Part shown: piece by piece, positions 1 to 64,000 of the stretch | Position numbering within the stretch: the stretch's first letter is position 1 | How the letters are laid out: the number at the start of each line of letters is the position of its first letter | Origin: Lytechinus pictus | Lineage: Eukaryota | Reading direction: 5' to 3' | Assembly: GCF_037042905.1 (NCBI RefSeq) | Contig: NC_087250.1 | Coordinates: 9,860,001-9,924,000 of the forward strand | DNA length: 64,000 bases | Notes under the pieces: generated by a model | The model's database searches: none | Seen by the model: the letters and a program-made list of their open reading frames with translations, nothing else | Told to the model about the DNA's origin: nothing | Position numbers and translations under genes: made by a program

Positions 1-1042
1 GCGTTTCGGGGGGTGCTGCATATGGGGAATAATACACGCAGCACCCCCTAGGAAAACCCCATCACCCCGCTGACACATTCATATGTTCTTGAAAGCATTC
101 TGCGTCGCGGTGCTAAACTCCCTATTTAGATGCAATAGAGTTTCGTACCGCGACGCAGAATGTTTTTTTTTAGAACATAGGAATGTATTACAAAAAGGTT
201 TTCGTGACAAGGGGTAACAAAGAGGTATTTGCCGAAAATTGGTGATACATAACAGAAGTTTTGTCCGGGACTCTGGACGAACGATCTATTTGCAATTTTC
301 GTGTTTTTAAAAAAAATATTTATTTCAATACGGGTAAAAAAATACTTGCTTTCAGCCGACAAGGCTGTTTTTCAGCAAGTCCGTACAATTCAATTTACAA
401 AATTCTCAAAAACAAGTTGAAAAATAAAAACGGGTGTTTTCTACTCGCCGTACGGGGAATGGGACCGCAGCGTTAGGACGAAACTGCTGATTTGTTTTAC
501 CAATATTCGACAAAGACCTCCCAGCTTTTCATTGTCATTTGACTCCTATTTTGATATCGGTTTGTGTTATAGCAAAAAACGATCCGCCGATACAACGTGC
601 AACAATTTACTACGTGGAATTCTAGACCAAGCTTCAGAAAAATCGAGGGGACGGAAACAGAACTACTCCATTGATTCATATGTCGGTTCGATAATGAGGG
701 TGATGATGGTGAGGAAATAACATAAAAGATTAAATCCATGCTGCACATATGTTTCTTATACTCCACTTACTTCAGTTTAATTTGAATCCAAAGTTCAGAA
801 TAAAGGACGAATAAGCTTACTTAACATGTTTACCATCACAAGAATAATAGTAATAATAATGATATAACATTTATAGGGCGCTTAATACAGATGTTTCTAA
901 GCGTTCAGTTTTCTGCTTTCTTTTGAATTACCGGGGAAAATAAAAAGTGGTCTTAATGATTGCAAAACAAAATTTAAAGAAACAAACGAAACGCAACTAA
1001 GATACGCACCTCCATAATAATAGACCTACCCACAACTGATAT

Positions 1043-1560
1043 CTAGACATTAAAAAGGTGGGTCTTTAGCAAGGTCTCAAGGGAGTTGGCATTATGGATA
1101 CGAGATTGTAATTTATTCCACTGGATTAGAACAACAACAGAGAAGGCTCGATCACCATAACTGGTATTTGTACGTGGTCCTAAAGTTAGCTGCAAGGTTT
1201 TTGAAGAACGAAGTGGTCTGAGTGAGCTAGAAGAGCGGAGAGAGATGAGGTAAGAGAGATATTCAGGAGCTAGGCCATTGATTATTTTATACGTCAAAAG
1301 AAGAACTTTGAAAACGATGCGCTGGCGTATTGGAAGCCAATAAAATAATTACAGAATATGTGTGATATGTTCAGATTTTCTTAAAAGAGTAACAAGCCTT
1401 GCAGCAGTATTTTTTCATTCTTTGGAGTGGGCGTTAATGTGAGAGTGGGAAACCAGAAATAGCAGAATTGCAGTAATCAAGGTGGAAAGATACAAAAGCA
1501 TGGGTAAGTTTACTAGTTATGGTCATTGTGGTCGGGTCGAGTAGCTTCCTCATTTTTCCA
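1043..1560 (-). mobile_element. 3' fragment of a CR1/L2-group LINE ORF2 (paralog ~36055-36570; mostly deleted in copy C)
   Basis: YKIINGLAPEYL...LRS...PRT...GDRAFS...WNKL...KTHLF is the typical C-terminus of CR1/L2-group ORF2; upstream remnants read DYCNS and WLPI. Confidence 0.82.
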
Positions 1561-2035
1561 TGTTTGGAAAATCAAATTCATGTAGCAACGAACCATATTT
1601 AATTTGACCAATAACAGAGCCACCATTGGGATCGTTACATGTGTCTAAATGACTTATCAATCCTTTTCATTTGCTCTTTAGTCTTCATCGAAAGTTCCCT
1701 GTATTGCAGAACATGTATCGGTGTCTTTTCGCTTTGTTTTCCAGATTGACTATTAGTAAATGTACATAATCTTTTTAAACAAGACAGGCGCCCTTTATGA
1801 AAGTTCAGTCCAGACAGATCTAAGGCTACCTCTTAAACATAATAAATAGGACACTTATTTTGACAATCAAAGCTTTACAGGTTTCAACATCGACACGGTA
1901 CCGAATGGGAGCGCAAAGAGAAGGGTTTTTTTCAGTCTGTGTCATCGTCTTCCCTTACTTCTCTCACACTCACTTTCTTTATTTCGAAACCTACTATCGT
2001 TTTTTTGTCCACATTCTGGTCATTTTTATACATAC

Positions 2036-2140
2036 CGACTGCACATGTTGGTCCTTGAAACCTGGCTGAACAGGAGCAGGTGAAACCTTCCAGTGTTTCC
2101 GTGCATGTTCCTCCATTAAGACATGGGTTGGGTAAACAGT
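2036..2140 (-). CDS. Gene 1 EGF-like domain exon ([35 protein letters not shown])
   Basis: Six-Cys EGF spacing; 105-bp phase 1-1 exon bounded by tctcag and gtatgt. Its lectin exons would lie left of the window. Confidence 0.92.
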
Positions 2141-2768
2141 CTGAGATCGAGAATTTGACGTGACACGGCAAATTGAAGTAGATGGGAAAGTGAGTTAGCA
2201 GGGCATATAGAAACGGAGAAAAGAGACAAAGGCAGAAACGGGGAGACATATAAAGACAGAGGCAGAAACGGGGAGACATAAAAAGACAGAAGGGATGGTT
2301 TGGGAAATAAAAGTGATATTGCCATCTTTATCGTCAGAGGAACAATTGTATTCAAAACCTGTTATTTTACTCTCAAAACACTCGACGGGCGGATCCAGAG
2401 GGGCACATTCGGCCCGTGCCACCCCCTTTTAGGAGGCATCAGTATTTTTTGTTTTGGTCATTCATAGACGTGAGGACTTATTTTTTTATTTTATTTATTT
2501 TTTTGGCTTGTCAAATTGTTCATGGAACAAAATGACATTTCTTTGATATTGAAGACCTTTTTTTGCATGTCATTTTTTTCTACATCAAATAACCTCGAAT
2601 TGGTAGTGAGTTCTTTTTTTTCCAACATTTTCCTATAAATACGTGCCTCCCCCTCCCCATTAGAAAATCCTGGATTCACCCAAGCTCGATACAATCCACA
2701 CCCTTGTAGTACAAACTAGACAATGCTTTTATTTCCATGGCGTGAAATTGGTAGTTTCATTAGTATGT

Positions 2769-3160
2769 GGGCGATTCCATGCTAGAAAAATCAGCCATTT
2801 TCTCAACATTTTTCAACCTGCTGTCCAGACGAACGAAGAACTTCAATTTGCTTTGTGGTAATATTGAAGGACTACTGGGTAGACATGCAAACAACTGACA
2901 ACCAACACAAATATGTTGTCCATAGTTGAATTAGAGCTTAAAATGTTGCGTGCCGTACGGGACATTTCTGCGTCCCGTACAACACTTTTTACCTCTAATT
3001 TACCCACAATCTATTTTTTGTGTGTGTTGGTTATTAGTTTTTCACATGACTACCCACGATAGCTTTATCACTGACAACAAAGAATATTTTATTGCTCAAG
3101 CATTCGGCTAGGAAACTAGAAATTGTCAAAATGTCCCGTACGAAACGCATGGAATCGCCC
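2769..3160. mobile_element. Non-autonomous TIR element with a 4-bp TSD (ATGT), possibly Sola-like; present in all three copies
   Basis: atgt|gggcgattccatgc ... gcatggaatcgccc|atgt. Confidence 0.75.
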
Positions 3161-4585
3161 ATGTGGAATTCACAGCGGAGCAATTGCCCAGAGGAGCAAA
3201 TTTCATCGAATCATTATGAGCCACCAATTTTCGACAACGAATTCTTGCTCTATGTCATAAAGGATACTCGATATTTTATCCTACATAAATCAAATTTTGT
3301 ATACATATTGGTCAGAATAGCATCATGTGACCAAACATATTTTCACTATTTTGCGATGATGTTGAAAATGAAATGACCATTGAAGAAAATTGACTATTCC
3401 GTGATGTCAATAACGGAATAATGCACTATTCCATCATTGACATCTCATTATACTGACACACATCATGCAATCTCTCGGGCGCATCGGTCAGCGAGGCAAT
3501 TCGACCGGGCAAATATTTGGCGTAGGCACAAATCCGCGCGATATCTGTATTTCAGTTCAGATTGAAAATAGGATGAACTAGATGTGCAAGAACTAGATTA
3601 TCAAGACGTATTGTTCTAACTTAATATTAAATGTACGATATAAAACAAATATACCAGGCTTTCATTTTGAAAGTAAAGAGGCAATTATTCATTCTCGGTT
3701 GCACTGGCAAAATTAGTAATGCCAGTCCAACCTCGGACAAATAATTACGCAAGGCCTGATATGTTTCTATAATATAATTTCCCTGCTTCTGGACCCTCCG
3801 AACATCGTGGAGCGAAAACTCGCTGCAGATATAAAAATGACAGTCTTAAAAGAGGCTTTGACAACATACCTGGGAGTTTGAAGATGAAGATGAATCGATT
3901 TGAAACGATTCTCTTTATCCCTGGCCAGTTGGTGTCATCTCTGACTATTAACTTGGGTTCCAGGGCAGCGATGTCTACCGTTTGCAGTAAGCCTGCTCCA
4001 CACCTTGCGTTTACTGGCATACCAAACTTTAAGACTGAAAAAAAAAATCAGACGAGATTCCAAGTCAGTCCCATCCCTACCGTCTTCGGTGAGCAAAAAC
4101 AAATATGTGGCTTGGCCCTGGGAAGCGGGGGTATACTGGGGAGAAGGGGGGGGGGGGTATCTTTCTTTTTCTTTTTTCGCGAATTTTGTCGCCAAATTTG
4201 TCGTGATGTATATTAACCTTGCTTGAGCTGTGATCAAACCAGCGCCTGAAACTGGATGGAAGTTGTCCGGATTCCAGCAGGAGAGCCAATTTGGGGAGTG
4301 TTATAGGATATCACGTATAAACGGAAGCGTAAAAGAAAACACTGGTACGCCGAGTACAAAACGAAATTGATTATTGATCATCGATTCTTTTAAGCATCCA
4401 TGGGACTAAGCTTGAAGGGAGGTTGATGATGTTGGAGAAGAATGCAATGAATAAGAGGGTTATCAACACAGAGCGTTCGTGCATAATAAGCTAAAAGATA
4501 AATGCAAAATACCACAAAATATACGTATTGGGTTATAAATATTACGGAATCCATGTGACATAAACGTAACTAAGTAAATACTTAC

Positions 4586-4640
4586 TCAAAAGCAAAAAGC
4601 TTGTTAGCACTAGAGATCTTCTAACGAAACCTCTCGTCAT
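4586..4640 (-). CDS. Gene 1 first coding exon, signal-peptide-like (MTRGFVRRSLVLTSFLLL, phase-1 end)
   Basis: ATG, basic n-region and hydrophobic run ending at a consensus GTAAGT donor; a pyrimidine-rich acceptor (ctcttgtttccag) lies 24 nt upstream of the ATG. Identical in all three copies. Confidence 0.65.
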
Positions 4641-4937
4641 CTTCTTCAACGCCGAGTATATTTACTGGAAACAAGAGATGCGTAAATATGGACAAGTTTG
4701 TGTATTGATTTGATTTTTACGCATTTACATAGCATTTATGATTTATGTCATTCACGCAGACAAGTTATTACATGAATGATAATAATAATACTAATTATTA
4801 TTATTATTATATAACTTATCCGTTAGTATTTGCACATATGGGCAGTTGTAATTATATATTATAACGGTAATGGATTTGAGTTTTTTTCTAATCAGTATGA
4901 CCATTTAGTTTCAAACGTTGTTCTTCCGAGGCCAAGT

Positions 4938-5440
4938 ATAATAATAATAACAATAATAATAATAACAATAATGATAATAACAATGATGATAACAACAAAA
5001 GCTGGATTTTTAAGCGATCTTTGTCTGAGGATACATAGCGTTGCAATAATTACCCCAGCTTTAACTGTGCTGCCATGGCCCTTGGAAGCGGGGTGCTGAG
5101 TGTATTAATCACCATTGGCAGCACCCCCAGGTATTCTGGCATAAATTGGGGGAAAATCTTAACCAAAATTACCCTCATTTTGTAGTAAAACCCCCTGTTT
5201 GTTGTTTTCTTTTTTCAAATTTCTTGAAACCAATTTGAGCTCCTGGAGGGCCCTGATACGGGCTAAAGCTGAAGCATTCAAGGAATTTCTTCCTACAGGT
5301 TACCCATTCATCTCGCCTGGGTTGAGTGCAGCACAATGTGGGTAAATTTCTTGAAGGAAAGTAGACCATGGCTAGGAATCGAACCCACGTCCCTCAGATT
5401 AAAAGATGAGAGTCATAAAGTACTAGACCACGACACCCCC
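4938..5440 (-). mobile_element. Degraded SINE interrupted by a ~180-bp TIR element (~5075-5255)
   Basis: SINE core and head at 5256-5440, tail repeats at 4938-4995; the insert has ends catggccct and agggccctg. Confidence 0.6.
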
Positions 5441-6022
5441 ACATAAAGAGCAGAACAAATCGTAGCAGGTGATGGATGATCCGATGTTATCTCTTTTCCT
5501 CAACTTTGCAGGGCGTATATATGTTACCATCATACTCATAACACACACACAAACAAAACTACACCACGGTCGTTTCCCTCCAGGGCTGCAACTTGTCACC
5601 TTTGCTATTTCATTCTTGCTTTCACTTAGTTTACGAATGTTTTTCGAATGTTTTCCAAGGACGTTATGTGCGTCAACGCAGAGAATAATCCTTTGTTCAT
5701 AGGGGGAACAATGCTTACCCCCCCCCCCAAAAAAAAAATGACTGTCCTCTGACTGACGCTCATGATGGACATGATGGTAAAAATGGTAAAGATAATGTCT
5801 GTTACCTCTGCCTTGTTTCCTTTTGCATCCGCAAGCCTCACAAAATTAGTACAGACCTTAAAACATTCATACTTATCAAGGCAGAATCTCCTAAGTCAAG
5901 AATACGCATGCATTCAATGCGCGCAAATTGTGTTTCGTCGCAGAGCAACACACTACAGCAGTGGCACGAAGACAGCATTTACGCATTGATTGTCAAGATC
6001 CCAACGTGAGTGATAGCTTTAA

Positions 6023-6616
6023 AGGGGAATCCAGCCCTGGCCATACACTGTTGTGTTGAGAAGGAGAAAAATAAATTAAAGAGAATTGTGATAGTTTGAA
6101 AGAAATTGGACAAGCAATAATAAAGTTATAGCTGTTTATAAATTGAGATCACTAATACTATGTAGATTTCAAATTGGCAAATGGGTAAGTAAATTATGAC
6201 AAGGGGCAAGGACAACTTTCCCATAGGCCATGTACTTTATTATCAGCGATTTGTGGTTTTCTCCTAAGTACCCATTCCCCTGGGGCCTTAATCTAAATAT
6301 AAAAAAGGTAGTATATTGTTTTATGTCCTCATGAAAGAAAAACATAAATTAAAATAAAACTTTTGGGAAAAATGACATTTTAGCCATAATATGCATTGGA
6401 GTACATGGAAGAGTATTCCTTGCCTTACATCACTATGACATCCCATATGCGGCCATTTGAAGTCTCCATGGGTATAGTGATTACCAATATTTACAACTTT
6501 TAAAATTTCCTAACTTTCTTGTTGTTTGTCCAAAATTGTTCAAACTTCCACCTATCAACTTGTCTGATTTTTCTTTTCCTTATAAAAACAAGTTTTTATT
6601 TGGGTTTGATTCCCCT
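6023..6616. mobile_element. TTAA-flanked non-autonomous element, Kolobok-like (paralogs 41041-41635 and 59710-60303)
   Basis: ttaa|aggggaatc ... gattcccct|ttaa, with inverted subterminal blocks. Confidence 0.82.
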
Positions 6617-6639
6617 TTAAAGGTATACGTTCCTGGAAT

Positions 6640-6910
6640 TCATGAGGGCGTTGGACAACTACGCTCAACTTGCGGCGCCAGCTACTCATTGGCACCAGTG
6701 CAATACGACGCCTACGCAGATGCCACGTTCTGTATGCCCGAACTGCATGACGACTTTCAATTCGCGTATGCTTCAGCTGCTGTTCAAAGATCTTGGCAGG
6801 TTGGCCCCGCCTCCTACTACAGTGACGTAAGCAGATCAACGCAGCGCAGTACTGTGCATAGGTACGTGCACATCACTGGTGATTGACAGCCGCATGCAAA
6901 TTACATGTAC
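6640..6910 (-). promoter_or_regulatory. Candidate promoter/enhancer upstream of the gene (copies near 41660-41930 and 60330-60600)
   Basis: Locally CpG-rich; GC box ccccgcctcc at 6805-6814, CRE-like tgacgtaa at 6823-6830 and octamer atgcaaat at 6894-6901. Motif evidence only. Confidence 0.3.
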
Positions 6911-7026
6911 GACAATGATCTTTGTAAAGAGGTAAGAGGCGAGTAGAGCAGTAACAATACCGTCCAACAGCGCCATACCTTTTAGTGAGCATATCCGAGA
7001 TACCGAATTCAAATGATGACCGGAAG

Positions 7027-7234
7027 CACTCTCAAAACAAAACAGTCGAAATGACTAGTTAATCGGGTCAGTTGAGTGCAAACTGTCATTCTAGTCATGT
7101 GTATTCTAATTGTATTTTACTAGAACAGAGTTATTTCTGACTAGAATATACGTCAGAAATGTGACTAGACATTGTCAGTTGCACCCAGCTGACTACTGAT
7201 CTAGTCATTTTGACTGCTGTGATTCAAGGATGTG
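7027..7234. mobile_element. Old palindromic MITE
   Basis: cagtcgaaatgactag..gtcagttgagtgcaa is mirrored by ttgcacccagctgac..ctagtcattttgactg. Confidence 0.55.
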
Positions 7235-7374
7235 TGACCAGGGCTTCACAAGACAAAGAGCCTTGCTCTAAAACTGACCATGCTCATGCATGGAATTAAC
7301 TTCAAGAAAAAAATTAATAGGACGAACATCCATTTCCCCCAGATACTTTTCCTACCTACAACAGAAATGATTTA

Positions 7375-7523
7375 TACCTCGGTCACATTTGCTCTACGGC
7401 GAGTCGAAAACAGCCGTTTTATTCATTTTTTCTAAACCACCTTTATGTAGCTGGTACAAAAATGTTAAAACGGTCGTTTTCGATTCGCCGTACGGCCGCC
7501 GTAGAGCAAATGTGACCGAGGTA
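7375..7523. mobile_element. Small MITE with ~27-bp perfect TIRs
   Basis: tacctcggtcacatttgctctacggcg and cgccgtagagcaaatgtgaccgaggta. Confidence 0.85.
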
Positions 7524-7683
7524 TCAGTGTTAAACAGTGTGGGGGTATTCTGAACTTCGGTTTAATCTAAACTCTTGTCTAAAGTTGTGGTTTAACAATG
7601 AAAAGTCAGTCGTGGCACAAGTCTCTAGGAAAAAAGTATTTGGCAGACTAGTTAATTAGAATATAAAAATGTGTAAAAATAGT

Positions 7684-8472
7684 AACTTATATATTTTTTC
7701 TTGGCATCCAGGCTGAAAGCTTGCTCATTGAAAATAAGGAGCGCGCAATTAAAACCAAACCATTCAATTTTTGGCCTCTCGTAGTTTTAACACTGGCTTA
7801 GACTATTCTATAACTTACACCCTACTTCGGAATACCGTCCAACCTTATATATTTTTCTTGCCATCCAGGCTGGAGGCTGGCTCATTAAACATAAGGAGTG
7901 CGCAATTAAAACCAAACCATTCAATTTTTGGCCTCTCGTAGTTTTAACACTGGCTTAGACTATACTATAACTTACACCCTACTTCAGAATACCGTCCAAC
8001 CTTATATATTTTTTCTTGCCATCCAGGCTGAAAGCTGGCTCATTAAACATAAGGAGCGCGCAATTAAAACCAAACCATTCAATTTTTGGCCTCTCGTAGT
8101 TTTAACACTGGCTTAGACTATTCTATAACTTACACCCTACTTCGGAATACCGTCCAACCTTATATATTTTTCTTGCCATCCAGGCTGGAGGCTGGCTCAT
8201 TAAACATAAGGAGCGCACAATTAAAACCAAACCATTTAATTTTTGGCCTCTCATAGTTTTAACACTGGCTTAGACTATACTATAACTTACACCTTACTTC
8301 AGAATACCGTCCAACCTTATATATTTTTCCTTGCCATCTAGGCTGGAGACTGGCTCATTAAACATAAGGAGCGCGCAATTAAAACCAAACCATTTAATTG
8401 TTGGCCTCTCATAGTTTTAACACTGGCTTAGACTATACTATAACTTACACCCTACTTCGGAATACCGTCCAA
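7684..8472 (+). repeat. 157/158-bp tandem satellite, 5 units
   Basis: Unit ccttatatatttttcttgccatccaggctg...cttcggaataccgtccaa. Confidence 0.97.
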
Positions 8473-9344
8473 TAAGTTCTACGTAGGTTGAAAGTTTGGA
8501 TCCGTCCCCGTCGATGGAAGTTGAGTCTGTAATAAGCAGCCGAAACGATGGCATATTTTATTGTTGGCTTCAACGATCTCAAACAGACTATACTTAAATA
8601 ACAACGTGTCTTCCATCACAACACCTCGTACGTATTCAATAAATGAATAATATTTTGACAACTGTAACTGTTTATGTTGATTCATATATTCAATAAATAT
8701 TGGAAGAAAAAAAGAATTGCCTAAAATAACATCAAACTTTTTCTTTTTAATGATCAAACATAACAATAGTTTATAGTATTTTTACAGTCCATATCAATAA
8801 ACATTTTTGAAGAACTGTAATATTACATTTCTAATGCTATGGTTACAGCACGTTGTTCGTGTCTTTGCACGAACTTATCTCACAACCTAAACTAATTAAT
8901 GTTTATGATAATCAATAATTGTGAAAAATATATATTATAGATTCACGTATTGGCTCAATACAGTCATAACAATAAACAGCCCAAAGTTAATGTTTTTTTT
9001 TTTTTTTGCTTTGCCTTTTTTTGCCTCTGAATATGATTGATCTGATCATAACAAATTTGAGTAACTTTGAATAAACATTTGTTTGGAAAAAAAACATTTA
9101 CTTTCGGATTTATTTTTTTCACTACATATATGCAGTGTATATATATATATATGACCTAGATGGTGCAAACTGAAATATTGTTTTCTGTGGATCATTGTAA
9201 TGCCGGGAGTGGCAGAATGGTGCAGGATTCAACTCTGAACATGGTATTTTCATGAATCAGAAGAGTGAATGGAGACATTTAGTCTAGTCTTACTTTCACT
9301 GTGATAAAAAACAATTTTTATGTTTTACATGTTATCACAGTTAT

Positions 9345-9522
9345 ATTGTGCTGCACTCAACCCAGGTGAGGTGAATGGGTACCTGGTAGGAATATATTCC
9401 TTGAAATGCCCAGCGCGTAAAATCTGCTTGAGCTACAGCCAGGGTAATAATATCCTAGTCCTTTGGAAGCGCATAGAGACGTTATTCATAATGTGCTATG
9501 CGCCATACAAGAACTGACTATT

Positions 9523-9538
<16 letters not shown>
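9345..9538 (+). mobile_element. 5'-truncated SINE, followed by a (TA)n microsatellite to 9610
   Basis: Core tgtgctgcactcaacccaggtgagg and (TTA)n tail. Confidence 0.75.
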
Positions 9539-9615
<77 letters not shown>

Positions 9616-9722
9616 CCACTCCCGCACTACCATTCACACATGCATGCACAGCATTATGATTGATCTGATCTTTAAACAAATGAGTAACTTTGAATTAACA
9701 TTTGTTTCGAAAAAAGCATTAA

Positions 9723-10316
9723 AGGACAAGTCCACTCCAACAAAAAGTTGATTTGAATAAAAAGAGAAAAACTCAACAAACATAACACTGAAAATAGCAT
9801 CATAATCGGATGTAAAATAAGAAAGTTATTACATTTTAAAGTTTCGCTTAATTTTACAAAACAGTTATATGCTCATCCTGGTCAGTATGCAAATGAGGAG
9901 ACTGATGACGTCATCCACTCACTATTTCTTTTGTATTTTATTATATGAAATGTGAAATATTCTAATTTTCTCCTCATTGCCAAGTGAAACAACGATTAAC
10001 TCCTCCCTGAACATGTGGAGTTAGCATTGTTTAACACTATATGGTTCAGTCAAGTTGGTCCTTGATATTATATATTGTATTGTATTGTAAATATTGTATA
10101 ATTCAAACATAAAAAACAAAAGAAATAGTGAGTGATGAACATCATCGACTGACTCACCTAGTTGTGCATATCACTGTTTTGTGAAAAATAAGCGGAACTT
10201 TAAAATGTCATAACTTTCTTATTTTACTTCCGATTTTGATGAAATTTTCAGAGTTGTGCTAGTATTATTTTTCTCTATTTATTCAAATCAACATTTTTTG
10301 GGGGTGGACTTGACCT
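9723..10316. mobile_element. TTAA-flanked non-autonomous element with long TIRs, Kolobok-like (paralog 45495-46088)
   Basis: ttaa|aggacaagtccac ... gtggacttgacct|ttaa; inverted match over 100 bp. Confidence 0.85.
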
Positions 10317-12249
10317 TTAACTTAGGAATTAGATGGACAACTACACCTGGGTTTCCTTATTCATATAGTGCAGTGGGTTCTTAATGTGCAAAGGTGGTGA
10401 CTTTCCTCTAGACAGGACCTCAAAATTAACGCCCTATCCGAGAGACGGTTTTCTTCGACTGTAACATAGCCAGCATCGATAGAACAGAAATGAAACGTAT
10501 ATTATTCAATCATGTATATTTTTGTTGTTTTTATATTTTTTTGTGAATTATGTTTTAAGGGGCTTGTTGAAAAATAGCCTGACGGTCAAGAGCTTTTTTA
10601 CACCATATTGAAATTAACAAACAAACAAATAAACAGAACTGGAGCTTTTTTTTCCTTGTGCTGATATATCCCTAGACACCTATAACAAACTTAGCACCTA
10701 AAAACACTCATAACATGCGTAACTGTAGGAACCGGTTTGTGCAACATCACCCAATAACAGGTAGGGGAGACCAGTGACAATTGTAACATGGGGCAAATGT
10801 AACAGAGGCTCCCACTAGTCCGGCAGCCCAGGAGATTTATTCAACCGGAAGCCGGACAAGCAAATGACCCCATAGCTGGATGGCATGGACCCTGAAATTT
10901 ACAAAAATGCATTGCTGCCGGGTTTTATCCGTGGTCTTCCCGCCGAAATGATCTATAACGTCACTACAAAATGGCCCTATTTCACCATTTTTTTGACATT
11001 CTACACATCGCATGAAGTCAAGGTGGAATAGCTCAGCCAAACCATACTTGTTTTGTATGAAACTTACAAAAATAAAGTATTGAAAAAAGACATGCAAAAT
11101 TTCACAAACAGGAATTATTGTTTACATACGCAAATTACGTCATGAAATTTGCATATCATCAATTTTTGATATTTTTTGCATCAAAAATTGTCGAAAATCG
11201 ATTTAGAAATTTATTTTCTTTTTTAGTGTACTTTTTTTGATATATTTCCTGTCAAGCATAATAGCGTTCTCTTTATCTATATCTATACTTTTAGAAAATA
11301 TATGTCAGTAATTGGAAAAGGCATTATAGACTGTGATTTCAGCCCCCTTTTCAATATGGTGCGTATATAGAAATCGTGCGTTTTGGGCCTATTTTCACCA
11401 TTAAGCTGAGGTGTGCGAACGATATGCCCACTTTATCGATGTTTCCTGCATTTTGCATGATATTAAATCTTCGAAACAACATATTTTCATCTTAATTATG
11501 TCTCTGCTGATAAATAAATGATTTCAGCAAAGATTGATTGCCCACTGGGCAGTCTATAGGTTACGTTTTCAGCCTAGTTTTCGACGACGAACATATACCA
11601 TGTATGACTGCATTATTGTAGTCGAGTCGGAAATGGGAGTTCCTGTGCACCATCAAAATATACTTTTAAATCAACGTTTTTGTATTCCCTGAAGTGTCTA
11701 GTTAATGAATCTTGATGTTTTCTTTGCAAAATCGTGTCCCACTGGGTTCAAATTGATATTTTTGGCGGCCCTTTTGGATTTTTTTCAATGAAAATTCATT
11801 ATTTTCATATTTTTGTGCAGAGAGTGTGACAATAGGACAATCTTACATGAATACGCATTTTACTATGATTCGGATAGTAGAAATCGGTTGAAATCGTTTT
11901 CTGGACAGACCTGCTAATATATTTTGAAATAAATAAAAATATACCCCGAAATTGTCATGCTTTTGGTCCAAAATTTGCATGTGCATTGATATCTATCTGC
12001 TCAGTCATTAACATCAACAACTATTGCAAAATATCAGCATTCGACACGAAAGAGGATATATTATACCAAGAATACTGAAACGCTTCGTGACAGTATAAAT
12101 GAATGTCTTAATTTGCTTAGTTAAAGGGAAAATACCATGTATTACTCGTTATTGCGATAAAGTGACACAAAAAAGCAACCTCTGTGTCATAGGCACACCT
12201 GCAAGAGCCCGAGGAAGGTCCCCTTTCCCTATCAGTAGCTTGACTAAAA

Positions 12250-13180
12250 AATGAGATTTTTTGAGCCCCCAATGTGACAAGATGGTGGTTCCTTTATGTA
12301 AAAAAACAACTCTTATTTTATTGAAATCACTTGGAGACAAAACAGTAGGCTCTTCTCTACCAGCTACATTATAAAGAAGTGAGGGCACAGCAAAGCCTAC
12401 CCCCCCCCCCCTTACGGGACCGCCAAAGTCCCCCATCCTTTTTTCGTATTTTGCCCATTTCTTGGAAAATTCGCAATTTTTGTAGCCCCCTTGAAGGGAA
12501 AAGACGTTTCTGCTTTGCAGTCAAGTCACCTTTATTGTTTTTAACCACTTGGAGATAAAATAATAGACTTTCCTCTATCTGCTACATATAGGGAAGTGCT
12601 GACACAGCGAAGCCTAAGCCTAAACCCTCAGGGTGCTGCCGAAGTCACTCACCCTTTTTTTTTGTATTTTACCTATTTATGGGAAAATATGGCATTTTGG
12701 AGCCCCCATTGAGGCAAAAAGCTTTTCTGCTAGGTAAAAATGCCACTTTTATTGTTTAAAACTATATGGAGACAAAAGAATAAAGTTTCCTCTATCTGCT
12801 ACATATAAAGAAGTGCTGATACAGCAAAGCCTATGCCCTTTGGGGACTGTCGAAGTTACCCACCCTTTTTTTTATTTCACCTATTTGTGGGAAAATATGC
12901 AATTTTTGGAGCCCCCATTGAGACAAAAAGCGTTTCTGCTATGTAAAAATGCAACTTTTATTTTTGTTACTGTATGGAGACAAAAAATGGAGGTTCCTCT
13001 ATCTGCTACATAATAAAGAAGTGCTGGTACAACAAAGCCTACCCCCTCTGGGGACTGCCGAAGCTACCCACCTCTTTTACGTATTTTACCCTAATGGGAA
13101 AATATGCCATTTTTGGAGCCCCCATTGAGGCAAAAATCGTTTCTGCTATGTAGTAAGGCCACTTTTATTGTTTTTAAACT
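12250..13180 (+). repeat. Diverged ~210-220-bp tandem repeat, about 4 units (one fewer in copy B, ~48030-48760)
   Basis: ctctatctgctacat...gaagtgctg...caaagccta...ttttggagccccc recurs near 12352, 12572, 12789 and 12996. Confidence 0.8.
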
Positions 13181-13187
13181 ATATGAT

Positions 13188-13384
13188 GGAGCGTTGTGGC
13201 CCAGTGGATAAGTCTTCTGACATTGAAACATTCTGCTGCACTCGACCCAGGTAAGGTGAATGGGTACCCGGCAGGATTAATTCCTTGAATGCACGAGCGC
13301 TGAAAGGCAGCTCGAGCTAAAGCCGGGGTAATCATAATAATAACGCGCCTCGGAATATAATATTTCTGGATAGATGGCGCTATA
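13188..13384 (+). mobile_element. Internally deleted SINE (paralog ~48765-48962)
   Basis: A-box head joined directly to the core; B-box region missing. Confidence 0.75.
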
Positions 13385-14995
13385 TTGGGATGCCGTTGGG
13401 ATGAAAGTATATTTCAGGTGGAATTTTCTTTGAAGAAAAAAAAGTTATATTCGTGCCAAATGTATTCTACTGTCTGTTATTATACTTTCAAACATCGTTT
13501 AATAGAAATATATAAATGTCAAATCAATGATTTATATTACATTTTCTATCATGATATGTCACTACTGGAAACCTATGTTTGTGTAGAAAAGTAACGAACA
13601 AAAATATGAAATGTTGTGTCACGTTTTTATTTTTATTTGTCTAAAATATGAAGATGTTTGGGGAAAAATGACACATAAATATTGTTCAACTCCCGATGAA
13701 AAAGCAAAGTGATAGAGGGGCATGATATACTCATTTGTTTGATATCAAATTCGTCATGATAGCACAAATATTTTATAAGATACAGTAAAATCTTATGATG
13801 TTTGGCAAGTGTCAACTTTTCTTTGAGTTTCTTTGGTGTATGTAAATTTTTGGCCTCATGGCAGCGTGCAAAGCCTTTCATATAAATGTTTTTAAAAAAT
13901 ACTGCTAAACCTCGAAAACAAAGAAAAAAGGGTGAAACACTCCATGTAATTTACAAACCAATTCTCCATACGATTACAATCGACAATTGTTCACTGCCAA
14001 ATATTTGTAAAAACATCACAATTCGAAATAATCAATTTACAGTGGTCAGAAAGGATTGTAACATATATATAAAAGGCGTAGAAATGGATAAAACTTCAAT
14101 AGGCCGCTTTCTGAGAACAACAAGGGGAGCCCGGGCTTTAAATCTCAAAAGTACATACACTTGATAGAACTTCCCCTACCAAGGCGGGGAAAACCTGTCC
14201 AGGGTCCCGATATCTCGCAATACTGCATACAAACGTCACCTACTGGCTAGCTCAGTGACTTTGTCAAATTCGAGCAGGCTGGCAAATCACAACCCAGCAT
14301 TCATTACACCGATATAATAATGGGTGTGACGTAATTATGAAAAGTGGGCAGCTCTCCGATAAACAAATCACTGATCGGCCACATGGTTTTCGTCAACGAG
14401 AAAGCCACAAATGTTGAGGATATAAATCCACAGGTGAGAGGTAACTCACTGAGGTTCGAGCCATTATCCATATCAAATTTTTTTCGGTATGGCCTAAATA
14501 GAGATCTCTCTTGGCTGGACAAAATTATATATTTTTTTTTAAATGATTTCAGGAATATTTCATGAGTTAATCAGCAATAATCATCTTACTAGGCTATCAA
14601 TTTACTTTTAGGTACTTTCATTCTTTCTTGTCTAGCACACATTTAATTCTCCTCCAAACATGTTGACACTTGATTTCAAGATAGAGTAATATTGGAGTTC
14701 ATTGTCACCTCATTTTATCCTGAATGAGTCTTATATTAAGAGGCCTTTATCGATTACCTTATTCTTTTAATGCATATTCATGAGTCCAGGACGAAGCTGC
14801 TGTTTTGATACACCAATTTTCGACAGAGACTTTATAGGTTGATCTTTGTCACGAATGGGATTCGATAATACATGTTCTATGTTCTTGAAAGAGTTCTTCG
14901 TCGCAGCGCAACAACTTGATAATGAGATGGGGGTATTGTTGATGAGATATTGCTTGAGTATCGTCTGAGGCGGTTTTCCGTCATGCAAAAGATGT

Positions 14996-15279
14996 GGAGC
15001 GTCGTGGCCCAGTGGATTAGTCTCCGGACTTTGAAACAGAGGGTCTTGGGTTCAAATCCCAGCCATGGCGTAATTTCCTTCAGCAAGGAATTCATCCACA
15101 GTGTGCTGCACTCGACCAAGGTGAGGTAAATGGGTACCGGCAGGAAGTAATTCCTCAGAAAGCAGTGTGCACCTGCTTAGCCGGGTAATAATGGTAGCAG
15201 GGCCTGCTGGGAGAACAGTTTTCGGAACTGAAGTGGCTACCCTGGGTAAAAATACCGTTATTATTATTATTATTATTAT
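14996..15279 (+). mobile_element. tRNA-derived SINE with a different 3' body (paralog ~50612-50847)
   Basis: ggagcgtcgtggcccagtgg...ggttcaaatccc head, shared core and (TTA)n tail. Confidence 0.85.
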
Positions 15280-15654
15280 CATACAGATCGAGCTTGTCTT
15301 GGTGGATACATATTGTAATCCTACCGAGTCTGGCCCGAATGCCTCTGGAAAGCAGACAGCAAAAAAAAAAACACCAAGCATTTTATTTCAGAGACTCAAG
15401 GATGTAGGGAAGGGCAAGGGCAATATCACAGAATATTAACACAGTGACCATACAAAATCAATTCAATTCTTTATTCCATTTCCATTCAAAACACAATACA
15501 AAGAAATATACATCAGATACAATATTAGAGATGAGCATCCTTACTTCGTTAACAAAAAAAATCACAATGTCTTCCCTTTGAAGTAAATAGAAAACAATAA
15601 TAATGTTTGTAACTAATCATTTATATTGGGAGTTATTCATTGTTTAGTCCATAC

Positions 15655-15816
15655 CAGGGCTCCATAACACAAAGGTTTGAACTCAATCGCTAAATACCAA
15701 TGACCAATCAAGATCTTCGTTCCACGCGCACTCTGTTTAAAATACTGACCGGGAACGTTCGGTGCGGTTCTTTCATACATGCAATTCATCGGAAGCCTTT
15801 GTGTTACGGAGCCCTG
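15655..15816. mobile_element. Small MITE
   Basis: cagggctccataacacaaagg and cctttgtgttacggagccctg. Confidence 0.8.
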
Positions 15817-16733
15817 AACGTATTAATCTTGACTCAATGCAATGTCAAAACCTTAATTTGCACCTGCCCCAAATTTAGTGCCGCCCTGTTTCCATGGCAA
15901 TGTACCGGTGCGTTGTTACGTACACCTGGAATCCAAGCAACATGGGCATGATGGGGAAGCTACGAACTTAAGCAGAGGTTCAAGGTTCGAGCCCTGCGTT
16001 ACTGATTAATCGTACGCTTGATTTTTACTATGGATTGTACATCGTATTCAATGCAATACTTAATAACATAATAATTATATACAATTGTTATACAATAATG
16101 GCTTAGCCAGTATATACATACGCAATGGCGGTCATAAAGATACATGATATATAAAATAACCAATGTTACATAGTAATAATGAAAACATATAAAAGTCATT
16201 GTTGCTTTTGTCTGTAATCTGATTGCGCCACACCAGTCGAGCCAGTGCATACAGGGTGCACCTTGGGGGCGTTTGCCCCCCCCCCCCCTCCAAAAAAAAA
16301 ACGCTTTCACCACCAAGACAAAAAAGAGATAAAATGTAAGGAAATAAAACAGAGATGGGTGAAATGTATGTATACTATCATTTTCTGAATATTAAGTCAA
16401 AATCTATCACTAGATTCGATTTTTGTAACAAAAAATATCAAAAGTTTTGCTCGCTCTCTTCGCTCACTCGCAACATTCTATTGATTTGTTTTCCCGGTAC
16501 GCCATATCTGGCACCTCAGTTCCTTTGGCTCATTAAACCACTGAGTCGAGCTGAGTGATTTGTTGAAAATAACATTATCTCCTTACGTTTTGTGCCATGA
16601 ATATTCATGAGGCGTACTGACTAAATAAGCCCCATGATATCGTAATTTAATATGTCAATCGCGTCGTAACCGAATTGAAGCCATTTTAGTCTTTCCCCGG
16701 ATGAATAGCATTTCGGACTTTTCGCAATTATTA

Positions 16734-17006
16734 CGGGGAAACTCTCTACAACGCATCAATCCCTTTGAAATTGCAAGTCAAACAACAATTGAGAGCAGAG
16801 AGGCTTTTGTCGAAAGTTGGTGGACCGGGACAGTATCGAAATATCTCGACTCTGGACAACGACATATTTGCAATCGTTCGCCCGGTGCAAATCGTCGGAT
16901 GATCTGCTGTACCAGTCCACCCACTTTCGACAAAAGCTGCTCAGCTCTCCATTGTGATTTTAATTGCATTTCCAAAGGAATCAGTGCGTTGTAGAGAGTT
17001 TCCCCG
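16734..17006. mobile_element. TA-flanked fold-back MITE just 3' of the gene 2 stop codon (paralog ~52294-52592)
   Basis: ta|cggggaaactctctacaacgca ... tgcgttgtagagagtttccccg|ta; arms about 100 bp. Confidence 0.87.
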
Positions 17007-17028
17007 TAGTAAATGCAAGGAGTCCCTA

Positions 17029-17256
17029 TTAACCACATGAAACAGGGACCTTGCAGACAAAGGGATATTTTAAAAAACAGAATGTGTCTCGCCATCCCGA
17101 ACGTACTACCCAGTACATTGTGCAATATGGATTGGACAAGTCCAGTCCATATCCAGCAAGCCATTTGTTGTAGTTGAACGGTGTCCCATCTGTCCAAACA
17201 AAGGGACCAGGTAAGCTGGGTCGGTGAAGCCCGATCCAGTACCCGTTATCACCAAT
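17029..17256 (-). CDS. Gene 2 CTLD C-terminal exon (IGDNGYWIGLHRPSLPGPFVWTDGTPFNYNKWLAGYGLDLSNPYCTMYWVVRSGWRDTFCFLKYPFVCKVPVSCG*)
   Basis: Translated by hand; absent from the ORF track. WIGL, FVWTDG, YNKW, C..W.D..C and PFVCK motifs; tttccctacag acceptor, phase 0, fits the previous exon; 76 codons to TAA. Confidence 0.93.
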   Translation of the reverse strand: MGDNGYWIGLHRPSLPGPFVWTDGTPFNYNKWLAGYGLDLSNPYCTMYWVVRSGWRDTFCFLKYPFVCKVPVSCG

Positions 17257-17540
17257 CTGTAGGGAAATGACAGATAAAATACCAAAGTAGGCTTACATAT
17301 TTTCGATGAAATCTGGGCCCGTAGCAAAAAGAAAGTTTGAATGTATAACCACATTTGCTTTGATTTTTATGAAAAGCCTGCTGTACTTCTGCCAACAGTT
17401 TTCTCACTAAAAGGCGCCCATGGCTTCATTGTGACACTATCCAAAAGGCGCGTACACCAAAATAACCATTCGAAACCGCACAGAATGGGGCCAAGGCCTT
17501 GAACTTTCCACCCATTTGCATAATTGTTTAATCTTGTAAT

Positions 17541-18278
17541 GGCCCGTATTCTGAAGGCGGGTTTAATTTAAACCCTGGTTTAAAGTTGTGGTTTAACAAT
17601 GGAAAGCCAGTTGTTAAATATATCTCTTACAGTATAAGTTTCATGTATCAGCTCATTTGACTCCCAAAACATTATTAATTGCCTGGGAAGGATAAGTGTG
17701 ACAGTTGTTCTCACCAGTAAAGAATTAGTAAAGAGCCAGTAAACATGAGTAGCATTCTGTAAACAAATTTGAAAAATTTGGCTTCTTATAATTTTAGCAC
17801 AGAGTTATACCCCCGTCACACTTATTCGGAATCAGCAGGAATCGAGCAGAAGCTGGAAAGAAAAAATATTCAAAAAATCTAGAAATTTTTGGGAGGAACT
17901 TATGAAATCATCAAACTGGAGTTGAAATTCAGTAAATTGACCAGGTGTATCATCATACACTAGTCAAATGAACCGCAATGGAGTCAGATTGATAATCGTG
18001 CTACGTTCTTGGACATTCTAGGGGCATTCTAAATATTCTGACTGCATTCTGAGTGCATTCGAAATATTTTTGTCATTTCTTTTGGCCGTCCCGAAGGTTT
18101 TGGTCATGTTCAAAACATTCGAGGGGTATTCTCGAACGATGTTGGAAGTAGATTTAAATGACCAATTGGTGGTCAAACAATAGTCCTTTCATTCAGGTCA
18201 ATTCTGCTTGATTCGGAATAAGTGTGATGGGGGCTTAAGACCATGGTCTAAGCTAAACCCGAATTCAGAATACGGGCC
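17541..18278. mobile_element. MITE (ggcccgtattctgaa TIR) carrying a nested TIR element at 17810-18233
   Basis: Outer ends ggcccgtattctgaa and ttcagaatacgggcc; inner ends cccccgtcacacttattcggaatca and tgattcggaataagtgtgatggggg. Confidence 0.85.
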
Positions 18279-19043
18279 TATGGGTGCATGTTTAGGAATA
18301 AGTGACCCCTTATTCACTGTGATGGAAAATTTTATTTCAAAGCTGTCTTTAGCAGTCTCATTTGGCAGTAATGTTTATCAACCTATGGGCAGAATTATGT
18401 GCAAAAATGAAATCGATTTGTTTATTCATGGATGAGTGAGCACGAATTAAAAAGGGAAAAGGGCGTATTTTCATTGTCACCGACTCTTCTTTAGGGGTTG
18501 TTAAGTGAATCATTGGGGCAAATTCAGATTCAAATGTGACTTCAACTGCTGTTGTTTTTAATCATCCATCATATTTATCACCACGCACTTTCCGAACTTT
18601 TTACACTTTCATGGTTGAGCGAGCACAATCGAAAACTCTTTTTACTGCATAAATGTATTCTTTTCCTAACTCTTTTTACTGCATTCATGTATCATTTTCC
18701 TAACAATTTCTCAGGATCAGTTGAATTCATGGACAAATCAAGGCAGAATTTGAAAGTGGAGAGGGGCCAAGAAATTGGGGGAGGAGAGCGACTAACATTT
18801 TCCAATTTTAACATGTTTTAACTACCATTAACCCCTATGATGATCATGATACATCACAAAAAAATTGTGCTCACTCAACCATTATCAAAATTTTGTGTGG
18901 AGTGGCTAATTAATGGATAGTAAAACATAAAATTCACAAAAAAAACATACAGCAACAACCTTTGCCTTACTTTCTGTTTACACCATCTGAAAAACGACTC
19001 TTGTGACTTTCAAAAATAGTCATTTTTAATTCAATCTTTGATT

Positions 19044-19480
19044 CACCGGCGTAAATCCACTGTGAGGAGTGGGGAATGATTGACTTTTTTGACGATTTTA
19101 TTTTCTGTCGATCTGACACTTGGGTATAAACACACACTCTCACTGACCCCCACAGACCCCCTTACACACATTTTTATATTTATTTTGCGAGTGATTACAA
19201 TTTTCTAGTTTTTAATCGCTTTTCCTAACATAAATTCTAAAATATGAGCGAGCAAAGCGTGCAAGCCAAAAATAACCACCTTTTTTGTTTTCAATCGCAT
19301 TTTCAAATAGAAATTCTAAAATATGATGGTTGTTTATGACAGATATTCAAAGATTTTACTAACGGATTAATTAAAATATATTTTCTTTCTTAAAAAGTGG
19401 ATGGATATTTGTACACGCCATCCCCCCTCTCCAAAAAGTGGGGGGATGTATCCCCCGTCCCCCCGGGATTTACGCCAATG
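19044..19480. mobile_element. hAT-like non-autonomous element with an 8-bp TSD
   Basis: ctttgatt|caccggcgtaaatcc ... ggatttacgccaatg|ctttgatt. Confidence 0.85.
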
Positions 19481-20535
19481 CTTTGATTACTCATGCATGA
19501 CGCAACTGATCAATCTCATTCCCCCCAGGAGTTGCTTAATGAGTGTAGACAACCACCTACGAAATATCATATTCTAAAATTATTCCGTTCAAAAGTTACA
19601 GCATTTTTATTTAGGGGGGAATTACTTTTTTGTTGTGTATATGTATGACTATATATTTAATCAAATCAAATCGGTCGTGCGATCCAAAAGAGTAAATAGG
19701 GGGTAGTTTCATTAATATTTAAATATTGATGAAACACCGGGTCACTCGGCGGGAGCGTTGGTAATTTCACCGAGCCTATTTATCAATCTATTTCAGGAGG
19801 TAAATCTACTTAAAAACAAACATTTTTTAAAACGTTTAACAAATCTTGAAAAAAGCTTAGTTGAAATATTCTTTTAAAAATGTGTTTGATGATTTTTTAA
19901 CAGACTTTGATGTTCCTGTCATTACAGGTTGATAACATTGAAAGATAATTTTTAGCATTGAAAATATGTTATTAAGATGTTTCTTTAATTTCTGAACAAA
20001 AATCATCATGAAAATGTGGAAAATGGTTTTGTTAAACACTGATGAATTCTTCTCTATTAAGGATTTTGATAAACGTAAAAAAATATTTAAAATAGTGTTC
20101 AATATCTTCTAAATACTTTATCATGACCTTTCTAGAACGTTAAATGTTATTGAAGTAATATTTTGATAACATTTAAAAAAATGTTTTGTTTCTGAAAAGT
20201 ATAATTAGTATGATATTATCAAAGCGTAAAAAAAAATTTACGTTTCGGGAAAACAAAAGATAATTCTTGTAAAGAATATTTAGCTATAATATTTTGAGAA
20301 CATATTTTCTAAACTTTTATACAACTTTTAAATGCATTAATTAAGTTTTACCAAAGTTTCAAGATGGTATTTTCTTATATCAAATGTATTTACCAACGCC
20401 GTAAATATAGAGATGTTAGTAAAACGTTATTTTGTTTCTGAAAAACAATATGCATCATAATAACATCAAAATAAGGATATTTGTTTTCTAATATGTTTAG
20501 TTATTTGTTTTAATATATACCAATACATATATATA

Positions 20536-21355
20536 CAGTGCGTCCCAGAATAAACGAAACCGAGATTTAGCGATGATTTATCATAACTTAATCATAAATA
20601 CAATATACAAATTACCTATCAATGTAAAGCTTAGAATCTCCTCTTTCATCTGATATTACTTAGATTATTTCTCATTCACGCATGAGTGAGCAAAAACAAT
20701 TTGAATAAAGGATACCAAAAACTCATTTGGCGGGGGGTATCTGAATTTCAAAAAGAAAATCACATGCCTAAAAAGTTCAATATCTGCTCTTTCATTTGAT
20801 ACCTTAATCACAAAAAATGGTCCAGAAGTAAAAAAGTTATGTTCCCTCGAAACAATGCTTGTATTTCCATAATTTCATTAAATAAACTTGTTTTCACCGG
20901 TTTCCCACAGAAGCTATCGCACGGTTAACAAAAGACTTAGTGCATGGCTGATCTTCAACAAAACGGAGTATCGAGTGAGTTTGAACGCTAGCCTGTAAAA
21001 CCTCTTCATCTTATGAAATTATTGAAATTCAAGCCTTATTTCAAATAACCAGAACTTTCTTATTTCTTGACCATTTTCTGTAATTGAGGTATCAAATTAA
21101 AGAGGAGATATTGAACTTTTTTAAAATGTGGTTTTCGTTTTGAAACCCAGATACAGCCCGCCAAATGACGTTTCGTTATCCCCTCTTCAAATTGTTTTTG
21201 CTCACTCATGCGTGAATGAAAAATGATCTAAGTAATTCCAGATGAAAGAGGAGATTCTAAGCTTTACAATGGTAGGTCATTTGTCTATTGTATTTGTGAT
21301 TAAGTTATGATAAATTATTGATAAATCTCGGTTTCGTTTTTTGTGGGAAGCACTG
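20536..21355. mobile_element. Tc1/mariner-type MITE with long (~300-bp) TIRs
   Basis: ta|cagtgcgtcccagaataaacgaaaccgagattt ... aaatctcggtttcgttttttgtgggaagcactg|ta. Confidence 0.88.
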
Positions 21356-21466
21356 TATATAATAATATACCAAGTATATTTCAGCGCCTTGAGCACATAA
21401 TCAATGTGGATTTGGCGCTTTATAAATACTCTATGTTATTATTATTATTATTATTATTAATAGCAT

Positions 21467-21580
21467 CAGTGGCGGACCGTGACTCGGAGGAGACAAAGCA
21501 ATGGAGGGGCCCTGTATTGTTTGCGAACAATGCTGTGCCCCTCCAATGCTTTGTCTCCTCCGGGTCACGGTCCGCCGCTG
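21467..21580. mobile_element. 114-bp fully palindromic hAT-like MITE with a perfect 8-bp TSD
   Basis: aatagcat|cagtggcggaccgtgac ... gtcacggtccgccgctg|aatagcat. Confidence 0.92.
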
Positions 21581-22447
21581 AATAGCATATTTTCACAATT
21601 TTTCAAGAACGTTTGTTGTTATTGTCACACACAATGCTGAACATTACAAAATGTGAGTAAATATATATGTGTATATATTAATGTTAAAATTATATCATAA
21701 AAATGTCAAAATAAGGATGTTTCTGATATTTTGTTAAACATCATTAAAAACATTGTAAAAACATTGCTAAAAATGTTTTGTTATAATATTTGAGAAACAT
21801 AAACATGGCCGTGGGGCGTTACTAAACCGAATGTAAGTAAAGGTGACAAAATAATTACAATTATATTACTGTATTTGCTTCGAGGGTCAATTCAGGGAAT
21901 ACTTGTTAAGGGTACAGTCTTATTTCCAATACTTGTTAGGGTACGGTTTCACACGCCAATACTTGTTAAGGGGTGTATTTTCAGAACATGGAAAATACTT
22001 GTTTAGGGTGCTTTTCGAAACCCAATGGACGTGCCTAGTATCCATTCGTCAATAGAAGTGCCCCCCCCCCCCCCCCGGATCGCCCCGGATAGGTCTAATG
22101 ATTCAAAAGGCTAAACAAAACAATTGCTGCATACCACACATTTAAGTTAGGGCCTTTTCACACGTAAATCTTGAATCATCATTGCAATGATGATTGCAAT
22201 TCGTCTTTAGAATCATCGGACCTTTCACACGGAAAATTCGTATCGTAATTTGAATGAAACCAAACTGGAATTCACCTCAGGAATAGAATTTGAATTCGTG
22301 AATGTGATTAGCGTTCGTGATTCTAGTTTGGTTCCAAACGTGCAAAAAAAATCGTCACTAGCCTTTTTTTTTTTACTGGAATCGTCGTTCAAATTACGAT
22401 TTTTTTTTTCCCTGAGAAAGGACGGTTAGTGACCTGAAAATACTCAC

Positions 22448-22635
22448 TAGCTTTCGCAATGTAGTTGTGAAATTTAGTTCCTCTTCACTATGGATAGAAA
22501 CCAGATCCCCACGACATGACTGTCCACTGGTGAAATTACGACAGGTATACATGGCGCCTGTAAAGCTTGCTAACTCGTAAAATGATTCGTAGCAACTTCT
22601 TTCAAAGAGTTTCCATGATGAATACGGGCAAAGAT
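22448..22635 (-). CDS. Gene 2 C-type lectin-like domain, N-terminal exon (DLCPYSSWKLFERSCYESF...CRNF...DLVSIHSEEELNF...RKL)
   Basis: Long-form CTLD motifs CP..W..F..SCY, A..C and LVSIHSEEE; cctgcag acceptor (phase 1, fits the EGF exon) and gtgagt donor (phase 0). Confidence 0.92.
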
Positions 22636-22642
22636 CTGCAGG

Positions 22643-22913
22643 TAATAATAATAATAGGCATTTATATGGCGCCATCTATCTAGAAATATTCTATTCCGAG
22701 GCGCGTTGTTATTAGTATTATTACCCCGGCTTTAGCTCGAGCTGCCTTTCAGCGCTCATGCATTCAAGGAATTAATCCTGCTGGGTACCCATTCACCTCA
22801 TCTGTGTTGAGTGCAGCACAGTGTGGATACATTTCTTGCTGAAGGCTGGGATTCGAACCCACAACCCTCTGTTTCAAAGTCAGAAGACTTATCCACTGGG
22901 CCATAACGCTCCA
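22643..22913 (-). mobile_element. tRNA-derived SINE abutting the CTLD exon acceptor (paralog 53543-53809; 3'-truncated copy 34127-34354)
   Basis: A/B boxes, shared core and (TTA)n tail. Confidence 0.85.
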
Positions 22914-23242
22914 CAATGTACAACAAAGAAAAGCAGAGATGGTGCCTATTATTAATTAAAATAGTTGGAATTCGGAGGGGTTTGAGTAATTTGTCTACTA
23001 TTAAATCATACTGCATAGCTCATGTAGCTCTGATGCACATCGGGAATGCATTCACCCTTTGTATTCACAATGCAGTGTAACGGCAATCGCAGGTATAGCC
23101 AAAGATACTACAAGGCGAAGATCGGACACTTCGACGGTTTTTTGAAACGCTCGATATATGCTTATGGGGAAGGGCGCCAAACAGCGTTGAGTAAGTAAAC
23201 CTTCGCATACCTGCACGTGACTGTGTATAATAATAATAATAA

Positions 23243-23283
<41 letters not shown>

Positions 23284-23285
<2 letters not shown>

Positions 23286-23793
23286 CCTGTAGTAGAGAAC
23301 GACGATGTAAAACTTTTATGGGATTTTAATATCCAGACAGACAAGGTCATTGAAGCTAGACGACCAGACATCGTTCTCTTAAAGAAGAAGGAAAAGGAAT
23401 GTCTCATCATAGATATTGCGATTCCGGGAGACTGCAGAGCTTGGCGTAAAGAGGAGGAAAAGATACAGAAGTATAACGATCTGGCATGGGAGCTGAGAAG
23501 GATATGGAAGGTGAAGACGAAGGTGGTACCAATAGTCATCGGAGCCTTTAACAACAAGACACAGAAGCTGTCTGGCTGTTCTAGGAGTCGAGGTGTCCTT
23601 TGAAACGATACAGAAGGCAAGCTTGCCTGGAACAGCTCATATCTTACGGAAGGTCTTGAATTAGAAAGAGAAGTGAACAATGAGAAGAGGACCCATTTGA
23701 TAGAATATAGAACAATAACCCTAGATTTCTGGAAGAAGTCCGGTTGCTGTTTAATATACCAACATAACATCAAGTTGTGGACAATGGAAATAC
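23284..23793 (+). mobile_element. 5'-truncated copy of a second R4/Dong-like family (RLE domain plus 3' UTR)
   Basis: Encodes LLWDFNIQTDKVIEARRPDIV...IIDIAIP...KIQKYNDL...VVPIVIGA; lies between (TAA)n tracts at 23228-23283 and 23794-23841. Confidence 0.9.
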
Positions 23794-23841
<48 letters not shown>

Positions 23842-25898
23842 GAAGAAATTATGGTCAAATAAAGAAAAGGAAAATCTTATGACTTGCTTCTACTTTGCGA
23901 CTGATGTATCTCATAAAACTAGACATTTAAGGGAAAGCATCCATATTGTATTTGCAGCGTGCACCCGGCGGGCACACCCCCGCTGCGGTGATTAGTGAAC
24001 AGTGTGTATCTCGCCGCTAGATGCAGCTAGCGGCAGCGCGCTGTACCAATTAAAGCGGATTAACAGGAAAATCGATCCTTGCAGCTTTCTCGCAGCTTGC
24101 ACGCCGCCTGCACGCAGCTAGCTGTGCTTGCGAGCGAATCTCTCCTTTTCACTTAATTCGGTCTATTGATTGTCTTGTCGACAGGGCCAGGTTTCATGTT
24201 GAGTTATTTTGAGTACATAACGATGTATTTACGAAATGTTTGATTGACGATGCAACGCATTTTTTGTGTGTATATTTTGAATGTTTCTTGAAGAATAAAA
24301 AGCTTTAAAAATGTATTAAGTGAACACCCACGTCCCGCTTTTTTCTCGTCTGTTGCGTGAATTGCATGTGGAGGCTTGTTCATGTATTTGTTTTGATGTT
24401 TAAATTATGGCGGATCACAGATAGGATATTGCGTGGCGCTCGGTTTTTGAACGGGGATTGACTTTGTAAAAGTTGTACTTTGTTACTTTGAATCAACCTT
24501 GCAATTAACGACAGAAATATCCCATTCATAAATCTGTGGAATGGTCGGACGTATAATCGGTGTCTCATGCATTTAATATTATATCTCTTAATCTAATCGA
24601 CATATAACTCTCTTAATTTTCGACATAATTTTTGTAATAAAACGAAATATGCCTATTAAATCGACAATTGCTCCACGAAGTAAATGCGAAAATGATGCTG
24701 CCCCGATAATATTGCTGCACCGACATGTTCTCCGCTGTCCTTTTTTTTTACAGACAAAATATTTGTAGTACATGTAGCTCCTCGACGTTCCTTTTCTTTC
24801 TTTGTAATAGTTGTATCTTTATTTGTTCGTACTTTTACAATGTTTCGTACATGTCATGACAGAATTATGAAATGTGATATTTATACTTTATAATGATAAT
24901 ACTAAAGATAGTGCAAGTGCAGTGGCGTAACAGGTGGGGTGCAGGGGGCGGACTGCTCCCCCGCCCCCGCGGAGCTCACTGGGAAAATGAAATGTTAAAT
25001 AATGGGAAAGAGGAAATGAAAAGGGGAGAAAGATGGAAAAGGGAAGAAAAGGAAGAAAACGAGAGAGGGAAATGGAAAAGAAAAGGTCAGAAGGAACATG
25101 AAGGGAAGATAAAAGATAAAACGGAAGGAACGAGAAAAAAGGAAAGAAGAGCATGTGAGAGAGTAAAAAACATTAGAACGAGTGATCGAGGAAGTGGATA
25201 CAATTAAGGAAATGACAAAATTGAACGGGAATTTATGGCGAAAAGAGAAAGAAAAGGAAAAACGGGAAATGGAAGTACAATGAAATGTAAATTATATGTA
25301 AAAACAAATAACCGCATTCATTGGCTGCGGAAGCCAAAACATTAACGGGGGGTCCACCAGAAATGGGATGGACACAGGTAAAAAAATTTGACAAGCCAAA
25401 AAAAAAAGGCCATCAACCTAAATTTTAAGGGGGTCCACGTGAATTAGGGGGGACGCAGGAAAAAAAATGAAAAGCAAAAAAAAAAGTTATTATTTTTTTT
25501 TTTTTGGGGGGGACCGTCCCCCACCTCCAATTTAGGAGGGGGGTGGGGCAGGTCCCCCGCCCCCCCCCCCTTTGCTATCAACCACTGTAACGCCCCGGAG
25601 ATGGCATGGAGAATGATGGTGATATGATTATACTTTTGATGATCCTTTGTCCATAGTTTTGCTTTTATTGCAAAACGTTTATTCTTCTCTTTTGATGAAG
25701 GCCCGAAAGCTTTTGCATGGCTAAAAACGAAACATTACACGGATAACTACGTCTCACCATGGATCCTCCGAGAACACGCATCGATCTTACATTATCTTGT
25801 ATGATCTAATGACAACCTGTTTAATATCGAACGCTATCTCTGACTATTCTCCAAACGCAGACCCGACTATGATTTCAAAGGGAGTAATACGGTATTAC

Positions 25899-25946
25899 AC
25901 TACTACTACTACTACTACGACTACTACTACAACTACTACTATTACT
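25899..25946 (+). repeat. (ACT)n microsatellite
   Basis: Direct reading. Confidence 0.9.
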
Positions 25947-26060
25947 CTTGCCTATATGCAGGAGTTTTTTGCTGAAGGAATTGACGCGGTGATGAAAATA
26001 ATGAAAAATTATTGCCGTTCTCAGTGTCAATCATTTTCTCTACCTCTCGGAGTTAAGGAG

Positions 26061-26281
26061 CATTGGCGGCGGAAGCCACAAATTTCTTCTTTTTTTTGGG
26101 GGGGGGGGGGCGCAGGAAACGAAATTGACAAGCAAAAAAACAGGTTATCAACCAAAATTTCAGGGAAGGGACTACCAAAAAATTTTGACAGAAAAGAGGT
26201 AATCAACAAGATTTTTTATTTTATTTTTTTTTTTGGGGGGGGGGGGGAGGGGCACGTCCCCCCTCGCTTCCACCGCCTATG
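26061..26281. mobile_element. hAT-like MITE nested in the 5.3-kb element
   Basis: ttaaggag|cattggcggcggaagc ... gcttccaccgcctatg|tttaggag (TSD matches at 7 of 8). Confidence 0.72.
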
Positions 26282-26329
26282 TTTAGGAGTAGGCCCTTAT
26301 AATTAATTTAGAATATCATAAATACCCAT

Positions 26330-26805
26330 TCAGATTCGGAGTGAGAGATAGAGGGGGACGGGCAGAAGAAATGGGGAATATCAAAGAGGGGATTCGGAAT
26401 GAGAGATAGAGGGGGGGGGGGTGGCAAGACAAAAGAAGTGAAGGAAGAAGAGGTGATTCGGAATGAATGATAGAGGGGGGTGGCGAGACGAAAGAAGTGA
26501 AAGAACAAGAGGTGATTTGGAGTGAGAGATAGAGGAGGGGGGAAGGGGGCAGAAGAAATGGGGAATATCAAAGATGTGATTCGGAATGAGAGATAGAGAA
26601 GGGGGCGGGTAGAAGAAATGGGGAATATCAAAGATGTGATTCGGAGTGAGAGATAGAGGAGGGGGGGGGGCGGGTAGAAGAAATGGGGAATATCAAAGAT
26701 GTGATTTGGAATGAGAGATAGAAGAGGAGGGGGGGGGAGACGAAAGAAGGGTGATTCGGAATGAGAGATAGAGGAGGGGGGTGGCGAGACGAAAGAAAAA
26801 GAGGT
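26330..26805 (+). repeat. Purine-rich ~60-bp minisatellite, about 8 units
   Basis: Recurring gattcggaatgagagatagagg(g)n...gaagaaatggggaatatcaaaga. Confidence 0.85.
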
Positions 26806-28294
26806 GAATTAGTATATATATTGTTTTGAACTATCAAGTTTACGTCATGTTGATGAGTAAAAGCTTATTATGCGCCTTTGCCAGCACACGGATTATCATG
26901 TTGGGGGCACATGTATTAAATTATGGCATTCATCCCCATCATGATAAACCAAAATTGAAAATACTTTTTGTAATATTATGCAGAGATATCATATTTAAAA
27001 CATTGATGTACATTATTTTATTTATTTTGACATTTATGCTCCTCAAAAAATGTCTTATTTACCTGTAAAAATAAATATCATCAAACCGAAACTATGGCTG
27101 TTGGCATAAGCTTCCTTTTACCTTGTTTTCATACAAAACTCAGGATACGTTTGTTTTTTTTTTGGAAAAAAAAGTTCAAAGGGGACGAGACATCAAAGCA
27201 CCCCGTTAATTACCCTCGACAATGGGTTTAATCTCTCCCATTAACCCCCCCCCCCCCACACACACACACACAAGTCAGCCCTTATTGACAATAGAGTCAG
27301 GTTGAAATGAACCTGGCCCTGGAAATTATCAACATCCTGCTTAGCGGAAAATGAAAGGGAAAATCACAGGGATTATTTTGTCTTCTTCTTTCTTTTGTTG
27401 CCACAAGAGTGTTAGAATAAAAAGAACTTGATTGGTCTTTCAATGATAGTTTACTGTAAGTATTAAGGCGTATCAGCCATGCAACGTGGCCAACATGCCG
27501 ATGAGAAAAGGTTATATATCTCAACATATTTATATTTTCGTTAAACATCTTGAGTGTCAAACTCTATCTCTTTAATCATCTCCTCCGAAAAAATGATTAT
27601 TTTTTTTCTTTTTCAATAAATGAAACAATATAAAACTCTTGACATATATAACAGTCATTGTTTTATTGAAGGATTGATTGAATAGCCTGTGTATGTTTAT
27701 AATCGTTATTGTTGTCATCCCAATCTCTTCTTACAATTTCTTGTCACAATAATGAATAACAAATCTTTTAATGCAACTGTTTGTGGTATTGTAATATTAG
27801 TAAGATTTGCGGTACTTGATGACAATTGATAGATAAAAGTAGGAAGTAGAGGGATGCGAATTATAGGAGGAGAAAAACGAGCATATTAAAGCGATGAGGA
27901 AAAGCCGAATAAGAAGTAGAAGTGGATCGAGAAGAACAAGAAGGGGTCAACATTGTTGTTGTCAGTGCTATCAAGCAATGTTAACGTTTGAATAAAACAG
28001 GACAAAATTGGCGTGTAATGCAGTATCCAGCTGTATCCGGCCGCAAAAAACAAACGTAAAAGAAATCATTGATTCAATTTTGATTATTTTTCATACGTGA
28101 AGTCGTTTTCCAAAGTTCCCGAATCTTCCGTGTCAATCTGAATTTGCAAGCTGCACCATTTTCAAAATCGGCAGTACTTCTTTCGATAGTATTATTTTCA
28201 CTTCAGTTCGTTGACAACGGAATCTCTCCGGGTGGACATTATAACGTTAATTATGTCAATAAAACAAGATATGTTTATCTCCCAATGGCCTAGT

Positions 28295-28505
28295 TACAGA
28301 GCCTTTAAAGGGATATAAAACCTTTTATAAGTCGACTTGGCGAGATAGCGTATCTCGCCATGTCGACATATAACTTTTTATAAGTCCACTTGGCGAGATA
28401 AAGTATCTCGCCATATCGACATAATAAGGTTATTAAGTCGACATGGCAAGATAAAGTATCTCGCCAATTAAGTTGTCGAGTCGATAGCACTTTAAAGGCT
28501 CCGTA
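28295..28505. mobile_element. MITE with three internal palindromic repeats, nested in the 5.3-kb element
   Basis: TIRs tacagagcctttaaag and ctttaaaggctccgta; internal aagtcgacttggcgagata..tatctcgccatgtcgac three times. Confidence 0.8.
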
Positions 28506-29261
28506 CCTAATTGTTTTATTCTCTCAGTAAAACCTTTACATAAAAAAAACAAATATAATACAAAGTTAAAATACATGTATTACAAATCAGTGTAAAAGAC
28601 AGTCTAAAAATTGCATTATGATTCAGAATCATACTGAAGTAGTAAATTGCGAGAATTTTATTATCCACATCTGCACTGATCGGTCGCCATGTATGCGAGA
28701 CGACGCGGCGCACTAGCTAGCTGTAGTCGTTTCCAACTTGGTCATTGCTTCCATATCATGCTTCGCTACGGACATTAAAGAAAGCCTTTCATTAACATGT
28801 TTTTAACTCAGAAATAATTTGAAGTCGAACACTAGTACTAAGTGGAACTAGTACAGGCACATGCGGGGCACATGTTTAATCTTCATTCCAGAGCGAGCTA
28901 CGCCGCGGAATTGAGGTCTAGTCGTGGCCACATGAATCGTAGAAATTGCATCTGCCAATTTTAGTAGACATGGGGGCAGCGGTAGCGCGCTTAGGGTGAT
29001 TAGCTGCAGTTGACGCTAGCTTGCAGCGAGCTGCCGCTAGCACGCAGCGGGCTGGGGATTAAATCTATAATCCGATGGATTTACAAGTATGGCAGCGAGC
29101 GGCAGCGGGCACAGGGGGAGCTGCGAGAGCGGATGTGAGTTCTATTGTGCCTTAATTATCGCAGCTAGCTGCCGCTGGCCGACGCTATTATCCCGTCTTA
29201 GAGCGTGCAGGGGTACGCTCGCCGGGTGCACGCTGCCAATGCAATATGGATCCTTTCCCTA

Positions 29262-32200
29262 TACAGGAAGATAATGAGAGAAACGTGGCTTGAAAATAAT
29301 GGTGATCCATCCGTTGGAGAGCAAGCTCTGGCAGACATGAAACAAAGTATCCTTCGTACTCAATATTTCAGCGAGATTGAATTAGAGAGAATAAAGGAAA
29401 ATGCCCAAAGTCTTTGTAGAGAACGAAAGCGTAATGCAACAAAGAATCAAGATGACAGGGGAAAACGAATAACAGATAAAGTAGACAAATTGCACGACAC
29501 TAACAATGATAGAGAGAGATCGGGAAAAGGAGAAAACTCGGTAATCACCAACACTGAGAAGGTGAGAAATTCTATCCATGATGAAGGAAGTACAGTTTCT
29601 GGAAATACAGTGAATATATTTCTTGACGAGGGGATTATATTCAACAATCAACAGGATGTTCGGACGCAGAGTGATAGGGGCTTACGAGATGGAGAACACA
29701 ACCAAAGAATATCACAGGAACAACGTATGAATCGTCTTGATATGGACAGTGCTCAGAAGAAAAGAAAGAAAAATGACTACATCGCTCAATTTGGGGCGTG
29801 TTCCTTGTCTCTTCTACAAAAACTAGATGAAATCGAAACGGTAGACACACATATTGAGGCCGAATACCAAAGAGGAGCACATTTCTTTCAGTACTGTGAC
29901 ACATCTGACAACAAGCCCGCTGGTGGAGAGGGAAAGGGATCAACGATGAACAGAAGAAAAAACAGCTCTTATAAGACTGGATTCTCTTCACATGTAGACA
30001 TACACCAACACTTGCAACAACCTAAAGTGAAATCTCGTACTCTTCGGGTTACAGCAATAGAAAAGGCTAAGAAAAGACAAGAAATTACTGAGACTGAACA
30101 TGGGGACGATGTTGCCCATTTTCTATGCGGTGGAGAGCCTCGCATTCAACAAGATAAAGAATGTGAAAGGAACGTATCGGGTAATATCAAATCATCTGTA
30201 CCCGAGAGAGATGCGATTGTATCACAAGACTCGACAAATGAAGACAGAGATTCCGATCAACGGCTGTTATCAGCACTGAGGAGCAACTTTGAATATGTGA
30301 AGGGAATATCAATATCAGATAGACCCCAAATTCCCAAGATCGACACAAGGTGCTGTACTACTAGGAGCGTGATCGACAAAGTAGATAAAATGCTTGAAAA
30401 GGTGCAATCTAGTCCTTCCAGTTTGTTGGAGATAAACTGTCTTATCTGGGCAGGAGCAAAAACTGTAACAGAACATATGGGACTCAAGCTTCATTCATCA
30501 AACCACTCTACCAATCATAAGAAGAAGGCTCCTGAATGGAAGAAAAGGCTACAAACCAAGATAGCAGAACTACATAAAGACGTGGCTCAACTCGGAGAAG
30601 TAGATAAGGGAAACATAAAATCCAATCGGATGAAGAGCAATGCCAAAAGACTTCAGAAGAAATATCGCATTGACGATAAGACCCGTACTAGGACAACTGT
30701 TATAGAAACGCTCAAAATGAAGATAAATGCTCTCAAACACCGTGTTAAGAGATACACAAAGAGTAACAATTTCAAACGGCAGAATAAACTCTTCCATGGA
30801 AACAGAAAGAAATTCTTTCGTGAGCTGGATTCAAAGATGACTGAGACGAAAGATGTTCCATCGGCAGATGATATGAAGAACTACTGGAAAGAACTTTGGG
30901 ATAATGATATCACTCACGAAGAAACTCCCTGGATTCAGTCGGAAGCAGACAAATGGTCCAATGTGCCAGCGCAGCAGCTAGTAGACCTGACCTTACCTGA
31001 ACTACAAAACTACAAAATACTAATCTACTGAAAATCATCAATGACATTATCAGAGGGAACAGGACTATTGAGAAATGGCTGCCAATTGGAAGGACCTATC
31101 TACTGTACAAAGGCAAAGACCCAAAACAACCTAAGAACTATCGTCCAATCACTTGCCTTAATACTATGTATAAGCTGCTGACATCAACGCTTGCCATGCA
31201 CATCGAACGACACATCGATGATCATGACATAATGGAGGTCACTCAGAAAGGTTGTCGAAAAGGAAAGAAGGGTTGTAAAGATCACCTAATGACAAACAAA
31301 GCAATAATCGGTAATGCTCGCCAAAGACAGACCAATCTATCCATGGCTTGGATAGACTACAGGAAGGCATTTGACAGCGTACCACATAGTTGGATCATCA
31401 AAGTTCTAGAGATGTATCACATCAATCCACAAATAGTCAAGTGCATATCAGCAGGCATGAAACAATGGAGCACTACTCTTTCGCTTACGATAGGCACCCG
31501 TTCGATGACAGTGGAGGGGGTCCGAATCAAGAGAGGAATATTTCAAGGAGATTCCTTATCTCCTCTTTTATTCTGCTTAGCTCTCAATCCAGTATGCTCT
31601 CTCTTACACGCTACGAGTTATGGCTACAGATACAAAGGGCAAGATGTATCTACGACAATAAACCATCTGATATATATGGATGATATCAAACTCTTTGCAA
31701 AAAATGACGATGAACTTCACAAGATGATAGCAGTAGTTAAACATTTCAGCGATGACATCAAGATGTCGTTTGGTATAGACAAGTGTGCCAAAGTTACACT
31801 TGTACGAGGAAGGAGGGTAAATACAGGCGACATGTTTGTGCAAGATGAGGAAACATCAATCAAGGAACTGACTAATGATTCGACATATAAATATCTAGGC
31901 ATAGCTGAGAACGATGTCATTAGCCATAACACAATGAAGGAGAAGGCAACATCAGAATACAAAAGAAGACTCGGGCTGATCCTTAAATCCGAACTGAATG
32001 CCAAAAATAAGATTGAAGCGATCAACACTCTAGCCATTCCTGTGCTTAGATACAGTTTTGGTATTGTTAACTGGAGACTAGCTGATATATATGTGGCCTA
32101 GATATTATGACCAGAAAGCAATTAACGATGCACAGATTACATCACCCAAAGGCCGCAATCGAAAGGTTGTACCTTCCCCGTGATCTTGGAGGAAGAGGTC

Positions 32201-33192
32201 TACAACAAATTGAGATGGTCTGGAATATGGAAGCAACGAACCTCGCCAACTACCTATCCAATCCACCTGATATACTGACGAGTATATCCCTCGATTATGA
32301 TAAATGTCAAGCAATATACTCCATTAACAAGCAAGCATCTATCTTATTGGCACAACATCGACTGACACTACCCTACGGTGAAAAAGAGAAGGCAAGACTT
32401 AAATGCTCCTTTCACAAGAAACTTCAAGAGCAACTTAAATCCAAGCGACTTCATGGCCACCATGAAAAACAGATGCATCGGGAGTTCGTAGACCAGAAAG
32501 ACACACATCAATGGCTTAAGTCGGCGGGACTAAGAGGTGAAACTGAAGGGTTCGTCTATGCTATTCAGGACCAGGTGGTGAGGACCCGTGCCTACGAAAA
32601 ATCTATCCTCAGAAGAGACACAGACGACACTTGCAGGATGTGTGGAAAAGAGACCGAAACAATCATGCATTTGGTATCAGCATGTTCGACTCTTGCTGGA
32701 ACTGAGTACATCACAAGACATGACAATATTGCCAAAGTTGTCCATTGGCAACTACTGAAGGATCGCGGTAAAATGACTTGTGATCACGCTTGGGAACATC
32801 AGCCACAAACGATCACCACGATCAATAACAGCACCATATATTGGAACTGTGGCATACTAACGGATAGAACCATCAACTGCAACAAGCCGGACATCATCGT
32901 CAGAGACAACAACGTAGTAAATATCATTGAGGTCTCTGTTCCCCATGATATCAACATTGCTGTAAAGGAAAGAGACAAACGGCTCAAGTATCAAGACCTA
33001 AGGATTGAGATCGAGAGGATGTGGAACGTGAAAGCAGAGGTCACACCAGTCATCATTGGTCACTCAGGAATGGTGAAGAAGGGAATGGAAGCCTGCATAA
33101 CCAAGATCTCTCCTCACCTTCGGATGTACGACATTCAGAAGGCAGCTATCTTGGGTACAACCAGATTGATAAGAAAGACTCTCGGACATTAG
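29262..33192 (+). pseudogene. Disrupted single ORF of the R4/Dong-like element (RT + zinc knuckle + RLE)
   Basis: Three ORF pieces (29205-31031, 31166-32101, 32107-33192). A frameshifting internal deletion is inferred near 31010-31020. Removing 2 bp from the AT run near 32085-32092 gives ADICGLDIMTRK in frame. Confidence 0.9.
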
Positions 33193-33289
33193 TAGTGTAA
33201 AGTTCCTAGTTGCACTTGAAATTACTTGGTGCTTTTTGTTAGAGCAAAGTTATTCAAGAAAAAAATACGGACTTGATCCTGTTTAGAGG

Positions 33290-33595
33290 AATAATAATAA
33301 TAAACAGTTCTTGTATAGCGCATATCACGATTATGAATAATGTCTCTATGCGCTTCCAAAGGACTTGGATATTATTACCCCAGCTGTAGCTTGGCAGCCG
33401 TAATTACTAAGATTACAGCGCACACGCATTTCAAGGAATAAATTCCTGCCAGGTATCCATTCACCTCACCTGGGTTGAGTGCAGCACAATGTGGATAAAT
33501 TTCTTGCCGAAGGAAATTACGCCATGGCTGGGATTCGAACCCACAACCCTCTGTTTCAAAGTCCGGAGACTAATCCACTGGGCCACAACGCTCCA
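33290..33595 (-). mobile_element. tRNA-derived SINE with (TTA)n tail
   Basis: Minus strand has A-box tggcccagtgg, B-box ggttcgaatcc and the core tgtgctgcactcaacccaggtgaggtgaatgg. Confidence 0.88.
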
Positions 33596-34535
33596 CTAAT
33601 TGTATAAAACCTATGGGGAAAATGAGAGGGGATTTTGGAGGGGTTTGAAGAGGGCTCAATGGTGGCGCATGGAAATAATTCCACGTTATATTACCAAGAA
33701 ACCTCTGAAATATATTCATCTCAAATTTAAGGGGAATAAATTGAATGAAACAAATTCAAAATGTAAAATCGTCTATTCCTTCAGCCCTTCTTCATATCTC
33801 TCATATATTTTGTACACAACCATCTCGCGATACGCAAAGGTAAAAACAGGTCGTTATTTACTCAACGCTGTAGGGCGCTCTTCCCGAGCGTTTCCAGGGG
33901 GGTGAAACTCCGCTTCTGCATCCGGTCAGAATTGGGAAAAATTTTAGAGGGTCAAAAGTGGACACTGCTCCCATTTTTCAAGTACAAGCCTAGAGACACC
34001 GCCACTGTATTGGTACACCAGCGAAATGGAGGCGTGGTCATGAAACGTCCTTCATGCATAGCGTAAATTAGCATTTTGTCACTAATTAGAATAATGTGCG
34101 ACCTGATTGAATATCGTTGGTGTCGCTTTAGCTCGAGCTGCCTTTTAGCGCTCATGCATTCAAGGAATTAATCCTGCCGGGTACCCATTCACCTCATCTG
34201 TGTTGAGTGCAGCACAATGTGGATAAATTTCTTGCTGAAATGAATTCTTATTTCTTATGAAATTAAATGAAAATTTCTTGCTAAAGGCTGGGATTCGAAC
34301 CCACGACCCTCTGTTTCGAAGTCAGAAGAATTATCCACTGGGCCACAACGCTCCACAATGTACAACAAAGAAAAGCAGATATGGTGCCTATTATTAATTA
34401 GAATATTTGGAATTCGGAGGGGTTTGAGTAATATGTCTACTATTAAATCATACTGCATAGCTCATGTAGCTCTGATGCACATCGGGAATGCATTCACCCT
34501 TTGTATTCACAATGCAGTGTAACGGCAATCGCAGG

Positions 34536-35013
34536 TATAGCCAAAGATACTACAAGGAGAAGATCGGACACTTCGACGGTTTTTTTAAACGCTCGATAAA
34601 TGCTTATGGGGAAGGGCGCCAAACAGTGTTGAGTATTTAAACCTTTGCATATCTGCACTCGACTGTGTATAAAACCTATGGGGAAAATGAGAAAGGGGAT
34701 TTTGGAGGGGTTTGGAGAGGGCTCAAGGGTGGCGCATGGAAATAATTACACGTTTTATTACCAAGAAACCTCTGAAATATATTTATCTCAAATTTAAGGG
34801 GAAAAAATTGACTGAAAAATTTTCCAAATGTAAAATCGTCTATATCTTCAGCCCTTCACCATATCTCTCATATGTTTTGTACACAACCATCTCGCGATAC
34901 GCAAAGGTAAAAAAAGGTCGTTACTTACTCAACGCTGTAGGGCGCTCTTCCCGAGCGTTTCATTACGCGGTCTATGTACTGTCCGATCTTCCCCTTGTAG
35001 TATATTTGGTATA
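34536..35013. mobile_element. MITE with long imperfect TIRs, TA-flanked (second intact copy 53992-54468; interrupted copy 23094-23230 plus 33601-33894)
   Basis: tatagccaaagatactacaaggagaagatcggac versus gtccgatcttccccttgtagtatatttggtata; inverted similarity extends over 100 bp. Confidence 0.82.
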
Positions 35014-37044
35014 GCGTTTCGGGGGGTGCTGCATATGGGGAATAATACACGCAGCACCCCCTAGGAAAACCCCATCACCCCGCTGACACATTCATATGTT
35101 CTTGAAAGCATTCTGCGTCGCGGTGCTAAACTCCCTATTTAGATGCAATAGAGTTTCGTACCGCGACGCAGAATGTTTTTTTTTAGAACATAGGAATGTA
35201 TTACAAAAAGGTTTTCGTGACAAGGGGTAACAAAGAGGTATTTGCCGAAAATTGGTGAATCATAACAGAAGTTTCGTCCGGGACTCTGGACGAACGATAT
35301 ATTTGCAATTTTCGTGTTTTTTAAATATATTTATTTCAATACGGTTAAAAAAATACTTGCTCTCAGCCGACAAGGCTGTTTTTCAGCAAGTCCGTACAAT
35401 TCAATTTACAAAATTCTCAAAAACAAGTTGAAAAATAAAAACGGGTGTTTTCTACTCGCCGTACGGGGAATGGGACTGCAGCGTTAGGACGAAACTGCTG
35501 ATTTGGTTCACCAATATTCGACAAAGACCTCCCAGCTTTTCATTGTCATTTGACGCCTATTTTCATATCGGTTTGTGTTATAGGAAAAAACGATCCGCCG
35601 ATACAACGTGCAACTATTTACTACATGGAATTCTAGACCAAGCTTCAGAAAAATCGAGGGGACGGAAACAGAACTACTCCATTGATTCATATGTCGGTTC
35701 GATAATGAGGGTGATGATGGTGAGGAAATAACATAAAAGATTAAATCCATGCTGCACATATGTTTCTTATACTCCACTTACTTCAGTTTAATTTGAATCC
35801 AAAGTTCAGAATAAAGGACGAATAAGCTTACTTAACATGTTTACCATCACAAGAATAATAGTAATAATAATGATATAACATTTATAGGGCGCTTAATACA
35901 GATGTTTCTAAGCGTTCAGTTTTCTGCTTTCTTTTGAATTACCGGGGAAAATAAAAAGTGGTCTTAATGATTTCAAAACAAAATTTAAAGAAACAAACGA
36001 AACGCAACTAAGATACGCACCTCCATAATAATAGACCTACCCACAACTGATATCTAGACATTAAAAAGGTGGGTCTTTAGCAAGTCTCAAGGGAGTTGGC
36101 ATTATGGATACGAGATTGTAATTTATTCCACTGGATTAGAACAACAACAGAGAAGGCTCGATCACCATAACTGGTATTTGTACGTGGTCCTAAAGTTAGC
36201 TGCAAGGTTTTTGAAGAACGAAGTGGTCTAAGTGAGCTAGAAGAGCGGAGAGAGATGAGGTAAGAGAGATATTCAGGAGCTAGGCCATTGATTATTTTAT
36301 ACGTCAAAAGAAGAACTTTGAAAACGATGCGCTGGCGTATTGGAAGCCAATAAAATAATTACAGAATATGTGTGATATGTTCAGATTTTCTTAAAAGAGT
36401 AACAAGCCTTGCAGCAGTATTTTTTCATTCTTTGGAGTGGGCGTTAATGTGAGAGTGGGAAACCAGAAATAGCAGAATTGCAGTAATCAAGGTGGAAAGA
36501 TACAAAAACATGGGTAAGTTTACTAGTTATGGTCATTGTGGTCGGGTCGAGTAGCTTCCTCATTTTTCCATGTTTGGAAAATCAAATCCATGTAGCAACG
36601 AACCATATTTAATTTGACCAATAACAGAGCCACCATTGGGATCGTTACATGTGTCTAAATGACTTATCAATCCTTTTCATTTGCTCTTTAGTCTTCATCG
36701 AAAGTTCCCTGTATTGCAGAACATGTATCGGTGTCTTTTCGCTTTGTTTTCCAGATTGACTATTAGTAAATGTACATAATCTTTTTAAACAAGACAGGCG
36801 CCCTTTATGAAAGTTCAGTCCAGACAGATCTAAGGCTACCTCTTAAACATAAGAAATAGGACACTTATTTTGACAATCAAAGCTTTACAGGTTTCAACAT
36901 CGACACGGTAGCGAATGGGAGCGCAAAGAGAAGGGTTTTTTCAGTCTGTGTCATCGTCTTCCCTTACTTCTCTCACACTCACTTTCTTTATTTCGAAACC
37001 TACTATCGTTTTTTTGTCCACATTCTGGTCATTTTTATACATAC

Positions 37045-37149
37045 CGACTGCACATGTTGGTCCTTGAAACCTGGCTGAACAGGAGCAGGTGAAACCTTCC
37101 AGTGTTTCCGTGCATGTTCCTCCATTAAGACATGGGTTGGGTAAACAGT
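37045..37149 (-). CDS. Gene 2 EGF-like exon
   Basis: Same peptide as 2036-2140; bounded by tcccag and gtatgt; phase 1-1. Confidence 0.92.
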
Positions 37150-39595
37150 CTGGGATCGAGAATTTGACGTGACACGACAAATTGAAGTAGATGGGAAAGT
37201 GAGTTAGCAGGGCATATAGAAACGGAGAAAAGAGACAAAGGCAGAAACGGGGAGACATATAAAGACAGAGGCAGAAACGGGGAGACATAAAAAGACAGAA
37301 GGGATGGTTTGGGAAATAAAAGTGATATTGCCATCTTTATCGTCAGAGGAACAATTGTATTCAAAACCTGTTATTTTACTCTCAAAACACTCGACGGGCG
37401 GATCCAGAGGGGCACATTCGGCCCGTGCCACCCCCTTTTAGGAGGCATCAGTATTTTTTGTTTTGGTCATTCATAGACGTGAGGACTTATTTTTTTATTT
37501 TATTTATTTTTTTGGCTTGTCAAATTGTTCATGGAACAAAATGACATTTCTTTGATATTGAAGACCTTTTTTTGCATGTCATTTTTTTCTACATCAAATA
37601 ACCTCGAATTGGTAGTGAGTTCTTTTTTTTCCAACATTTTCCTATAAATACGTGCCTCCCCCTCCCCATTAGAAAATCCTGGATTCACCCAAGCTCGATA
37701 CAATCCACACCCTTGTAGTACAAACTAGACAATGCTTTTTTTTCCATGGCGTGAAATTGGTAGTTTCATTAGTATGTGGGCGATTCCATGCTAGAAAAAT
37801 CAGCCATTTTCTCAACATTTTTCAACCTGCTGTCCAGACGAACGAAGAACTTCAATTTGCTTTGTGGTAATATTGAAGGACTACTGGGTAGACATGCAAA
37901 CAACTGACAACCAACATAAATATGTTGTCCATAGTTGAATTAGAGCTTAAAATGTTGCGTGCCGTACGGGACATTTCTGCGTCCCGTACAACACTTTTTA
38001 CCTCTAATTTACCCACAATCTATTTTTTGTGTGTGTTGGTTATTAGTTTTTCACATGACTACCCACGATAGCTTTATCATTGACAACAAAGAATATTTTA
38101 TTGCTCAAGCATTCGGCTAGGAAACTAGAAATTGTCAAAATGTCCCGTACGAAACGCATGGAATCGCCCATGTGGAATTCACAGCGGAGCAATTGCCCAG
38201 AGGAGCAAATTTCATCGAATCATTATGAGCCACCAATTTTCGACAACGAATTCTTGCTCTATGTCATAAAGGATACTCGATATTTTATCCTACATAAATC
38301 AAATTTTGTATACATATTGGTCAGAATAGCATCATGTGACCAAACATATTTTCACTATTTTGCGATGATGTTGAAAATGAAATGACCATTGAAGAAAATT
38401 GACTATTCCGTGATGTCAATAACGGAATAATGCACTATTCCATCATTGACATCTCATTATACTGACACACATCATGCAATCTCTCGGGCGCATCGGTCAG
38501 CGAGGCAATTCGACCGGGCAAATCTTTGGCGTAGGCACAAATCCGCGCGATATCTGTATTTCAGTTCAGATTAAAAATAGGATGAACTAGATGTGCAAGA
38601 ACTAGATTATCAAGACGTATTGTTCTAACTTAATATTAAATGTACGATATAAAACAAATATACCAGGCTTTCATTTTGAAAGTAAAGAGGCAATTATTCA
38701 TTCTCGGTTGCACTGGCAAAATTAGTAATGCCAGTCCAACCTCGGACAAATAATTACGCAAGGCCTGATATGTTTCTATAATATAATTTCCCTGCTTCTG
38801 GACCCTCCGAACATCGTGGAGCGAAAACTCGCTGCAGATATAAAAATGACAGTCTTAAAAGAGGCTTTGACAACATACCTGGGAGTTTGAAGATGAAGAT
38901 GAATCGATTTGAAACGATTCTCTTTATCCCTGGCCAGTTGGTGTCATCTCTGACTATTAACTTGGGTTCCAGGGCAGCGATGTCTACCGTTTGCAGTAAG
39001 CCTGCTCCGCACCTTGCGTTTACTGGCATACCAAACTTTAAGACTGAAAAAAAAAATCAGACGAGATTCCAAGTCAGTCCCATCCCTACCGTCTTCGGTG
39101 AGCAAAAACAAATATGTGGCTTGGCCCTGGGAAGCGGGGGTATACTGGGGAGAAGGGGGGGGGGTATCTTTCTTTTTCTTTTTTCGCGAATTTTGTCGCC
39201 AAATTTGTCGTGATGTATATTAACCTTGCTTGAGCTGTGATCAAACCAGCGCCTGAAACTGGATGGAAGTTGTCCGGATTCCAGCAGGAGAGCCAATTTG
39301 GGGAGTGTTATAGGATATCACGTATAAACGGAAGCGTAAAAGAAAACACTGGTACGCCGAGTACAAAACGAAATTGATTATTGATCATCGATTCTTTTTT
39401 TAAGCATCCATGGGACTACGCTTGAAGGGAGGTTGATGATGTTGGAGAAGAATGCAATGAATAAGAGGGTTATCAACACAGAGCGTTCGTGCATAATAAG
39501 CTAAAAGATAAATGCAAAATACCACAAAATATACGTATTGGGTTAGAAATATTACGGAATCCATGTGACATAAACGTAACTAAGTAAATACTTAC

Positions 39596-39650
39596 TCAAA
39601 AGCAAAAAGCTTGTTAGCACTAGAGATCTTCTAACGAAACCTCTCGTCAT
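39596..39650 (-). CDS. Gene 2 signal-peptide-like first coding exon
   Basis: Same sequence and splice sites as 4586-4640. Confidence 0.65.
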
Positions 39651-42600
39651 CTTCTTCAACGCCGAGTATATTTACTGGAAACAAGAGATGCGTAAATATG
39701 GACAAGTTTGTGTATTGATTTGATTTTTACGCATTTACATAGCATTTATGATTTATGTCATTCACGCAGACAAGTTATTACATGAATGATAATAATAATA
39801 CTAATTATTATTATTATTATATAACTTATCCGTTAGTATTTGCACATATGGGCAGTTGTAATTATATATTATAACGGTTATGGATTTGAGTTTTTTTCTA
39901 ATCAGTATGACCATTTAGTTTCAAACGTTGTTCTTCCGAGGTCAAGTATAATAATAATAACAATAATAATAGTAATAACAATAATGATAATAACAATGAT
40001 GATAACAACAAAAGCTGGATTTTTAAGCGATCTTTGTCTGAGGATACATAGCGCTGCAATAATTACCCCAGCTTTAACTGTGCTGCCATGGCCCTTGGAA
40101 GCGGGGTGCTGAGTGTATTAATCACCATTGGCAGCACCCCCAGGTATTCTGGCATAAATTGGGGGAAAATCTTAACCAAAATTACCCTCATTTTGTAGTA
40201 AAACCCCCTGTTTGTTGTTTTCTTTTTTCAAATTTCTTGAAACCAATTTGAGCTCCTGGAGGGCCCTGATACGGGCTAAAGCTGAAGCATTCAAGGAATT
40301 TCTTCCTACAGGTTACCCATTCATCTCGCCTGGGTTGAGTGCAGCACAATGTGGGTAAATTTCTTGAAGGAAAGTAGACCATGGCTAGGAATCGAACCCA
40401 CGTCCCTCAGATTAAAAGATGAGAGTCATAAAGTACTAGACCACGACACCCCCACATAAAGAGCAGAACAAATCGTAGCAGGTGATGGATGATCCGATGT
40501 TATCTCTTTTCCTCAACTTTGCAGGGCGTATATATGTTACCATCATAATCATAACACACACACAAACAAAACTACACCACGGTCGTTTCCCTCCAGGGCT
40601 GCAACTTGTCACCTTTGCTATTTCATTCTTGCTTTCACTTAGTTTACGAATGTTTTTCGAATGTTTTCCAAGGACGTTATGTGCGTCAACGCAGAGAATA
40701 ATCCTTTGTTCATAGGGGGGAACAATGCTTACCCCCCCCCCAAAAAAAAAAAAAAATGACTGTCCTCTGACTGACGCTCATGATGGACATGATGGTAAAA
40801 ATGGTAAAGATAATGTCTGTTACCTCTGCCTTGTTTCCTTTTGCATCCGCAAGCCTCACAAAATTAGTACAGACCTTAAAACATTGATACTTATCAAGGC
40901 AGAATCTCCTAAGTCAAGAATACGCATGCATTCAATGCGCGCAAATTGTGTTTCGTCGCAGAGCAACACACTACAGCAGTGGCACGAAGACAGCATTTAC
41001 GCATTGATTGTCAAGATCCCAACGTGAGTGATAGCTTTAAAGGGGAATCCAGCCCTGGCCATACACTGTTGTGTTGAGAAGGAGAAAAATAAATTAAAGA
41101 GAATGGTGATAGTTTGAAAGAAATTGGACAAGCAATAATAAAGTTATAGCTGTTTATAAATTGAGATCACTAATACTATGTAGATTTCAAATTGGCAAAT
41201 GGGTAAGTAAATTATGACAAGGGGCAAGGACAACTTTCCCATAGGCCATGTACTTTATTATCAGCGATTTGTGGTTTTCTCCTAAGTACCCATTCCCCTG
41301 GGGCCTTAATCTAAATATAAAAAAGGTAGTATATTGTTTTATGTCTTCATGAAAGAAAAACATAAATTAAAATAAAACTTTTGGGAAAAAATGACATTTT
41401 AGCCATAATATGCATTGGAGTACATGGAAGAGTATTCCTTGCCTTACATCACTATGACATCCCATATGCGGCCATTTGAAGTCTCCATGGGTATAGTGAT
41501 TACCAATATTTACAACTTTTAAAAATTCATAACTTTCTTGTTGTTTGTCCAAAATTGTTCAAACTTCCACCTATCAACTTGTCTGATTTTTCTTTTCCTT
41601 ATAAAAACAAGTTTTTATTTGGGTTTGATTCCCCTTTAAAGGTATACGTTCCTGGAATTCATGAGGGCGTTGGACAAACTACGCTCAACTTGCGGCGCCA
41701 GCTACTCATTGGCACCAGTGCAATACGACGCCTACGCAGATGCCACGTTCTGTATGCCCGAACTGCATGACGACTTTCAATTCGCGTATGCTTCAGCTGC
41801 TGTTCAAAGATCTTGGCAGGTTGGCCCCGCCTCCTACTGCAGTGACGTAAGCAGATCAACGCAGCGCAGTACTGTGCATAGGTACATGCACATCACTGGT
41901 GATTGACAGCCGCATGCAAATTACATGTACGACAATGATCTTTGTAAAGAGGTAAGAGGCGAGTAGAGCAGTAACAATACCGTCCAACAGCGCCATACCT
42001 TTTAGTGAGCATATCCGAGATACCGAATTCAAATGATGACCGGAAGCACTCTCAAAACAAAACAGTCGAAATGACTAGTTAATCGGGTCAGTTGAGTGCA
42101 AACTGTCATTCTAGTCATGTGTATTCTAATTGTATTTTACTAGAACAGAGTTATTTCTGACTAGAATATACGTCAGAAATGTGACTAGACATTGTCAGTT
42201 GCACCCAGCTGACTACTGATCTAGTCATTTTGACTGCTGTGATTCAAGGATGTGTGACCAGGGCTTCACAAGACAAAGAGCCTTGCTCTAAAACTGACCA
42301 TGCTCATGCATGGAATTAACTTCAAGAAAAAAATTAATAGGACGAACATCCATTTCCCCCAGATACTTTTCCTATCTACAACATAAATGATTTATACCTC
42401 GGTCACATTTGCTCTACGGCGAGTCGAAAACAGCCGTTTTATTCATTTTTTCTAAACCACCTTTATGTAGCTGGTACAAAAATGTTAAAACGGTCGTTTT
42501 CGATTCGCCGTACGGCCGCCGTAGAGCAAATGTGACCGAGGTATCAGTGTTAAACAGTGTGGCCCGTATTCTGAACTTCGGTTTAATCTAAACTCTTGTC

Positions 42601-42704
42601 TAAAGTTGTGGTTTAACAATGAAAAGTCAGTCGTGGCACAAGTCTCTAGGAAAAAAGTATTTGGCAGACTAGTTAATTAGAATATAAAAATGTGTAAAAA
42701 TAGT

Positions 42705-44279
42705 AACTTATATATTTTTTCTTGCCATCCAGGCTGAAAGCTGGCTCATTAAACATAAGGAGCGCGCAATTAAAACCAAACCATTCAATTTTTGGCCTCT
42801 CGTAGTTTTAACACTGGCTTAGACTATTCTATAACTTACACCCTACTTCGGAATACCGTCCAACCTTATATATTTTTCTTGCCATCCAGGCTGGAGGCTG
42901 GCTCATTAAACATAAGGAGCGCGCAATTAAAACCAAACCATTTAATTTTTGGCCTCTCATAGTTTTAACACTGGCTTAGACTATACTATAACTTACACCT
43001 TACTTCAGAATACCGTCCAACCTTATATATTTTTTCTTGCCATCCAGGCTGAAAGCTGGCTCTTTAAACATAAGGAGCGCGCAATTAAAACCAAACCATT
43101 CAATTTTTGGCCTCTCGTAGTTTTAACACTGGCTTAGACTATTCTATAACTTACACCCTACTTCGGAATACCGTCCAACCTTATATATTTTTCTTGCCAT
43201 CCAGGCTGGAGGCTGGCTCATTAAACATAAGGAGCGCGCAATTAAAACCAAACCATTTAATTTTTGGCCTCTCATAGTTTTAACACTGGCTTAGACTATA
43301 CTATAACTTACACCTTACTTCAGAATACCGTCCAACCTTATATATTTTTCTTGCCATCCAATCTGAAAGCTGGCTCATTAAACACAAGGAGCGCGCAATT
43401 AAAACCAAACCATTCAATTTTTGGCCTCTCGTAGTTTTAACACTGGCTTAGACTATTCTATAACTTACACCCTACTTCGGAATACCGTCCAACCTTATAT
43501 ATTTTTCTTGCCATCCAGGCTGGAGGCTGGCTCATTAAACATAAGGAGCGCGCAATTAAAACCAAACCATTTAATTTTTGGCCTCTCATAGTTTGAACAC
43601 TGGCTTAGACTATACTATAACTTACACCCTACTTCGGAATACCGTCCAACCTTATATATTTTTCTTGCCATCCAGGCTGGAGGCTGGCTCATTAAACATA
43701 AGGAGCGCGCAATTAAAACCAAACCATTTAATTTTTGGCCTCTCATAGTTTGAACACTGGCTTAGACTATACTATAACTTACACCTTACTTCAGAATACC
43801 GTCCAACCTTATATATTTTTTCTTGCCATCCAGGCTGAAAGCTGGCTCATTAAACATAAGGAGCGCGCAATTAAAACCAAACCATTCAATTTTTGGCCTC
43901 TCGTAGTTTTAACACTGGCTTAGACTATTCTATAACTTACACCCTACTTCGGAATACCGTCCAACCTTATATATTTTTCTTGCCATCCAGGCTGGAGGCT
44001 GGCTCATTAAACATAAGGAGCGCGCAATTAAAACCAAACCATTTAATTTTTGGCCTCTCATAGTTTTAACACTGGCTTAGACTATACTATAACTTACACC
44101 CTACTTCGGAATACCGTCCAACCTTATATATTTTCCCTTGCCATCCAGGCTGGAGGCTGGCTCATTAAACATAAGGAGCGCGCAATTAAAACCAAACCAT
44201 TTAATTGTTGGCCTCTCATAGTTTTAACACTGGCTTAGACTATACTATAACTTACACCCTACTTCGGAATACCGTCCAA
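42705..44279 (+). repeat. 157/158-bp tandem satellite, 10 units
   Basis: Same unit; 1575-bp span. Confidence 0.97.
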
Positions 44280-45333
44280 TAAGTTCTACGTAGGTTGAAA
44301 GTAGAAAATCACCGTTTGGATCCGTCCCCGTCGATGGAAGTTGAGTCTGTAATAAGCAGCCGAAGCGATGGCATATTTTATTGTTGGCTTCAACGATCTC
44401 AAACAGACTATACTTAAATAACAACGTGTCTTCCATCACAACACCTCGTACGTATTCAATAAATGAATAATATTTTGACAACTGTAACTGTTTATGTTGA
44501 TTCATATATTCAATAAATATTGGAAGATAAAAAAATTTGCCTAAAATAACATCAAACTTTTTCTTTTTAATGATCAAACATAACAATGGTTTATAGTATT
44601 TTTACAGTCCATATCAATAAACATTTTTGAAGAACTGTAATATTACATTTCTAATGCTATGGTGACAGCACGTTGTTCGTGTCTTTGCACGAACTTATCT
44701 CACAACCTAAACTAATTAATGTTTATGATAATCAATAATTGTGAAAAATATATATTATAGATTCACGTACTGGCTCCATACAGTCAGAACAATAAACAGC
44801 CCAAAGTTAATGTTTTTTTTTTTTGCTTTGCCTTTTTTTGCCTCTGAATATGATTGATCTGATCATAACAAATTTGAGTAACTTTGAATAAACATTTGTT
44901 TGGAAAAAAAGCATTTACTTTCGGATTTATTTTTTTCACTACATATATGCAGTATATATATATATATATGACCTAGATGGTGCAAACTGAAATATTGTTT
45001 TCTGTGGATCATTGTAATGCCGGGAGTGGCAGAATGGTGCAGGATTAAACTCTGAACATGGTATTTTCATGAATCAGAAGAGTGAATGGAGACATTTAGT
45101 CTAGTCTTACTTTCACTGTGATAAAAAACAATTTTTATGTTTTACATGTTATCACAGTTATATTGTGCTGCACTCAACTCAGGTGAGGTGAATGGGTACC
45201 TGGTAGGAATATATTCCTTGAAATGCCGAGCGCGTAAAATCTGTTTGAGCTACAGCCAGGGTAATAATATCCTAGTCCTTTGAAAGCATAAAGACGTTAT
45301 TCATAATGTGCTATGCGCCATACAAGAACTGAC

Positions 45334-45387
<54 letters not shown>

Positions 45388-48300
45388 CCACTCCCGCACT
45401 ACCATTCACACATGCATGCACAGCATTATGATTGATCTGATCTTTAAACAAATGAGTAACTTTGAATAAATATTTGTTTCGAAAAAAACATTAAAGGACA
45501 AGTCCACTCCAACAAAAAGTTGATTTGAATAAAAAGAGAAAAATTCAACAAACAAAACATTGAAAATAGCATCATAATCGGATGTAAAATAAGAAAGTTA
45601 TTACATTTTAAAGTTTCGTTTAATTTTACAAAACAGTTATATGCTCATCCTGGTCAGTATGCAAATGAGGAGACTGATGACGTCATCCACTCACTATTTC
45701 TTTTGTATTTTATTATATGAAATATGAAATATTCTAATTTTCTCCTCATTGCCAAGTGAAACAACGATTAACTCCTCCCTGAACATGTGGAGTTAGCATT
45801 GTTTAACACTATATGGTTCAGTCAAGTTGGTCCTTGATATTATATATTGTATTGTATTGTAAATATTGTATAATTCAAACATAAAAAACAAAAGAAATAG
45901 TGAGTGATGAACATCATCGACTGACTCACCTAGTTGTGCATATCACTGTTTTGTGAAAAATAAGCGAAACTTTAAAATGTCATAACTTTCTTATTTTACA
46001 TCCGATTATGATGAAATTTTCAGTGTTGTGCTAGTTTTATTTTTCTCTATTTATTCAAATCAACATTTTTTGGGGGTGGACTTGACCTTTAACTTAGGAA
46101 TTAGATGGACAACTACACCTGGGTTTCCTTATTCATATAGTGCAGTGGGTTCTTAATGTGCAAAGGTGGTGACTTTCCTCGAGACAGGACCTCAAATTAA
46201 CGCCCTATCCGAGAGACGGTTTTCTTCGACTGTAACATAGCCAGCATCGATAGAACAGAAATGAAACGTATATTATTCAATCATGTATATTTTTGTTGTT
46301 TTTATATTTTTTGGTGACTTATGTTTTAAGGGGCTTGTTGAAAAATAGCCTGACGGTCAAGAGCTTTTTTACACCATATTGAAATTAACAAACAAACAAA
46401 TAAACAGAACTGGAGCTTTTTTTTTTCCTTGTGCTGATATATCCCTAGACACCTATAACAAACTTAGCACCTAAAAACACTCATAACATGCGTAACTGTA
46501 GGAACCGGTTTGTGCAACATCACCCAATAACAGGTAGGGGAGACCGGTGACAATTGTAACATGTGGCAAATGTAACAGAGGCTCTCACTAGTCCGGCAGC
46601 CCAGGAGATTTATTCAACCGGAAGCCGGACAAGCAAATGACCCCATAGCTGGATGGCATGGACCCTGAAATTTACAAAAATGCATTGCTGCCGGGTTTTA
46701 TCCGTGGTCTTCCCGCCTAAATGATCTATAACGTCACTACAAAATGGCCCTATTTCACCATTTTTTTGACATTCTACACATCGCATGAAGTCAAGGTGGA
46801 ATAGCTCAGCCAAACCATACTTGTTTTGTATGAAACTTACAAAATATATTGTTCAAGTATTCAAAAGAGACATGCAAAATTTCACGAACAGGAATTATTG
46901 TTTACATATGCAAATTACGTCATGAAATTTGCATATCATTAATTTTTGAGATTTTTTGCATCAAAAATTGTCGAAAATCGATTTAGAAATTTATTTTCTT
47001 TTTTAGTGTACTTTTTTTGATATATTTCCTGTCAAGCATAATATCGTTCTCTTTATCTATATCTATACTTTTAGAAAATATATGTCAGTAATTGGAAAAG
47101 GCATTATAGACTGTGATTTCAACCCCCTTTTCAATATGGTGCGTATATAGAAATCCCGCGTTTTGGGCCTATTTTCACCATTTAGCTGAGGTGTGCGAAC
47201 GATATGCCCACTTTATCGATGTTTCCTGCATTTTGCATGATATTAAATCTTCGAAACAACATATTTTCATCTTAATTATGTCTCTGCTGATAAATAAATG
47301 ATTTCAGCAAAGATTGATTGCCCACTGGGCAGTCTATAGGTTACGTTTTCAGCCTAGTTTTCGACGACGAACCTATACCATGTATGACTGCATTATTGTA
47401 GTCAAGTCGGAAATGGGAGTTCCTGTGCACCATCAAAATATACTTTTAAATCAACGTTTTTGTATTGCCTGAAGTGTCTAGTTAATGAATCTTGATGTTT
47501 TCTTTGCAAAATCGTGTCCCACTGGGTTCAAATTGATATTTCTGGCGGCCCTTTTGGATTTTTTTCAATGAAAATTCATTATTTTCATATTTTTGTGCAG
47601 AGAGTGTGACAATAGGACAATCTCACATGAATACGCATTTTACTATGATTCGGATAGTAGAAATCGGTTGAAATCGTTTTCTGGACAGACCTGCTAATAT
47701 ATTTTGAAATAAATAAAAATATACCCCGAAATTGTCATGCTTTTGGTCCAAAATTTGCATGTGCATTAATATCTATCTGCTCAGTCATTAACATCAACAA
47801 CTATTGCAAAATATCAGCATTCGACACGAAAGAGGATATATTATACCAAGAATACTGAAACGCTTCGTGACAGTATAAATGAATGTCTTAATTTGCTTAG
47901 TTAAAGGGAAAATACCATGTATTACTCGTTATTGCGATAAAATGACACAAAAAAGCAACCTCTGTGTCATAGGCACACATGCAAGAGCCCGAGGAAGGTC
48001 CCCTTTCCCTATCAGTAGCTTGTCTAAAAAATGTAATTTTTTGAGCCCCCAATGTGACAAGATGGTGGTTCCTTTATGTAGAAAAACAACTCTTATTTTA
48101 TTGAAATCACTTGGAGACAAAACAGTAGGCTCTTCTCTATCAGCTACATTATAAAGAAGTGAGGGCACAGCAAAGCCTACCCCCCCCCCCCCCCTTACGG
48201 GACCGCCAAAGTCCCCCATCCTTTTTTCGTATTTTGCCCATTTCTTGGAAAATTCGCAATTTTTGTAGCCCCCTTGAAGGGAAAAAACGTTTCTGCTTTG

Positions 48301-51300
48301 CAGTCAAGTCACCTTTATTGTTTTTAACCACTTGGAGATAAAATAATAGACTTTCCTCTATCTGCTACATATAGGGAAGTGCTGACACAGCGAAGCCTAA
48401 GCCTAAACCCTCAGGGTGCTGCCGAAGTCACTCACCCTTTTTTTTTGTATTTTACCTATTTATGGGAAAATATGCCATTTTGGAGCCCCCATTGAGGCAG
48501 AAAGCGTTTCTGCTAGGTAAAAATGCCACTTTTATTGTTTAAAACTATATGGAGACAAAAGAATAAAGTTTCCTCTATCTGCTACATATAAAGAAGTGCT
48601 GATACAGCAAAGCCTATCCCCTCTGGGGACTGTCGAAGTTACCCACCCTTTTTTTATATTTTACCTATTTGTGGGAAAATATGCCATTTTTGGAGCCCCC
48701 ATTGAGACAAAAAGCGTTTCTGCTATGTAGTAAGGCCACTTTTATTGTTTTTAAACTATATGATGGAGCGTTGTGGCCCAGTGGATAAGTCTTCTGACAT
48801 TGAAACATTCTGCTGCACTCGACCCAGGTAAGGTGAATGGGAAACCCGGCAGGATTAATTCCTTGAATGCACGAGCGCTGAAAGGCAGCTCGAGCTAAAG
48901 ACGGGGTAATAATAATAATAACAACGCGCCTCGGAATAGAATATTTCTGGATAGATGGCGATTTATTGCGATGCCGTTGGGATGAAAGTATATTTCAGGT
49001 GGAATTTTCTTTGAAGAAAAAAAAGTTATATTCGTGCCAAATGTATTCTACTGTCTGTTATTATACTTTGGAACATCGTTTAATAGAAATATATAAATAT
49101 CAAATCTATGATTTATATTACATTTTCTATCATGATATGTCACTACTGAAAACCTATGTTTGTGTTGAAAAGTAACTAACAAAAATATGAAATGTTGTGT
49201 CAAGTTTTTATTTTTATTTGTCTAAAATATGAAGATGTTTGGGGAAAAATGACACATAAATATTGTTCAGCTCTCGATGAAAAAGCAAAGTGATAAAGGG
49301 GCATGATATACTCATTTGATTGATATCAAATTCGTCATGATAGCACAAATATTTTATAAGATACAGTATAATCTTATGATGTTTGGCAAGTGTCAACTTT
49401 TCCCTGGGTGTATGTAAATTTTTGGCCTCATGACAGCGTGCAAAGCCTTGCATATAAATGTAAAAAAAAAAATACTTTTACACCTCGAAAACAAAGAAAA
49501 CAAAGCAAATGTTTGGTTGCAGTATTCCGTGATATATTCTAAGGGTGAAACACTCCATGAAATTTACAAACCAATTCTCCATAAGATTACAATCGACAAT
49601 TGTTCACTGCCAAATATTTGTAAAAACATCACAATTCGAAATAATCAATTTACAGTGTTCAGAAAGGATTGTAACATATATATAAAAGGCGTAGAAATGG
49701 ATAAAACTTCAATAGGCCGCTTCCTGAGAACAACAAGGGGAGCCCGGGCTTAAAATCTCACAAGTACATACACTTGATAGAACTTCCCCTACCAAGGCGG
49801 GGAAAACATGTCCAGTGTCCCAGACTATATTATCTCGCAATACTGCATACAAACGTCACCTACTGGCTGGCTCAGTGACTTTGTCAAATTCGAGCAGGCT
49901 GGCAAATCACAACCCAGCATTCAAACCACCGATATAATAATGGGTGTGACGTAATTATGAAAAGTGGGCAGCTCTCCGATAAACCAATCGCTGATCGGCC
50001 ACATGGTTTTCGTCAACGAGAAAGCCACAAATGTTGAGGATATAAATCCACAGGTGAGAGGAAACTCACTGAGGTTCGAGCCATTATCCATATCAGAATT
50101 TTTCGGTATGGCCTTAATAGAGATCTCTCTTGGCTGGACAAAATTATATATTTTTTTACAAATAATTTCAGGAATATTTCATGAGGTAATCAGCAATAAT
50201 CATCTTACTAGGCTATCAATTTACTTTTAGGTATTATTATTCTTTTTTGTCTAGCACACATTTAATTCTCCTCCAAACATATTGACACTTGATTTCAAGA
50301 TAAAGTAATATTAGAGTTCATTGTCACCTCATTTTATCCTGAATTAGTCTCATAAGAGGCCTTTATCGATTACCTTATTCTTTTAATGCATATTCATGAG
50401 TCCAGGACGAAGCTGCTGTTTTGATACACCAATTTTCGACAAAGACTTTATAGGTTAATCTTTGTCACGAATGGGATTCGATAATACATGTTCAATGTTC
50501 TTGAAAGAGTTCTTCGTCGCAGCGCAACAACTTGATAAAGAGATAGGGGTATTGTTGATGAGATATTGCTTGAGTATCGTCTGGGATGGTTTTGCGTCAT
50601 GCAAAAGATGTGGAGCGTCGTGGCCTAGTGGATTAGTCTCCGGAATTTGAAACAGAGGGCCGTGGGTTCAAATCCCAGCCATGGCGTAATTTCCTTCAGC
50701 AAGGAATTTATCCAGTGTGCTGCACTCGACCAAGGTGAGGCACCTGCTTAGCCGGGTAATAAAGATAGCAGGGCCCGCTGGGAGAACAGTTTTCGAAACT
50801 GAAGTGGCTACCCTGGGTAAAAATACCGTTATTATTATTATTATTATCATACAGATCGAGCTTGTCTTGGTGTATACATATTGTAATCCTACCGAGTCTG
50901 GCCCGAATGCCTCTGGAAAGCAGACGGCACAAAAAAATAAGCATTTTATTTCAGAGACTCAAGGATGCAGGGAAGGGCATGGGCAATATCACAGAATATT
51001 AACACAGTGACCAAACAAAATCAATTCAATTCAATTCTTTATTCCATTTCCATTCAAAACACAATACAAAGTAATATAAATCAGATACAATTTTAGAGAT
51101 GAGCATCCTTACTTCGTAAACAAAAAAAATCACAATGTCTTCCCTTTGAAGTAAATAGAAAACAATAATAATGTTTGTAACTAATCATTTATATTGGGAT
51201 TTATTCATTATTTAGTCCATATAAGGGCTCCGTAACACAAAGGTTTGAACTCAATCGCTAAATACCAATGACCAATCAAGATCTTCGTTGCACGCGCACT

Positions 51301-52614
51301 TTGTTTAAAATACTGACCGGGAACGTTCGGTGCGGTTCTTTCATACATGCAATTCATCGCAAGCCTTTGTGTTACGGAGCCCTGAACATATTAATCTTGA
51401 CTCAATGCAATGTCAAAACCTTAATCTGCACCTGCCCCAAATTTAGTGCCGCCCTGTTTCCATGGCAATGTACCGGTGCGTTGTTACGTACACCTGGAAT
51501 CCAAGCAACATGGGCATGATGGGGAAGCTACGAACTGAAGCAGAGGTTCAAGGTTCGAGCCCTGTGTCCCGTTACTCAAAGGTTACTGATTAATCGTACG
51601 CTTGATTTTTACTATGGATTGTACATCGTATTCAATGCAATACTTAATAACATAATAATTATATACAATTGTTATACAATAATGGCTTAGCCAATATATA
51701 CATACGCAATGGCAGTCATAAAGATACATGTTATATACAATAACCAATGTTACATAGTAATAATGAAAACATATAATGTCATTGTTGGTTTCGTCTGTAA
51801 TCTGATTGCGCCACACCAGTGCATACAGGGGGCACCTTGGGGGCGTTTGCCCCCCCCCCCCAAAAAAAAAAGTTTTCACCATCAAGACAAAAAAAGCGAT
51901 ATAATGTAAAGAAAGGAAAGAGATGGGTGAAATGTATGTATAATATCATTTTCTGAATATTAAGTCAAAATCTATCACTATATTGGATTTTTGTAACAAA
52001 AAATATCGAAAGTTTTGTTCGTCTCTTCGCTCGCTCGCAACATTCTTTTGATTTTTCCCGGTACACCATATTTGGCACCTAAATTCCTTTGGCTCATTAA
52101 ACTACTGAGTCGAGCTGAGTGATTTGTTGAAAATAACATTATCTCCTTACGTTTCGTGTCCATGAATATTCATGAGGCGTACTGACTAAATAAGCCCCAT
52201 GATATCATAGCTATGTCAATCGTGTCGGTACCGAATTGAAGCCATTTTAGTCTTTCCCCGGATGAATAGCATTTCGGACTTTTCGCAATTATTACGGGGA
52301 AACTCTCTACAACGCACCAATCTCTTTGAAATTTAAGTCAAACAACAATTGAGAGCAGAGAGGCTTTTTCCGAAAGTTGGTGGACCGGGACAGTATCGAA
52401 TGTTGGTGGACCGGGACAGTATCGGAATATCTTGACTCTGGACAACGACATATTTGCAATCGTTCGCCCGGTGCAAATCGTCGGATGATCTGCTGTACCA
52501 GTCCACCATCTTTCGACAAAAGCTACTCAGCTCTCCATTGTGATTTTAATTGCATTTCCAAAGGAATCAATGCGTTGTAGAGAGTTTCCCTGTAGTAAAT
52601 GCGAAAAGTCCCTA

Positions 52615-52845
52615 TTAACCACATGAAACAGGGACCTTGCAGACAAAGGGATATCTAAAAGAACAGGGTGTGGCTTGCCATCCCGAAGGTATTCCCCCGT
52701 ACATTGTGTAATATGCATCGGACAAGTCCCGCAGTCCATATCCAGCAAGCCATTTGTTGTAGTTGAACGGTGTACCATCTGTCCAAACAAAGGGACCAGG
52801 TAAGCTGGGTCGGTGAAGCCCGATCCAGTATCCATTATCACCAAT
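52615..52845 (-). CDS. Gene 3 CTLD C-terminal exon (IGDNGYWIGLHRPSLPGPFVWTDGTPFNYNKWLAGYGLRDLSDAYYTMYGGIPSGWQATPCSFRYPFVCKVPVSCG*)
   Basis: Translated by hand; open frame of 77 codons with the same acceptor and stop as the gene 2 exon. Confidence 0.92.
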   Translation of the reverse strand: MGDNGYWIGLHRPSLPGPFVWTDGTPFNYNKWLAGYGLRDLSDAYYTMYGGIPSGWQATPCSFRYPFVCKVPVSCG

Positions 52846-53347
52846 CTGTAGGGAAATGACAGATAAAAAACCAAAGTAGGCTTAAATTTTTTCGATGAAA
52901 TCTGGGCCCGTAGCAAAAAGAGGGTTTGAATGTATAACCACATTTGCTTTGATTTTTATGAAAAGCCTGATGTCTATGAGAGATCGCCCCGGATAGGTCT
53001 AATGATTCAAAAGGCTAAACAAAACAATTGCTGCATACCATACATTTAAGTTAGGGCCTTTTCACACGTAAATCTTGAATCAGCATTGCAATGATGATTG
53101 CAATTCGTCTTTAGAATCATCGGACCTTTCACACGGAAAATTCGTATCGTAATTTGAATGAAACCTAACTGGAATTCACCTCCGGAATAGAATTTGAATT
53201 CGTGAATGTGATTAGCGTTCGTGATTCTAGTTTGGTTCCACACGTGCAAAAAAATCGTCACTAGCCTTTTTTTTTTACTGGAATCGTCGTTCAAATTAAG
53301 ATTTTTTTACCGTGAGAAAGGACGGTTAGTGACCTGAAAATACTCAC

Positions 53348-53535
53348 TAGCTTTCGCAATGTAGTTGTGAAATTTAGTTCCTCTTCACTATGGATAGAAA
53401 CCAGATCCCCACGACATGACTGTCCACTGGTGAAATTACGACAGGTATACATGGCGCTTGTAAAGCTGGCTAACTCGTAAAAGTGTTGGTAGCAACTTCT
53501 TTCAAAGAGTTTCCATGATGAATACGGGCAAAGAT
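53348..53535 (-). CDS. Gene 3 CTLD N-terminal exon
   Basis: Paralog of 22448-22635 with ES>QH and G>S changes; splice sites intact. Confidence 0.92.
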
Positions 53536-55720
53536 CTGCAGGTAATGATAATAATAGGCATTTATATGACTCCATCTATCTAGAAATATTATATTCCGAG
53601 GCGCGTTATTATTAATATTACCCCGGCTTTAGCTCGAGCTGACTTCCAGCGCTCATGCATTCAAAGAATTAATCCTGCCGGGTACCCATTCACCTCATCT
53701 ATGTTGAGTTTAAAACAATGTGGATAAATTTATTGCTGAAGGCTGGGATTCGAACCCACGACCCTCTGTTTTAAAGTCAGAAGACTTATCCACTGGGCCA
53801 CAACGCTCCACAATGTACAACAAAGAAAAGCAGAGATGGTGCCTATTATTAATTAAAATAGTTGGAATTCGGAGGGGTTTGAGTAATATGTCTACTATTA
53901 AAATCATACTGCATAGCTCATGTAGCTCTGATGCACATCGGGAATGCATTCACCCTTTGTATTCACAATGCAGTGTAACGGCAATCGCAGGTATAGCCAA
54001 AGATACTACAAGGGGAAGATCGGACACTTCGACGATATTTTGAAACGCTCGATAAATGCTTATGGGAAGGGCGCCCAAAAGCGTTGAGTAAGTAAACCTT
54101 CGCATATCTGCACGTGACTGTGTATAAAACCTATGGGGAAAATTAGAGAGGGGATTTTGGAGGGGTTTGGAGAGGGCTCAAGGGTGGCGCATGGGAATAA
54201 TTCCACGTTTTATTACTAAGAAACCTCTGAAATATATTCATCTCAAATTTAAGGAGAAAAAATTGAATGAAAACATTTTAAAATGTAAAATCGTCTATTC
54301 ATTCAGCCCTTCACCGTATCTCTTATATGTTTTGTACACAACCATCTCGCGATACGCAAAGGTAAAAAAGGGTCGTTACTTACTCAACGCTGTAGGGCGC
54401 TCTTCCCGAGCGTTTCATTACGCGGTCTAAGTACTGTCCGATCTTCCCCTTGTAGTATCTTTGGTATAGCGTTTCGGGGGTGCTGCATATGGGGAATACT
54501 ACACGCAGCACCCCCTAGGAAAACCCCATCACCCCGCTGACACATTCATATGTTCGTGAAAGCATTCTGCGTCGCGGTGCTAAACTCCCTATTTAGATGC
54601 ACTAGAGTTTCGTACTGCGACGCAGAATGTTTTTTTTAAGAACATAGGAATGTATTGCAAAAAGGTTTTCGTGACAAGGGGTAACAAAGAGGTCTTTGCC
54701 GAAAATTGGTGAATCATAACAAAAGTTTCGTCCGGGACTCTGGACGAACGATATATTTGCAATTTTCGTGTTTTTTGTAATATATTTATTTCAATACGGT
54801 TAAAAAAATACTTGCTTTCAGCAGACAAGGCTGTTTTTCAGCAAGTCCGTACAATTCAATTTACAAAATTCTCAAAAACAAGTAAGAAAAATAAAAACGG
54901 GTGTTTTCTACTCGCCGTACGGGGAATGGGACCGCAGCGTTAGGACGAAACTGCTGATTTGGTTCACCAATATTCGACAAAGACCTCCCAGCTTTTCATT
55001 GTCATTTGACGCCTATTTTCATATCGGTTTGTGTTATAGGAAAAAGCGATCAGCCGATACAACGTGCAACAATTTACTACATGGAATTTTAGACCAAGCT
55101 TCAGAAAAATTGAGGGGACGGAAACAGAACTACTCCATTGATTCATATGTCGGTTCGATAATGAGGGTGATGATGGTGAGGAAATAACATAAAAGATTAA
55201 ATCCATGCTGCACATTTGTTTCTTATACTCCACGTACTTCATGTACTTGAGTTTAATTTAAATCCAAAGTTAAGAATAAAGGACAAATGAGCTTACTTAA
55301 CATGTTTACCATCACAAGAATAATAGTAATGATAATGATATAACATTTATAGGGCGCTTAATACAGATGTTTCTAAGCGTTCAGTTTTCTGCTTTCTTTT
55401 TGAATTACCGGGGGAAAAAAGTGGTCTTAATGATTTCAAAACAAAATTTAAAGAAACAAACGAAACGCAACTAAGATACGCGCCTCCATATAGACCTACC
55501 CACAACTGATATCTAGACATTAAAAAGGTGGGTCTTTAGCAAGGTCTCAAGGGAGTTGGAACTATGGATACGTGATTGTAATTTATTCCACTGGATTAGA
55601 AAAGAAAAGGGTTTTTGGGGCGGTCATCGTCTTCCCTTGCTGCTCTCACACTTGAACATTCTTTATTTCGAAACCTACTATCGGTTTTTTCATCCACATT
55701 CTGGTCGTTTTTATACATAC

Positions 55721-55825
55721 CGACTGCACATGTTGGTCCTTGAAACCTGGCTGAACAAGAGCAGGTGAAACCTTCCAGTGTTTCCGTGCATGTTCCTCCA
55801 TTAAGACATGGGTTGGGTAAACAGT
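55721..55825 (-). CDS. Gene 3 EGF-like exon
   Basis: Same peptide, with one synonymous change (TCC>TCT); splice sites intact. Confidence 0.92.
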
Positions 55826-58273
55826 CTGAGATCGAGAATTTGACGTGACACGACAAATTGAAGTAGATGGGAAAGTGAGTTAGCAGGGCATATAGAAACG
55901 GAGAAAAGAGACAAAGGCAGAAACGGGGAGACAAATAAAGACAGAGGCAGAAACGGGGAGACATAAAAAGACAGAAGGGATGGTTTGGGAAATAAAAGTG
56001 ATATTGCCATCTTTATCGTCAGAGGAACAATTGTATTCAAAACCTGTTATTTTACTCTCAAAACACTCGACGGGCGGATCCAGAGGGGCACATTCGGCCC
56101 GTGCCACCCCCTTTTAGGAGGCATCAGTATTTTTTGTTTTGGTCATTCATAGACGTGACGACTTATTTTTTTATTTTATTTATTTTTTTGGCTTGTCAAA
56201 TTGTTCATGGAACAAAATGAAATTTCTTTGATATTGAAGACCTTTTTTTGCATGTCATTTTTTTCTACATCAAATAACCTCGAATTGGTAGTGAGTTCTT
56301 TTTTTTCCAACATTTTCCTATAAATACGTGCCTCCCCCTCCCCATTAGAAAATCCTGGATTCACCCAAGCTCGATACAATCCACACCCTTGTAGTACAAA
56401 CTAGACAATGCTTTTTTTTCCATGGCGTGAAATTGGTAGTTTCATTAGTATGTGGGCGATTCCATGCTAGAAAAATCAGCCATTTTCTCAACATTTTTCA
56501 ACCTGCTGTCCAGACGAACGAAGAACTTCAATTTGCTTTGTGGTAATATTGAAGGACTACTGGGTAGACATGCAAACAACTGACAACCAACACAAATATG
56601 TTGTCCATAGTTGAATTAGAGCTTAAAATGTTGCGTGCCGTACGGGACATTTCTGCGTCCCGTACAACACTTTTTACCTCTAATTTACCCACAATCTATT
56701 TTTTGTGTGTGTTGGTTATTAGTTTTTCACATGACTACCCACGATAGCTTTATCATTGACAACAAAGAATATTTTATTGCTCAAGCATTCGGCTAGGAAA
56801 CTAGAAATTGTCAAAATGTCCCGTACGAAACGCATGGAATCGCCCATGTGGAATTCACAGCGGAGCAATTGCCCAGAGGAGCAAATTTCATCGAATCATT
56901 ATGAGCCACCAATTTTCGACAACGAATTCTTGCTCTATGTCATAAAGGATACTCGATATTTTATCCTACATAAATCAAATTTTGTATACATATTGGTCAG
57001 AATAGCATCATGTGACCAAACATATTTTCACTATTTTGCGATGATGTTGAAAATGAAATGACCATTGAAGAAAATTGACTATTCCGTGATGTCAATAACG
57101 GAATAATGCACTATTCCATCATTGACATCTCATTATACTGACACACATCATGCAATCTCTCGGGCGCATCGGTCAGCGAGGCAATTCGACCGGGCAAATC
57201 TTTGGCGTAGGCACAAATCCGCGCGATATCTGTATTTCAGTTCAGATTAAAAATAGGATGAACTAGATGTGCAAGAACTAGATTATCAAGACGTATTGTT
57301 CTAACTTAATATTAAATGTACGATATAAAACAAATATACCAGGCTTTCATTTTGAAAGTAAAGAGGCAATTATTCATTCTCGGTTGCACTGGCAAAATTA
57401 GTAATGCCAGTCCAACCTCGGACAAATAATTACGCAAGGCCTGATATGTTTCTATAATATAATTTCCCTGCTTCTGGACCCTCCGAACATCGTGGAGCGA
57501 AAACTCGCTGCAGATATAAAAATGACAGTCTTAAAAGAGGCTTTGACAACATACCTGGGAGTTTGAAGATGAAGATGAATCGATTTGAAACGATTCTCTT
57601 TATCCCTGGCCAGTTGGTGTCATCTCTGACTATTAACTTGGGTTCCAGGGCAGCGATGTCTACCGTTTGCAGTAAGCCTGCTCCGCACCTTGCGTTTACT
57701 GGCATACCAAACTTTAAGACTGAAAAAAAAAATCAGACGAGATTCCAAGTCAGTCCCATCCCTACCGTCTTCGGTGAGCAAAAACAAATATGTGGCTTGG
57801 CCCTGGGAAGCGGGGGTATACTGGGGAGAAGGGGGGGGGGGGTATCTTTCTTTTTCTTTTTTCGCGAATTTTGTCGCCAAATTTGTCGTGATGTATATTA
57901 ACCTTGCTTGAGCTGTGATCAAACCAGCGCCTGAAACTGGATGAAAGTTGTCCGGATTCCAGCAGGAGAGCCAATTTGGGGAGTGTTATAGGATATCACG
58001 TATAAACGGAAGCGTAAAAGAAAACACTGGTACGCCGAGTACAAAACGAAATTGATTATTGATCATCGATTCTTTTTTTAAGCATCCATGGGACTAAGCT
58101 TGAAGGGAGGTTGATGATGTTGGAGAAGAATGCAATGAATAAGAGGGTTATCAACACAGAGCGTTCGTGCATAATAAGCTAAAAGATAAATGCAAAATAC
58201 CACAAAATATACGTATTGGGTTAGAAATATTACGGAATCCATGTGACATAAACGTAACTAAGTAAATACTTAC

Positions 58274-58328
58274 TCAAAAGCAAAAAGCTTGTTAGCACTA
58301 GAGATCTTCTAACGAAACCTCTCGTCAT
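58274..58328 (-). CDS. Gene 3 signal-peptide-like first coding exon
   Basis: Same sequence and splice sites as 4586-4640. Confidence 0.65.
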
Positions 58329-61300
58329 CTTCTTCAACGCCGAGTATATTTACTGGAAACAAGAGATGCGTAAATATGGACAAGTTTGTGTATTGATTTG
58401 ATTTTAACGCATTTACATAGCATTTATGATTTATGTCATTCACGCAGACAAGTTATTACATGAATGATAATAATAATACTAATTATTATTATTATTATAT
58501 AACTTATCCGTTAGTATTTGCACATATGGGCAGTTGTAATTATATATTATAACGGTAATGGATTTGAGTTTTTTTTCTAATCAGTATGACCATTTAGTTT
58601 CAAACGTTGTTCTTCCGAGGCCAAGTATAATAATAATAACAATAATAATAATAACAATAATGATAATAACAATGATGATAACAACAAAAGCTGGATTTTT
58701 AAGCGATCTTTGTCTGAGGATACATAGCGCTGCAATAATTACCCCAGCTTTAACTGTGCTGCCATGGCCCTTGGAAGCGGGGTGCTGAGTGTATTAATCA
58801 CCATTGGCAGCACCCCCAGGTATTCTGGCATAAATTGGGGGAAAATCTTAACCAAAATTACCCTCATTTTGTAGTAAAACCCCCTGTTTGTTGTTTTCTT
58901 TTTTCAAATTTCTTGAAACCAATTTGAGCTCCTGGAGGGCCCTGATACGGGCTAAAGCTGAAGCATTCAAGGAATTTCTTCCTACAGGTTACCCATTCAT
59001 CTCGCCTGGGTTGAGTGCAGCACAATGTGGGTAAATTTCTTGAAGGAAAGTAGACCATGGCTAGGAATCGAACCCACGTCCCTCAGATTAAAAGATGAGG
59101 GTCATAAAGTACTAGACCACGACACCCCCACATAAAGAGCAGAACAAATCGTAGCAGGTGATGGATGATCCGATGTTATCTCTTTTCCTCAACTTTGCAG
59201 GGCGTATATATGTTACCATCATAATCATAACACACACACAAACAAAACTACACCACGGTCGTTTCCCTCCAGGGCTGCAACTTGTCACCTTTGCTATTTC
59301 ATTCTTGCTTTCACTTAGTTTACGAATGTTTTTCGAATGTTTTCCAAGGACGTTATGTGCGTCAACGCAGAGAATAATCCTTTGTTCATAGGGGGGAACA
59401 ATGCTTACCCCCCCCAAAAAAAAAATTACTGTCCTCTGACTGACGCTCATGATGGACATGATGGTAAAAATGGTAAAGATAATGTCTGTTACCTCTGCCT
59501 TGTTTCCTTTTGCATCCGCAAGCCTCACAAAATTAGTACAGACCTTAAAACATTCATACTTATCAAGGCAGAATCTCCTAAGTCAAGAATACGCATGCAT
59601 TCAATGCGCGCAAATTGTGTTTCGTCGCAGAGCAACACACTACAGCAGTGGCACGAAGACAGCATTTACGCATTGATTGTCAAGATCCCAACGTGAGTGA
59701 TAGCTTTAAAGGGGAATCCAGCCCTGGCCATACACTGTTGTGTTGAGAAGGAGAAAAATAAATTAAAGAGAATGGTGATAGTTTGAAAGAAATTGGACAA
59801 GCAATAATAAAGTTATAGCTGTTTATAAATTGAGATCACTAATACTATGTAGATTTCAAATTGGCAAATGGGTAAGTAAATTATGACAAGGGGCAAGGAC
59901 AACTTTCCCATAGGCCATGTACTTTATTATCAGCGATTTGTGGTTTTCTCCTAAGTACCCATTCCCCTGGGGCCTTAATCTAAATATAAAAAAGGTAGTA
60001 TATTGTTTTATGTCCTCATGAAAGAAAAACATAAATTAAAATAAAACTTTTGGGAAAAATGACATTTTAGCCATAATATGCATTGGAGTACATGGAAGAG
60101 TATTCCTTGCCTTACATCACTATGACATCCCATATGCGGCCATTTGAAGTCTCCATGGGTATAGTGATTACCAATATTTACAACTTTTAAAAATTCATAA
60201 CTTTCTTGTTGTTTGTCCAAAATTGTTCAAACTTCCACCTATCAACTTGTCTGATTTTTCTTTTCCTTATAAAAACAAGTTTTTATTTGGGTTTGATTCC
60301 CCTTTAAAGGTATACGTTCCTGGAATTCATGAGGGCGTTGGACAAACTACGCTCAACTTGCGGCGCCAGCTACTCATTGGCACCAGTGCAATACGACGCC
60401 TACGCAGATGCCACGTTCTGTATGCCCGAACTGCATGACGACTTTCAATTCGCGTATGCTTCAGCTGCTGTTCAAAGATCTTGGCAGGTTGGCCCCGCCT
60501 CCTACTGCAGTGACGTAAGCAGATCAACGCAGCGCAGTACTGTGCATAGGTACATGCACATCACTGGTGATTGACAGCCGCATGCAAATTACTTGTACGA
60601 CAATGATCTTTGTAAAGAGGTAAGAGGCGAGTAGAGCAGTAACAATACCGTCCAACAGCGCCATACCTTTTAGTGAGCATATCCGAGATACCGAATTCAA
60701 ATGATGACCGGAAGCACTCTCAAAACAAAACAGTCGAAATGACTAGTTAATCGGGTCAGTTGAGTGCAAACTGTCATTCTAGTCATGTGTATTCTAATTG
60801 TATTTTACTAGAACAGAGTTATTTCTGACTAGAATATACGTCAGAAATGTGACTAGACATTGTCAGTTGCACCCAGCTGACTACTGATCTAGTCATTTTG
60901 ACTGCTGTGATTCAAGGATGTGTGACCAGGGCTTCACAAGACAAAGAGCCTTGCTCTAAAACTGACCATGCTCATGCATGGAATTAACTTCAAGAAAAAA
61001 AATTAATAGGACGAACATCCATTTCCCCCAGATACTTTTCCTATCTACAACATAAATGATTTATACCTCGGTCACATTTGCTCTACGGCGAGTCGAAAAC
61101 AGCCGTTTTATTCATTTTTTCTAAACCACCTTTATGTAGCTGGTACAAAAAGTTAAAACGGTCGTTTTCGATTCGCCGTACGGCCGCCGTAGAGCAAATG
61201 TGACCGAGGTATCAGTGTTAAACAGTGTGGCCCGTATTCTGAACTTCGGTTCAATCTAAACTCTTGTCTAAAGTTGTGGTTTAACAATGAAAAGTCAGTC

Positions 61301-61372
61301 GTGGCACAAGTCTCTAGGAAAAAAGTATTTGGCAGACTAGTTAATTAGAATATAAAAATGTGTAAAAATAGT

Positions 61373-64000
61373 AACTTATATATTTTTTCTTGCCATCCAG
61401 GCTGAAAGCTGGCTCATTAAACATAAGGAGCGCGCAATTAAAACCAAACCATTCAATTTTTGGCCTCTTATAGTTTTAACACTGGCTTAGACTATTCTAT
61501 AACTTACACCCTACTTCGGAATACCGTCCAACCTTATATATTTTTCTTGCCATCCAGGCTGGAGGCTGGCTCATTAAACATAAGGAGCGCGCAATTAAAA
61601 CCAAACCATTTAATTTTTGGCCTCTCATAGTTTTAACACTGGCTTAGACTATACTATAACTTACACCTTACTTCAGAATACCGTCCAACCTTATATATTT
61701 TTTCTTGCCATCCAGGCTGAAAGCTGGCTCTTTAAACATAAGGAGCGCGCAATTAAAACCAAACCATTCAATTTTTGGCCTCTCGTAGTTTTAACACTGG
61801 CTTAGACTATTCTATAACTTACACCCTACTTCGGAATACCGTCCAACCTTATATATTTTTCTTGCCATCCAGGCTGGAGGCTGGCTCATTAAACATAAGG
61901 AGCGCGCAATTAAAACCAAACCATTTAATTTTTGGCCTCTCATAGTTTTAACACTGGCTTAGACTATACTATAACTTACACCTTACTTCAGAATACCGTC
62001 CAACCTTATATATTTTTCTTGCCATCCAATCTGAAAGCTGGCTCATTAAACACAAGGAGCGCGCAATTAAAACCAAACCATTCAATTTTTGGCCTCTCGT
62101 AGTTTTAACACTGGCTTAGACTATTCTATAACTTACACCCTACTTCGGAATACCGTCCAACCTTATATATTTTTCTTGCCATCCAGGCTGGAGGCTGGCT
62201 CATTAAACATAAGGAGCGCGCAATTAAAACCAAACCATTTAATTTTTGGCCTCTCATAGTTTGAACACTGGCTTAGACTATACTATAACTTACACCCTAC
62301 TTCGGAATACCGTCCAACCTTATATATTTTTCTTGCCATCCAGGCTGGAGGCTGGCTCATTAAACATAAGGAGCGCGCAATTAAAACCAAACCATTTAAT
62401 TTTTGGCCTCTCATAGTTTTAACACTGGCTTAGACTATACTATAACTTACACCTTACTTCAGAATACCGTCCAACCTTATATATTTTTTCTTGCCATCCA
62501 GGCTGAAAGCTGGCTCATTAAACATAAGGAGCGCGCAATTAAAACCAAACCATTCAATTTTTGGCCTCTCTTAGTTTTAACACTGGCTTAGACTATTCTA
62601 TAACTTACACCCTACTTAGGAATACCGTCCAACCTTATATATTTTTCTTGCCATCCAGGCTGGAGGCTGGCTCATTAAACATAAGGAGCGCGCAATTAAA
62701 ACCAAACCATTTAATTTTTGGCCTCTCATAGTTTTAACACTGGCTTAGACTATACTATAACTTACACCTTACTTCAGAATACCGTCCAACCTTATATATT
62801 TTTTCTTGCCATCCAGGCTGAAAGCTGGCTCTTTAAACATAAGGAGCGCGCAATTAAAACCAAACCATTCAATTTTTGGCCTCTCGTAGTTTTAACACTG
62901 GCTTAGACTATTCTATAACTTACACCCTACTTCGGAATACCGTCCAACCTTATATATTTTTCTTGCCATCCAGGCTGGAGGCTGGCTCATTAAACATAAG
63001 GAGCGCGCAATTAAAACCAAACCATTTAATTTTTGGCCTCTCATAGTTTTAACACTGGCTTAGACTATACTATAACTTACACCTTACTTCAGAATACCGT
63101 CCAACCTTATATATTTTTCTTGCCATCCAATCTGAAAGCTGGCTCATTAAACACAAGGAGCGCGCAATTAAAACCAAACCATTCAATTTTTGGCCTCTCG
63201 TAGTTTTAACACTGGCTTAGACTATTCTATAACTTACACCCTACTTCGGAATACCGTCCAACCTTATATATTTTTCTTGCCATCCAGGCTGGAGGCTGGC
63301 TCATTAAACATAAGGAGCGCGCAATTAAAACCAAACCATTTAATTTTTGGCCTCTCATAGTTTGAACACTGGCTTAGACTATACTATAACTTACACCCTA
63401 CTTCGGAATACCGTCCAACCTTATATATTTTTCTTGCCATCCAGGCTGGAGGCTGGCTCATTAAACATAAGGAGCGCGCAATTAAAACCAAACCATTTAA
63501 TTTTTGGCCTCTCATAGTTTTAACACTGGCTTAGACTATACTATAACTTACACCTTACTTCAGAATACCGTCCAACCTTATATATTTTTTCTTGCCATCC
63601 AGGCTGAAAGCTGGCTCATTAAACATAAGGAGCGCGCAATTAAAACCAAACCATTCAATTTTTGGCCTCTCTTAGTTTTAACACTGGCTTAGACTATTCT
63701 ATAACTTACACCCTACTTCGGAATACCGTCCAACCTTATATATTTTTCTTGCCATCCAGGCTGGAGGCTGGCTCATTAAACATAAGGAGCGCGCAATTAA
63801 AACCAAACCATTTAATTTTTGGCCTCTCATAGTTTTAACACTGGCTTAGACTATACTATAACTTACACCCTACTTCGGAATACCGTCCAACCTTATATAT
63901 TTTCCCTTGCCATCCAGGCTGGAGGCTGGCTCATTAAACATAAGGAGCGCGCAATTAAAACCAAACCATTTAATTGTTGGCCTCTCATAGTTTTAACACT
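61373..64000 (+). repeat. 157/158-bp tandem satellite, about 17 units
   Basis: Same unit; the terminal variant (taattgttgg) appears at the window edge. Confidence 0.97.

What the first reader, a model, noticed from the sequence alone, without database searches (positions are those of the whole stretch)
17029..58328. Tandem array of small EGF + C-type-lectin-like genes not visible as whole ORFs
Seen: four minus-strand exons per unit with canonical GT/AG sites and compatible phases (signal-like exon ends phase 1; EGF 1-1; CTLD-N 1-0; CTLD-C 0-stop). Gene 2 is 39650-39596, 37149-37045, 22635-22448, 17256-17029. Gene 3 is 58328-58274, 55825-55721, 53535-53348, 52845-52615. Gene 1 is cut by the left edge. 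Known: EGF followed by CTLD occurs in lectican G3 regions and at the N-terminus of sea-urchin suREJ1. Inference: with no transmembrane segment, this is a ~200-aa secreted recognition protein in a copy-number-variable cluster; I cannot assign it to a named gene.
Basis: partly seen in the sequence, partly recalled or inferred. Interest (0 to 1): 0.72.

Follow-up and report, generated by a model that had tools for sequence, protein, structure and literature searches.

The report
Sea urchin tandem secreted lectin-like genes
Three recently duplicated sea urchin genes encode a small secreted lectin-like protein that has lost the usual calcium-dependent sugar-binding residues and differs between copies mainly at that binding surface, as recognition proteins under pressure to diversify often do.

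Summary
The array is real. All eight stated exons have GT/AG ends and join in frame. The model lacks one exon: a 165-nt phase 1-1 exon in all three copies (57719-57555, 39043-38879, 4034-3870). It completes the signal peptide and adds a ~45-aa module. The products are 246 and 247 aa: signal, N-module, EGF, CTLD.

The closest relatives are automatically named sea-urchin proteins, such as S. purpuratus XP_030844747. They share the N-module and two extra cysteines and have no Sushi domain. This is not a lectican or suREJ1 fragment.

Most relatives keep EPN/EPS and WND-type motifs; both window copies have lost them. Between copies 2 and 3, 13 of 16 amino-acid substitutions lie in one 34-codon stretch on the canonical binding face (14 non-synonymous, 0 synonymous changes). 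The 5' halves differ by only 0.3%.

Best reading: a young tandem family of secreted, probably calcium-independent recognition proteins with a diversifying binding face. Splicing, expression and ligand are untested. Four look-ups of this scan's earlier notes showed no such array on other DNA.

The parts
58274..58328 (-). Gene 3 exon 1: start codon and most of the signal peptide (55 nt, ends phase 1)
   Evidence: an in-frame TAA 24 nt upstream of the ATG
57555..57719 (-).
55721..55825 (-). Gene 3 exon 3: EGF domain (phase 1-1)
   Evidence: Pfam PF00008 E 7.6e-9
53348..53535 (-). Gene 3 exon 4: N-terminal half of the CTLD, with the extra Cys of the QSC loop (phase 1-0)
   Evidence: 55% identical to S. 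purpuratus P0005/P0021
52615..52845 (-). Gene 3 exon 5: C-terminal half of the CTLD and stop; no EPN/QPD, WQA in place of WND, one conserved Cys replaced by Tyr
   Evidence: Pfam PF00059 E 7.3e-7
39596..39650 (-). Gene 2 exon 1 (identical to gene 3 exon 1)
38879..39043 (-). Gene 2 exon 2: N-module exon, missed (identical to gene 3)
37045..37149 (-). Gene 2 exon 3: EGF
22448..22635 (-). Gene 2 exon 4: N-terminal half of the CTLD
17029..17256 (-). Gene 2 exon 5: C-terminal half of the CTLD and stop; no EPN/QPD, WRD in place of WND, all core Cys kept
   Evidence: Pfam PF00059 E 2.4e-8
4586..4640 (-). Gene 1 exon 1
3870..4034 (-). Gene 1 exon 2: N-module exon (one base differs from genes 2 and 3; same peptide)
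2036..2140 (-). Gene 1 exon 3: EGF; the rest of the gene lies beyond the left edge
7686..8472 (.). 157-bp satellite array (5 copies), about 3 kb upstream of gene 1
42707..44279 (.). 157-bp satellite array (10 copies), about 3 kb upstream of gene 2
61375..64000 (.). 157-bp satellite array (at least 16.7 copies, cut by the window edge), about 3 kb upstream of gene 3
52276..52611 (.). Palindromic MITE-like element starting 3 nt after the gene 3 stop codon
   Evidence: folds on both strands (z -14.5 and -13.3)
16715..17025 (.). The same palindromic element after the gene 2 stop codon
   Evidence: z -16.3 and -17.1
23231..34124 (.). About 10.9 kb of gene 2 intron 3 with no collinear counterpart in gene 3: a non-LTR retrotransposon (29202-33192, +), a TIR element (23930-29260) and a truncated retrotransposon piece in a TAA microsatellite
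17385..22077 (.). About 4.7 kb present only in gene 2 intron 4, holding palindromic repeats

Best explanation
A recently and repeatedly duplicated sea-urchin gene family encoding a secreted ~246-aa protein: cleavable signal peptide, ~45-aa N-module with one free Cys, EGF spacer, one long-form CTLD with a probable extra disulfide.

Shown from sequence: the five-exon open frame, the domains, the relatives, loss of the EPN/QPD and WND motifs, and clustering of amino-acid change in the long-loop/beta3-beta4 region.

Inferred: (1) the genes are spliced and secreted as modelled; (2) the CTLD no longer binds sugar through calcium site 2 and uses the same face for a calcium-independent ligand (protein, lipid or glycan); (3) the N-module Cys links subunits and gives avidity; (4) unequal crossing-over or gene conversion, possibly helped by the satellite arrays, homogenises promoter, signal, N-module and EGF while selection drives the binding faces apart. 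The most likely role is non-self recognition (agglutinin or opsonin) in coelomic fluid or on a body surface.
For: Frame, splice sites and signal peptide. Domains.

Relatives: of 18 HMMER hits to the CTLD-N exon I looked up 10. Five of these show a sea-urchin name (P0005, P0006, P0007, P0013; P0011); the others are unnamed or the name is cut. The QSC Cys occurs in 10 of 38 CTLDs examined (2 window, 8 sea-urchin or same-cluster). In 8 of these 10 it comes with an extra C-terminal Cys, and neither feature occurs in the other 28. Of the 8 relatives, 7 keep EPN or EPS and 6 keep WND or WHD; 0 of 2 window copies keep either. These motifs are the sugar-binding residues (PMC9965136, passages).

Divergence: 13 of 34 codons differ in residues 203-236 against 3 of 104 in the rest of the CTLD (p 5e-7). 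That stretch has 14 non-synonymous and 0 synonymous changes, pN 0.185, while nearby introns and flanks differ by 2-5%. Corrected for scanning all windows, 2-6 of 20000 neutral simulations give such a cluster, and P(0 synonymous of 14) is 0.010-0.024. The rest of the CTLD looks constrained (pN 0.020, pS 0.073).

Mosaic: 9 differences in 3038 upstream bases, 5 in 1729 in intron 2, and 1 silent change in 108 codons, against 3-5% from inside intron 3 onward. Precedent for repeat-flanked, recombining immune clusters in sea urchins: PMC5103432 (abstract).
Against: Over the whole CTLD dN/dS is not above 1 (dN 0.060, dS 0.050, p 0.52). The signal rests on one pair of genes, 14 changes and a window picked after seeing the data. 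The tree does not put the window pair inside the QSC group: its sister is an unnamed long-branch domain (P0015, support 0.93), within a wider clade of 18 domains, mostly sea-urchin (support 0.975). Invertebrate CTLD motifs vary, and specificity does not follow from them alone (PMC9965136), so loss of calcium use is inferred. Gene 3 has lost a core Cys, which also fits decay. The signal peptide was judged by hydropathy and by eye, not with SignalP. The N-module has no Pfam, PDB or Atlas match and was modelled at pLDDT under 50 in the relative, so its role is a guess. Nothing here points to immune tissue rather than gonad, tube foot or skeleton.
Confidence: 0.55

Rival explanations
1. Same protein, but a gamete or reproductive recognition protein (sperm, egg coat or spawning fluid) whose binding face diversifies under sexual or species-recognition selection.
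For: The CRDs of suREJ1-3 are under positive selection and are thought to act in gamete recognition (PMC1934368, passages). The clustered non-synonymous change fits this as well as immunity.
Against: No REJ domain or transmembrane segment. Divergence among tandem paralogs of one haplotype is, from my own knowledge, more typical of immune clusters than of bindin- or REJ-type loci.
Confidence: 0.17
2. A structural or secretory protein: extracellular matrix, tube-foot adhesive, skeletal matrix or pedicellaria secretion. The sugar-free CTLD is a protein- or mineral-binding module and duplication raises dosage.
For: A small secreted CTLD protein is among the Paracentrotus tube-foot adhesive candidates (PMC10057474, passages). 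Spicule-matrix proteins such as SM30 and SM50 carry CTLDs without sugar motifs, and SM30 genes are clustered (recalled, not from a call). The 5' halves are 99.7% identical, as dosage selection would give.
Against: Dosage selection predicts conserved CTLDs, not 13 substitutions in 34 codons with none silent. No proline- or glycine-rich repeat tail is present.
Confidence: 0.13
3. Young duplicates under relaxed constraint or on the way to pseudogenes. Gene 3 lost a core disulfide, gene 2 carries about 16 kb of extra intron DNA, and the divergent stretch came from a short conversion tract from a more distant paralog.
For: Cys-to-Tyr change in gene 3 and loss of the calcium-site motifs in both copies. 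Whole-CTLD dN/dS is near 1. Gene 2 introns 3 and 4 are 14409 and 5191 nt against 2185 and 502 in gene 3.
Against: Both complete copies have open frames and 8 of 8 canonical introns, and the one indel is a whole codon. Outside the loop stretch pN is 0.020 against pS 0.073. A neutral or converted tract should bring silent changes: 0 of 14 are silent (p 0.010-0.024).
Confidence: 0.11
4. Assembly artefact: haplotypes of one gene placed in tandem.
For: Blocks of 6.5-8.5 kb at about 99% identity, separated by satellite arrays.
Against: Three copies exceed two haplotypes. The copies differ in satellite length and in insertions, and change from 0.3% to 3-5% divergence at one point.
Confidence: 0.04

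Closest known systems
S. purpuratus XP_030844747 / XP_011677710 ('C-type lectin mannose-binding isoform-like', automatic name; P0021/P0005) and kin XP_011660857, L. pictus XP_063960401/2 ('neurocan core protein-like'), L. variegatus XP_041472746
   Same: N-module, EGF, single CTLD order in P0021 (245 aa). N-module 42%, EGF exon 65% and CTLD-N exon 55% identical. QSC Cys and extra C-terminal Cys shortly before the stop.
   Different: Relatives keep EPN/EPS and WND/WHD; the window copies have neither. CTLD-C is only about 37% identical. The database model P0021 shows no signal peptide (probably incomplete) and has a second N-module Cys that the window copies lack. No paper in the library names these accessions.
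S. purpuratus XP_003726452 ('echinoidin-like', P0032) and echinoidin-type small secreted lectins
   Same: Signal peptide, then a related N-module (41% over 27 aa, E 3e-5; 0 of 1000 shuffles), then one CTLD.
   Different: No EGF, keeps QPD and WND, no QSC or extra C-terminal Cys.
Lectican G3 region (aggrecan, versican, neurocan, brevican)
   Same: EGF directly followed by a CTLD.
   Different: No Sushi, Link or Ig exon in the frames scanned. Lecticans exceed 2000 aa in tetrapods per PMC514892 (passages). The fish aggrecan-type CTLDs branch apart in the tree.
suREJ1 / SpREJ1
   Same: Sea-urchin protein with one EGF and CRD(s); positive selection in the CRD (PMC1934368).
   Different: No REJ domain, no transmembrane segment, one CTLD, and about 246 aa.
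SpTransformer (Sp185/333) cluster, as an analogue of genome behaviour only
   Same: Clustered near-identical genes in segmental duplications bordered by tandem repeats, with conversion and duplication proposed (PMC5103432, abstract).
   Different: Unrelated protein (recalled: two exons, no CTLD). The repeats here are a 157-bp satellite, not GA/GAT microsatellites.

Membership tests
Echinoid N-module-EGF-CTLD group (XP_030844747 and kin; no published name found) | N-module before the EGF | tested here: met
   significant against P0021 and P0032, not against the 4 other N-terminal segments tried (55-418 of 1000 shuffles reach the score)
Echinoid N-module-EGF-CTLD group (XP_030844747 and kin; no published name found) | Extra Cys in the QSC loop plus extra Cys after the last CTLD strand | tested here: met
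   both in 8 of 38 domains, 2 of them the window's
Echinoid N-module-EGF-CTLD group (XP_030844747 and kin; no published name found) | CTLD falls inside that group in a tree | tested here: inconclusive
   inside a wider, mostly sea-urchin clade (0.975) but outside the weakly supported QSC clade (0.61), paired with a long branch
Canonical calcium-dependent C-type lectin (echinoidin, CEL-I type) | EPN or QPD motif in the long loop | tested here: not met
   absent in 2 of 2 copies
Canonical calcium-dependent C-type lectin (echinoidin, CEL-I type) | WND motif on strand beta4 | tested here: not met
   WRD in gene 2, WQA in gene 3
Canonical calcium-dependent C-type lectin (echinoidin, CEL-I type) | Calcium-dependent sugar binding | not testable with these tools
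   needs recombinant protein
CTLD superfamily | CTLD sequence with WIGL motif and core cysteines | tested here: met
   Pfam PF00059 above cut-off; gene 2 keeps all core Cys, gene 3 lacks one. The fold was modelled only for the relative P0021, whose top PDB matches are CTLDs.
Lecticans (CTLD group I) | Sushi/CCP domain after the CTLD; Ig and Link domains at the N-terminus | tested here: not met
   0 such hits in 116 minus-strand frames of unit 3 and 104 of the gene 2 introns; stop codon 7 codons after the last core Cys, as in relatives
suREJ/SpREJ (PKD1 family) | REJ domain and at least one transmembrane segment | tested here: not met
   definition from PMC1934368
CLEC18 (SCP-EGF-EGF-CTLD; architecture recalled) | N-terminal CAP/SCP domain | tested here: not met
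   no CAP hit
Type II membrane CTLD receptors | Uncleaved N-terminal membrane anchor | tested here: inconclusive
   one hydrophobic stretch at residues 10-28 (mean 1.79), broken by a Lys and ending in a V-x-A cleavage-type site; no SignalP run

The most novel reading that the evidence does not exclude
This is an undescribed, rapidly diversifying sea-urchin recognition family. A satellite-flanked cassette keeps a constant promoter-signal-N-module-EGF part by recombination and pairs it with variable, calcium-independent CTLD binding faces, giving a germline repertoire of soluble multimeric receptors that differs between individuals. The ~45-aa N-module would be an unnamed echinoid oligomerisation domain.
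Probability: 0.2. Interest if true: 0.65.

Novelty: new variant of a known kind. Interest (0 to 1): 0.38.

Why it matters
Tandem CTLD genes with diversifying binding faces are a known theme in invertebrates, so the array itself is not a surprise. What is useful is specific. The corrected five-exon model, an unnamed N-module shared with S. purpuratus proteins, and a lineage that dropped the calcium site its relatives keep together give a clean natural pair: two proteins identical over their first 108 residues that differ almost only at the binding face. That makes it directly testable how a lectin changes ligand class after losing calcium site 2. If expression is immune, it adds a second repeat-flanked, recombining recognition cluster in sea urchins beside SpTransformer.

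Tried and rejected
Expression: no RNA holder was listed (3 runs of one study, kind guessed, 0.08-0.21 of the words). Laying their contigs on 49000-61300 showed none of the predicted junctions among the 15 joints shown (195 more not shown), and the listed pieces were short repeat-like matches. This is no evidence for or against expression.

Genome-wide paralog count: no genome is held.

Word-index protein searches with single exons found no close relative: 2 hits at 34-36% among 6 candidates and 0 of 3 candidates. In one search the top row (P0003) and P0017 are repetitive sequences with no lectin domain and were dropped.

N-module: no Pfam family at E<=10, 1 PDB hit at E 1.3, Atlas first hit 0.83 with low recognition.

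Extra exons: Pfam on 220 minus-strand frames of 38 aa or more gave only the known EGF and CTLD exons above cut-off, and on 107 plus-strand frames nothing. The gene 2 3' flank (8473-17028) and gene 1 region were not scanned separately. A strict AG..GT scan of the four gene 3 introns found no further in-frame exon. Pfam did not flag the N-module or CTLD-N exons either, so such scans can miss exons.

The hairpin after the stop as a functional RNA structure: rejected as the main reading because both strands fold about equally, Rfam has 0 matches in the window, and 11-17 differing contigs per run cover position 52467, as a dispersed repeat would.

The 'intron 3 first 119' row (11%) ends at an insertion edge and was not used.

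A Sushi domain starting at the last residues: rejected because relatives end the same way.

Literature: no paper names six relative accessions. Five topic searches listed no study of this group. PMID 33152366 (body-surface lectins of Pseudocentrotus) is not held; I saw only its title. I opened no supplements; transcriptome or proteome tables may list these genes under other ids.
Full report
Observation. The eight exons listed for genes 2 and 3 are at the stated minus-strand coordinates, with GT/AG ends, and join into open frames of 191 and 192 aa. Pfam finds EGF on the EGF exon (E 7.6e-9) and Lectin_C on both last exons (2.4e-8, 7.3e-7). A self-comparison shows three tandem units, each with a 157-bp satellite array about 3 kb upstream of the start codon (5, 10 and at least 16.7 copies). 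Gene 1 is cut by the left edge. No whole genome is held.

A missed exon. The four-exon model gives a poor signal peptide running straight into the EGF. A search of 1.84 billion representatives with the CTLD-N exon returned 18 proteins. One cluster held S. purpuratus XP_030844747 (P0021, 245 aa). Searching the window with it revealed a further match in 3 of 3 units (E 2e-6). This is a 165-nt exon with a T-rich acceptor and a GTATGT donor, phase 1 to phase 1, at 57719-57555, 39043-38879 and 4034-3870. It matches P0021 at 42% over 45 aa (E 3e-9) and S. purpuratus XP_003726452 at 41% over 27 aa. None of 1000 shuffles reached either score; four other N-terminal segments gave no significant match. 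With it, the products are 246 and 247 aa. They have a basic start, a hydrophobic core and a V-x-A site near residue 28, and no later hydrophobic segment. An in-frame stop lies 24 nt before the ATG. Pfam scans of 220 minus-strand and 107 plus-strand frames found no other domain above cut-off, though Pfam also misses two of the real exons.

What it is related to. Of the 10 hits looked up, 5 show sea-urchin names and the rest are unnamed or cut. A profile search added more Strongylocentrotus and Lytechinus proteins at the top of 24 hits. I extracted 38 CTLDs from 29 of the 42 fetched proteins plus the two window models, leaving out proteins over 800 aa and five that were spurious, partial or redundant. 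An extra Cys in the QSC loop occurs in 10 of the 38, and in 8 of these with a further Cys after the last strand; neither occurs in the other 28. The window genes therefore end where their relatives end, and the last residues are not the start of a Sushi domain. The two extra Cys probably form a disulfide (inferred). The tree is less clear: the window pair sits in a mostly sea-urchin clade (support 0.975), but beside a long unnamed branch and outside the weakly supported QSC clade. A model of P0021 has a confident CTLD that matches DC-SIGNR, CEL-I and other CTLDs, and an N-terminal part under pLDDT 50. The window proteins themselves were not folded.

The binding site. EPN or QPD with WND are the sugar-binding motifs of C-type lectins, though they vary in invertebrates (PMC9965136, passages). 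Many CTLDs bind non-sugar ligands without calcium (PMC7308585, passages). Seven of the 8 QSC relatives keep EPN or EPS and 6 keep WND or WHD. Neither window copy has the first motif, and the second reads WRD and WQA. Gene 3 has also lost one core Cys.

Divergence between genes 2 and 3. The first 108 codons differ by one silent change. In the CTLD, 13 of 34 codons differ in residues 203-236 against 3 of 104 elsewhere (p 5e-7), and there is a one-codon indel in the same stretch. That stretch has 14 non-synonymous and 0 synonymous changes (pN 0.185), while the rest of the CTLD has pN 0.020 and pS 0.073, and nearby introns and flanks differ by 2-5%. By alignment, the stretch is the long loop and strands beta3-beta4 that carry the sugar site in relatives (structural assignment from my own knowledge of the fold). 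I chose the window after seeing the data. In simulations that scan all windows, 2-6 of 20000 neutral placements gave such a cluster, and the chance of no silent change among 14 is 0.010-0.024. Against this, dN/dS over the whole CTLD is about 1.2 and not significant (p 0.52), and only one pair of genes is available.

The array. Genes 2 and 3 differ by 0.3% upstream and through intron 2, by 3-5% from about 120 nt into intron 3 onward, and by 1.6% in the far 3' flank. Genes 1 and 2 are about 99% alike over all that is visible and share a 780-bp insertion that gene 3 lacks. This mosaic points to recent unequal crossing-over or conversion (inferred). Gene 2 introns 3 and 4 are enlarged to 14409 and 5191 nt. 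Intron 3 holds a retrotransposon with a reverse-transcriptase domain (E 2.4e-30) and a TIR element. A palindromic element starts 3 nt after each stop codon. It folds about equally on both strands and has no Rfam match, so I read it as a MITE.

How it most likely works. A secreted protein presents one CTLD on an EGF spacer. The single N-module Cys may link subunits for avidity (inferred; the module has no known family). The CTLD has left calcium-dependent sugar binding and uses the same face for another ligand, and the copies are diverging in specificity. Non-self recognition is my first choice (0.55), with the repeat-flanked SpTransformer cluster as a sea-urchin precedent (PMC5103432, abstract and outline). 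Gamete recognition (0.17) has the precedent of selected suREJ CRDs (PMC1934368, passages). A structural or adhesive role (0.13; PMC10057474, passages), decay (0.11) and artefact (0.04) follow. Splicing, tissue and ligand are all untested.

Comparison and novelty. It is a CTLD-superfamily member. It fails the defining tests for lecticans (PMC514892, passages), suREJ1, CLEC18 and canonical calcium-dependent lectins. It meets two of three tests for an unnamed echinoid N-module-EGF-CTLD group, and the third (tree position) is inconclusive. Six searches found no paper on that group; most subscription journals and all supplements were outside what I saw. Four look-ups of the scan's own notes showed no similar array. 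I class it as a new variant of a known kind. Interest 0.38: an ordinary kind of cluster, with a corrected model, a lost calcium site and a sharp, testable selection signal.

Noticed in passing
window 29202-33192 (+): Non-LTR retrotransposon in three overlapping frames (609, 366, 368 aa) with RVT_1 (E 2.4e-30) and a weak zf-RVT hit, ending near a short TAA run; antisense to gene 2. It looks like an R4/Dong-type element with a C-terminal endonuclease (classification recalled, not from a call).
   Followed up: partly
window 23227-23841 (+): A 5'-truncated piece that looks like the 3' end of a similar retrotransposon, flanked on both sides by TAA microsatellites.
   Followed up: partly
window 23930-29260: 5.3-kb element with 54-nt terminal inverted repeats (87%) and no Pfam domain in the frames scanned; probably a non-autonomous DNA transposon. 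Its right end abuts the retrotransposon's first ORF.
   Followed up: partly
window 22729-23230 and 34125-34672; 33601-33894: Part of intron 3 occurs twice in gene 2 (87.6% alike), with a third partial copy, so gene 2 may itself be a recombinant of two earlier units.
   Followed up: no
window 20530-21361 and 21466-21581: An 832-nt palindrome with 365-nt arms (85%) and a 116-nt palindrome in gene 2 intron 4, probably MITEs.
   Followed up: no
window 7686-8472, 42707-44279, 61375-64000: 157-bp satellite with a 315-bp two-unit higher-order pattern; array length differs between otherwise 99%-identical units.
   Followed up: partly
window 12416-13185 and 48192-48754: 217-bp tandem repeat (3.6 and 2.6 copies) in the 3' flank of each unit; divergence rises from about 1.6% to 3-5% across it.
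   Followed up: no
window 1131-1915 and 36141-36925: 780-bp insertion in intron 3 shared by genes 1 and 2 and absent from gene 3. It holds a 101-aa frame (1043-1348, minus) that looks like a LINE 3' end by recall; no Pfam hit.
   Followed up: partly
window 53564-53812, 58957-59100, 33290-33596 and others: Dispersed copies of a SINE-like repeat with a tRNA-like head (type judged by eye).
   Followed up: no
window 52371-52424: 26-bp tandem duplication inside the gene 3 palindrome, absent from gene 2. An ATTAAA at 52550 and 16964 lies inside the palindrome and could serve as the poly(A) signal.
   Followed up: partly
window 2220-2293, 37229-37302, 55904-55978: 30-bp tandem repeat about 80 nt upstream of each EGF exon acceptor, pyrimidine-rich on the coding strand.
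   Followed up: no
proteins P0007, P0022, P0023, P0024, P0010: These relatives carry a longer Cys-containing segment before the EGF that aligns loosely with the N-module but is not significant pairwise; no Pfam family covers it in the three scanned.
   Followed up: partly

Follow-up and report, generated by a model that had tools for sequence, protein, structure and literature searches.

A tandem CTLD gene array in Lytechinus pictus with a homogenized scaffold and a binding face probably diversified by positive selection

How do neighboring gene copies come to share nearly all of their coding sequence and yet differ, within one short stretch, by changes that all alter the protein? The question is raised by two CTLD genes, hereafter gene 2 and gene 3, in a 64,000-nucleotide stretch of the Lytechinus pictus genome (the window), which takes in roughly two and a half of the repeat units in a tandem array of ten genes. 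The gene models and the two variable segments are as follows.

2036..2140, minus strand: gene 1 (paralog p7), exon 2, EGF
4586..4640, minus strand: gene 1, exon 1, signal peptide
17029..17256, minus strand: gene 2, exon 4, C-terminal half of the CTLD and stop
17068..17145, minus strand: variable segment of gene 2 (paralog p8, type A), 26 codons, translating to LDLSNPYCTMYWVVRSGWRDTFCFLK
22448..22635, minus strand: gene 2, exon 3, N-terminal half of the CTLD
37045..37149, minus strand: gene 2, exon 2, EGF
39596..39650, minus strand: gene 2, exon 1, signal peptide
52615..52845, minus strand: gene 3, exon 4, C-terminal half of the CTLD and TAA stop (Pfam Lectin_C, AG acceptor)
52654..52734, minus strand: variable segment of gene 3 (paralog p9, type B), 27 codons, translating to LRDLSDAYYTMYGGIPSGWQATPCSFR
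53348..53535, minus strand: gene 3, exon 3, N-terminal half of the CTLD (CAG acceptor and GTGAGT donor kept in 10/10 paralogs)
55721..55825, minus strand: gene 3, exon 2, EGF-like domain, phase 1-1 (Pfam EGF, splice sites)
58274..58328, minus strand: gene 3, exon 1, ATG and signal-peptide-like MTRGFVRRSLVLTSFLLL, GTAAGT donor in phase 1 (signal peptide judged by eye)

The array comprises ten copies on one strand of contig C6 (9.70-9.94 Mb, 235 kb). All ten have four exons, for a signal peptide, an EGF domain and a CTLD spread over two exons, and encode a protein of about 192 aa with a signal peptide, one EGF domain and one long-form CTLD, which is presumably secreted. The ATG, open frame, length and donor of exon 1 are kept in all ten copies and in two paralogs on contig C21, and the EGF domain has its six cysteines throughout the array. 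For gene 3, the last exon alone matches Pfam Lectin_C (PF00059) at 30.8 bits (E 5.3e-7, cut-off 22.6, profile positions 38-106 of 107), and exon 2 matches Pfam EGF (PF00008) at 34.3 bits (cut-off 21.5). Contigs of runs guessed to be RNA stop at three predicted splice sites of this gene (52845, 53348 and 55721), which lends weak support to its being transcribed. Eleven sequencing runs contained sampled words of the stretch at shares of 0.10 or less; contigs from four of them (X1, X8, X9 and X2) were mostly intronic repeats, and no listed piece reached the variable segment. In a Pfam scan of the 146 stop-to-stop ORFs between 44.2 and 61.8 kb, no matches but those of the Lectin_C and EGF exons passed the cut-off; matches to PUL and SSSPR-51 in the same ORFs fell below it and were disregarded. 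An alternative reading of the last exon was rejected, the other two frames containing stops or no CTLD.

Amino-acid identity among the ten copies is 81-100%, and the next paralog stands at 51%. Nine copies have an open frame and intact splice sites. The remaining one, gene 1, whose CTLD exons lie outside the window, carries a CGA>TGA nonsense codon in the last exon, within the variable segment. That segment comes in two types. Type A (WVV...FCFL, four copies) is hydrophobic or aromatic and keeps Cys C2, and type B (GGIP/PGIR...PCSF, six copies) has lost this cysteine and falls into several subtypes. The A/B mismatch within the segment is 17%.

The earlier note had described genes 2 and 3 as differing by 14 changes in 13 codons, every one non-synonymous, together with one codon indel, and this was matched by the nucleotide alignment, the codon table and Nei-Gojobori counts alike; both of its readings of the segment agree with the translations given above. 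Two of the 14 nucleotide differences fall in a single TTC/CCC codon, all 14 alter an amino acid, and the indel is a single in-frame 3-nt one (CGG, Arg), with Nd = 14.0 and Sd = 0.0 over 60.8 non-synonymous and 17.2 synonymous sites. The range first given for the variation, 52636-52735, does enclose the variable stretch but also takes in 18 invariant bases (YPFVCK) on its 3' side. Alignment also confirmed the constant ends of the exon: codons 1-38 differ at three positions (+11, +14 and +71 of the exon), all synonymously, and the final 12 codons and the stop are the same in both genes.

The chance of finding no synonymous change among 14 is P = 0.031. Set against the remaining coding sequence, the segment has 14 non-synonymous (N) and 0 synonymous (S) changes versus 4 N : 6 S after rounding (Fisher p = 0.0016), with dN of 0.275 and none of 17.2 synonymous sites changed, versus dN 0.013 and dS 0.061 in the rest. 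Fourteen changes in 78 nt are also more than expected from the 4.5-6.1% divergence seen in the neighboring intron, in the flank downstream and at synonymous sites (Poisson p = 1.9e-5 to 4.3e-4), a comparison that is weaker than it appears because the flanks are partly homogenized.

The segment was placed in the fold by alignment to solved CTLDs (60 PDB CTLD sequences matched at E <= 0.01) and to 17 canonical paralogs in the same genome. It starts just after the EPN position, runs through beta3 with Cys C2 and through the WND position, and ends just beyond Cys C3. Both sets of alignments agree with its earlier assignment to the long loop and beta3-beta4 binding face. At the level of sequence they support its being the canonical CTLD binding face, which presumably binds a ligand. 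A predicted fold of the last exon alone, from a 24-row alignment, had a mean pLDDT of 47.7 and a pTM of 0.32, too low to use.

The canonical EPN/WND paralogs (contigs C16, C21, C17 and C19) have the same exon structure, with the CTLD split at the same place, and share with the array the WIGL motif, Cys C3 and C4 and a C-terminal ...SC(G/D) tail. In the array, YWIGLH and the cysteines C1 (MYTC), C3 and C4 are present in all ten copies. Most canonical paralogs retain EPN (or something close to it), the Glu preceding C2, Cys C2 and WND, whereas the array has diverged at each of these. The EPN/QPD position reads YGL in 10/10 copies, versus EPN, EPS, LPD, YPD and similar in the outgroup. The Glu two residues before Cys C2, a calcium site 2 ligand, has become Pro or Ala. 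Cys C2, present in 17/17 aligned outgroup paralogs, is retained in the four type-A copies, whereas the six of type B have Tyr there. The WND position is WRD in the type-A copies (W*D in p7), WQD in one other copy and WQA, WRA or WEA in the remaining five. Judged by these motifs (EPN/QPD, WND and the Glu), the array family appears to lack what calcium-dependent carbohydrate recognition requires, and the lost residues sit where the variation lies. The word 'lectin' in the earlier description of the genes as lectin paralogs is doubtful, given the loss of the calcium-sugar residues.

Minimum counts over the ten copies are 23 N : 1 S in the segment and 16 N : 11 S in the other 146 codons (Fisher p = 0.0025); parsimony on three trees gives 25-29 N : 1 S and 16-18 N : 13-15 S, respectively. 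Neutral drift predicts about 22% synonymous changes, and the probability of at most one among 24 is P = 0.02. Under M0, omega is 9.2-9.4 (p = 0.002) in the segment, whose 27-codon boundaries were chosen post hoc, after the data had been seen, and 0.38-0.42 elsewhere (p = 0.015-0.026), with 0.08 for the EGF domain and 0.27 for the constant parts of the last exon. The localized diversifying selection proposed in the earlier note is thus supported by the larger set of sequences, in which segment omega lies significantly above 1. It stays above 1 once multi-nucleotide codons are dropped (p = 0.001) and once CpG codons are dropped as well (p = 0.005). For the whole last exon and the CTLD-N exon, omega is 1.46 (p = 0.36) and 1.43 (p = 0.64), neither of them significant. 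At the synonymous rate of the family, 6.9 non-synonymous changes would be expected in the segment at omega = 1, against at least 23 found (p = 9e-7), a comparison confounded by homogenization.

The M2a versus M1a site-model comparison gives 2dlnL of 21.5 (p = 2e-5; 3.5e-7 on another tree), and 2.2 (p = 0.33) without codons 51, 146 and 156, each of which differs by two or more nucleotides and may reflect multi-nucleotide mutation events; recombination among copies breaks the single-tree assumption of every codon model used. Codons 146, 153 and 156 each take three to four states among the ten copies. Codon 51 (M2a posterior 0.999) belongs to a second, smaller hot spot in the other CTLD exon:

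53456..53488, minus strand: QHFYELASFTS in gene 3, alignment codons 50-60, with 8 N and 1 S among the ten paralogs

The A/B split is what prompted the finding, and the type-B copies on their own provide the sole comparison that does not depend on it. Within them, segment omega is 3.75, not significantly above 1 (p = 0.13; count test, p = 0.15), versus 0.34 elsewhere, and the counts are 13 N : 1 S in the segment versus 14 N : 10 S in the rest (Fisher p = 0.03).

Gene conversion or crossing-over has made mosaics of the flanks of the segment, which occupies +111..+191 of the exon. The junctions adjoin it: +71..+126 in p2, +190..+239 in p3 and p7, and +275..+320 in p4. Relationships on the two sides of the exon disagree, and A/B chimeras inside the segment are absent, three sites of p2 excepted.

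Taken together, the locus is probably best explained as a tandem CTLD array with a homogenized scaffold and a 27-codon binding face diversified by positive selection. Unequal crossing-over and gene conversion would hold the introns, UTRs, EGF domain and CTLD scaffold nearly uniform. Amino-acid-changing substitutions would have been fixed repeatedly in a single 27-codon stretch that spans the end of the long loop, beta3, the beta3-beta4 hairpin, beta4 and the loop around Cys C3, the outcome being two sharply distinct binding-site types, A and B. Since the EPN, Glu and Asn calcium/sugar ligands are lost, the site most likely binds proteins or other ligands without calcium. Positive selection may diversify it to track a variable partner, most likely microbes or parasites in humoral immune recognition; gamete or self/non-self recognition would be less likely. 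Change that is almost solely non-synonymous on a nearly constant scaffold commonly marks selection for new binding specificities and is seen in immune, venom and fertilization proteins. There is also a minor possibility that the array serves as a specificity locus for recognition, as in allorecognition or gamete compatibility, with the A and B cassettes and their subtypes actively kept apart by selection. Cassette A would then carry a C2-C3 disulfide and a hydrophobic loop, and cassette B a free Cys C3; concerted evolution would erase other differences between copies, and conversion tracts would end at the cassette edges. If so, copy number and type make-up would differ between individuals and set compatibility.

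Explanations that do without positive selection fare less well. The loop could have drifted neutrally (omega about 1) after the calcium-sugar site was lost while conversion kept the rest uniform, the run of non-synonymous changes being chance aided by multi-nucleotide and CpG mutations. The loss of the EPN and WND ligands and of Cys C2 would fit such drift, as would the nonsense codon within the segment of one copy, but the other nine copies keep their frames and splice sites. CpG transitions account for three of the changes (CGA>CAA, CGA>TGA and CGG>TGG), the site-model signal hangs on three multi-nucleotide codons, and omega among type-B copies alone is not significantly above 1. The likelihood-ratio test nonetheless rejects omega = 1 when multi-nucleotide and CpG codons are left out (p = 0.001-0.005), and drift on its own fits poorly with one synonymous change in 24 where about 22% are predicted (p = 0.02), with none in 14 in the focal pair (p = 0.03) and with the excess of non-synonymous changes over expectation, confounded as the latter is by homogenization. 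We therefore regard relaxed constraint as unlikely.

An old split between A and B, with everything but the segment homogenized since, with the A/B mismatch blocking conversion tracts and with no continuing positive selection, should have left synonymous divergence within the segment, whereas none of the 17.2 synonymous sites differs between A and B. Two older CTLD pairs of the same genome serve as controls: across the homologous segment, L012/L014 show 17.2 N : 7.8 S and L014/L019 show 26.2 N : 8.8 S, so that 17-26 non-synonymous differences come with about 8-9 synonymous ones. The clustering of conversion or crossover junctions at both segment edges, the conflicting flank relationships and the near absence of chimeras speak for such an old island, but the segment varies within type B too, and we find this reading very unlikely. 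Still more improbable, to an extreme degree, is that one type is an import from a distant paralog or that the array was mis-assembled. The array is highly repetitive, its units being 95-99% identical over kilobases; however, when either type was searched as DNA against all 812 Mb of the assembly, 10/10 matches lay in the array and no donor appeared elsewhere, and the nearest paralog outside it is distant in protein sequence. Type A recurs in four units (three identical over the 101 bases searched, one at 98%) and type B in six units with differing flanks. A conversion tract from a distant paralog, a concern raised in the earlier note, is likewise countered by the restriction of the segment to the ten array copies and by the lack of synonymous divergence between genes 2 and 3. 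Two further candidates were rejected: targeted mutagenesis of the DGR type, with no template repeat and no adenine bias, and a cassette library for templated conversion, with only ten copies in existence.

The array offers an unusually clean natural case in which an animal CTLD family keeps its scaffold constant while the binding face varies, and its history can be read within one 235-kb array. Concerted evolution and diversification are seen side by side, with conversion junctions adjoining the selected segment. It also defines a short set of residues for A/B swaps, chiefly codons 146, 153 and 156 together with 51 in the other exon, by which to learn what a calcium-independent invertebrate CTLD recognizes.

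In a database of 5.8 billion proteins, a search for close relatives gave three candidates, none at E <= 1e-8, and a broader search gave six matches among 18 candidates, the best at 38% identity and none a close relative; all six are mannose-receptor-like proteins of echinoderms and bivalves. Open-access keyword searches of the literature turned up no description of a signal peptide-EGF-CTLD array of this kind. We show no new mechanism: tandem CTLD families whose loops have diversified locally are already known among venom, natural-killer-cell receptor and fertilization proteins.

The natural-killer-cell receptor CTLDs of the Ly49/KLR type (group V) are calcium-independent and form tandem clusters that evolve as copies duplicate, exchange sequence by gene conversion and diversify on the ligand face. 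They are vertebrate type II membrane receptors with a short long-loop region, whereas the array protein, with its signal peptide, EGF domain and CTLD, is predicted to be secreted. The variable proteins of diversity-generating retroelements (Mtd, TvpA) have a C-type-lectin fold in which the C-terminal region, the part that varies in the array too, bears massive variation on a constant scaffold. There the variation arises by adenine-specific retro-mutagenesis in phage and bacteria, whereas the 14 differences between genes 2 and 3 take in all base types and the array has no template repeat, a pattern that points to selection rather than targeted mutation. The snaclecs of snake venom are like the array in their CTLD scaffold without a calcium-sugar site and in being multigene, secreted and subject to fast amino-acid change; as vertebrate proteins they differ in being loop-swapped heterodimers that lack an EGF domain, and there is no sign of a venom context here.

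Positive selection is reported for venom C-type lectins (for example PMC4552096, PMC3701607). Among invertebrates, the sperm M7 lysin of Mytilus is described as a C-type lectin of gamete recognition with a signal of positive selection (PMC9951329, citing Riginos & McDonald 2003). M7 lysin keeps the QPD sugar motif that the array family is without, and the passage concerned describes neither a ten-copy array nor an EGF domain (PMC9951329). A hypervariable multigene CTL family tied to immunity, the 'Rlecs' of the prawn Macrobrachium nipponense, varies, as the relevant passage describes it, by the number of 30/33-bp coding tandem repeats (PMC7536079), whereas the array varies by point substitutions in the binding loop.

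The window (G000:C6:9860001-9924000) is eukaryotic DNA made up of large direct repeats, 93-99% identical to one another. On the minus strand, 52600-52860 encodes ...IGDNGYWIGLHRPSLPGPFVWTDGTPFNYNKWLAGYGLRDLSDAYYTMYGGIPSGWQATPCSFRYPFVCKVPVSCG and then two stop codons; this is the final coding exon of gene 3, and no comparable product comes from the remaining two frames of this interval. Within the window tblastn finds a single close copy of this peptide (17032-17271, 83% identical). Among 146 ORFs searched with Pfam, two profiles alone pass the cut-off: Lectin_C in this same exon, and EGF in another that lies 3 kb upstream. Searches of the 812-Mb assembly with the peptides of three exons and a single DNA stretch as queries located every exon in ten copies (p1 to p10), all on the minus strand of contig C6 at 9.70-9.94 Mb, genes 1, 2 and 3 being p7, p8 and p9. 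Splice sites were fixed from alignments of the ten copies.

Exons of the array genes (all minus strand)
Exon 1, gene 3 58274-58328, gene 2 39596-39650: ATG, MTRGFVRRSLVLTSFLLL, one base, then GTAAGT
Exon 2, gene 3 55721-55825, gene 2 37045-37149: EGF, phase 1-1
Exon 3, gene 3 53348-53535, gene 2 22448-22635: N-terminal half of the C-type lectin-like domain (CTLD)
Exon 4, gene 3 52615-52845, gene 2 17029-17256: C-terminal half of the CTLD and TAA
Gene 1 (p7), within the window only exon 1 (4586-4640) and exon 2 (2036-2140)

Contig C21 carries two distant paralogs that likewise keep the ATG, frame, length and donor of exon 1. The array product would be a signal peptide-EGF-CTLD protein of ~192 aa, probably secreted, given the appearance of exon 1. 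In runs whose RNA nature is a guess, contigs match precisely up to 52845, 53348 and 55721, beyond which their letters are unmatched, as in spliced transcripts, which hints that gene 3 or a close paralog is transcribed. Exon 3 (gene 3 53348-53535, minus strand) carries an RGD tripeptide (QSCRGDLVSIHS) directly preceded by an extra cysteine, both kept in 10/10 copies, and the C-terminal tail of the family (...VSCG) brings a further extra Cys.

The earlier note had singled out a stretch of the last exon in which all substitutions between genes 2 and 3 alter the protein, set between constant ends. Alignment and the codon table bear this out: the 27-codon segment (gene 3 52654-52734, gene 2 17068-17145, minus strand) holds 14 differences in 13 codons, all amino-acid-changing, and one indel of 3 nt (CGG); the first 38 codons of exon 4 hold three differences, all synonymous, and the last 12 codons plus the stop none. 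By the Nei-Gojobori method the segment has Nd 14.0, Sd 0.0 and dN 0.275, with 0 of 17.2 synonymous sites changed, and the coding sequence outside it has dN 0.013 and dS 0.061; the non-synonymous to synonymous (N:S) counts are 14:0 in the segment versus 4:6 in the rest (p = 0.0016).

Two forms of the segment occur in the array. Type A, reading LDLSNPYCTMYWVVRSGWRDTFCFLK in the last exon, is found in four copies (p5, p6, p7 and p8) and type B in the other six (p1-p4, p9 and p10), which also differ among themselves in the segment (R/W/gap, D/N, T/R, G/P, P/R, Q/R/E, A/D, P/T and R/K). Copy p7 (last exon L010, G000:C6:9846480-9846704, outside the window) is type A with Y>F in addition, and its codon 153, in the position equivalent to WND, has become a stop (CGA>TGA); it is likely a recent pseudogene, with its stop inside the segment. 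Over the ten copies the segment needs a minimum of 23 N, the nonsense change included, and 1 S, against 16 N and 11 S in the other 146 codons, where the EGF exon accounts for 1 N and 4 S. Three or four states are present at codons 146 (W/G/P), 153 (R/Q/E/stop) and 156 (F/P/T). On three alternative trees, parsimony assigns 25-29 N : 1 S to the segment versus 16-18 N : 13-15 S to the remaining codons, and the maximum of a sliding window falls exactly on the segment. A second, smaller cluster (8 N : 1 S among ten copies) occupies exon 3 codons 50-60 (gene 3 53456-53488, gene 2 22556-22588, minus strand), which read CY[Q/K/E][H/K/S]F...[A/S]...[S/G]; by motif position it belongs to beta1 and the start of alpha1, apart from the main segment.

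The segment was placed in the fold with two sets of alignments, one made by HMMER to CTLDs of solved structure (yolk-sac IgY receptor, PLA2R, mannose receptor) and one to the genome's own canonical paralogs.

Canonical CTLD motifs and their counterparts in the array family
EPN: YGL, directly before the segment
Glu two residues before Cys C2: codon 140 (P/A)
Cys C2: codon 142, Cys in type A and Tyr in type B
WND: W-[R/Q/E]-[D/A], codons 152-154
Cys C3: codon 157

In the established anatomy of CTLDs, the mapped positions are the calcium site 2 and sugar ligands, and they fall in the terminal part of the long loop, in beta3, in the hairpin joining beta3 to beta4, and in beta4 itself. At least four of five site-2 ligands are thus lost, and the family is not a canonical calcium-dependent lectin. 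Since type A and 17/17 aligned outgroup paralogs keep Cys C2, type B has lost it secondarily, which leaves Cys C3 without its usual partner; the CTLD has 7 cysteines in type B and 8 in type A. The predicted fold of the last exon alone, half of an intron-split CTLD, is poor (pLDDT 47.7).

Codon likelihoods were computed with our own Goldman-Yang code (F3x4 frequencies, optimised branch lengths), with M0 fitted per partition and likelihood-ratio tests (LRT) against omega = 1; recombination among copies breaks the single-tree assumption of all codon models used.

Selection by partition
Segment: omega 9.2-9.4, LRT p = 0.002
Rest of coding sequence: omega 0.38-0.42, LRT p = 0.015-0.026
EGF exon: omega 0.08, LRT p = 0.007
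Last exon, constant parts: omega 0.27, LRT p = 0.036
Segment without multi-nucleotide codons 146 and 156: zero synonymous changes remain, LRT p = 0.001
Segment without codons 146 and 156 and CpG codons 135 and 153: zero synonymous changes remain, LRT p = 0.005

The ten-copy counts (23:1 versus 16:11) give a Fisher p of 0.0025, and the probability of at most 1 synonymous change of 24 is 0.02, for a segment whose boundaries were chosen after the fact; omega is 1.46 over the whole last exon (p = 0.36) and 1.43 over exon 3 (p = 0.64). A window-free site model (M2a vs M1a) returns 2dlnL 21.5 (p = 2e-5; 3.5e-7 on another tree), with omega2 15.3 at 4.2% of sites and posteriors > 0.98 at codons 51, 146, 153 and 156. 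Without codons 51, 146 and 156 these values become 2dlnL 2.2 and p = 0.33, and because all three are multi-nucleotide differences, the site-model signal is inseparable from multi-nucleotide mutation. The six type-B copies alone, a set in which the A/B contrast behind the finding plays no part, have omega 3.75 in the segment (p = 0.13) and 0.34 elsewhere, with counts of 13:1 versus 14:10 (Fisher p = 0.03) and a probability of 0.15 for at most 1 synonymous change of 14. The direction is the same, and omega > 1 is without independent significance.

Localized diversifying selection, as proposed in the earlier note, remains the best-supported reading, with omega at 9.2-9.4 in the segment versus 0.38-0.42 in the rest. 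Positive selection probably acts on a putative calcium-independent binding face of this presumably secreted EGF-CTLD family, and concerted evolution would form the background on which that face diversifies. We regard a relaxed loop drifting neutrally as unlikely; the tests against omega = 1 that bear on it are significant for the segment over ten copies and not so within type B.

The history of the array bears on the age of the two types. Flank distances among copies conflict between the two sides of exon 4. Upstream, a ~4.7-kb insertion (about 5 kb) in the CTLD intron (gene 2 17384-22078), whose ORFs all fall short of 110 aa, is common to the four type-A copies and p2; the remaining type-B copies are without it. 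Downstream, p3 and p4 (type B) lie ~1% from type A and p9 4.3%, and p2 and p9 are 0.1% apart. We mapped site by site which copy matches gene 2 (A-like) or gene 3 (B-like), the segment being +111 to +191. In p2 an A-like stretch gives way to a B-like one between +71 and +126; in p3 a B-like stretch turns A-like between +190 and +239; p4 switches between +275 and +320, and p7 has a B-like tract from +239 to +412. The array has therefore been shuffled by conversion or crossing-over, with tract ends adjoining the segment. Such ends fit selection holding the types apart, and also fit a 17% segment mismatch simply halting heteroduplex formation. The Poisson comparison of segment and flank divergence (p = 2e-5 to 4e-4; 9e-7 tree-wide) overstates the case because the flanks are homogenised. 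The internal argument that survives is that an old divergence island should carry synonymous differences too, and the segment has 0/17.2. In the homologous segment, older CTLD pairs elsewhere in the genome differ by 17-26 N and by ~8-9 S as well. That types A and B form an old island no longer under selection is thus quite improbable. Least credible of all is an imported tract or an artefact: the earlier note had raised a tract from a distant paralog, and DNA searches with the type A or type B segment matched the ten array copies and nothing else, which excludes an outside donor for this assembly.

Young pairs in some other CTLD clusters lean the same way. In one on another contig (L022, L023 and L028; G000:C17, about 11.86-12.33 Mb), the pair L022/L028 differs by 6 N : 0 S within the homologous segment, compared with 1 : 0 beyond it. 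Diversification focused on the loop may be a general trait of the CTLD arrays in this genome.

The units also differ in their repeats. A 157-bp satellite lies ~3 kb upstream of exon 1 in each of the three genes (7686-8472, 42707-44279 and 61375-64000). Its copies number 5.0, 10.0 and, where it runs off the window, at least 16.7, so that copy number varies between units otherwise 99% identical. Three consecutive long ORFs (29202-33189, plus strand) in the gene 2 intron between the EGF and CTLD-N exons look like a non-LTR retrotransposon: RVT_1, a reverse-transcriptase domain, is found in one of them (E 2.4e-30), and another weakly matches zf-RVT; the three belong to ~11 kb absent from the gene 3 unit. 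A 217-bp tandem repeat (12416-13185 and 48192-48754; 2.6-3.6 copies, 79% matches) lies downstream of the last exon of the lectin genes, where the two units are least alike (88%).

By likeness to other expanded invertebrate CTL families, immune recognition would be the most likely role of the array proteins, and gamete or self/non-self recognition a possible one. The protein database searched held no close relative of them, and our literature searches found no description of such an array, which does not prove its absence. Positive selection or hypervariability of CTLD proteins is documented for snake-venom lectins and the Mytilus M7 lysin (PMC9951329), the variability of a prawn CTL family arises from coding tandem repeats (PMC7536079), and EGF-CTLD combinations are known from vertebrate groups (PMC514892). 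The mechanism is not new, and the locus adds a new, very clean example to the known positive selection and hypervariability of CTLDs.
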